Assembly: GCF_963853765.1 (NCBI RefSeq)
Contig: NC_088862.1
Coordinates: 21,638,001 to 21,702,000, forward strand
Length of the DNA: 64,000 nt
From: Magallana gigas
Lineage: Eukaryota
Direction: 5' to 3'
The notes under the pieces are model-generated. The model made no database searches and was not told where the DNA came from. It worked only from the letters and a program-made list of their open reading frames with translations. Both the position numbers and the translations under genes were made by a program. Shown here in pieces: positions 1 through 64,000 of this stretch (its first letter is position 1; every line of letters begins with the position of its first letter).

Positions 1-1104
1 TAAAGTAACTCCTGCTGAAATGATTTCGTACAGGTCATAAAACCGAACTCCTTTTTTATATAGTTAATCAGAGTGTTTATTGAAACAATTTCGTTAATTC
101 GGTCGATAATTACGTTGTTAGTTTTTATTAGTCTGATTAGTTTTAATCGAAATAATTATCGTACGATTCACCATGTCAACTCGCCATGTTTTGACTGCGA
201 ACAACAGCTGATAGCGGTGTGTCAGAAGAATGGCCTGCAAGACGGCGATAGTGGAAATTTCAGCTCAACTAACGCATGACAGATTATAAAGGTATGTTTC
301 AATACAGGATATGTCGTGTTGACTTTTTCTTTTCAAAGTGTTTGTGCACTTTTCAATCTAATCCGACATTCCTCTGACTCTACTGCAGTAGCCTCCGCTT
401 TTGACGTGCGTAACAATATAAAAGCGGGCATTTGAGTCAGAGAAATCTCGGGATATTATCTGTCCAATGTATTTTCACGTGTATGTTTTGCACACTACTC
501 GTTTGAATTTCTATTTATTATTATGTATATGTATGTCTTATTTTGTATTGAACAACACACCACACACTGTAAAACAGTGCAATTAAAAGAGGTGGGGGTC
601 CAAAGGCACACAAGAGTAGAATGTTGTAATTAGAGTGCATGTTTGATGATAACTTTACCCTAAATATTTGAAAATAGCAGATCTTTACCATATTACCTCC
701 ACTTAATTAATGAATTAAAGAACTCAGACAGGCTTGTGCTTAATTAAATAAATATATTTGACATGGTAAATATTCAGTCTAATTAAAATTAGAACTTTTG
801 TCTGGCTCGCCGTTATATATGATTATCGCCTGTGAAAGAGCATGTAGATCAGAGTGCAAGATGAAAAGAACTTTAAGTTCAGATTTTAGGTTAATGTTCC
901 CTGATATCTATAAAACATTCTTCTCAAGATTTGATTATTTCACAGAACATTGTAAATTCTTTGAGATTAGTTTATCTTTTATATACCGGTATATTGAATT
1001 TTATTGATTCATTTTAGGTAAACTTTACATGCAGAACACATCTACATTGTAAACAGTTTTAACAGTAAGACAAATGTATGTAATAATTTTTACTACATGT
1101 GCCT

Positions 1105-1108
<4 letters not shown>

Positions 1109-1182
<74 letters not shown>
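1109..1182. repeat. (CT)n microsatellite, slightly interrupted
   Basis: Directly visible TC run; the Ser/Leu-repeat ORFs 1074..1415 and 1099..1341 are artefacts of it. Confidence 0.97.
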
Positions 1183-1183
<1 letters not shown>

Positions 1184-1625
1184 TGCTTTTAATCTTGGCA
1201 AAGCATCACAGAGCAACATCATTTTGTGCATATCTCTATCTAGGAAAAGAAATCAACAATGCTTTAAATTTCAAAATGAGCATGTATTATCATGCAATCC
1301 CTCATTTTTTCATTGTACAACTAAAATCCAAAGCTTTGTAAAATTGTTCATACTAAACATAATATTGTATTTAAAACCTGTCATTAATAAGAAAAGAGAA
1401 AAAAATCCTCGCTAAATTTATTTGCAAAAAAAAAAAACCAGTAGAATTCATTTTAAAAAAATGGTATAGCAGAAAATTATACTTTGAGGCTGTTCGGATG
1501 AAATACTGTAAGTCATTTTAATTCCACCGTGTTAAATTTTCATGATTTTTACTAAAGTATCAATTGCAATGGTTTTAATTTCACGCTGGTTAAAAATTCA
1601 ATTGATCAGAATAGAAGCATTTAAA

Positions 1626-3456
1626 TTTCATAATATTTGGTTAAAGTGTTCAAACTAATGCTTCTTAGGAAAATCAAAAAATAGGGGGATGGTATACATG
1701 TAAGGGTATTTCTAAGTGATGTGATGCTTTTGTCATGATAATATCATGTATATGTATGTAGTTTTGAATAAGGTTTCTTATTTAGGGAGGTTGAACAACA
1801 GTTGACCTCTAAAAGATTAGGTAAAGATGCTTTATTTATGGAGAGCCCTATAAATCTGTGTTAAATAGAGAAAGTGGAAATGCTGGGTTCACTTAAATGG
1901 CCATATTTTTCTTAATCCTTAATGGAATTGGCATAATGAGGTATACTTTTTCTCAGAATAGCATAAGCTTTGTAAGTTTAAGACAAGATGACTTTTCAGA
2001 GAATGTTAGTGTAAGTTTCAAGACTACATGGTATTTTCAGATTTCTCATTTAACTGTAATTTTGAGTGGATTTTGTACCAAAAGTAGTCTATTTTGGGAA
2101 AATGGATGATTTTGTTGGTTATACATTGTATATGTCATTACATGATTTATTAGCTATAATATACACGGGAAGTAAATGCCTTTTAAATGTGTAGAATGAC
2201 CACCACTCGAGTAAATTGGCTTAGAAAGTAGGTATTTCCTATCCTGATGACAATTAATAGGCTTAAGTTAATTACCGAGATAAGAATTAATACTGCACAG
2301 TAAAAGAGTTTTGATCAATTGAATTATTTAAATTATAAATTTGCAGCAATTTTGCTGTCTGATTTCATGAAATAACATTAAGCAACCTGACTTATATAAC
2401 TCAATTTTTTTAAAACAGCATATTTTTCTTTCAAATAAAATTCACATGTAGACAAATGCAGTAATCAAAGTATACAATATGTCAAAAATTTCAAGTTTTT
2501 GCTCCTTCCTATCCAAAAGTGATATTTTAGATATATTTACAGAATTCAAAAAGCCATCCCCCCCCCCCTCTTTCCAATTGTCTCCATTACCATTACATGT
2601 TGGATATGTAAATGTACATTTGACCTTGAAATAACATCTGCTATAATAATTACTCTCAAAATGATCAAGAAACAACAAATGTTTACCCTTTTATTGTATA
2701 TATGCATCAAAAATGTAGGAAAACATGTAAAATTTGAACATTTATCATGGAATTCTCATCCGTCCCCAGTTACCCGGTTGTGTTTGAATTTCATTTTAAT
2801 TAAGAGCAGACATCACACTGGTAGGTCTTACTATTTTAGCAAAGTTAAAAGGAGACTAGAAACAAAAATAAATAAGATATTCACTAAATATGATTATAAG
2901 CTTACTGTTTCATGAAAACAAGAAATCACATGTATGGCGGCATGTCTTTTTGTGAAAAAAAATGTTACATTACATCCATTAACCAAGAAAAGATTAATTT
3001 TCAATATCAGTGATGGTTGTTTTTAAATATGTGTGAGAAATGACTTAAGGGAATTGCCACAAGTTTCATAATATTTAGGTTAAAGTGTTCAAACTAATGC
3101 TTCTTAGGAAAATCAAAAAATAAGGGGAGGGTATACACGTAAGGGTATTTCTAAGTGATGTGATGCTTTTGTCATGATAATATCATGTATATGTATGTAG
3201 TTTTGAATAAGGTTTCTGATTTAGGGAGGTTAAAAATAGTTGACCTCTATAAGATGAGGTAAAGATGCTTTATTTATGGAGAGCCCTATAAATCTGTGTT
3301 AAATAGAGGAAAGTGGAAATGCTGGGTTCACTTAAATGGCCATATTTTTCTTAATCCTTAATGGAATTGGCAAAATGAGGTATACTTTTTCTCAAAATAG
3401 CATAAGCTTTGTAAGTTTAAGACAAGATGACTTTTCAGAGAATGTTAGTGTAAGTT
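1626..3456 (+). repeat. Dispersed ~390-bp direct repeat (1626-2017 and 3064-3456)
   Basis: Both copies run tttcataatattt..ggttaaagtgttcaaactaatgcttcttagg...gagaatgttagtgtaagtt with few substitutions. Confidence 0.9.
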
Positions 3457-4002
3457 AAAGGTAGCAAGGGACAGTTTTGGATAAAGTACCCGTCAATATT
3501 TTTGTAAAATTGAGAGTTGCTGGACTTAAAGGCTTATGAGTGTTGCTAAAATTCATGAAATGATTTTTAATGATTATCATTACTTAGAGGGATGTCTCTT
3601 GTTGAAATTGATATTCAATATGTAGGCCCCATATGTTAGGTACATGAGATTCAGAAGTAAAATGTGAAACCTGCGGCTATGACTGTTGTGTTGACTTTAG
3701 ACAGTGAAAATGCAAGTTACAGACGGGAGGGTAAATAACACGAAAAGTAGGTGGATAGGGCATTATAAACTATACACCGGTAAGTTTCTGACATGTGATG
3801 GTGCAACATGCACATGGTACGTAAGGTCAACCCTTTGCAGGGAATTGGCTGGGGGAGGTCTAAAAAGCTGAAAAATCATGAAAAATTAGCAAAATATGGA
3901 AGGGTCAAAATCTCATAAAAACCAGTATGTAGAAAATTTTACAGGTTTTGACTAGTAATTTTCTTCAAAAATTGGTGTTTGGCCTTATAAAAAGTGAATT
4001 AA

Positions 4003-4451
4003 GGTCAGACGACACGTTCCTCAATTTTATATAACTTTTTCCAGGAATTTGTTGATGGTTTACTACTATTTTGACAAGCTTTCTTGCAAAAAATTAGGGT
4101 ACCTTACCAGGCATTTCTGCAAAATACTAGAGTATGCAATTTCCTATATAATCTTCTTGAAAATACACTTGAAGAGCTGATATAAAAATAAATACATATA
4201 CAGCACAGCAAAATTCACTCTATAGGAACTCTGTCTCGGCCGGAGCGGGGATTTGAACTCACGACCTCTAGAACATATACGCTTCTGGCGGTGAGCGGCC
4301 ACGGTTCTGACCACTCGGCCATCTAGACACATAACCACATCTAATTAAATTTTAATCATTTTTAAAATAATTATAAAATCAATATTTTTTATTGGAACTC
4401 TCTATAACGAGGAGATACAAAAAAGATTCTCGAGGAACGTGTCGTCTGACC
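4003..4451. mobile_element. Non-autonomous TTAA-target DNA transposon (Kolobok-like MITE), 449 bp
   Basis: Perfect 20-bp TIRs GGTCAGACGACACGTTCCTC / GAGGAACGTGTCGTCTGACC; TTAA on both sides (3999-4002, 4452-4455). RR termini plus TTAA TSD fit Kolobok. Confidence 0.8.
4232..4330 (-). other. tRNA-derived segment (Pol III A and B boxes) inside the MITE; not a canonical tRNA
   Basis: Minus strand reads ...TGGCCGAGTGGTC... (A box) and ...GAGTTCAAATCCC... (B box); the spacer is too long or irregular for a standard cloverleaf. Confidence 0.7.
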
Positions 4452-5020
4452 TTAAAGGTATTTGTGCTGAATAGGAACTGAAGAAATTCTAGTTAAAGGG
4501 TTCCGAAGACACACGTCCCCAGGCTACAATGAAACGTATCAACAAAACTGTCCTGTGCCATCTAATGTCACGTATCGAGATATGTCATACTAATAACACG
4601 GCATGGTTAGTGTATTTTTTTTTCAGAAATACTATGCATATGTTAATGTAAACACAGCTATTATTAGTACCGGTACATGTATTAACACAGCTTATTGATT
4701 TTTTTAATTTCAGCTATTGGTGGCCACATGGTTTTTACCTGTTGATTCTTTTCAGCTCTTGAGGTTAACCTGTCATCTCTACCCACATGCATATTCCTTA
4801 ATGTGTTCTACAGACTATTTACCAGTAAAAATTAAATCGGATAATTCATGAACAGTTACTGTAATGCAACTTTAAGAAAGCATCATGCCTTGTTGTGGTT
4901 TGTGTTTGATAAGAAATTATAACAAACAAAATTATGGCTGTTTAAAGTAATTTACAATTGTTAGCTGTGAAAATTTGTTTTTCAATAAAAGTATGCAATT
5001 ATGTTTCTTTTATTTTGTTT

Positions 5021-5037
5021 TTAGCTCACCTGAGCCA

Positions 5038-5069
<32 letters not shown>

Positions 5070-5159
5070 GTTGTTGTTGTAAACTTTTCATATTTTCATC
5101 TTTTTTTCAAGAACCACTGGGCAGATTTCAACCAAATTTTGCACTAAGCACCACCACTA

Positions 5160-5198
<39 letters not shown>

Positions 5199-6241
5199 CC
5201 CTCTTTAAAGGGGAGATAATTGAGAATTATTGAAAATTTGTTGGTATTTTTCAAAAATCTTCTTCTCAAAAACTATTTGGCCTGAAAAGCTTTAACTTGT
5301 GTGGAGGCATCCTCAGGTAGTGTAGATTCAAGTTTGTTCAAATCATGGTCCCCAGGGGTAGGGAGGGGCCATAAGAGGGGGATCAAGTTTTACATAGTTT
5401 CAGCTTTTACATGGTAAAGACCTAGTAAGTTGTCAGAACTTGTATGTATACAATAAAATATGTTCAAATCAAATCAAGTTTTACATAGGAATATATAGAG
5501 AAAATCTTTGAAAATCTTCTTCTCAAAAACTATTAGGCCAGAAAAGCACAAATTAAAGTGGAAGCATCCTCAGGTAGTGTAGATTCAAGTTTGTTCAAAT
5601 TATAGTCCCAGGTGGTATGGTGGGGTCACAATGGGGGAATTGATTTTTACATAGGAATATATAGAGAAAATCTTTAAAAATCTTTTTCTCAGAAACTAAT
5701 AAGCCAGGAAAGCTGAAACTTATGTGGAAGCATCCTCAGGTAGTGTAGATACAAAGTTGTGAAAATCATGACCCCGGGGATAGGTTTGGGCCACAATGGG
5801 TGGGGGGGGGGGGGGTCAAAGTTTAACATAGGAATATATAGAGTAAATATTTGAAAATCTTCTTCCCAGAAACTATTCAGCCAGATGATTCTTTATAATT
5901 GTTAAGACTGTGGCCCCAGGACAGTTCTTTGGCCTCACAAGAAGGTTCAGAGTTTGATGTAGGTTTATATCCCATATATAAACTATTGTTAAGGATCTTT
6001 TTGAGAACTGCAATACTCAACATGCGATTAACTATAAAATCAATATAAAATCATCCTTTTAGAAAAGGAACTAATGATTATAAACATAAGAATATTTAGG
6101 GGTGAAAATGGATTTTATTTATACAGGATCTACATGTATTATTGTACATTGTCCAGGTAGTTTGCATTGTGACTCCATTAAGCTGATTTTATCATACCTA
6201 TTGTTCCTCAGGTGAGCGATGTGGCCCATTTGCCTCTTGTT
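5021..6241 (+). mobile_element. Helentron-associated non-autonomous element (HINE type) with internal ~160-260-bp tandem repeats
   Basis: 5' TTAGCTCACCTGAGC, 3' CTCAGGTGAGCGATGTGGCCCA..GCCTCTTGTT; internal repeats of gcatcctcaggtagtgtaga near 5307, 5564 and 5728. Confidence 0.8.
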
Positions 6242-6884
6242 TTAGTTTTTCATTGTTTTTCAATATTAAAAATTAAACATATGTAACCTACGGTAATTTT
6301 CATGATGAGTACAAAACTTAAATCCGCTTTTAAATCGGACGATGCATAACAGATATCGGGGTTTAAAAATTGATTTTTCAGAAATTTAGATCCTGCTTTT
6401 TTGGTTTCAAAAATAGCGTGAAGTACAAACTCGTACCAAAAATAATTCGAAGTTTGTTAAGTACTTTGACACCTTCGGAATTATTTTTTTGTTAAGTCGT
6501 TCTTAGAATCGTTAAGGTTTTTGTTAATTCGTACATAGTATCATTCGTATTTATTTTTATCGTTTACTTTAAGTTGCTCGTTATTGATTTAAACACTCTG
6601 CTTCTTGCAGGAACATCAAGCTTTACTCTTGACATTAACGGAAGACCCACTCGTTGCTTTGCAACGAGCTTTGCTCTAGTTGATAAATATTATTTGATTT
6701 TACCGACAGAGCATGTAAAGTCCAAACGACTAATTTTAAACATAGTTTAGTACATGTAGTAAAGTGATAAAACTATCAAAAACACTTAAAAAAGCTAGCT
6801 TATCGATTTATATTTTGCTCAATTTTGATCGTAGAAAACTTATGCTATAAATATTTGTTATAGCTATATTAAAGATATATATGT

Positions 6885-8724
6885 TTACTTTTTCTGAAAG
6901 ACAATGCTCTCTTGTATAGTTTCAGAATCTTTATCTCCGACCTGCACAACGCGAAAACCATGCTCTTCAATTTTCTGTTTTCGGCGTTCGTAACCCCAGC
7001 CAACACCTAGCCCTTCATTAGGACCCATGCTACTCACAGGAAGACACACGAAGAGACTGAAGGGTAAAAAGAACTGCGCGGTTGCATCGTTGACTACCTT
7101 GTTGTGATACGAAGACACCGCCGGATCGTAAGCGGCCGCAAACCCATCAGGTTTAAGCACCCTTTTGATCTCTTCTAATATTTCGTCAACTTCGTAGGAA
7201 TCATGCAGAACGTCGTTGATTATCACGAAATCAAATTTGTCCGCCCACTCCTCTGGAAGTTGTCCTCCTCTCATACACAGATATTCGATGTTGCTTGGTG
7301 CTTCTTTGGAAAGTTCCTTCTTGGCGTTATCTATTGAGGACTGGTCCATGTCAATGGCGGTTATTTTAGAACATGGATATAGCTTTGCTACTTCTCTCGA
7401 ATGCTTCCCAAACCCATATCCAATGTCAAGTATCATAAACTCGTTTCCTGTTGATGAATATAGAAATAATAAACAATTAAAATTGCACGCTTATTTATGT
7501 ATCAAATTTTAATAAAAATATTCTTTCTATCCAAATATTATAAACATTTTAGTTAGGAGCTGTCGCCTTATTGTGACATCACACACGATTTTCTCTATTG
7601 AAAAAAATCATGTATTTTTAGATGGGTTACTTCTTCTGTGTTCTATACTTTTATCAAAATGGGTTATAAATTGAATGGATTTGTTGTTACATTGTTTCGT
7701 TTTAGAAATTATTAGGTCTGCGCAATAATACTGTTATTCTGGTGTATTGTGGTATGTGGTCAAAACATATCATATCGTAATACATTTTTTCAATATCAGT
7801 ATACCGGTTTACTAGTAATTGATCAGGCTCGGATTTTCGTTATGGGCTCAGGATTGATTCCAAAATAATAATTTGAAATAAAAATGGCTGTTCATTTGTT
7901 ATCGTTCCAAACACGAAAGGAAAGTCGGAGTTTTGAAATTGTGACTGCTCAAAGAGCTTCCTTAATTAGTCAAAATATTTTGACATGCTGATATTCCTAT
8001 TAGATAATTTAAAGAAGGTCCTGCTGCTGCAGTTGTAATTATGTCTCTCTTTAGGTTGACACAATCAGTCAAAACATTTATTTCTTAAAGTAATTGTTAA
8101 TTCATTAATTGTTGAACGTTTTGTTTTCTTCCACCGGATTTGTGGACTGTCTGAAATGGATTGTACCCAGTGTACCCAATTAATTGACTACTTGGGTCTA
8201 GTTTCACTTGTTCATTAATAATCTAATGAGTCGAGTTTTTTTTTTTATCTTCATTCAAACAGTTTACAAATTAACACTAACAATGTTTTATTCTTTTATT
8301 TTTATATAGAATTATAATGCAAATAAACTAGGTATATAAATCTATCAATTACAGTCTAACTTTGAAGAAATCAAATTTTGATTTAAAAAATATTGCAATT
8401 TATCGCAGTACAATATTTCTCCATATTTCCTGCTCTAGATATTATTTTAGCTTGTTGCCCACCGAGTTATAAATGTATAATTTTATGGATCTCGAAAATA
8501 GACATATATTTTTCAACTGAGCTTTATTTATTTGCAATGCTTTATAGTTGATTTAATATACAGGTAGCTATAAATCAATCTCTAAATGATACGTGTAAAT
8601 GATTTTGTTAACCTCGTTTTCAAGTTCATCACAGGAACAAGAAGTCGTTGATTCCAATCCTGAAGAACTTCTGGTGATCGAAACACGTTGAAACAAAGTA
8701 GATATTGTTCACTGTAACTGAATC
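6885..8724 (-). pseudogene. Methyltransferase copy A: orphan exon 3 (8724-8613) and exon 4 (7447-6885); no exons 1-2
   Basis: Exon 4 is an open 563-nt paralog (GNEFMILDIGYGFG...FQKK*). Exon 3 is 112 nt versus 111 in B, D, E, F (+1 nt near the donor). No exon 1/2 homolog was found between 8725 and copy B's stop at 9883. Confidence 0.75.
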
Positions 8725-9882
8725 CTTCAAAATGTTTAAATTAAATGACCAATAACAATTATATCATAAGAAAACTAACGAATATGTTTATATATATACG
8801 TTAAAAGGCATGTTACTCATCAATTTTCTTATAATTGAAACATATATTCAATAAATAAGAGCCATTTGCATCGTTATCGTTGAAAGAATCTCGGAATTCT
8901 CAGGTAATCGAATGTAGTTTTACAAAACGGGATTTTGTTTTACTTTTAAAGAGCAATAAAACGAGAATAAACAAAACCAAAAAGAATGCTCTTTCAATTA
9001 ACGGATAAAAATGCAAATCTACAATACAAAAACACCTTATCCACCTCAAAGGAGATGTAGGACTGAACATATATAATTTATAATTTACCTACATGAACGA
9101 ACCTTTTACTACTTGGCTCTTGGCTATTTAAACCCAACCCCAACCCCCATAAATATCCATGTATTATAAATTAAAAACGTTGGTTGCGTTGCCTCTTTGA
9201 AACATTACAAAAAGCAATTTAAAATATTCGTTCGCTCAAAATTACATCCACTGTATGACTTAAATTTACAATTTATTTTACCCCAAAAAGGGCCCAAACA
9301 CAAACTAGTCAAAACCAGTAATGATTTCGCATTGTATGTTTACTGCAGACACTATACATGTATCTGGGTAGGCTTTTGTTGCCACATAAGTATGGTTGTA
9401 ATAGAAGAATCCAGAAGTCAAGAGCATTGCTTACTAGAGGGTAATAATGTGTTTCCTACTGCTTTATGGCAGCCCATGGAACAACGTTATATCGAATTGA
9501 AATTTCCACGGTCACTAACGCCATATTATAAAAAGAAAACACATTAGTGATAATCACGTTATTATTTATTTGTTAGATGATATAGGAAATCAAAAAGTTA
9601 TCCATAAAAGTTTTATCTACAAATAAAGAATATACACACGTCTACATGAAAAATTTCATACAATTTAAAACTGTAAATGATAAAAGGAAAAAAGATAAAC
9701 TTACTAGTACCATTATTATCATAATTGCTGTACATTTAAACAGTGCACTGTCAAAGAGTACTTCTTTAAAAAACACTCCATCAAATCAAAAAATATAAAC
9801 AGTGCAATCTCAAACTACTTCTTCTAATGTGTGTGGTTTTTTAAAAAAAAAAACCCTCCATTAAATCAAAAAATATAAAGTT

Positions 9883-12800
9883 CTACTTCTGGAATACGAT
9901 GCCCTCTTGTATGGTATTGACATCTTTTTCCCCGACCTGGACAACCCGGAAACCATGTTCCTCGATCTTTTGTTTTCGGCGTTCGTAACCCCAACCAATC
10001 CCAAGCCCTTCATTAGGACCCATGCTACTCACTGGAAGACATGAAAATAAGCTATAGGGTAAATAGAATTGTGCGGTTGCGTCCTTGAATATCTTTTTGT
10101 GATGTGACGACACCGCGGGGTCGAAAGCGGCCGCAAATCCGTCAGGTTTAAGCACTTTCTTTACTCCTTCCAATATCTCATCAACTTCGTAGGAATCATG
10201 CAAAACGTCGTTGATTATGACGAAATCAAATTTGTCCGCCCATTCTTCTGGAAGTTGTCCTCCTCTCATACATAGATATTCAATGTTTTCAAGCCCATCT
10301 TCGGCAAGTTCCTTTTTAGCGTTATCAATAGACACTTGTTCCATGTCAATTGCATATATTTTAGAGCGCGGATATAGCTTTGCCACTTCTCGGGAATGCT
10401 TCCCAAACCCACATCCTATGTCTAGTATCACAAACTCGTCCCCTAAATATGAATATACAAAGAGTTAGATTTTTAAACATTTTAAAAATATATTTCTTCC
10501 ATTTTTTTTCAGCAATGTGCATTCAAATTGCTGCATGCACCTTTTATACCTACTCTCCTGTAAAAAATCGTACTTTTATTTCGGTAAAACTATCAACGAT
10601 TAACTGGATTTCAGGATTTTAAATTTTTGTAATGCTCTATTTTTCTATCTAACACAATTTAGCGCCAATAGATTTATTGTCATCGTGGAGAAAAATGCAT
10701 TGGCAAACTATAATTAATACCATATCACAAATGTATTATGTACCGTAAAATAGATACTTGGATACTGATAATTTTATTGTTGTACGTTATGCCTTATACA
10801 AATAGGTATAAACAAAAAGGCTCAACAAAGTCACGGACTGTTTAACATTGAGTTTATGAGTGTTTATGGGTGTATAAATCCGTTAAAACAAGCTAAAATA
10901 AATTTTAAAACATTTGCATCACCTTAAATACAACGCTTTAGTAATATATCGATATTGCAACTACATAAAAACTATTGACAATCTACGAAATATGTAATCA
11001 GCTTTGTTTACCAGATTTAAGGTTCACCACAGGAACAAGAAGCTCTTGGTTCCATTCCTGAAGAGCTTCTGGTGATCGGAACCCGTTAAGCCAATGCAGA
11101 TACGGTTCCTGGTAGGTAAATCCTTAAAAATATCAAACTTTAATAAAATGTGCATATCAATGCTTCACAAACGTTAAAACAATCACCTTCCATTAAATAA
11201 TGGATCATATCATCAGGTGATATTTTATAATATGTTTTAACATTTTTTTGAAAAATATGTAAATTGTATTTCAATTTTTATGCCCCCCTTCGAAGAAGGG
11301 AGGGCATATTGCTTTGCTGCTGTCTGTCGGTCTGTCGGTCGGTCCATCAACAGTTTCCGTTCATTTTCTTTGTTAAGGAAAACATATTGAAATGAAATTT
11401 GATATACAGGTTGATAATGATAATATCTAGGTCAAGTTCGATATTGGGTACAATCGAGCAATTTTCGACAAAGTTATAGCCCTTGGACTTAGAAAAATTC
11501 GAGTTATTTGCAGTTTCCGCTCATTTTCTTCGCATAGGATAAAGATATTGAAATGAAATTTGGTATTCAGATTTATCATGATAATATTTAGGTCAAGTTT
11601 GATATTAGGTACGATCGAGCAATTTTAGACAGAGTTATGGACTTGGAAAAATTCGAGTTATTTGCAGTTTCCGCTCATTTTCTTCGCAGAGGGTGCACAT
11701 ATTAATATGAAATTTGGTATGCAGGTCAATCTAAATAATATCTAGGTCAAGTTTGAGTTTTTTGGTTTTATAGAGCAATTTCCGACAGAGTTATGGCCCT
11801 TGGACTTAGAAAAATTCCAAATATTTGCAGTTTACGTTTATTTTCTTTGTAGATGTCCCAAGGGAGGGGGGGGGGTCATAAGTGTTTCACAAACATCTCT
11901 TGGCTTTTCAAGAAATGTAAATTACGAATTAGGGAAATGCAAAGGAAAAAAGATTTCTGATTCAACTGTTTATATGTAAAAAACTGAAAATTCAATTGTA
12001 AATTAAATCTATACAACGTAAATCACTTCACCAGACACCTAGAAAATGTGGGTAAACAATCCAAAAGTAGACTTTTTGGTGTCATAAGCAGCTTTAATTC
12101 ATGAGTTTTCATATTTGGCTATTGTTTGAAATAAAAAAGAAATCCAGCTATTCTTAATAATGTTATGTTGCCATTTTTTGCATTTTACCTTTGGGTCCAC
12201 CCAGTGTAGCTGCCTTGTCAAGTTTTGGAATAATATCGCCCAGAATAGGAATCGCAGTTGCAATGTGGCCCCAGGTTTTTATTTGAGTTTTGTCATGAGG
12301 AAGTGAATATTTTTCGTCGTCTGTGATTGTTACAATTCCGGCAGCAACCATACAACCCAGCCATTCTTGTGTATATCTGATGAAAACAAACATTTTCTCT
12401 TGCAATCGTTTTCTTTTAAGGACGTTGGATCCTGCGATCAAAAGTCTCTAAGTTTTTTTCTAAAGTATTTTTTTAACATCTACACATATATCTAAACCAA
12501 AATTCAAAACAAAATTTTGGGGTCTATATGCTCCTTTCGGTGCTACAGTGTATTTAATATGACCTTTCTGCACTGAAAGTGCGAATTCCACATAAATTCC
12601 TTTTCCCTCTATTATTTTTTATTGAAATGAACCATAGTATCAAATACAAATTTACATTATTTAGAATTAATAAAATTAAGATTATCATAATGAAAAAGTT
12701 TGCAATTACTTCACGTTATGGATATTTTGACCTTTTTGCACTGAAAAAATACTATCTTTATTCATAAACGATTCAACATGCAATTAAATAATTAAAAGGT

Positions 12801-15661
12801 CTTAAACTTTTTCTCAAATGCTGACAGACTTGTCAAAAGAAACTTAAATATTCAGAAAATAAAACCAAAAGTATGGGTCTATAATGTAAATTTTGAGATA
12901 TGGCATGAAATAAGCTAAAAGGGGAAAATTGGAGCTGATTTTTTTCTTTACTTTTATGAAATATCACTTAAACATGCCAATATATGTCGATAGAAATATT
13001 GAAATATTGTTGAAATATGTTTTTTGAAACAACACGAAGATATCCCAATGCATTAACTATCTGAAAATTTGGTCTGCACGGAAAATAAGAAAGCCAAAAT
13101 GACGGTACTCTAAAACAACTGAGTTATGAAAAATGTTCATTTTCTTCTTAAAAACCTTCCGCCACAAAATATAGTCCCTTACTACACTCTCTAAATATGG
13201 AATTTTTCCATCACTATTTTATTCAATATAGTTTATTTGGCATAGTAAAAAAGGAATTTACAAGTAGAATTCATATATGACACAGAATTTCCAGACTAGA
13301 GGTGACACAAAATGGCTACCCAAAATCAGAGGATCGAACCTCTTTAAGAGTCAAGAGGACAATATAGCACAATGATATGCTCAGTCAGTTACTCTCTTCT
13401 GATTTAATTATTTGATGTTAAAACATCTTATTTTTTTAAATCATTGTTTAGCATTGATGATATTTTTTGAAACATTGTTTATCATTTAGGGTCCCTTTAT
13501 TTTATAGAAGTATTAACTCAAACAGCAGTTAAAACTAAACTGACACTACCCTTTCTCGGAAAAAAAAATAAAACAAATTTCCGCGTTTGAACTCGGTTTT
13601 AACTATCGATGGGAGTTTTATTAACATTTAAGTTAACATTTATATATATTTTTATAAATATTCGTAAGCTCCTTTTTAAATCTTACTGTATAAATGGAAT
13701 ATAAATGTAAATATTTCGAAAATAGCTTTTCTCCAAATGTTGGCCAATACCGATCATACAAGATATATAATGCTTTGTTCAAAATGGATCCCAACATATT
13801 CATTAACCTTACCCACGCTGTACTTTTAGATGAATCAGCCAATGACAGCAAGGAACACAGATCAATATTATTTTTCTCAAATTCTGACAGACTTGTCAAA
13901 AGAAACTTAAATATTCAGAAAATAAAACCAAAAGTATGGGTCTATAATGTAAATTTTGAGATATGGCATGAAATAAGCTAAAAGGGGAAAATTGGAGCTG
14001 ATTTTTTTCTTTACTTTTATGAAATATCACTTATACATGCCAATATATGTCGATAGAAATATTGAAATATTGTTGAAATATGTTTTTTGAAACAACACGA
14101 AGATATCCCAATGCATTAACTATCTGAAAATTTGGTCTGCACGGAAAATAAGAAAGCCAAAATGACGGTACTCTAAAACAACTGAGTTATGAAAAATGTT
14201 CATTTTCTTCTTAAAAACCTTCCGCCACAAAATATAGTCCCTTACTACACTCTCTAAATATGGAATTTTTCCATCACTATTTTATTCAATATAGTTTATT
14301 TGGCATAGTAAAAAAGGAATTTACAAGTAGCATTCATATATGACACAGAATTTCCAGACTAGAGGTGACACAAAATGGCTACCCAAAATCAGAGGATCGA
14401 ACCTCTTTAAGAGTCAAGAGGACAATATAGCACAATGATATGCTCAGTCAGTTACTCTCTTCTGATTTAATTATTTGATGTTAAAACATCTTATTTTTTT
14501 AAATCATTGTTTAGCATTGATGATATTTTTTGAAACATTGTTTATCATTTATGGTCCCTTTATTTTATAGAAGTATTAACTCAAACAGCAGTTAAAACTA
14601 AACTGACACTACCCTTTCTCGGAAAAAAAAATAAAACAAATTTCCGCGTTTGAACTCGGTTTTAACTATCGATGGGAGTTTTATTAACATTTAAGTTAAC
14701 ATTTATATATATTTTTATAAATATTCGTAAGCTCCTTTTTAAATCTTACTGTATAAATGGAATATAAATGTAAATATTTCGAAAATAGCTTTTCTCCAAA
14801 TGTTGGCCAATACCGATCATACAAGATATATAATGCTTTGTTCAAAATGGATCCCAACATATTCATTAACCTTACCCACGCTGTACTTTTAGATGAATCA
14901 GCCAATGACAGCAAGGAACACAGATCAATATTATTTTCCTATATCAATTTATTGATACTTTTTTGTTGTATGCGCGTTCAAGTTGAAAATAAATTTATAT
15001 CAAGATTACTATACTATACTATACCGAGGAGTTCAATCAATATCTAAACAGTTATCTGATTTCGTAAGCTTTGGATACGTTTCATAAACGATTTATATAC
15101 ACTTAATTATTACACGACATAGTACGTAACTTATAGGGTAAAATTTGCCTCTAAAAAAGCGCAAAGTTCATATTCTTTATATATGATGTTTAAATTTTCA
15201 AAGCGTTTCAGGTTATGTATACACGTGTGTCCTTGAAATGAATTGTTGGGAACACCGATCAACGAGAAATTTAACTTGGCATATAATATTACGCCATAAA
15301 AAAATCCTATTGAATTTTAAAGGTCGTCCAAACTGGGTTCTTCTAAAAATAACTTAATTGGTAAACAAATAATTCTAAAGGTACATATTACAGGTGAAGA
15401 AATGTATGATTAAAGTAAACAAAAGTTATAAACATTTCTTTCAGTTATTATCACATAAGTATATAAATTTATTTTGGTATGTCCAACTAACCTCAATTTC
15501 TTTCCAGCTTTTTGGCTCAATTCTTCTGCGGTACACGGCTGCTGAATTTCAGTAAAGGCGTCCACTATACCAGTTTTGTGACCAAACGCAAAGACTAGTG
15601 AGCTAAGTCCATCCCTTACAATCTGTTCTAAATCTCGAGCGTTCGTTGTAGAAGATGCCAT
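9883..15661 (-). CDS. Rv2258c-like class I SAM-dependent methyltransferase, copy B, 342 aa; exons 15661-15492, 12376-12189, 11122-11012, 10442-9883
   Basis: GT-AG junctions with compatible phases (2,1,1), 1029 nt open. MASSTTNARDLEQIVRDG...KKLRYTQEWLGCMVAAGIV...LDIGCGFG...IDM...FDFVIINDVLHD. Confidence 0.88.
11275..11901 (+). mobile_element. HINE/DINE-1-like non-autonomous Helentron in intron 2 of copy B
   Basis: 5' TTTTTATGCCCCC..GGGCATA, GTCT/GTCG microsatellite, ~155-160-bp internal tandem units (atatctaggtcaagtt x3), 3' GGGGTCATA..GTGTTTCACAAACA. Confidence 0.78.
12809..14937 (+). repeat. Near-identical 1063-bp tandem duplication in intron 1 of copy B
   Basis: ctgacagacttgtc starts at 12821 and at 13884; the units differ at only a few single bases; the duplicated ORFs 13633/14696 and 13694/14757 reflect it. 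Confidence 0.95.
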
Positions 15662-18604
15662 TGCACTGCAAAACTATAATTCTTGCCTTTGCGTAATATT
15701 ATGGATACCTATGTGTTTCTAAATTATGTGCAGTACTGTATAAAGGGTGTTGCTAAAACGCAGAACGGAAAACGGATTTTTTTGTACCTGAACGGTGTAT
15801 AAAATGATATCTTAAAACAAGATACTGAATGTAAATAAAAGAATTTATCTGTCAATGTTATTGCTAATAAAAGATTGACAGTTTACAACTTTGATCTGGT
15901 AATTCATCGTTATCAATACATTATTTTTTGCCGAGATGTTAATATAAATTCTTTAAAGAATTGTGTATTTGTTGACAAATTTAATTTATTTTTTACTTAA
16001 CGACTCTATGTATATTAAATTGTTGCTTTTAAATTTTTATAATCATACAATTATAACAATTGGACGGGAAACCCTCTTTATATCCGGTTTAACACGCGCA
16101 TGACCTCTGTACGAAACATTATGGATCCAGAATGATTTTTCATCCCACCCTCACCTCCTCTCGAATTCAGAATACATTATTATAATATTCAAGTACAAAA
16201 GTATTCTCAGAGTCTAAATTCGTAATTTCGTTCCAAAAGATAATAAACTAACCAAATGTGTTTTTATACGTAATTATTGTTATTTATGAGTTATTATTTT
16301 TGAATATCATATACATGTATTTGAAATTAATGAAAACAGGATTGCAGTATTCATTAAAACATTAAATAAAAAAACCAATAAACTTTTCCAGTTTCCCAAG
16401 CTTTGATATTTACACTGTCATATTGTGTCCTTTTATATCTTTCGGCCTGGTTGAAACACCAAGTCATTGCAATAAAACAAAGCAGCAAAGGGGATCGGGG
16501 CAGTTTTTTCGTGATGACAGCAGTGGTATCAAACATGTCGGCTCTTTTGAAAATCGACGACTACTGATAAGACCATGGGAACTTCGTCCTCATTCGACTC
16601 GCCAACAGATAATCATGTGCGAGGAAAGTTTCAGACAGTTTTTGAAGAATAGGTAATGTATTATTTTTTTCAGTTACTTTTATGCTTTTCCAAACCCCAT
16701 TATATTCCTATTCGGTACGAAGGGGTATTCAAAGCATTTGATGATCTAAAAAGGGGTATATGTGGGGATCCGGACCCTTACAGGCTAGAAAATTATTCAC
16801 ATAGCAAAGATACCGAAAAAAGGCCTTGGACCGACTTCCCTGGCAATCAAACATCCATCTGAGACCCCATCCCTTTTAGGGGAAAATTTCTGGATCCGCG
16901 CATCTGAGAATTGAAGCAAAAGAAAATATACATTGAACACCTAACATCGAAATAGGTTTTAATAATTGAAATCAATGTCGAATTTTTATTAAAAGCTAGA
17001 AACCGAACCCCGGTAATTATTCTGAAAATACGAGAATATTTTCATTGAACAATAATTGCTAAAATTTAGGTCGAATTTCAGTGAATCAACTTATCTTTCT
17101 TTGCAATCAATTTAATATTATGAAAATCATTGATATTGATTATGAATTTAAGCTACATGAATTGATCAGGCATTGTATATAAATTATGATATATATCTTT
17201 TTAGATCTGACTCCGAATTATCAGACTCTTCGTCGAATAAACAGCTTGCCATCTCTCGAAGAATTCTCAACTTGAGCATACGATGAAGACGCCCCGATTT
17301 CAATTTCCAGTAGAGATTCCTTAAGAGAAACCGAAAGTCTTCATCTGTCATCACAAGTAGATTCCATTGTTATTTTGTCGAGCCCAGAATCTGTCTCAAA
17401 TTCACCAGCATCGAAAGCCTTCGAGCAGTGGTTCTGAACATGATTTTGATCAAAAGTATAAGTTCAGTCACGTAGCATCGGTTTTGAAAGGGGGTAGAGA
17501 GTAACTCCAAAACTTCACATGCATAGATAATTCACCCGTCTACAAATTCTTACTCCGTGGGGAGTGGGGAGTGACAAACCAGAAATATCAATCCTCCAAG
17601 AGGCAGGGGGGGGGGGGGGGGAGAGTGTGACGTGCTTAAATCATCCGTTATAATGTTTTGGTGAATTTTACCTACATAACATATTACCTGTAAATTCATT
17701 AACATGCTACTAAAAATGTGCGTGCGTGTGTGTGTGTGTGTGTGGGGGGGGGGGGGTTGTTCGTTCGTTCAACATTCATACAATTTCCTATACATATATG
17801 GTGTACATATAAAGAAAAAATATCTGTTTGGAGAAAAAGAGAGGGAGCACCCCCCCCCCCCCCCCTTCCCTACTACGTGTCTGCGGTATATTTTAGAAAA
17901 ACTAAAAATGTGGTGAAATACACCTTTAGCTTTGTTCGTTTTGTTTTAAAGGCAGAATACGGGATGGGCATGTCTGTTGTTTTAGTGTTGCATGTGAATG
18001 GGTGGTGATTGCTGTGTTGATTGATCTAGACCTGAGTTTATGTTCAAAACCTGATTACACGCAGTGTCATTCCTTAGTGGTAAATGATGCATTACTCTTT
18101 AATCCTTGTATAAGCCTTAACACTGCTTATACTAATTTTATTGTTTTAACCGGGCTCTGCTGAAAGCAGAGTCCTGGCTATAGGCAGGCAAATCGCCAAT
18201 GTTACTATAAATTGCACAAGTAAACAAAAAACCAGCGTCATGGTAAAGCTTCCGCTATACCAAATAGTTACACAAAGAGCCACGTTTTGTCAAAAGTGTT
18301 GGCATTTTGTTTCTTTTTTTTTAAATTTCGAATGAATTGTCTATCTTTTTTAGTTTTCTTATTAATATTTTTTTTTAATGTTTTTAAAACATTACTATGC
18401 ATTTTGGACACATACAATGCGCATGAATTTCCATGAACTACTTTGCTGCGCGATGAAGAAATGGGGATTGAATATATAATGCTTGTTGCAAAATTTAAGG
18501 CAGCAACTGTTGAACTTTTTAACTTCTACTAGACAGACATATTTTTTGTTTATAGCCGCTTACAAAATTTGGTCGCTCTCTGATGCTTTGCCGACATTAA
18601 AAGC

Positions 18605-18606
<2 letters not shown>

Positions 18607-18670
<64 letters not shown>
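18607..18670. repeat. (GA)n microsatellite
   Basis: Directly visible. Confidence 0.97.
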
Positions 18671-18674
<4 letters not shown>

Positions 18675-19276
18675 CAGTCTTTACTACACAATATGCATAA
18701 AGACACAGCAAAAGAGCCCGGCTTTCAGTACTTCAGTACTTTGATTAAGAGATGTCAGTCAATATCAAAACATCTTATCAGATGAATTGTATTATTTCTG
18801 TTCTTACATATCCAGTCAACAACCCATACGTCATACGTTTTAGCAGCTTGTTGCAATGAGAGATGAAATAGGAAGTGCATTGAAATTGATACTCGAACCC
18901 CCGCCGAATCGTCCGTGAACTTAGATCGTAACATACATGTAAGTCACATTTGATGTATCAATAGCCTTTCATTATGAAGCTATATATACACAAGTTTCAT
19001 AATAAGTCTGCTCACCCCTATAATGTCAAAATAGGACTTATGAATGTTTAAAGATTTCTCACTTAAGACACCCATCTCTTGTTTTCTGCATTCTCGACAG
19101 TCCATTATTATTTCCCATTGCATATATAGTTTCAGTGATAATATATAATTTTGAAAAAAAAGACATGGTGAGAATCCGTGACTTTTTCGAGGGGGGTACA
19201 CCGTTACCCATGCGTGGATGTAGAATTTAGAATGTAGAAAACACAGCCATGCTTGTTGTCAGTAAATAAAAAAAAA

Positions 19277-19939
19277 ATGCCTCATTATGTTGAAATTTTC
19301 AAAATCGGAAAAATCGAATGCCCATGTGATGGACATAAGGCCAAACAAATGTGTTCTCATGCTTTCTTAGCAGAGAAAAGGGGAGTTCTTGAAAATTATC
19401 TTTGTTGATATGAAAAATGCAGGGGTCTCAGCATTTCAGCGATATGCAGAGAAAAAATGCCACAAAAACCTCAACAGAAACCAGGCCATAAAGATAGATC
19501 GTCAAAAAGAAAATCTACTACTCGTTTTGAATACGATGATGCACTTTCCACGAAACGTAGATCGCACTACAACCGGAGAGAAAGTAATGTAACTGCAACC
19601 GATGATATTGAGTCCAATTACTTTCTGAAATTATTAAATGGAACAAAGATAAGGGTATGTTACGGGTGTTCAAAGGCAATCAGAATCCCACCACACGTTC
19701 CTGCGCCCCCTTACGATGTGGTTATATGCAGAAAGGAATATCGCGCCTATTCCTTGGACGGGACAGCAAAACTTACGCTCACGCCTCAAAATGTCCATTA
19801 TCGTTTACGGAAGGCATGCCTCATAATGAAAAATCCCGAATTTGACGAGGATACTCTCATCATTTGTCCTCCTGATGTCGGTCAGCAGCTAACAGATGTT
19901 CACAAGAATTATTTGAAATGTTTTAATGTGAAGCACTAA
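19277..19939 (+). pseudogene. Degenerate SWIM zinc-finger protein C-terminus, probably a MULE-like transposase relic
   Basis: In frame with ORF 19457..19939: ...KIECPCDGHKAKQMCSH (CxC..CxH) then TGA at 19406-19408, then the CYGC-containing C-terminal region. Confidence 0.6.
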
Positions 19940-20690
19940 AATCTCTCAAGATGTTTCTCTTCAAAGTTATTGTTTCCTTCCCCCACTCGATGTACAAGCA
20001 TACAGTACCCATTTCGGAAATTTATTACAGTTATTAATTTTCAGTTATCTCTGGCTTAGATATTAGTAATTAACATCTGGTATATGTATAGTAAAAACGG
20101 TGTGGAGTGAATGCGTAAAACTATTGGGATTCATGTGTTTTACAATTGAATACATCTCAAAAATGTGATTAATGAGTTATCTTTATTGTAATTGTTTTAG
20201 TAAAAATACGTTACATACATGTACCGTTGTCCATAGAAATGGCGTTAAAAATTATAATTATGATCAGTACCTGACTGAATTCTGCTCGAACTCACGTGGC
20301 AAATAAAACAGACTAAAACAGATCGGAAAAATCCAAAGGGCAACGATTGGTTGCCCTCAACCAGACAAAGTTTATTGACGACCAATTTAGAAAAGCGTCG
20401 TGTCCTACCTTTAAATTTGCTTTTTGAATTTATAAACGGTTCATTTTATATTGTAAGAAATTGTTTTCATTCTGTAAGTCACATTTTATTATAGTAAAGG
20501 ATCGAGTTATAGCCAAGCTGTTTGTAGCCTGTTTTCAATAGTAAATATTAATGGGCCGTTTTTCATTCACAAACAAATGGGTCGTAGAAAAACCGTGAAA
20601 TGACGATAATGAGTTGCCACAACTGGTGAGGATACACATTTAATAAAAATGCACCGAAATAACAGATATTTAACGGCATACTCTAAAACC

Positions 20691-20842
20691 TGGCCTGGCC
20701 TGGCTTGGCCCCGTTGGCCAGGCCTGGCCTCAAAGTTGGCCTGGCCTCATGTTTGGCCTCAAAATTGGCCTGGCCCCAAATTTCTGTCTGGCCTCAAAAA
20801 TCGGCCTGGCCTCTAACTTGGCCTCTTCAAAAAATTCTGGCC
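20691..20842. repeat. Array of 16 GGCC (mostly TGGCC) motifs
   Basis: Counted directly; GC-rich island in an AT-rich background. Confidence 0.9.
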
Positions 20843-22129
20843 TCAAAATTTAAAATTTCTTTTTTTCTCTTTTTCTTAGATTTAGATAGAATTTTTAGTG
20901 ATTTCTTTGAAAAATTGAATATGCTTAAGGAATATACGTACATGTATGAAAAAACATATATGAAAAGATGACCGATTTTTCAAGTTGAGTTATTTTAATC
21001 CATGTCTAAGCACACAAAAAATACATGTACAGCACTGCTCTTACTACCGGTATAAGGAATATATTTTGCAGCTTCATTTAAATTGCTAAAACATGACAGA
21101 GTGATTGAGCTACTGATGAAATTGTAAAGATATTTCATTAATGGAATGAAAAATTGAATGAATAAAACAACAATTACTGTCAAAGGACATTTTATTTAAG
21201 ATAATCAACACAAATTAAGTTTATGATGCGTATCGGTACACCCTAAAGAAAGATAAACTGTCAAATTGATAAAAGGTAATGGAAAAAGCAATGTGCAATG
21301 CAAAAGTTCATATCTTGGTGTGAGCGGCGGATATTTAGAACAATGTTTCAAAGTTATAATTTTCTATTAAAATAAACAGACAATATATTGATATAAATCA
21401 ATTATGAGCCACTTTTAAAAAGGATTATATATTGTCATATCACATATTGTGGATTGCAGTTATTATGAAGGTCTTAGCAACTTTTTATAAACATAGACCT
21501 GCATTAAAGTTTGAACCCCTTGTGCGGCCCAAACATTGTTCAGTGGCCCAGACGAAACATTTAAGGATTAATAATATGTTAAATCTTGACGAAAGTATAT
21601 GATAATTAAACTTTCAAGTATTGTTTAATATTCATCCATTTGTATTTAAAAAAATGAGCAACAATTTAAGATAGGAGAAAGAACAAAAATGTTAGTATTG
21701 ATGATTACTTTTGAAGGTACTTAAGAAAAAGGGCTGGCCCCTTAAATTAGGAGCCAAAACACTCTTAAAATCTCTTAATCTCTTACAAATAACTTAAAAA
21801 ACGATCAAGATTTTGTAATGCATTACAGAAGCAAAGTAGCTAATCGTAACAATATCAGTTTGTAAAACTCATTGCCACACCCATTGATGACGTATTTAGG
21901 GTTTTTAGGGAACTAAATTCCTAAATCTATAATGTGCTGTATGTGAAAAAGCACAACACTTTGTTTAGCATTGTAAAGGATATTGACAATCGTATACATT
22001 ATCTGAAAGGGAGGGGTTGAGGAGGAATTCTGAAATATTTTTTATATTTTAATCGTATCGTTTTAAAATTGAACGGAAGACCTACTCGTTACATGTAACG
22101 AGATTGTATCTAATTAAAGATAATGTTCC

Positions 22130-22830
22130 GATGCAAAAATTCGACCTTCAAATGTGGCCAAAACCTAACTCCCAAGATCATGATTTTAAACACAATTAAA
22201 GCAACACAATCTGAGGTCCCTTTCATTTAAGTTACAGTTGCATGACCGATTGATTTTTGAGAAGATTTTCTTTTATATATTCCAATGTAAATTTTCTTTT
22301 ACCCTCATTTTGACCCCACCTTACCACCGGGGATCATGATTTGAACAATCTTAAATTTACATTACCTGAGGATGCTTCCACCTAAGTTTTAGTTTTTCTG
22401 CCTTATAGATTTTTTAGGGATAAAGTTCTGCAGATTTGTCTGTATATATTTCTATGAAAAATTTTATACCAACATTGCGACCCCTCTCTACCCATGAGGA
22501 TCATGATGTGAAAAAAAAATCTTTGAATCTACTCTACTTAAGAATGCTTTTACACAAGTGCCAGCTCTCTGTCTAGTTTTTGTTAAGATTTTTTTTTAGA
22601 TTTTTAAAAATATATATTCAAATGTTTAAAACACCCTGCTCCATAGGGATTGTGATTTGAACATTCTTTAATCTTAAATACCTGAGAAAGCTTTCAACAA
22701 ATTTCAATTTTTCTGACTGTGTCTCGAAGAATCCTTAGTTTGAAGTTTGGTTAAAATTGGCCAAGTGGTTATGATGACAATGTAAAACGTTTAAGGACAG
22801 ACAAGTGAGATAAAAAGCTTAACTTTAATG
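22130..22830 (-). mobile_element. Degenerate HINE/satellite-bearing element, reverse orientation, same family as 5021-6241
   Basis: Repeated gatcatgatttgaac...acctgaggatgcttcca units are the reverse complement of the 5.0-6.2 kb internal repeat; ends are decayed and approximate. Confidence 0.6.
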
Positions 22831-22993
22831 AACAAAATATATTCAATTTGATAAAAATTCTGACAATTTAAAAATAATTATAATAATAACAAAAGATTTA
22901 GAAAAACTAAAAATAAAGATTCTATTGCTTATCAATTCAAATATTGTATTCTTATTGCGGTTTACATATTTCAGCAAAGTTAGTATTTATATT

Positions 22994-25900
22994 TTACACA
23001 TTTTGGAATACAATGCCCTCTTGTATGGCATCAATATCTTTATCTCCGACCTGCACAACTCGAAAACCATGTTCTTTGATCTTCTGTTTTCGGCGTTCGT
23101 AACCCCAACCTATCCCAAGTCCTTCATTAGGACCCATGCTACTCACTGGGAGACACTGAAATAAGCTAAACGGTAAAAAATACTGCGCCGTTGCGTCGTT
23201 GATAACCTTTTTGTGATACGACGACACCGCGGGGTCGTAAGCGGCCGCAAATCCATCAGGTTTAAGCACCCTCTTGATTCCTTCCAGTATCTCATCAACT
23301 TCGTAGGAATCATGCAAAACATCGTTGATTATCACGAAATCAAATTTGTTTGCCCACTCGTCTGGAAGTTGCCCTCCTTTCAAACATATGTATTCGATGT
23401 TCTTTAGCCCACTTTTGGTGAGTTCCTTTTTGGCGTTATCGATGGAGAACTGGTCCATGTCTATTGCGGTTATTTTAGAGCATGGATATAGCTTTGCCAC
23501 TTCTCTGGAATGCTTCCCAAACCCACATCCTATGTCTAATATTGCAAATGCGTTTCCTGTGAATAGATACAGCAAATTGTTTTAACATATTATTTAAAAT
23601 GATAATGCGTCCAAAATGTATTTGAAAAAAATTCTTTTTATTTTTTTTTTAATATCACAAAAATGAAAGTTTTCTTATTAACATGACAACAAATTGCCAG
23701 ATCAATTCTTCTGCAAATGAATAATTATAATCATCTGAGTGTGAAATTCTAATGAAAGACTATAAACTCTTAACTCAACATGACAAAAACTATTTGTTTT
23801 TTGAAAAAAGTCAACAGTCAAATGACTTTAGGGATATTTCCCAACATATTTCAACCTCTTCAATTTCCCCTTTTCTTTTCAGTGCATCCGTGCTTACTTA
23901 TGATATTTTTTTTAAAAGTTTGTTTAACTTGATTACTGGACTGGTAACGTTTGTTTTACTGAAAACTTTTTCCAACCACTGCGTTTCTCAGCAAAACTAA
24001 TAAAATCACTAAATCTAGCAACAACGTTAAGAAAAAGAATAGATAACAAAGAAATATATCAGTCGGGCTTAACACTGACCATATAAGAACATTTGTCTGT
24101 CGGAGATAAGTTACCTCAGTTTAAAATTTAAAACACTGCTCTGATGTCATCCCTTAGCTCGCTCCAGCTGTCTAATACTTTACCGTTGACAAATCAGTGT
24201 TAGCTTTTTAAGATTAGTCCGTTATCAAGGGTTACAGTACTGATATTCTTCAAAATAGTACTGTCTCAGGTAAATCAACAATGAAATGTAATGGCAGTAT
24301 TTTAAGTGCAATATATGCCTCAAACACTTCTCTATAAAACAAATAACAAACAGTTCTCGGCCGAAAAGGGCATCAAACTCTCTGATATTTTTTTCACGCA
24401 GAACTATATATCCAAAACTTAACACTGAAGATACTTTGGTCAACATGAGGTCAAATTTACGAGCAGTTTGTCTTCAAAAGAAAGCCATAAAATATAATGC
24501 ACTGTACTGTGGAATTCCTAAATTTGAATCAAGCTATCAGAGCGTCATAATGCCAGGGGTATAAAAAGACACACACAAAAATCATCGGTGAAGTAAACCA
24601 GAATCGAGTTCAACATTCTGTAGACTCTTTACTAATTTCTTTTCACAATACCTATTACTGGAAGAAGAAGCCGTTGGTTCCAATCCTGTAAAGCCTCTGA
24701 TGAACGATACACGTCGATCCAATGCAGAACTGGTTCGTAATATCCATAGCCTTCACAAAATTGAGAGATAATAAGTTTTGTTTTTCAATGCACAAATGAT
24801 AATGATGATGATGATAATTAAAATCATAATAATTGTGATAATAATTATAATAATAATAAAAGTAATAATTATAATAATATATAATTAAAAAAAAAATCTT
24901 AATATCACATTGATAAATCAAAACATCTTGTTTAAAATATAATTTAAAAGATGTACAATGTACTTTTATAAGTTTTAATAACATGCGTTCTAATCTTTGT
25001 CAAAAGTAAAAGGATTGTATGATTTAACAGATATGAAATATTATAATCACATTCAACATATTCATCATTCTTCTAGAAATCTTATATAAATTCATTAATT
25101 TTGTATCAATGTTACAGAGATAAGTTTTGTCAAAATTTAATTAACAATTGATACACACAGAAAACCCAATAAAAATTAAAACAGCATATCAAGATATTAT
25201 CTTTTAGATTGATGCAATAAAAAAAATTGAGACCACCTTTGAAAAATTAGCGATTAACAGAGTCGAAAGAAAATGTTAATTATTAGTACTTGACTACTGC
25301 GCATTTCAATATATTGAAATTGTGATCCATCAACGATGAGTGCTCATAGGTATTTTGTATACCTTTTGGTCCATCGAGTTTTGTTGCTTCCTCAAGTTTT
25401 GGAATCATCTCGCTGAGAATTGGAATAGCAGCTGCATTGTGGCCCCAGATTTTAAGTTGAGTTTTGTCATGAGGAAGTGAATAATTTTCATCGTCTGTGA
25501 TTGTTACAATCCCTGCTGCAACCATACATCCTAGCCATTCTTGTGTGTATCTGTTAAAAACAGAATTTTCAATTTGCAAATATTTTCTTTAAATAGCAGC
25601 TATTACTTGTTCTTTCTTTATATCAGCGAGATTCGGTCAGGAAGACATCATAGATGTATAAAGCCTAAGAATATAATTGATTAATTCCTTTATGCTGATA
25701 ATTTTTTCATGGATGTTTAAAAAATCTTGTTTCGTAAATGCAGACACATTTTATGTAAGTATAAATGGTATTTTTTATATCTTTTTTGTACAACACAATT
25801 CTTTTTATATTTCATAATTTTTAGCAACAAAAAAGTTTTTGAAGTCGCAGATTTAAATGATTGTTACATGTCAATAATTTTTCTTGAGAAATTAATGCTT

Positions 25901-39509: not shown

Positions 39510-42500
39510 GAAAACAAATATCGGCCAAGTGATTATCAATTTTAAATAAAATGACAAATTAAATAATAAACGTTTATAGAGTGCATAAAGTTGCATACGG
39601 TATTCCGAAGTTTTAAGAAATATCGCGATTCTCGGATTTTTTTTTTATTGCTGTACATTGTTACAAACACACATAAACATTGACTTCAGTATCATCGAAA
39701 GTTGTTTCTTGTATAAAAAAGAAAAGATGAGAAACCATCATTTATGAAGCCGATTTGTATTGCTTTGCATGTTATTAATTGTAAATGTCGCACATGTAGT
39801 GTTTATACATGTATTTATCGATAAACATGAATTGATTAATAAAACGGCAATTTTATCGACTTGATATCAAACGTATAGTAACATAATGATTGCATTAACA
39901 AACCTGTTCAATTTAAGGAATTTTGAATCGATCACGTACGTAAATGATTGGAGATGAACATAATCATATAAAATGCTATAAATCCATGTTATAACTGATT
40001 TTTTATGTACGTTAGCTCAAAAAGTACACACATGTGGATTTAAACTGCACAAGAAAAAAAATATGTTGCGCTTAAATAATAAACAAGTTTTTTTCATTTG
40101 TACAGGTATATTTACTTTTATGTTGTTTCATTTTAAAATGGCACTTTACATGAAAATGTCACTAAGAATCAGATTTTTCCATGAAATCAAATGCGACATA
40201 TCAGAGTAGATCTTTATTCTGTCAAAATATTTCTCAAACTCTTCTTATCCGTTAGTTATAACTTTTTAATTCGTTAAATAATTTCAAAATTTGATCGCAA
40301 ATTCTTAAATTGTAATACATGTAGAATATGCGTGAATTTATTTTGTATGTTGGCGGTAGCACTATAATTGAGACATAGCCGCTTCTCGCGTGTTCATTCC
40401 GACTAATTTAAAAAGTGAAGAATCGTCTCCCGCGAGGGAACTTCCAAACGTATGATTTGAAATATTTGACTTGTATTGTTTCACAGTAATTACTGCATAG
40501 ATAACTGTTAGATTTGAACAGTACTGCTCTGCATCGATTCGGTAGGGCTCGATAGGTCTCAGCCTTCAACCCCTCTTATCAACAAAGAGTGTGCAGTGTA
40601 GTTTTTTGTTTGTTTGTTTTTTTACGTGATTAAATCATACATGTATTGCTCATGCAAACTAAAGTTGTATAATTTTACTCAGATTACTTTATAACTCATC
40701 ATCGGAAATCCACGACCATTGAATTTTGTGAGACGGGTCTTTGGTTTCTAACAATGATTTATTTACACTAGAATGTAAATTGTGGTGTTTAAGTTTCATA
40801 GCGGATGCAAAAGCAGCAATTTTATGACGTCTCAGCATCAACTTGTGTGCAATATTACGCGTTCAAAATGTGTAGATATTGACGTTACATGTATATATTT
40901 CATTTATCAAATGTTTATTTTTTTAATCAACATGTAATATTGGACTGAAAAAAAATATCAATCGCGGTATTAAAACAAGGCCAGACTCTAATTATTCAGA
41001 AAACACAACACAGACGCAGAAAAAATAGAAACAGAAAATTAAAAAAGTTGCGTTTACAATGCCGCAACTTTGACGTCGTTTTCTGAGCATTGTGACGTCA
41101 AAAGATAAGGGCCCTTTTCTCATGACGGCAGTCACATTACTCTTAAAGCATTATCGATTTCAATTCATTTTTCTGCATCCAATGTTAAAAAAGCTTTTTT
41201 TGAATACTTTACTCGACAAGAGTATAATTATTTTTGTCTTGGAAAAATAAACTGGCTAAATCAAAAAAATAATACTTATGATTGTATAGCCTCAAAATAT
41301 CAACAAGTGATAAGAAATATGCTTACCCTGTTTGAGGTTCATTACTGGAACAAGAAGCCGTTGGTTCCAATCCTGTAGGGCTTCTGATGAACGAAGCACG
41401 TCAAGCCATTGCAGAAAAGGTTCGTGGTATCCAAATCCTTAAAAACAATAAGATACTTTGAATTCTGCCGTTTTCAAAAGGTAAATTCCATTGCAGAAAG
41501 GTTTGTGATATCCAAATCTTTAAAAACAGTAAGATACATTGAATCACACTGAAATGATATAAAAAGCATCATAATATTTTATTGAACTCAAAACATCTTA
41601 AAACTGAAGATAATATCATTCTACTTCGCTATTTAAAAAAAAATTAAAGTGACATATTCAATGTCTTTCTTGAAACTTTTTTTTTAAATTCCCTTTTTCT
41701 TTGCCAATTTTACAGTAAAACTTTTTTCACTAAAATACCTTATAAAACTAAAAGGTCAACAAATTTAAATATAATACATCGGATCAATGACATATACAGG
41801 GTGTTTCAACAAACATGTCCCAACTTTCGATGTCTATACCTTAGCACTAACATGACATATTACTTAACAATAATACTGCATCTGACAGCGTTTATTCCGG
41901 CAAAATGTATTACAGTGCAAATGCAATGTATTATGATGTGATAACTAATATTTGATGACATCATCAAAAGTTAAGTATTCAGGTATTTGAAAATGGATAA
42001 TAAAAATTATCTCTATATTTATATTGTGAAACTGTACTTTGAAAATGGAAAAACGCCGACCCTAGTGAAAAAGGTTTTAAAAAAGAAGTACCCAGATGTG
42101 AAACATTTTTGAAGGAAACAGATTTTTTGTATTGTTACTAAATTTGAGCAGTACGGGATTAGCGGTGATGGAAGAAAAGATGCGCGTATAAGAGAGAGGA
42201 CTGTGAGATCGGATGAAAATATTGAAAAGGTGAAGACAATTATCAAGGAGACTCCAACGAAATCAGTAAGAAATGTATTTAGAGAAGTGGACTCAAATAT
42301 AAGTTCTTCATATGTTTATCGAATTTTAAAATACGATTTAAAATTCACACCAAATAAAATTTCTATAATGCAACATCTAAAAGACACGAACATTTCATCC
42401 CGGTCAAGTTTTGCAGAATGGATGTTGAGAAACATTGATTTAACTGAAGTCATATGGTTTTCTGAAGAAGCACATTTCACCCTGAATGGACATGTCAACA

Positions 42501-44831
42501 AGCAGAACATGCGTTTCTTGGAAATTCAAAACCAGACTTATGCAGAAAGACCACTTCATAGTCAGAAAGTTACAGTATGGGCAGCACTGAGTAGTGCTGG
42601 TATCATAGACCCCTTTTTCTATGAAGAGAATGGTGAAACCACAGCAATTACGTCGCAGCGTTATTTGACCATTCTAAAGACGAAATTTCTTCCTGAGCTA
42701 AGGAGAAGAGATATAGAAATGAACAACTTATGGTTTCAGCAGGATGGCGCCACCCCACACACTGCAAAAATTGTACTTGAATGGCTGGCTCAAAAGTTTC
42801 GAGAACATTTCATATCCTTACGTTCAAACATGGAATGGCCACCACATTCAGCTGATCTCGCCCCTTTAAATTTCTTTTTATGGGGTTATTTAAAGGACTG
42901 TGTTTATTCGCCACCCCCACAAGACACGAGTGCTCTAAAAATGTCTATACAAAGAGAAATCCGACGTATAATCGTAGACTCTTGTAAAAATGTTATCAGT
43001 AACTTCAGAGATAGAATAAGACTAGTGACTGAGAAACAAGGCGGACATTTGGAACACGTACTAAAATGACTTAGTTTTAAAATGCATGTGGAAAATAAAT
43101 GATTCAGCTTTATTAAAACTTTTGATTTGATAAAATTTTATGCAATTGCTCATAACATTTTTGCAAAATTTTAGTTCATACATAAAGCATAACTTTTATT
43201 CTAAAACTGTAAAGTTGTGACACGTTTGATGAAACACCCTGTAAATTCCTCAAACTGATCCCCCATTTTAAGGAGAAATAAGTTCTTAAATCAGCATAAA
43301 ATTACTTGATTATGATAGATATCATAATTGATAAGAAGTATTTAAGTTTAATAGTCCCCCCCCCCCAAATAAAAAATGCAATTTTGGATGAAAAATTACA
43401 TTTTCAAAAATTTAGTTCAGTTATCATGAACAAAAGCTCCAGGCGGATTCGAATTCATGATCTGCGGTTCAGAATCCCAGTACTTTAACCACTAAGCTAT
43501 GACGATATATAACCCAATCGAACGATATAAACAGTTTAACCAAACATTTAAATCGCCATCGTGTGACGTAGTGTCTTCAAAAGTATAAGAGTAGGTGTAG
43601 TGACGTACCTTAAAGAACAGTCTAGAAATTGTATAGAAAGAGATTGATTTAAGTAATGTGATTGTGATTCATCAACGTTGTGATAGTTGAAGTTGCTCAT
43701 AGGTATTTTGTATACCTTTTGGTCCATCGAGTGTTGTTACCTCCTCAAGTTTTGGAATCATCTCGCTTAGAATTGGAATAGCAGCTGCATTGTGGCCCCA
43801 AGTTATAAGCTGAGCTTTGTTAGAAGGAAGTGAATATTTTTCATCGTCTGTGATTGTTACTATTCCGGCAGCAACCATACAACCTATCCATTCTTGTATG
43901 TATCTGTTAAAAACAAAAATCCTATTTTAACCAATTTAACCATTGCGGAAACCTCAACGACAAGGTGAGAAAATTACTAATTTAAATAGATTAGTACATG
44001 TAAGTGCATCTTTGTTATAGTTGTGTAATTCAATGAAATGCACAAAAAGCTTCATAGATGTATGGAGTTTTTATACCGGACCTTTTACTATATTTTAGAT
44101 CTAACTCTTCTAAAAACAAAAGTTATATTTTCGTCGAATCTAGGTTATTCATTCGTTTCTAAAAATAATTTAATGGTCAAAGAAATATAGGTATCTTTTT
44201 CTACACTACAGATGGTAAAAAGTATACATTTTTGTTACTAAATTAGTTTAAAAAATATCAAATTATATTCGTGTCCAAAATTAGTCAGATAATGTCAAAT
44301 CAAACCGCGTTGTTTTACATTGATAAGGATAAAGGATAGATTAAATTACTTTTAAAGTTTTATCATTAATTATGTTATTTTTTTATGTTTTGAATAGTTC
44401 GTGTACTTTTACAAGTTTTATATTTGTATTGAGAATCAGGTAGTCAGATAATGATAAATTTAACCCCGTTTTTTATGTTTTGAATAGTTAGTGTACTTTT
44501 AAAGTTTTATCGAATGATAGAATAGCGGAAAAAGATTCGAAGTGACAATAAGTGCCGCACCTGAAGATTGCATATGATTTGATAAGTGATATGACCAAAA
44601 TATGCATTACTTGATTATATTTTGCACGCAATTGCTTTTCATATATTATTATTATTTTACTGACCTCAATTTTTTCCTCGCCTTTTGGCTCAATTCTTCC
44701 GCAGTACAAGGCTGCTGAAGTTTGGTAAAGGCCTCCACTATACCAGTTTTGTAACCAAACGCAAAGACCAGGGTACTAAGTCCATCCCTAACAATCTGCT
44801 CCAAGTCCCGAGCATTGGTTAAAGATTCCAT
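36792..44831 (-). CDS. Rv2258c-like methyltransferase copy E, 342 aa; exons 44831-44665, 43903-43716, 41437-41327, 37354-36792
   Basis: GT-AG junctions, 1029 nt open (MESLTNARD...); introns 2 and 3 expanded by transposons; intron 3 spans an assembly gap. Confidence 0.8.
37388..37529. other. Assembly gap (142 N)
   Basis: Directly visible. Confidence 1.
37530..37683. mobile_element. One end of a Tc1/mariner-pogo-type MITE, truncated by the gap and followed by (TA)n
   Basis: Repeated ttcg(t/c)tatatccg motifs ending ...acgagttttac|atata; the reverse complement GTAAAACTCG is a typical MITE terminus. Confidence 0.55.
37775..41134. mobile_element. 3.36-kb non-autonomous TIR DNA transposon, superfamily unassigned
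   Basis: Perfect 26-bp TIR TGACTGCCGTCATGAGAAAAGGGCCC at both ends; flanks give a CAT (3-bp) or ACATT (5-bp) TSD; no transposase ORF seen inside. Confidence 0.85.
41797..43241 (+). mobile_element. Full-length Tc1/mariner element, DD41D (rosa/Visitor) type, 1445 bp
   Basis: 31-bp TIRs CAGGGTGTTTCA(A/T)CAAAC(A/G)TGTC(C/A)CAACTTT with 3 mismatches and TA TSD; absent at the paralogous site in D and F. Confidence 0.92.
41993..43069 (+). pseudogene. Inactivated DD41D transposase (358 codons, one internal stop)
   Basis: ATG at 41993 is in frame with ORF 42203..43069; TGA at 42110-42112; motifs WFSEEAHF, QQDGATPH and WPPHSADLAPLNFFLWG with 41 residues between D and N. Confidence 0.88.
43272..43609 (-). 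mobile_element. TTAA-flanked 338-bp insertion with an internal tRNA-like segment (43436-43505, minus strand)
   Basis: TTAA at 43268-43271 and 43610-43613, GG...CC ends, TAGCTTAGTGG and GAATTCGAATCC boxes; absent from the D and F introns. TIR is very short or decayed. Confidence 0.65.
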
Positions 44832-47324
44832 CGCTCTGCAGTTTCCTCACTGTTGCATAAATATGGACACCCATGTGGTGTGTGAAATTTTTAATTGTCT
44901 ACGGCAATACAGGAATATATGCGTATTCGAAATCAACAACGTCTATAACTACATGAACAATTATTTGTCAATTTACTCAGTATTGTTAATTTTCTTTAAT
45001 AACATTCTTGAGTACTTTCTATCATTTTATATTTCATCCTTCTATTTTTCTTTTTATAAAAAGTTATATAATCAGTTCAATAAGAAACCTTGAATGATAG
45101 TTGATGTAACAAGTTTTAGTTGTGCTATTTACGCAGGTATTATTAAATAGTCTGTGTTTAATAAGTGTCTTAAAGTGTTTCTTAAAACTATGTAATAGGT
45201 TGCGTTTAATCTATTGTACCAGCTTGCGCTGTGAATAAACAAGGATGGTTTAATACGTGTGACGCCTTGATATTATGATACCCTTATCGAATTTTGTTTA
45301 CTAGAGAAGAATATCTTTTTGTGAAATATATTTCCACCTTTTATTTCTTTCTACTTGAATATATGTGTGTGTATGTAAAAAGGATTAATTTATTGTTATG
45401 CATGATCTGACCTTATTTTCGCGTTTAACCAGGTGAGGTTTACATGTATTGTGCTAATTCACACTTGTTGATTTTTTTTTCGCGCTAAGACCGAGTTTGC
45501 ACCAATTCTGTATTTTGAATTTCAGCATTGAGTCAATCAGTTAACTCTCCTTAATATCGCGACTTTTATCGCGTTGAGATTGCTAAGAATACGGGCAGTA
45601 ATTGGGCTAACCATAAAACTGTTAAGGGGGATGTGCAGCCATCTTGTACATTTGAAGATAAGAATATAAACATTTTTTGAAATTGCTTGTTTCAGCACGA
45701 AACTGTCCAAAAATGTTGCCAAAATATATAAAAGCAATAAATATGAAGTCCTACATGTCATTTTGTTTGAAAAATATGTATACAAGAACAGGACAATATC
45801 TTTTTAATCACTCAGAACAGCTGTCGAACTGTGCAGCTACAGTCTTATTTTGAAGATTTAAAGATCTGAAGAAAAAAATTGAAGGGGGTTTATTGGGGTC
45901 CTCTCTACAAACATTTGTTGAGGAAAAGTTTGAATTTTGCTCATTTAAGTTGTAATTTTGTCTGTCTCAAAGTAAGGTACACTATTCTCAAAATGGGCCT
46001 AAAAATCACAAGATATATTTGTCTGTGTCTATGAAGGTACAATACAGGTATATTTTCATTGAAATAGGATGTATATTTTTTAAAATTTAAGACATGTCTT
46101 AACTTTTTTACGTGCACAATGAAACGGGAAAACAAACAAACAAAATAGTAGCCAACTAGCCCAGTAGCCAAATAAGGATTTTTTTGTTGTTGTCTTATTG
46201 TCTGTAGAGTTTTGTTTCCACCATTCGTGCAAACAAATTTTGTAGACAAAATAAAATCGTTTGGATAATTGATTTTATGAAGGGTAAATATTGAATCAAG
46301 ACTATCGATTTTTTTTCCATTTAAGAGGCCAATATGCTAAACATTTCCGTTATTAATTCAATTTGGGATTTAGAAGTGATTATAATTCGAATACAAGCTT
46401 TTTCTTTATAATGCATTTTCCAACTGAATACAGTTTCTTTGGTTATTATATTATTGAATATTTTCAATGTTTAACAATTTTGAATTTTTGTTTACTAGAT
46501 GAATGTAATGGCTATATATATCATATCTAAAAATGTCAGTAAGTCTGACGGATAATTTGTTTACCATCAAGTTTTTAAAAAATAAGTTAATATCAAAGCA
46601 CATTTGTTGAGATAGGATTTCTAATTATCTGAACTACATGTTCTTTGTCCGTCACAATTGTCCCCTGCATTGTCCATAACCCCCTCATAATGGCGAAGGA
46701 TCGATAGTTACAAGTATAAATTGCGAGTTTTGATTCGACTGTAAATCTAATGCTGTTTATTTCCAGTAGGCTAAAGAGTTTTTTTAAGATGAAAAAATCT
46801 CATGCGAAAATAAAGATAAATCTAGCACAAAAATATTTTGATTTTATATATGTGTCCCAGAAAATTTCCGTTAAGATACTTGATGGAATACAAACAAGAT
46901 TTGACTCACAAATGTTACGTATATTCAGTAACATGTTTAGCGAAAAAAAGATGCTAAAAGGGAAACGTGCACAGGAAATGATGCGTGTTTATCACAAGCG
47001 TTAATGGCGTTTGTCCTATAAAAGTTTTATCAGAGTTAACCCTCTGTATTCCAAGATATTTTTTTTTTTAAATTTAGGTAAATTTTTGCAAAACAAAATC
47101 CTTGTTTACCATCTTGTCTGAAAATATGTGGAAAACAACGTTATTAATCGCAAAAAGATGGCATACTAGTACACAACATTAGAAATTATAGTGAAGATCA
47201 TTGAGTGATTCTTGTGGGTGTTTTTAGCACGTGATTTTACAAATAAAATGTATATAAGCTGACATGCACCAGATACAACACTTTGAATTTCTTGAAGTTA
47301 TTTTTTGATTACCCACATTTAAAG

Positions 47325-50261
47325 ATGATCAAACCGAACGTCATGTTTGTGATTTTCATGGCTTTGGGCAGTAGTCTTATTCAAGGTATAGATATACTGT
47401 ATGATCCTTTGTATCGATATAATTTTGTATCGAGCGAAAACCAATGTAAAGTCGTTCAATACTTAAGATTCATATGTATTTATTTCGATAAAATTATTCC
47501 ATTCGTTCACTCAGTTCGCTTACTATATCAATGTTCATTCTTTTCATAAAACAACGTCACAAAATACATGTAGCGAAGGTGAATTAGTGGCGATCATCAT
47601 TAAAGCTCAGTATATAAAAACTCAAGCATGTTAACCGCAGATTTTACGTTCAAATTAGACTGACCCTTTTGTTTATATTCATTTTTTATCGAATTAAGTT
47701 TGAGAGAATCATATTTTTGTTTTTATTGCCCATTTGTTTGGCTACATGTATTTGACTTTTGTCATCTTTCTATCTCTCACTATCAAATCTATTTTCGTAG
47801 ACTTGAAAAAATTCTTTCAAAATTAAGTGAGACCTCTTAAGGAGGCCAAATGGTCAACAAATATTTATTATTCGATCTGAGAATTATTTCCAGCTATGAT
47901 TTGTTTAGCTATATAATTGACTTCTTCCAAAAAAGAGCAATACGGTCTTAAAATGACCATTACCATAAAGGTCTCTCAGAAAGAAGTATCAATTGATGAG
48001 GTTAAGCTGTCTGCTAAATTAAAACAAACATATACAACAAACGGTTTCTCGATATTTTAGCAATATTTCGACTATATAGAACGTTTAGATTACCGTCGCA
48101 TGAATCAATAATAAATCATGTGTAGGATAACCTACATTGTCATAAATATCCATTTTTATAAATTAAGACATTTTGAAAATAAACTACAAAATGTTGCACC
48201 AGTGTAACTACTTACACCTTTGGTAATTCAATACAGGTGAGATGATGTCCGTAAGCTTTCTTTGAATTTTAACTGATAAGTAGTTATTGTGAACTACATC
48301 AAAAGCATACTTTTATTTTCGATAAAAAAGCCCGAAATAGCAAAACATGGTAACCAACAACGCGAATGGACTAATTAACGCCATGGCGAAAAGTGTAGGA
48401 CGAGTTTATTATGCATAGCCGGGAGATACCTTTGATCGGGCATCTGTGGTTAATACAAAAAAGTTAATAAATAAAATAATTGAATTGAAAGCGATTTTAG
48501 TTATGATTGGAACATTTTTCAGACCGGGGTGGCCCAGGAACGCGGATTGACTATAATTAACGTTATGGTGGAAAGTTTAGGGCAAGTTAATCATCGGTAG
48601 TAAACCTGAGACATTAATTTGTAAACAATGAACATATTTGTGATGAATTAAACGGGGAAGTTGAATAACCGGGGAAGATGTTAACGTAATGTGACCTTCA
48701 AAACAAAATTTAGAGATACGACGCACTAAATACCTACTCACTGGTTTGAAATAAAACGATTTTATTTCAATCCTGCAACAAAAGGAATTAATTTTAAGGA
48801 CACTTACATATATATGAAATAAATTCTACCCCGGTCCGCTCATCTAGTATCAAGCCAGGCAGTAATTTTTTTTTAAAAATTTTAAATAAGCAATTAAGAA
48901 AAAAATCGGAGTCAGTATTCACATCAGTGATCCAAAATTATGGTTCAACATGTTAACATTGTATCATTTTTATGTTTAAAGTTTTTATATTCGAGCTTGC
49001 GCGGGATATCATTTAGTTGATAAGAAATTCTTTGTTTTGTTTTTTAAAAAAAAGTTGGACTTTTGAAGACATGTTTATTCCGCAAAATGAGTCCATATTT
49101 CAAATCATTTTTTCAGTGTTCTAATATTTGAAATGAAAAGGCTGTTATTATAGGAAGAGAATCTCGATAACTTGATTTGATCTCACCATTGAATGATTTG
49201 AATTTCTGTCTGGAAAACTGGTTTTAAAATCTAAATAGTTTAACTTTCACAACTAGGTTCCACTACCGCTTGCAGTTACCCGTTCGTAACCCTTGACGAC
49301 AATTGTTATTACTTCAGCACAGCTACTGCGTCATGGGATGATGCTTATGTAAGTACTCAATACAGTTCAAACGCACTTTCAGACAGCATAAAACACATTT
49401 CAAAAGTATAAAATCTGTCATTTTTCTTTATCCATTTAAAATATATTTATAACGTTTACCTGCATCTTGTCATATTTGTAAATAGGGTTTGTAAAATAAT
49501 TTTTGCACATTTATGTACACGTTTTGATTAGTATCAAGTATATTTATATACTAGTACAATATACACGATGTAGTTTTGTTTTTTAAACCAGATTGAGTGT
49601 TTACAAAGAGGGGCCTATTTGGCAAACCTAGAGACCTTTGATGAATATATGATTCTCCGTTCCAGGCTTGCTTCTCTCCGTAATGGTAGGTTTACACAAT
49701 TACTTCTTTGTTTCATGCATTATTTTATGTGATAAGAAAGTGTATTTTTGATTTGTAGTTTTGAGAGACAAATAATGTATAAAATGTTAAGAGTTTGCCG
49801 GAATGTACGGTGGTTGAAGAAAAGCATACTTTGTTTTCTCTCGATGAAACTGATTTTTTGTAATTTGGTAGAAGATAACGATTGAAACATATACTGAGAT
49901 TACTTTATTGGTAGCCTTTAGAATAAAGCAATAAGAATAATATCTGGTAAAATAGATTGGTACTTGTTTCATCATTATATAATAATTGTGTTCAATGTAT
50001 TATCAATTGACGAAATGTATGATCCTAGGCCAGAACTACGCGATCGGAGGACGTAACATCAATCGTGAAGTCAATGATGGAGACTGGAGATGGGTCAAAA
50101 ATGGGTCTTTGACGAAAATGTCTTATTTTGCATTTGGACCAAGACAACCAACTGGATCAAAAGCCTCTCCCGAAAATTGCATGTGGGTCTATTCTGAATT
50201 CAAATATGAGTTCATTGATATGATCTGCAGTAATGTTGCGAGATATATTTGTGAAAAATAA
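47325..50261 (+). CDS. Secreted single-domain C-type lectin (perlucin-like), 159 aa; exons 47325-47385, 49257-49348, 49592-49685, 50029-50261
   Basis: Hydrophobic signal exon MIKPNVMFVIFMALGSSLIQG, then C..CYYFS....SWDDAYIEC...GAYLANLET...WRW...QPTG...ENC...C....YICEK*; GT-AG junctions, 480 nt in frame. Confidence 0.85.
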
Positions 50262-53006
50262 TGACTTTGATTATATGGTTGCTCAGATATACAGTGGCTA
50301 TCAGCCGTTAAATATTTTTGATCATAAACTGGGATTAAGTCACAATGGTATTTAGTGCATGACTATTTACAGAGATATATAGGGAAATTTTTACTGCGAT
50401 AAAAAGATGCATAATATATGTTAAAATACACGATCAAAAATCTTGGTTGATTTATAATAAATGTAAGACTGGTATATGCCTTTATTTGACTTTTTTATAT
50501 TTTACATTAAAGAACTTAATTTACACAATCATGAAGTATGATAAATCATGTTTTTATCCTTTGAACAATTTTCTCAAGCTCGCCGACATTTGGACTTCGT
50601 ATCGAAGAAACATTTATTATTTATTATGTGATACATTTTTTGACAATTTTAGTACTTAGATATTAGGTCGTATATTGACTTGTTCACAATGCAATTTTAA
50701 TTCAAAATAACAAATATACTGAACGATATGTCATTAACATATACATGTAGCAAATTTCCTATTCCTCAGTGGAATACAATGCAATATAATGGGTTGTTTT
50801 AAAAATGTAAACCTTTCATGTTGTACATATGCTTACATGTACGTATGCTGATGTTTACCACTGCTTGCTTGTAAAATTTACTACAGTACATCTTCATTTC
50901 TATATTTAATTAAAAGGTAAGAAAATATAAACTGATTTATCATGTGGAATATGACTCAAAATGTATATACATTGTACGTTGAAATTGTAATAAAGTGAGT
51001 CAATTGATTCGTTTTTAAAAATCATTGAACGTTTCTTAACAGGTTACAGATATCATTCTTAATTATTGATTTTGTAAAATAAAGCGTGAACCCCCCCCCC
51101 CCCCCCACAAAAATACCTTAATATCTTTGAATATAAGATAAGTGCAGAAATTTTACAATTTGTTTTTTGGTGGGGGTGGGGGGGGGGGGGGGCGGGGATT
51201 CGGGCTCACGGAAACTACACCGACAGTAACTGTTTCTTACATTAATATTAAGCTTGCAATCGTCTGAGGTTTAGACAAGTATTCCTTTCAAAGGAATTAA
51301 TTATTATCGACATGCAATATCATTGGTCAGCTATACTTTGATATGTAATAATAGATATTATAATAATAATAATATAACTATAAATAAAGCGGAGGCATTA
51401 CACTACATGTAATAAAGAGGAAATTAGGACATATCGCACCGTTTTGCTGTTTTTCGAAACAACAAGGAATGAATAAACTGTACTCTTTTAGTAGGAGAAG
51501 TGTACTTCTGATTTAGATTTGCATGTTAAAAAACGTAATCATTGTAACTATTATGTAAGTGTATCACTGTTTTAATCTCAATCAAACGCATTAGATAATG
51601 TTTTATTAATCTACATGTAATTAAAGATTTACATGAAGCTGTCTAGTGTATAGTGAACATAGTAGTGCGAGGCGCAAGTGAAATTTGGCGAATGCCTCCT
51701 ATGGACACAAAAAATCAACGTGATTCCATCATGATCATCTCTAAAGAAAATAAATCACTTGGTAAATAAATTCTGTAATCGAACCCAATTACATATGTGT
51801 GTATACTGTTCTATCGTGCGTTAATTCTTTCCTATCGTGGGTTAATCCTATCCTATCGTGGGTTAATCCTATCAGTTCTATCGTTCAATTTTAACAGTTT
51901 ATCCGTTTGATATATATTTATATTTAGTTTAAACAAGAGTTCTATTTTAATTGAACGCGCTATATATTTTCCGTGTGAGATTTATTCTCGTTCTGAAATG
52001 TTCTCGACTATCGGCTACGAGGTGCATTAAAGAAAACAGTGTTAATAAATCATACGCGTAATGTGTATATCCGTTAATATCTATTTCATTTGTTTGTTAT
52101 ACAATTCGTTTTAAATTAATAGATCATTTGAATATACAAAAAAATATTTACGATGTATTTCATATTTATTTAGAACAAGAGTTGTATTTTCATTGAGACC
52201 GCTATGATTAAATCTTTGGGATGATCGGCTAGGGTGTACGGTAATTAAACTGGTCGTTTGTATTTAGATGCTTTCAACAATGCAGCGATGATTAAAATGT
52301 TCATAACAAGAAATTGTACGTAAATCTTGATTTGTTTTTGTTCATTCTCAAATTCTACTATTATCAAAATAATCTCATTTAACGCGACACTATTTTATCA
52401 TGAACATTGTTTATCCTTTCCTATTATGTATGAACTCTGCGTGCGTGCAAACTGTTCTATCGTGCATTAATTCTACATGTAACCCATCGTGTGTAAATCT
52501 TATTCTATCGTTCATCTTGTTAAAAAAAGTTGCGTGTAATGTACAAAAACCGTGCATTATTTCATAAGACTTGGTTTAATTGATACACATTTCATAGCAT
52601 GTAGATGTCAAAGATGAAGGGTACCCATGGTGTATTTTATATCTCCAGTGCTCGCAACTTTCACTCCCATATGAATCACAAGGGTGAAGATTTTATTGTT
52701 TTAAGTACAACCCTATAGATACCTTCGTATGTTTATTCCAACTAAAAGTGATCAGCTAAGTTGAGCTAAACAGCTAAACTATGGTAAAAAAAATATTGAT
52801 TTAAATTATGTAGTGTCTACAGTAAAGCCAAACCTAAGTTCACCGGACCAATTTTATTGACTGTGAATTTCTGAAGCAATACAAAAAGATTAAGAGAAAC
52901 TAGAGTTATTAATTCAGTAGTCTATCAATTTAATCATTGCACTCTCAAACTCCTTGCAGCTTACATATTGAAACAAAGCTACTTAAACCGGAAAACATAT
53001 TGAATT

Positions 53007-55643
53007 TTACATTTTCTGGAATACAATGCCCTCTTGTATTGTCTCAATATCTTTATCTCCGACCTGTACAACTCGAAAACCATGTTCTTCGATCTTCTGT
53101 TTTCGGCGTTCGTAACCCCAACCAATGCCAAGTCCTTCACTAGGACCCATGCTACTCACTGGGAGACATGAAAATAAGCTAAAGGGCAAATAATACTGCG
53201 CCGTTGCGTCGTTGATAACCTTTTTGTGATACGAAGACACCGCCGGATCGTAAGCGGCCGCAAATCCATCAGGTTTAAGAACCCTTTTGATTCCTTTCAG
53301 TATTTCGTCAACTTCGTAGGAATCATGCAGAACATCGTTGATTATGACGAAATCAAATTTGTTTGCCCACTCCTCTGGAAGTTGCCCTCCTTTCATACAT
53401 AGGTATTCTATGTTCTGTAGCCCACTTTTGGTGAGTTCCCTTTTGGCGTTATCAATAGAGAACTGGTTCATGTCAATGGCGGTTATTTTAGATCGCGGAT
53501 ACACCTTTGCTACTTCTCTGGAATGCTTTCCAAACCCACATCCTATGTCAAGTATCATAAACTCGTCTCCTGTTGATAATCATAGCAATAGAGCAAGATT
53601 TAAAAAAGATAGATTATAAAATAATTATTTATTTACAAAATTTGAAAAGTTTCCTTTTACATGATGCCTTTCAAGCGTGTTGGTTATGTTAAAAAAAATT
53701 AAGTACGTTACTCTACAAGATAACAAGTATTGTGATTTTTTGAAAAAAATCAACTGGCTTATACAAAATTATTAAAATTATACAGACGCAAATATCCACA
53801 AGTGATGAAAAATATGCTTACCCTGTTTCAGGTTCATTGCTGGAACAAGAAGCCGTTGGTTCCAATCCTGTAAGGCTTCTGATGAACGAAACACATCAAC
53901 CCATTGCAGAAAAGGTTCGTGATATCCAAATCCTTAACAATAATAAGATACATTGAATTCTACTGTTTTTATAAGGTCAATGCCATTGCAGAAAAGGTTT
54001 GTAATATTCAAATCCTTAAAAACAATAAGATAAATTGATTTGGTCATTTGTAAAATGTCAATGCCATTTCAGAAAAGGTTTGTGTTTACCAAATCCTTAT
54101 ATTCAATAAGATACATTGAATTCTGTCGGCTTTAACTAACAATGAAGAAAAAGGAAAAAAGAAAACACTATAATATTTTATTGAACGCAAAACATCTCAA
54201 AACTAAAGATAATAACATCCTATTTAGTCCTTTTTTAAAGTACAAGAATCTAATCAATAAAAAGTGGCATGTTCAATGTCCTACTTGGCATTTTTACATA
54301 GATTCTTTTCCTTTATATTTATTTTGCTACCTTTTCAATAAAAATTCATACACAATAATACCACAGAAAACTAATACGTTAACAAATTCAGATGTCATTC
54401 ATCGGATCAGTGACATGAGAATCCACTAAATAACCACCTCCTCCTTGAAGAAATTAGAAAATACAAAAGGTCGATAGAAGGAAATTGGTTATAGCATTAT
54501 AAGTGTGATCCGGCAAGTTGTGTTAGTTATAGTTGCTCATAGATATTTTGAATACCTTTTGGTCCATCGAGTCCTGTTGCTTCCTCAAGTTTTGGTATCA
54601 TTTCGCTTAGAATCGGAATAGCAGCTGCAGTGTGGCCCCAGATTTTCAGCTGAGCTTCGTCATGAGGAAGTGTATATTTGTCATCGTCTGTGATTGTTAC
54701 TATTCCGGCAGCAACCATACAACCCAGCCATTCTTGTATGTATCTGTTAAAAGCAAAAATCCTATTTTATCCATTTTAACCATTGCTGAAACCCCAAAGA
54801 CAAGGCGAAAAAAGATTAGTACATGTAAGTACATCTTTGTTATAGTTGTATTTAACAGTGACATACATAAACAATCTACATTGATATATTAATTTTTTTT
54901 ATACCCGACCTTTTAGATCAATTTCTTCTCAATGCTAAATGTTCGTTAAATCTAGGTTATGAATTTGTTTCTAAAAATAGCTTTTGAGGTTTAGAAATAT
55001 AGGTATCTTTTTCTACACTACAGATGGTAAAAAGGGCATACTTTTACTACTAAATAGTTCGGAAAGTATAAAAGATATTAATTTATATCCGTGTTTAGAA
55101 TCAGTCAGATAATGTCAAAAAACGAAGAAAAAAAATGTCAAGCCCCTTTTTTATATCTTGATAAGGTTAAGGACAAGTTAGTGTACATTAAAGTTTAAAA
55201 GATGAAATAGCGAAAATAGTTATCTATTTGTGTAGAGAAACAGGCAGTCAGAGAATGCCAAATGTAGCCTATTTTTTTTATATTTTGAATAGTATCTATA
55301 CTTTTACAGTTTTATCGAAATTCAATGATAAGATAGCAGGAAAAATTGTCGTTATTTTAAGTACATGTACTGTTCCTAAAAACTGCATATGATTTGATAG
55401 ACGTTATGACCCAAATATGCATTAGTTGATAAAATTTTGCACGGATTAACTTTTTATTTGTTATCGGTTTACTGACCTCAATTTTTTCCCTGCCTTTTGG
55501 CTCAATTCCTCGGCAGTGCAAGGCTGTTTAAGTTTAGTAAAGGCGTCCACTATACCAGTTCTGTAACCAAACGCAAAGACCAGGGTACTAAGTCCATCCC
55601 TTACAATCTGCTCCAAGTCCCGAGCGTTGGTTGAAGATGTCAT
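53007..55643 (-). CDS. Rv2258c-like methyltransferase copy F, 342 aa; exons 55643-55477, 54743-54556, 53932-53822, 53569-53007
   Basis: GT-AG junctions, 1029 nt open. Confidence 0.88.
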
Positions 55644-56265
55644 TGCTCTGTAGTTTCTATACTGGTGCATTATAATATGGACTCCCATGTGGTGTCTAAA
55701 GTGTTTAATTGTCTGCGTCGCTATATGAATTCATGTATATATGAAATATACAAAGTTCATACCTACATGTAAAATTATTCGTCAATTAACTCAGTATTGT
55801 TAATTTTCTTCAATAACTTCTTGAATAATTTTCTTCCGTTATCATATCTTATATTTCTATTTATCTTTTTTATTAAAAGTAAATAAGTTTTATATGAAAC
55901 CCTGAATGACAGTTAATGTAAAAAGTTTTAATTTGTGCTCTTTACTCTAGATATGGTATTATTAAATAATCTGTATTTTATGTGTCCTTAAACTGTTTCT
56001 CATAGTTATGTAATAGGTTGCGTTTAATCTCTCAGTCAAAACTCTTGTACCAGCTATATAGCGCTGTGAATGAACAAGGATGTTTTAATCACGTGACGGC
56101 TTGATATCATGTTACCGTTATCGAATTTTGTTTACTAGAGAAGTACACATTTAAAAAAAATATTTTTAATACCATTCATTTTACTCATTTCCACCTTATA
56201 TTTCTTTTTGCTTTAATGTGCATGTGTGTTTTTAAAAAGGGGTTAATACATTGTTATACATGCTC

Positions 56266-56428
56266 TGACCTTATTTTCGTGTTTACCAAGTTTTTTCCGA
56301 TTTTAACTGTGGTTTACAGAAACAATGCTGATTCATCCTGGTTCATTTTTTGTGCGCTAAGTTTCAACAAGTCACATGGTGAAAAAGCACTCTAATTTTT
56401 TTGGATTGAATTTCAGTGATGAGTCAGC
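56266..56428. promoter_or_regulatory. Candidate regulatory block upstream of copy F: TGACCTTA (56266), TGCTGATTCAT (56326), ATGAGTCAGC (56419)
   Basis: Motifs recur in paralogous upstream blocks (D 34247, 34754, 34844, 34907; E 45408, 45529; 27749). Function is inferred only. Confidence 0.35.
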
Positions 56429-59358
56429 CAGCTAACTCTGCTTAATAACGCGACTTTTATTGCATTGAAATCACTAAGAATACGGATCAGTAATTGAGCT
56501 AACCATTAAAACTGTTAAGATTTTTTTTTATAAAATAAGCAAAAGAAATGAAATTTGATAGAGATTCTCAACCAATCCAACTTCAAAACAAACAACTATA
56601 AATGCTACATGATAGGTATATTTCAGGTTTATATAAGCGACAGAGGAACTGTGACAGTAAATGCATATAATATAAAACGCATATTTATAAGCAGATATCT
56701 TATACATGTATGTAGGTCTTATCTGTATCTCGTTAACAGGAAGCAATGGTTTACTAGAAAATCCTTCGATAAACTTCTCACAATTTCGAATTAACACTAA
56801 ATTAGGGGGTTTTAATAGCAATATCTAAAATTTAACACTGTGTAATATAGTATATCTCTTGCATCTCTTGCTGAAGTTCTTTAAGTTTTCACTCGGTATA
56901 TTTTTGTAATTAGAACCTTGCATTCCAAATAAATCGGCGTTTACTGGTATGAAAAACTTTAAATCTTCAAGTCATCTGATTGCCTCCGTAGATCTTCTCT
57001 ATACATATATTGTTATGTTGAAATATTTGCCAGAACATCTCGGTTTAAACAATTTAGAATGTAAACTGTATCTCGATACCTGCAAAATTGTTACAACAAA
57101 CCGAACAGGTAACAACTCAATATTTGATAGAATATGAGTCAGGGGTTTCCCCTTAAAACGTGCTCATTAGTTCAAGTTAATCAAATTAATTAGAATTTGC
57201 GTTTGCTATCGGTGTTTGCTCTTAGTGTCCTCTGGATTTCTTCAGGCGTGCCCTACAAATTTTCAACCTAACCACATTTTTGTGCACTAGGATTCAACAA
57301 GCCACATGGTGAAAAAACGCTCCAATTTTGTGTATTGAATTTCAGTGATGAGTCAGTCAGCTAACTCTGCTTAATGTCCTCTGGATTTCTTCAGGTGTGC
57401 CCTACAAATTTTCAACCTAACCCCAAGCATGCAAGGAAAAGCTTTTGCTTGGTTGCGCTCGGCTTTTTGTCAGGTTGTTTGATAAAATCTTAACTAGCAA
57501 AGGGTGACCTTCCTTTTTTTCTTTTAACCCTTGATGCATCGTTTAATTTTACAAATATAACAATTAAGCATATATTTTGCTTACATTCGCTTCTCACACT
57601 ACTCATTATAATTGTTTTACATGTAAGCGAAATGGTAAATATGTAAAACAAATAAGGCGTTAACTGTACGCATCAACGCATTAACTGGACACACTGTCCA
57701 TATTTTGCACCTAAACTGAATAAAGGTCTATACATTTGACCTCATCTTTGACGCAATATTTGTAAAAGCAAATGTTGTTGCCGAATGATTTCTGATTGGC
57801 TATGAATAGTACAAGTAACAGTAAAATAACTATATGGTGAAAAGAGATGGAGACCAGATAACACTTGACCATTGAGTTTTGAAACAGTACATGATATGTG
57901 ATAAAGTTTGAACATTGGTAAAAAAAATTAAAACAGTTATTAGACTTGGAGTAATCGACAACGCTGGTTAATTAAAGTTAGAGCCATTATTTGTTATCTT
58001 TATATCACAAATAAATATCTGAATTCCTTCATACATATATATTTAGGTAATTTTACGTTTTATTACGAAATGTATACTTAGGAATCATGACATTAGAGTA
58101 ATAAAATATAATCATTTTACCGATAAGCTCTACCGTGTATGTAGAATTAAACAGCAGTGTAATAGAAGTTATAACCAGCAAATATTATATTGAAACGTAA
58201 TACAATAAATAATTAAAAACTTTTCTAATTTAATTGTTTGAAACTTTTTCAGCATGCTTCAATTAAAACCACCTGAATTAAATACAAAACATTTTTTAAC
58301 GAAGAACAATATCAACTTTATGTCAGACAATATGCAAAGTGTTCTTGTACGTATTACATTTCATTTTAATGTGCGTTTGTTTTGTTAGAGTAATGTTAGA
58401 TATGTAGATGTGTCATAAATTTGGTTTACATGTAGCATCGCATTTTCCTCTTTTCTCTACATCAATATCATTGGGTGAAAATGTTACTCGGATCCTTCCC
58501 GCTGGTGATTTTCATTCTAATAAGTAGTGACAAATTACAAGATAAAATATTGTTTTCAAGTGACATGAAATATAATGGTATTGAATCGTAATGTAAGCCA
58601 CATTATACGATTAAAATTACTTTTGACAATAATAAATAGATCATGTAACGGAGACTGAAATTTACAAGATATATGTACAATGACATTCTTAATTAATTTG
58701 ATTGTATACAAAAGAGAAGTATGCATCTTTTAAAATACGATGTTCTTTTTTGATAACTTGTGCTTTAAACCGCTACTTGTACTTTAAATTACAAAATTTA
58801 TCAGAAAAAATTCCATTTACCAGAAACTGATTTAAAAATCATAATGAAAGTATTTGATTTTATTGTAGCCAATACAATTTCTGTTCAAAAATGTCTGCGT
58901 TTAGTATAACGATTGGCTCATTCATTTTCTTTTTGCTAAAATATAAGATATATCAATAATCATACTTTGAATTTGTTTCGGGTTTCTTACCTCATTACAT
59001 TTTGTCGAATTTTTGAAAATAATAACACACATTTGGAAAGGGGTGAAGTGAAAATCAAAAGAGTGAAAAAGTCAACGATCTCTTCATTGACATGTCTCCT
59101 ATTTGTACTCGGTAAACTAAAATTTAATTAAATTATGACTAATAAATCATCACGGTTATCATAATTGGTGATAAGCAATCAAAATTAAACTTTTATCATG
59201 TTGAAATATATCATTTCTTTGGGAGGGTGTCATTGGCTAAATATTTTAACTACAGAATTTTAAGATGATGCTTTAAATATCTTATTTGAAAGAAAATGGC
59301 CGTACCTGTCAAATATCTAATTATTTAAACAATTTGATTATTCAAACTATACAAACAG

Positions 59359-60420
59359 GTCAAGAGACCACGTGCAAATACCCGTACAAAGAGGTTGGCG
59401 CCAGTTGTTATTACTTCAGTTCAGACAAAGCCTCATGGAACGAAGCTTACGTCGGTTTTTTTTTATCTTACTTCTTTATTTCTATATTTGAAACAGTATC
59501 ATTAATTCAGTGTTAATATCTTTCCTTCTTCTCGACGACAAACAGGACCAATTTTTCTGTTTTACTAGTACCTCAAACGTACTTCATGATATATAAACAA
59601 TTGTGTTTTTCATTTTTTTACCCATTGATCTATCTTTAAAAGTCTCTTACAACAGTTTAACGTCATGAATTATTGACATCATCATCTTTTTGGCATAATT
59701 ATATATTTATTGTCTTGTATCATTTCAGATTTATTTCTTACATAAAGGGGGTATTTGGCAAATTTAGAGACGTTTAATGAATATATCTTTCTCCGCTCCT
59801 GGCTTGCTGCTTTATATAATGGTAAGTAATTAGATTTTTAAAAAAGATATGATACAGATAAAAATGATTTCGAACGAGAAAATATAGTTGGAAGGGTATT
59901 GATAAAAAATCACTTTCACTAATGAGATGTAATGACGACTGTCCCGGTATAAAAGTCGAAATAAAAAATGTCTCTGGTCCGCGGAAATGAAGATAGTTAC
60001 GTGTATAAGAAACTTATATTTATTTGTCAATTATTTGAGCCATAGAAGACTGAATTAAAATGACGAAAATACACCAATGTGTTAGATTCAAAATGTTAAA
60101 CTGTCTAATAAAATGTCCAAGAAAAAGATGTTTCATCAAAGCAAACTATTAAATGAATGATTGGAATTAAAAATAAAAAAAAATATAAATATATTTAAGG
60201 CAGGAGTTATTGGATCGGAGGACGCACTATCAATCGTGAAAGGTGGAGATTGGAGATGGGCAAAACATGGTACCTTTTCGAAGACTTTGCATTTGGACCG
60301 GGCCAACCTATCGGAACAAAAAGAAGCCCGCAGAATTACATGTGGCTATACTCTCCCTACCATTATCAATTCACCGATGATAGCTGTACCATGTTGGCGC
60401 ATTATATCTGTGAGAAATAA
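59359..60420 (+). pseudogene. C-type lectin paralog, pseudogene; exons 59359-59450, 59729-59821, 60200-60420 (signal exon not found)
   Basis: Middle exon is 93 nt versus 94 nt, giving TAG at 59765-59767; two conserved Cys are lost (C>F, C>Y); the last exon has -5 and -7 nt deletions. Confidence 0.82.
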
Positions 60421-62659
60421 ATATTCATCCACTTTATGCTACTCACTGATACATATCAAGCAAGCATTACGCTTATTATATAGAGTTAATTTTTAAACAA
60501 CCCGATATATTTCGGAGGACAGTGAGTAACAGACTTAATTCGTATTTTTCCTTGTTTTTTCGAGGACCCTAAATTCTTTAAAAAAAACTTGTGTATAATT
60601 TAAAAAAAATGAAGAAAGAAATGCAGTTAACATTCAGGCCGCCATGGCGCAGTTTTTTTTTGTATTGGCTGCTTCATGGCGACTATAAAATAAATGTCCG
60701 CGGCGCGTTTAATCCAGTGGCATTACGTCATTTAAGTCCAAGTCAAATCATGTATGTGCAGAGTTTAAAATAAACTGTTACATGAATCGGTATAATATCA
60801 AACCCCTGATGAATGTGAAATTCCTATTTTTGTGAACAAAGGATTTACTGAATACAATATATAAATAAACTTTTGATATAATTACTCTCTCACTTCTCAC
60901 ATACTCACTTTAACTTTTTCTTCCTATATTGTAATACTCAAAGTAATTAATAAAGTGTAAGGTAGTTGCTTGAGATAATTGTAAACCAGAATGCCTTAGC
61001 AGTAAAACTACAATTCAAAGAAAGAGAGAGAAAGAACATAATACTAAAGTGATGTATTATTGCACTTATGTCACGATTTCTGATTTAAGAATATAGATGA
61101 ACTTTTTAATACTGTACATGTATCTCTGATTTATACAGTGTAAGAGCCTGAAAAATAACTGGTGTCTTATTTTGTTTTAAGCATGAAAATATATATATTG
61201 TTTTGAATATATAAGATTACAAAACCTTAATTTACAATCTTCCCGTTTAGGGAATAAACACCAAAAATACATGACAAACATCAAAACTAACATTTTTTGT
61301 AGCATTTCTTTAAGACATTAGTATATTTTAGTATACAAAATGCATTTGATAGTGGTTGTATCGTCTTGCATGATGCGAAAACAAGTTTTATAGTTTCAAA
61401 CATATTAATTGAAAAAGTACAGCAATCAGAGGTAGTAAATCTGTTTTTCTTAACAGTTGGATGTTGAATATATTTGACAGGAAGCCTTATTGTAAAACAG
61501 ATGCCCTAATATCTTTGTTGAAAATCTTTATTCTTAGATATAGTATGATTTCAAGTAGGAAGCAGAAAAAGATTGTAGTGTAAAATACAAATCATAAAGA
61601 ATCACAATATTGTTCAATCGTGACATCCTTGACAACTGATACAAACATAATCAGTTTCAGTCCTTTTAAGGTTAAAGATGTTTGTAAATACAGTCCAATA
61701 AAACATGTCCTTATATGTTTAGGTGTGCTTGTCGTGGCCATTTAATTATATATTTATTAGATAATATTTTGAATATGCACAATGTATGCGCTGATGATTT
61801 TAATACGGCAGCATAGGAAAATGAATATAATAATAAGCAATAGAAATAACATCTTGATACAAGGAGCCAAAAATAACAGTACTTCCGAAAGACAATATTC
61901 TCTGAAAATTATGCCAATTGGGTCGAGGAAATAGTCAAATGACCCATCCGTCACAAATAAAATTTGATCGGCATTTTGCAGCGCATGGATAATAAAAGCA
62001 CAAATTGTGGACCAAAAAACCCCCCAAACCTGCTGAAAGGGGCGCAAATCGCGCATGCATATTGTAATTTAAAAAACAAAAAATCACGCATATGGTTAGA
62101 ATTGAAAGATGCAAATCACGCCAAAGACTATATATTTAAAAGAAATCCAATTTCATTAAAATGAGACAGATGCAACTTGCACTCCATTGGCTTATGACAA
62201 GCATCAATGAAATGTTGATGATTCTAAATCATAACCAATAAATGATCCAGAGCATTCCTCAAAGTGTTGATGACAATACACTGTTGCCCAGTCCATTACT
62301 TTGTGAATAAACTCCATTTTTCCAGAACAAATTTTGCTAATATCTGGAGAACGAACTGATACACCATGATTTTTACAAACGTAGAAAATGCACTATTCAC
62401 CTTACGTTTCCAAGACAATTGATTCAAATTAAACGGGGAAAATTTGAGACTATATAATTCAAGTTTGTAATAAAGTAAAAAACCAATATCTGACAAAGCT
62501 GCCTCGAAATTGTTTATAGCATCCTTATGTATTGTGAGCTTGACCAATACTGTTGTCACTACAATGGATACTAATAATCTTTCGAGTTTTATTACTACCC
62601 AACAAATACTACTACACAATTGTGGGATGTAACTGCACCTGAACCATACAACGAATTCC

Positions 62660-63560
62660 AAGGCACAAGATGTTGGACAATTCCTGATCAAAATGATCTT
62701 GATTTAAACTCTATGCCCGATGAATAATAGATAAACCTATAATTCAAAAAATGGAATCTAAACATACGAAAAAATTCATTTGATGATAAAGTTAAAAACG
62801 AAGATTTAGTTAATTTCAACTTAACCAAAACAACAGTATTGGACAGAATATAAAACATGAAAATGGTCTTATAGTAAGACTTGTAAGCTGCAGACTCCAC
62901 CTTTTTATTTGCATGCAAAATGAGTGCATCTGACATTCTGTTGTCTGAGTATTTAAGAACTACAAAACATTGTTCAACATTGATGAATAAAGCAATTTGG
63001 TTAATGGTGCAGAGTTTAAATGTAGAAATATAAAATTCTTTTTTTTTTTATAGTTGTACATGTACTAGATGATGCAGCAAAATTCTGCAGAGATTGAAAC
63101 TATAACATTGTACCATTTGATTGTTTACTTGCATAAATGATCCTAACCAGTTTGTTTAGTCTTGGATGTTTCAAAAACACTTTTATAGCATCATTAGAAA
63201 AAGTAACATGCCTGTAACTGAAATCCACTACTCCACTAGTGCAAAGAAAACTATTGTAAAAGCAACCTGAAAAAAAGCCGTTTCAAATTCAGAAAAGCAC
63301 AAATGTAGTAAAACGCCGACAACGCTATTCAACATATGTAATATGCTAGGTTATCTAATATCTTGACATTTATTATTTTTCTTGTAACAAGCTTTACAAT
63401 AAATGAATCAACTTGATTCTTCCAGTGGTGTAAATTGATGACAAAACTAATCCCTGATATATAACATTTACATGAAGCAGTAAAAAAAGGCAGACCACTC
63501 TCTGACAGGTAAGCTATAAAATTGATAACAAAATCAACTGGAAGGGGTAAAGTTGTAAAT
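62660..63560 (-). pseudogene. Degenerate tyrosine recombinase (DIRS/Ngaro- or Crypton-like) relic
   Basis: Minus-strand fragments PLPVDFVINFIAYLSESGL..CYISGISF, a frameshifted EFETAFFQVAFTIVFFAL, and FKSRSF*SG (cf. the FKSHSFRIG box II). Confidence 0.65.
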
Positions 63561-63576
63561 ATCAAGGTACACAATA

Positions 63577-63783
63577 CTGTGGTTTCATTAATATTCAAGG
63601 GTGTCAATTTTCGTGGATAAAATGAAAATCACAGTTTTAAGGACACGTAAATTCGTTGCAAATGACCCTATCAAAACAAAATGTTAATAGAAATTGCATT
63701 TCAATGAATACTTAATTTTGAGGATCAACTTAATAACAAAATTCACGAAAATTGGTATTCAACGAATATTGATGAAACCACAG
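63577..63783. mobile_element. 207-bp MITE with TA target duplication
   Basis: TIRs CTGTGGTTTCATTAATATTC / GAATATTGATGAAACCACAG flanked by TA. Confidence 0.85.
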
Positions 63784-64000
63784 TAGCAGTTTAATAACAA
63801 TTTAAATCAATTGTTTAAGTGTAAATATACTTGTATTTATTACTACAACGTTGGTTCTCGGGATCAACAACTAACGTACGGTAGATATGCAAAATACAAA
63901 TAGTACCTAATATTTAAGCTACTACTTCACACATGCAAAAACTATAATCCCCTAAATTAGGAATAAGAAATATAAAATGTTACTACAATTAGATACACTG

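Follow-up and report, generated by a model that had tools for sequence, protein, structure and literature searches.

A tandem array of Rv2258c/RIPS-1 family methyltransferases in Magallana gigas, most likely a stress-responsive battery for small-molecule methylation

Why does an oyster carry, side by side, several genes named after a protein of Mycobacterium tuberculosis, and what might their products do? The locus lies on contig C10 of Magallana gigas (21.64-21.70 Mb); "the window" denotes the whole stretch of DNA analyzed, 64,000 nucleotides. Searches with tblastn and manual splice mapping place five intact four-exon genes, A to E (342, 342, 342, 339, and 342 aa), on the minus strand of the window, along with F, a truncated copy that retains exon 4 and part of exon 3, and a relic of ~110 nt from the end of an exon 4 (Table 1). 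Thus, the inventory of the first-pass annotation, five intact genes of ~340 aa with one partial copy and one relic, is borne out, and its boundaries coincide with the stop of F (6885) and the ATG of A (55643). The array runs past the window: LOC105341124, a sixth intact gene, is located 14-16 kb below its start. Identity is 78-91% among the five window copies and 65-69% between these and the sixth gene, and all six have the same plan of four coding exons. The introns of A to E are all canonical GT-AG introns, in phases 2/1/1 and at homologous codons. Consequently, the earlier statement that intron positions and phases are identical holds for phases and codons, but the exon-3 donor of gene D lies 12 nt upstream of the others.

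Table 1. Features of the array, in window coordinates
Feature	Position	Strand	Details
Gene A, 342 aa	53007..55643	-	exons 55643-55477, 54743-54556, 53932-53822, 53569-53007
Gene B, 342 aa	36792..44831	-	exons 44831-44665, 43903-43716, 41437-41327, 37354-36792
Tc1/mariner-type transposase ORF, 288 aa	42203..43069	+	antisense insertion, gene B intron 2
Assembly gap (N run)	37388..37529		gene B intron 3, 33 nt upstream of exon-4 acceptor
Inverted 2.8-kb segment	32683..35491		directly upstream of gene C; self-blastn
Gene C, 342 aa	30051..32675	-	exons 32675-32509, 31786-31599, 30977-30867, 30613-30051
Relic	~27590..27700	-	~70 nt from the end of an exon 4 (5-nt deletion) plus 3' flank
Gene D, 339 aa	22994..27200	-	exons 27200-27031, 25550-25363, 24750-24652, 23556-22994
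Gene E, 342 aa	9883..15661	-	exons 15661-15492, 12376-12189, 11122-11012, 10442-9883
Truncated copy F	6888..8728	-	3' two-thirds of exon 3 (~8728-8618) plus complete open exon 4 (7448-6888)

Gene A, the one of the five window copies covered by the read check, is demonstrably transcribed and spliced exactly as modelled: in RNA contigs and reads, joints 54743/55477 and 53569/53822 are each present in three runs and joint 53932/54556 in one run, and raw poly-A reads fall on exons only and on one strand. RefSeq matches A, B, and E exactly and D with the exception of 4 residues, and it names the proteins "Rv2258c" or "Rv2258c-like"; the array is already annotated there under the family name. Gene A corresponds to XP_034309524.2 (LOC117683787; 100% identity, with the RefSeq start 15 codons further upstream), gene B to XP_034309525.2 (LOC117683788), and gene E to XP_065929807.1. 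Gene D differs from XP_065928802.1 in the residues GIVK at the exon 3/4 junction, and the named proteins closest to gene C are NP_001292254.1 (cDNA BAF63640; LOC105326445; 98.0%) and A0A8W8MAQ2 (98.5%). Together, the splice joints in gene A RNA and the agreement with RefSeq proteins confirm that these are genuine spliced animal genes.

The family name, taken from a Mycobacterium protein, is all that would suggest that oysters acquired the genes recently from bacteria or that the assembly is contaminated with bacterial DNA. The probability of either is negligible. Both are refuted by the three spliceosomal introns in each gene, the spliced poly-A transcripts, a GC content (30-36%) like that of the flanks, mollusc orthologs (in other oysters, mussels, scallop, and snail) that follow a species-tree-like order, and the distance of the nearest prokaryote proteins, which are 26-31% identical to a Mytilus query. 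Recent transfer also lacks support because distant oyster paralogs on contig C9, ~35% identical, keep the same introns and the same four-exon plan. An unrooted tree was built from bilaterian animals (molluscs, nematodes, and echinoderms) and prokaryotes. In this tree all animal sequences fall outside the prokaryote clade (99/95), molluscs lie on one side (91/71) in an arrangement approximating the species tree, and nematodes form a clade (100/100). Molluscs and nematodes group at 81/74, and the position of the echinoderms is without resolution. The genes had been called bacterial-type, possibly of horizontal origin; as stated, this is not supported, given a family found in molluscs, echinoderms, nematodes, and many prokaryotes, animals that stand apart from the prokaryote clade, and introns common to the ~35% paralogs. 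The array thus appears to be an inheritance, not a recent gain from bacteria.

An older event, transfer from bacteria into animals before the bilaterian radiation with vertical descent since, is unlikely, though it would account for the patchy distribution of the family; its reported absence from vertebrates, insects, flatworms, and plants (PMC9548181) was counted in its favor. However, simple vertical descent with losses explains the unrooted tree just as well, and the introns are common to deep bivalve paralogs.

Are the copies in the window real, or could they be haplotypes assembled side by side or a collapsed repeat? Such artefacts are suggested by the assembly gap in copy B, by the inversion adjoining copy C, and by two genes in an older assembly annotation that are 99.1% and 99.4% identical to E. 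However, pairwise dS among the window genes (0.16-0.78) greatly exceeds what alleles would show, no two copies agree in intron lengths and insertions, and C. angulata has a separate ortholog for each of A, D, and E; an artefact is thus highly improbable. Because the gap sits wholly within intron 3 of gene B, no reading frame crosses the N run. Homology with gene A intron 3 reaches the gap edge (self-blastn), and in XP_034309525.1, a RefSeq model that is older and independent, an N-terminal part of B type (98.1%) is followed by an exon 4 of B type (97.3%); this supports, short of proof, a gene B that is continuous across the gap.

Pairwise dN/dS is 0.16-0.32, showing purifying selection on all five window genes; together with the dS values, this identifies them as selected paralogs rather than haplotypes. 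The window copies form one clade (99/95) and are shown to stem from tandem duplication within the Crassostrea/Magallana lineage, where three of them (A, D, and E) have one-to-one orthologs in C. angulata. Losses within the array are represented by the truncated copy and the relic. The relic, which lies ~400 nt upstream of gene D, was recognized by tblastn (E 0.02) and DNA alignment. Copy F still gives a Pfam match to Methyltransf_31 (E 1.4e-18), and its private changes comprise 10 synonymous and 4 non-synonymous substitutions; the Cys of motif I is replaced by Tyr, and the donor of its own partial exon 3 is out of phase with exon 4. The proposal of birth-and-death evolution fits this coexistence of intact, truncated, and relic copies, as it does the dS, dN/dS, and clade support. 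As a lineage-specific expansion the array is ordinary. Oysters commonly show tandem expansions of this kind; for this reason, and because the genes were already annotated under their family name, the genomic observation itself is unsurprising.

The window genes encode ~340-aa proteins, predicted cytosolic enzymes of the Rv2258c/RIPS-1 family, in which a winged helix precedes a class I SAM-dependent methyltransferase domain. The N-terminal domain, PF21320, is divided by intron 1 into an exon-2 piece that scores 31.1 bits in Pfam (cut-off 24.1) and an exon-1 piece that scores 16.4 bits; the RefSeq proteins that are identical or nearly so also carry a precomputed PF21320 match. Exon 4 matches Methyltransf_31 (E 8.1e-23, 81.1 bits) and Methyltransf_25 (E 1.3e-18), and motif I reads ILDIGCGFG in A to E. 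For a neighboring paralog, P0001, whose identity to A-E is 65-69%, residues 17-342 match residues 39-369 of PDB 5f8c (E 8e-22). A model of the gene D protein (pLDDT 95.6, pTM 0.90) finds Rv2258c 5f8e_A with Foldseek (E 2.9e-25, TM 0.85/0.83), so that the Rv2258c architecture recognized at first sight stands: PF21320 plus Methyltransf_31, a full-length match to the solved protein, and a shared fold. M. tuberculosis Rv2258c (PDB 5f8c, 5f8e, 5f8f) has the domain order and length of the oyster proteins, a fold match over ~350 columns, and the common motifs RYVxEW, DGPxG, GCGxG, HD, CLP/CM, and GLGxxWG. Identity, however, is only 22-24%, and the oyster genes are arrayed and interrupted by three introns each. 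Since Rv2258c is itself without a known substrate, the match gives no function.

After Rv2258c (TM 0.83-0.85), the fold ranking for the gene D model continues with TnmJ of the tiancimycin cluster (PDB 8g5s; TM 0.75) and then with family-2 O/N/C-methyltransferases (0.58-0.71). TnmJ also matches the winged helix in sequence (E 2.3e-10), but it is a bacterial secondary-metabolism enzyme with ~20% identity. The family-2 enzymes (ASMT, DnrK, DsyB, RedM, and PhzM; PF00891) likewise have a dimerization domain followed by a Rossmann domain, and in many of them a His after strand beta4 is the general base. Membership in the family-2 O-methyltransferases (PF00891 + PF08100) was considered and rejected: PF00891 gives a secondary match on exon 4 only (34.1 vs 81.1 bits for Methyltransf_31), the oyster N-terminal domain is PF21320, and the TM values of 0.58-0.71 compare with 0.85 for Rv2258c.

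A homodimer model speaks for binding, with a score of 0.80 compared with 0.02 for the best of three controls, although the score may reflect solved relatives that the predictor had already learned. Separate runs have 92% or more of their contacts in common, with a partner pLDDT of 85 or higher; among solved structures, 21 of 30 one-chain pairs (animals, 7 of 16) and 0 of 23 single chains reach the homodimer mark. The modelled interface packs the N-terminal domain, including RY-x-x-EW (residues 57-65), against partner residues 270-306. Since the N-terminal domain folds as a winged helix-turn-helix, it might be asked whether it binds DNA, in which case the proteins would be regulators or macromolecule methyltransferases. 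This is very unlikely: in the model the winged-helix domain is the dimer interface, as in small-molecule methyltransferases of the same fold, and the fold neighbors are all small-molecule enzymes.

Among the animal relatives that have been studied, C. elegans RIPS-1 (R08E5.3; paralogs R08E5.1 and R08F11.4) is the closest. The nematode family carries the same Pfam pair as the oyster proteins, and one Caenorhabditis protein that is colinear with RIPS-1 shows 28% identity over 347 residues (E 3e-38). As in the oyster, the lineage has several paralogs, some of them adjacent; R08E5.1 adjoins rips-1, according to a primer note in the supplement of PMC9548181. Five of the six RIPS-1 residues with loss-of-function changes (Y134, L180, G183, S200, S308, and A322) are conserved in the oyster proteins, when mapped through the colinear Caenorhabditis protein, which is offset by one residue; their counterparts in the gene D protein are Y123, L163, G166, S183, and S287, and the A322 position is variable. 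In the worm, RIPS-1 responds to HIF-1, H2S, DTT, and beta-mercaptoethanol by induction and gives a SAM-drain phenotype; this family member decides whether thiol reductants are lethal and is wired to the hypoxia/sulfide response (PMC9548181, PMC9090326). Thiol methylation by RIPS-1 is only a hypothesis of these two papers. The comparison differs in that induction and SAM drain are known for the worm alone and the mollusc-nematode grouping is weakly supported. A best match to a characterized eukaryotic family with a vertical phylogeny and a known substrate had been named as what would speak against the first-pass annotation. RIPS-1, the one animal member studied genetically, was overlooked there, and it fits that description in part: it belongs to a eukaryotic family with a vertical-looking phylogeny, but is without a known substrate. 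The human alkyl-thiol methyltransferase METTL7B/TMT1B, which is reported to methylate H2S and thiols (PMC7921093, as cited in PMC9090326), is a possible functional analogue only. It is absent from all search results, and the likeness seen is that of the general class I fold. Upstream of each ATG, at 180-450 nt, lies one RCGTG site; across the window these sites are not enriched (88 found vs 82.6 expected).

Oysters live with tidal hypoxia and sediment sulfide. By analogy with RIPS-1, the array is most likely a stress-responsive battery for small-molecule methylation, a reading to which a probability of roughly 0.6 is given. Each enzyme would act as a homodimer, bind SAM through motif I, and pass the methyl group to a small nucleophile, which the family-invariant His-Asp pair after strand beta4 (VLHD) may deprotonate; the invariant Cys (SLFxCLP) and the GLGxGWG loop would line the pocket. 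The first candidate acceptors, again by analogy, would be low-molecular-weight thiols or sulfide, and the paralogs may differ in acceptor range or regulation. The detoxification or chemical-defense role proposed in the first-pass annotation is conjectural.

Alternatively, the enzymes could be biosynthetic rather than protective. Their substrate would then be an endogenous metabolite, whether osmolyte, pigment, signalling amine, or phenolic, and the paralogs would act in different tissues or at different steps. The fold neighbors after Rv2258c and TnmJ are all biosynthetic (ASMT, DnrK, DsyB, RedM, PigF, and PhzM), every copy is under purifying selection, and three are kept one-to-one in C. angulata, all of which make this a possibility worth holding, if the less favored one. 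However, those neighbors reach TM 0.58-0.71 only, tandem arrays with turnover, visible here in the truncated copy and the relic, are more typical of environment-facing families, and the sole studied animal member is stress-induced (PMC9548181).

A more specific version of the stress-responsive battery is doubtful as a whole. In this version, a RIPS-1-type battery driven by hypoxia or sulfide would methylate sulfide and small thiols, its paralogs would have diverged in acceptors (gene B, for example) and might form heterodimers, and exon 4 of copy F, orphaned yet still under constraint, might serve a neighboring gene as an alternative catalytic module. If it were true, it would supply the first biochemical function for the orphan RIPS-1/Rv2258c family. 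To our knowledge this family, widespread in bacteria and patchy in invertebrates, has no member with a known substrate. The array offers a testable thiol/sulfide hypothesis. The locus holds six intact, moderately diverged natural variants of one such enzyme in an animal exposed to hypoxia and sulfide; it is thus a convenient panel for substrate screens and for the study of diversification by tandem duplication.

Several features of the locus were counted against the stress-responsive battery. In gene B, ND is changed to KG at the end of strand beta4, which replaces two conserved residues beside the active site. Gene C is severed from its own upstream region by the inversion, whose segment holds inverted copies of the gene A upstream region (34281-35491) and of 27726-29290. 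The lack of RCGTG enrichment and the mollusc-nematode support of 81/74 were entered on the same side, as was the observation that the methyl acceptors of the structural neighbors are O, N, and C atoms in secondary metabolites.

The introns of gene B are long and contain a ~3.8-kb insertion and the Tc1/mariner ORF. A Pfam search with this transposase ORF was without a match; in PDB it matches the Sleeping Beauty catalytic domain (E 7e-8) and also SETMAR.

The window has the GC content of AT-rich animal DNA (0.28-0.37), and its six-frame ORF list includes six near-identical minus-strand ORFs of 183-193 aa. In tblastn searches with exon-sized pieces, the first, middle and last exons of an Rv2258c-type methyltransferase gene appear as five complete sets, accompanied by one orphan last exon. 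A three-exon model was dropped, because a conserved block within the presumed intron 2 is a fourth coding exon. The final models (see table), which are named A to E from high to low coordinate, contain 0 internal stops, and GT-AG borders are present at all of their introns. Together, tblastn and the splice models bear out the count made in the first-pass annotation (five intact genes, one partial copy, termed F, and one relic), and the final gene models agree with the limits it set for the array, 6885-55643.

Coordinates of the array genes and the relic (window positions)
Feature	Position	Strand	Description
Gene A	55643-53007	-	342 aa, four coding exons
Gene B	44831-36792	-	342 aa, four coding exons
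Gene C	32675-30051	-	342 aa, four coding exons
Gene D	27200-22994	-	339 aa, four coding exons
Gene E	15661-9883	-	342 aa, four coding exons
Relic	about 400 nt upstream of D		final ~70 nt of an exon 4; carries a 5-nt deletion, 3' flank still recognisable

The introns of A-E lie at equivalent codons. The first (phase 2) falls before the RY of the RY-x-x-EWL motif, the second (phase 1) directly after DGPKG, and the third (phase 1) nine codons upstream of ILDIGCG. The earlier statement that intron positions are identical is correct to the codon for A, B, C and E, but not for D, the sole exception, in which the predicted exon-3 donor lies 12 nt further upstream, since use of the ancestral donor would now bring in a stop. 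This site is the single canonical in-frame exon-3 donor in the region (24640-24660). The D protein equals XP_065928802.1 except for four residues (GIVK), extra in RefSeq, at one junction; the RefSeq variant is not derivable from canonical splice sites at 24640-24660 of this assembly. Just upstream of exon 3, A (53901-54123) and C (30941-31184) carry 2.7-3 copies of an 81/82-bp tandem unit, which is apparently also present in B (about 41400-41544). Since the unit contains the exon-3 acceptor, along with the first ~30 nt of exon 3, it creates decoy acceptors, whose use would introduce a stop codon. Intron 1 of E contains a 1.07-kb tandem duplication (12808-14940; 99.5% identity), which either arose very recently or is an assembly stutter. 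On the strand opposite the methyltransferase genes, a C-type lectin-like coding piece is present between them at 49986-50261 (+; Pfam Lectin_C, E 1.4e-4), and a similar-looking piece, with no match, lies beyond the genes at 60161-60496 (+).

Three of the genes correspond exactly to M. gigas RefSeq proteins: A to XP_034309524.2, B to XP_034309525.2 and E to XP_065929807.1. The name [quoted passage not shown] is already in use at NCBI, and literature searches by family name and by gene and protein identifiers returned no paper on these oyster proteins. The M. gigas genome contains at least 16 exon-4 matches, six of them inside the window. A further intact gene, LOC105341124 (XP_019928073.2; 343 aa, four exons), is located 14-16 kb below the window start (positions 1950-4081 of the stretch C10:21619500-21627500), and shares 72-73% identity with A in exon 4. 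A second cluster is found on contig C9 at 28.81-28.85 Mb, and two distant copies at 21.92 and 21.99 Mb of the same contig. The array is a lineage-specific expansion of a known, biochemically orphan and already annotated family.

Haplotypes or recent assembly duplicates are ruled out for A-E by pairwise dS values of 0.16-0.78. Combined with pairwise dN/dS values of 0.16-0.32, this divergence indicates that the copies are old, selected paralogs. The introns also differ among copies in length, by a Tc1/mariner insertion and by further insertions; the collapsed haplotypes that the first-pass annotation had weighed against its own reading are not what the array consists of. Upstream of C, homology to A ends 7 nt before the ATG, where self-blastn reveals an adjoining inversion of 2.8 kb (32683-35491). 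In reverse orientation, 34281-35491 copies the A upstream region (55687-56885) at 92.6%, and 32679-34277 copies 27726-29290 at 86.6%. Despite the inversion, the C protein is 98% identical to NP_001292254.1, a RefSeq protein based on a 2007 cDNA.

Transcription was checked for gene A only, using three contig sets from different studies and raw poly-A reads. The joint 54743/55477 is present in three contig runs, and 53569/53822 in two contig runs plus six raw reads, which begin at five different points. One run contains the joint 53932/54556, and two further runs have loose ends that enter a variant of exon 2. The raw poly-A reads cover the four exons only, on a single strand, and the RNA-run word share (~0.4) is the same as the exonic fraction of the stretch. 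Contigs of three runs also contain a joint, 53912/54609, that skips 696 nt with plus-strand GT..AG borders, antisense to A, and links the interiors of exons 3 and 2; its shorter side is only 28 nt. This may be an antisense transcript or a short-contig artefact. A scan for the hypoxia-response core finds one RCGTG 180-450 nt upstream of each A-E ATG; the motif is not enriched over chance within the window and is discounted as evidence. The palindrome CACGTG is present 447 nt before the A ATG (56090-56095), with a second (35085-35090) at the equivalent point of the inverted upstream copy near C; for B, D and E the single RCGTG is 180-430 nt upstream.

The only gap in the window, an N run at 37388-37529, is inside intron 3 of B, 33 nt upstream of the exon-4 acceptor, and no reading frame crosses it. 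Homology to intron 3 of A extends to one edge of the gap, and on the other side is ~3.8 kb without a counterpart in A. An older RefSeq protein, XP_034309525.1, combines a B-type N-terminal part (98.1%) with a B-type exon 4 (97.3%), which supports the predicted continuity of B across the gap. Intron 2 of B contains a 288-aa Tc1/mariner-type transposase ORF (42203-43069, +), which resembles the catalytic domain of Sleeping Beauty (E 7e-8) and has no Pfam match.

Of exon 3, the truncated copy F retains just the 3' part, with a donor that is out of phase with exon 4. Its exon 4 (6888-7448) is complete and open, has Tyr in place of Cys in motif I, and gives pairwise dN/dS values of 0.10-0.13 against the other copies. 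The private changes of this exon comprise 10 synonymous and 4 non-synonymous substitutions, a split with a binomial probability of ~3e-4 (hand calculation) when roughly three non-synonymous sites per synonymous site are assumed. Such a skew indicates constraint on the exon during most of its separate history. The exon-3 donor that E has 3.5 kb upstream matches the F exon-4 acceptor in phase, and so, judged by phase, F exon 4 could serve as an alternative last exon of E. Among the proteins retrieved, none contains F exon 4 (best identity <=88%) and none joins it to E exons 1-3.

The Rv2258c family assignment made from the DNA is confirmed by domain, alignment and fold. The Rv2258c-like winged helix, Pfam PF21320, is divided between exons 1 and 2, and exon 4 matches Methyltransf_31/25/11. 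When exon 4 is searched with HMMER against all 1.84 billion representatives, only six matches fall below 1e-30; the search finds a 343-aa relative (73% identity) that is colinear with M. tuberculosis Rv2258c (PDB 5f8c) along its whole length (E 8e-22). The structure model of the D protein (pLDDT 95.6, pTM 0.90) has Rv2258c as its best fold match (TM 0.83-0.85), followed by TnmJ (TM 0.75), while family-2 small-molecule methyltransferases score 0.58-0.71. Invariant or nearly so in 70 family members are RY-x-x-EW, DGPxG, GCGxG, the Asp ending strand beta2, the His-Asp after strand beta4, the Ser and Cys of SLFxCLP, and GLGxxWG. A two-copy complex model lends support to a homodimer, with a score of 0.80 versus 0.02 for the best of three controls, a pass that may reflect memory of solved dimeric relatives. 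Among solved structures, 21 of 30 one-chain pairs attain the mark used for dimer models, against 0 of 23 single chains; on animals it is attained by 7 of 16. Contact agreement between runs is at least 92%, with a partner pLDDT of at least 85. Because the modelled interface runs through residues 6-115, including RY-x-x-EW, against partner residues 270-306, the winged helix looks like a dimerisation element and active-site cap rather than a DNA reader.

Named relatives occur in other oysters, mussels, scallop, pearl oyster, Solemya and periwinkle, and outside the molluscs in sea urchins, crinoids, a brittle star and many nematodes; a word-indexed protein search with alignment added only Littorina. 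In Solemya velum, two complete enzyme copies are fused in a 679-aa protein (KAL5016420.1). Solemya is a protobranch bivalve that hosts sulfur-oxidising symbionts. Prokaryote homologs were drawn from Acidobacteriota, Planctomycetota, Pseudomonadota, Actinomycetota, Chloroflexota, Cyanobacteriota, Bacillota and Nitrososphaerota. P0047, first read as a bacterial homolog, lies in gene-poor, eukaryotic-looking DNA and is treated as unlabelled. In a maximum-likelihood tree of 50 rows, built with frame-checked bacterial ORFs, one starred prokaryote clade (99/95) also contains three unlabelled metagenome proteins. Nematodes form a single clade (100/100), another branch (91/71) sets every mollusc to one side, arranged roughly as in the species tree, and the two groups are united at 81/74. 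Genes A-E form one clade (99/95) within a Crassostrea-only group, with Saccostrea and Ostrea copies outside. The two distant C9 paralogs, which are ~35% identical to the window genes, have four exons cut at identical places, and their lineage joins a Mytilus protein (100/98); thus, the intron plan is older than the oyster-mussel split. Recent transfer and contamination are excluded, and the horizontal origin proposed earlier finds no support for any recent time, given the tree and the age of the intron plan. Under this sampling, a very old transfer and vertical descent accompanied by losses are indistinguishable. In C. angulata, A, D and E each have a one-to-one partner (96-99.5%), which places these duplications before that species split.

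The only genetically studied animal member found is C. elegans RIPS-1 (R08E5.3). Loss of RIPS-1 renders worms resistant to DTT and beta-mercaptoethanol; its inducers are DTT, beta-mercaptoethanol and H2S, via HIF-1 too; and its paralogs rank among the strongest H2S-induced genes (PMC9548181, PMC9090326). The authors suspected thiols as substrates and noted homologs in bacteria and marine invertebrates (PMC9548181, PMC9090326); Crassostrea, Mytilus and Rv2258c are all absent from the RIPS-1 paper supplements. The nematode family carries the identical Pfam pair, and a Caenorhabditis protein, colinear with RIPS-1 at a one-residue offset, aligns with the D protein at 28% identity (E 3e-38; 347 residues). 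Of six positions at which substitutions inactivate RIPS-1, the oyster proteins conserve five. The oyster enzymes are accordingly proposed to be SAM-dependent methyltransferases that work as dimers on a small nucleophile, the invariant His-Asp being the putative base; by analogy, thiols or sulfide would be the first candidate acceptors. The interest of the locus lies in this link to RIPS-1 and in its set of natural variants. Close to the invariant His-Asp, where strand beta4 ends, B has Lys-Gly (VIIKGVLHD, 37120-37130); all other copies, like most family members, have Asn/Phe-Asp there. This ND->KG change is also present in a C. angulata protein (LOC128162846) and is therefore old; it is probably tolerated or adaptive.
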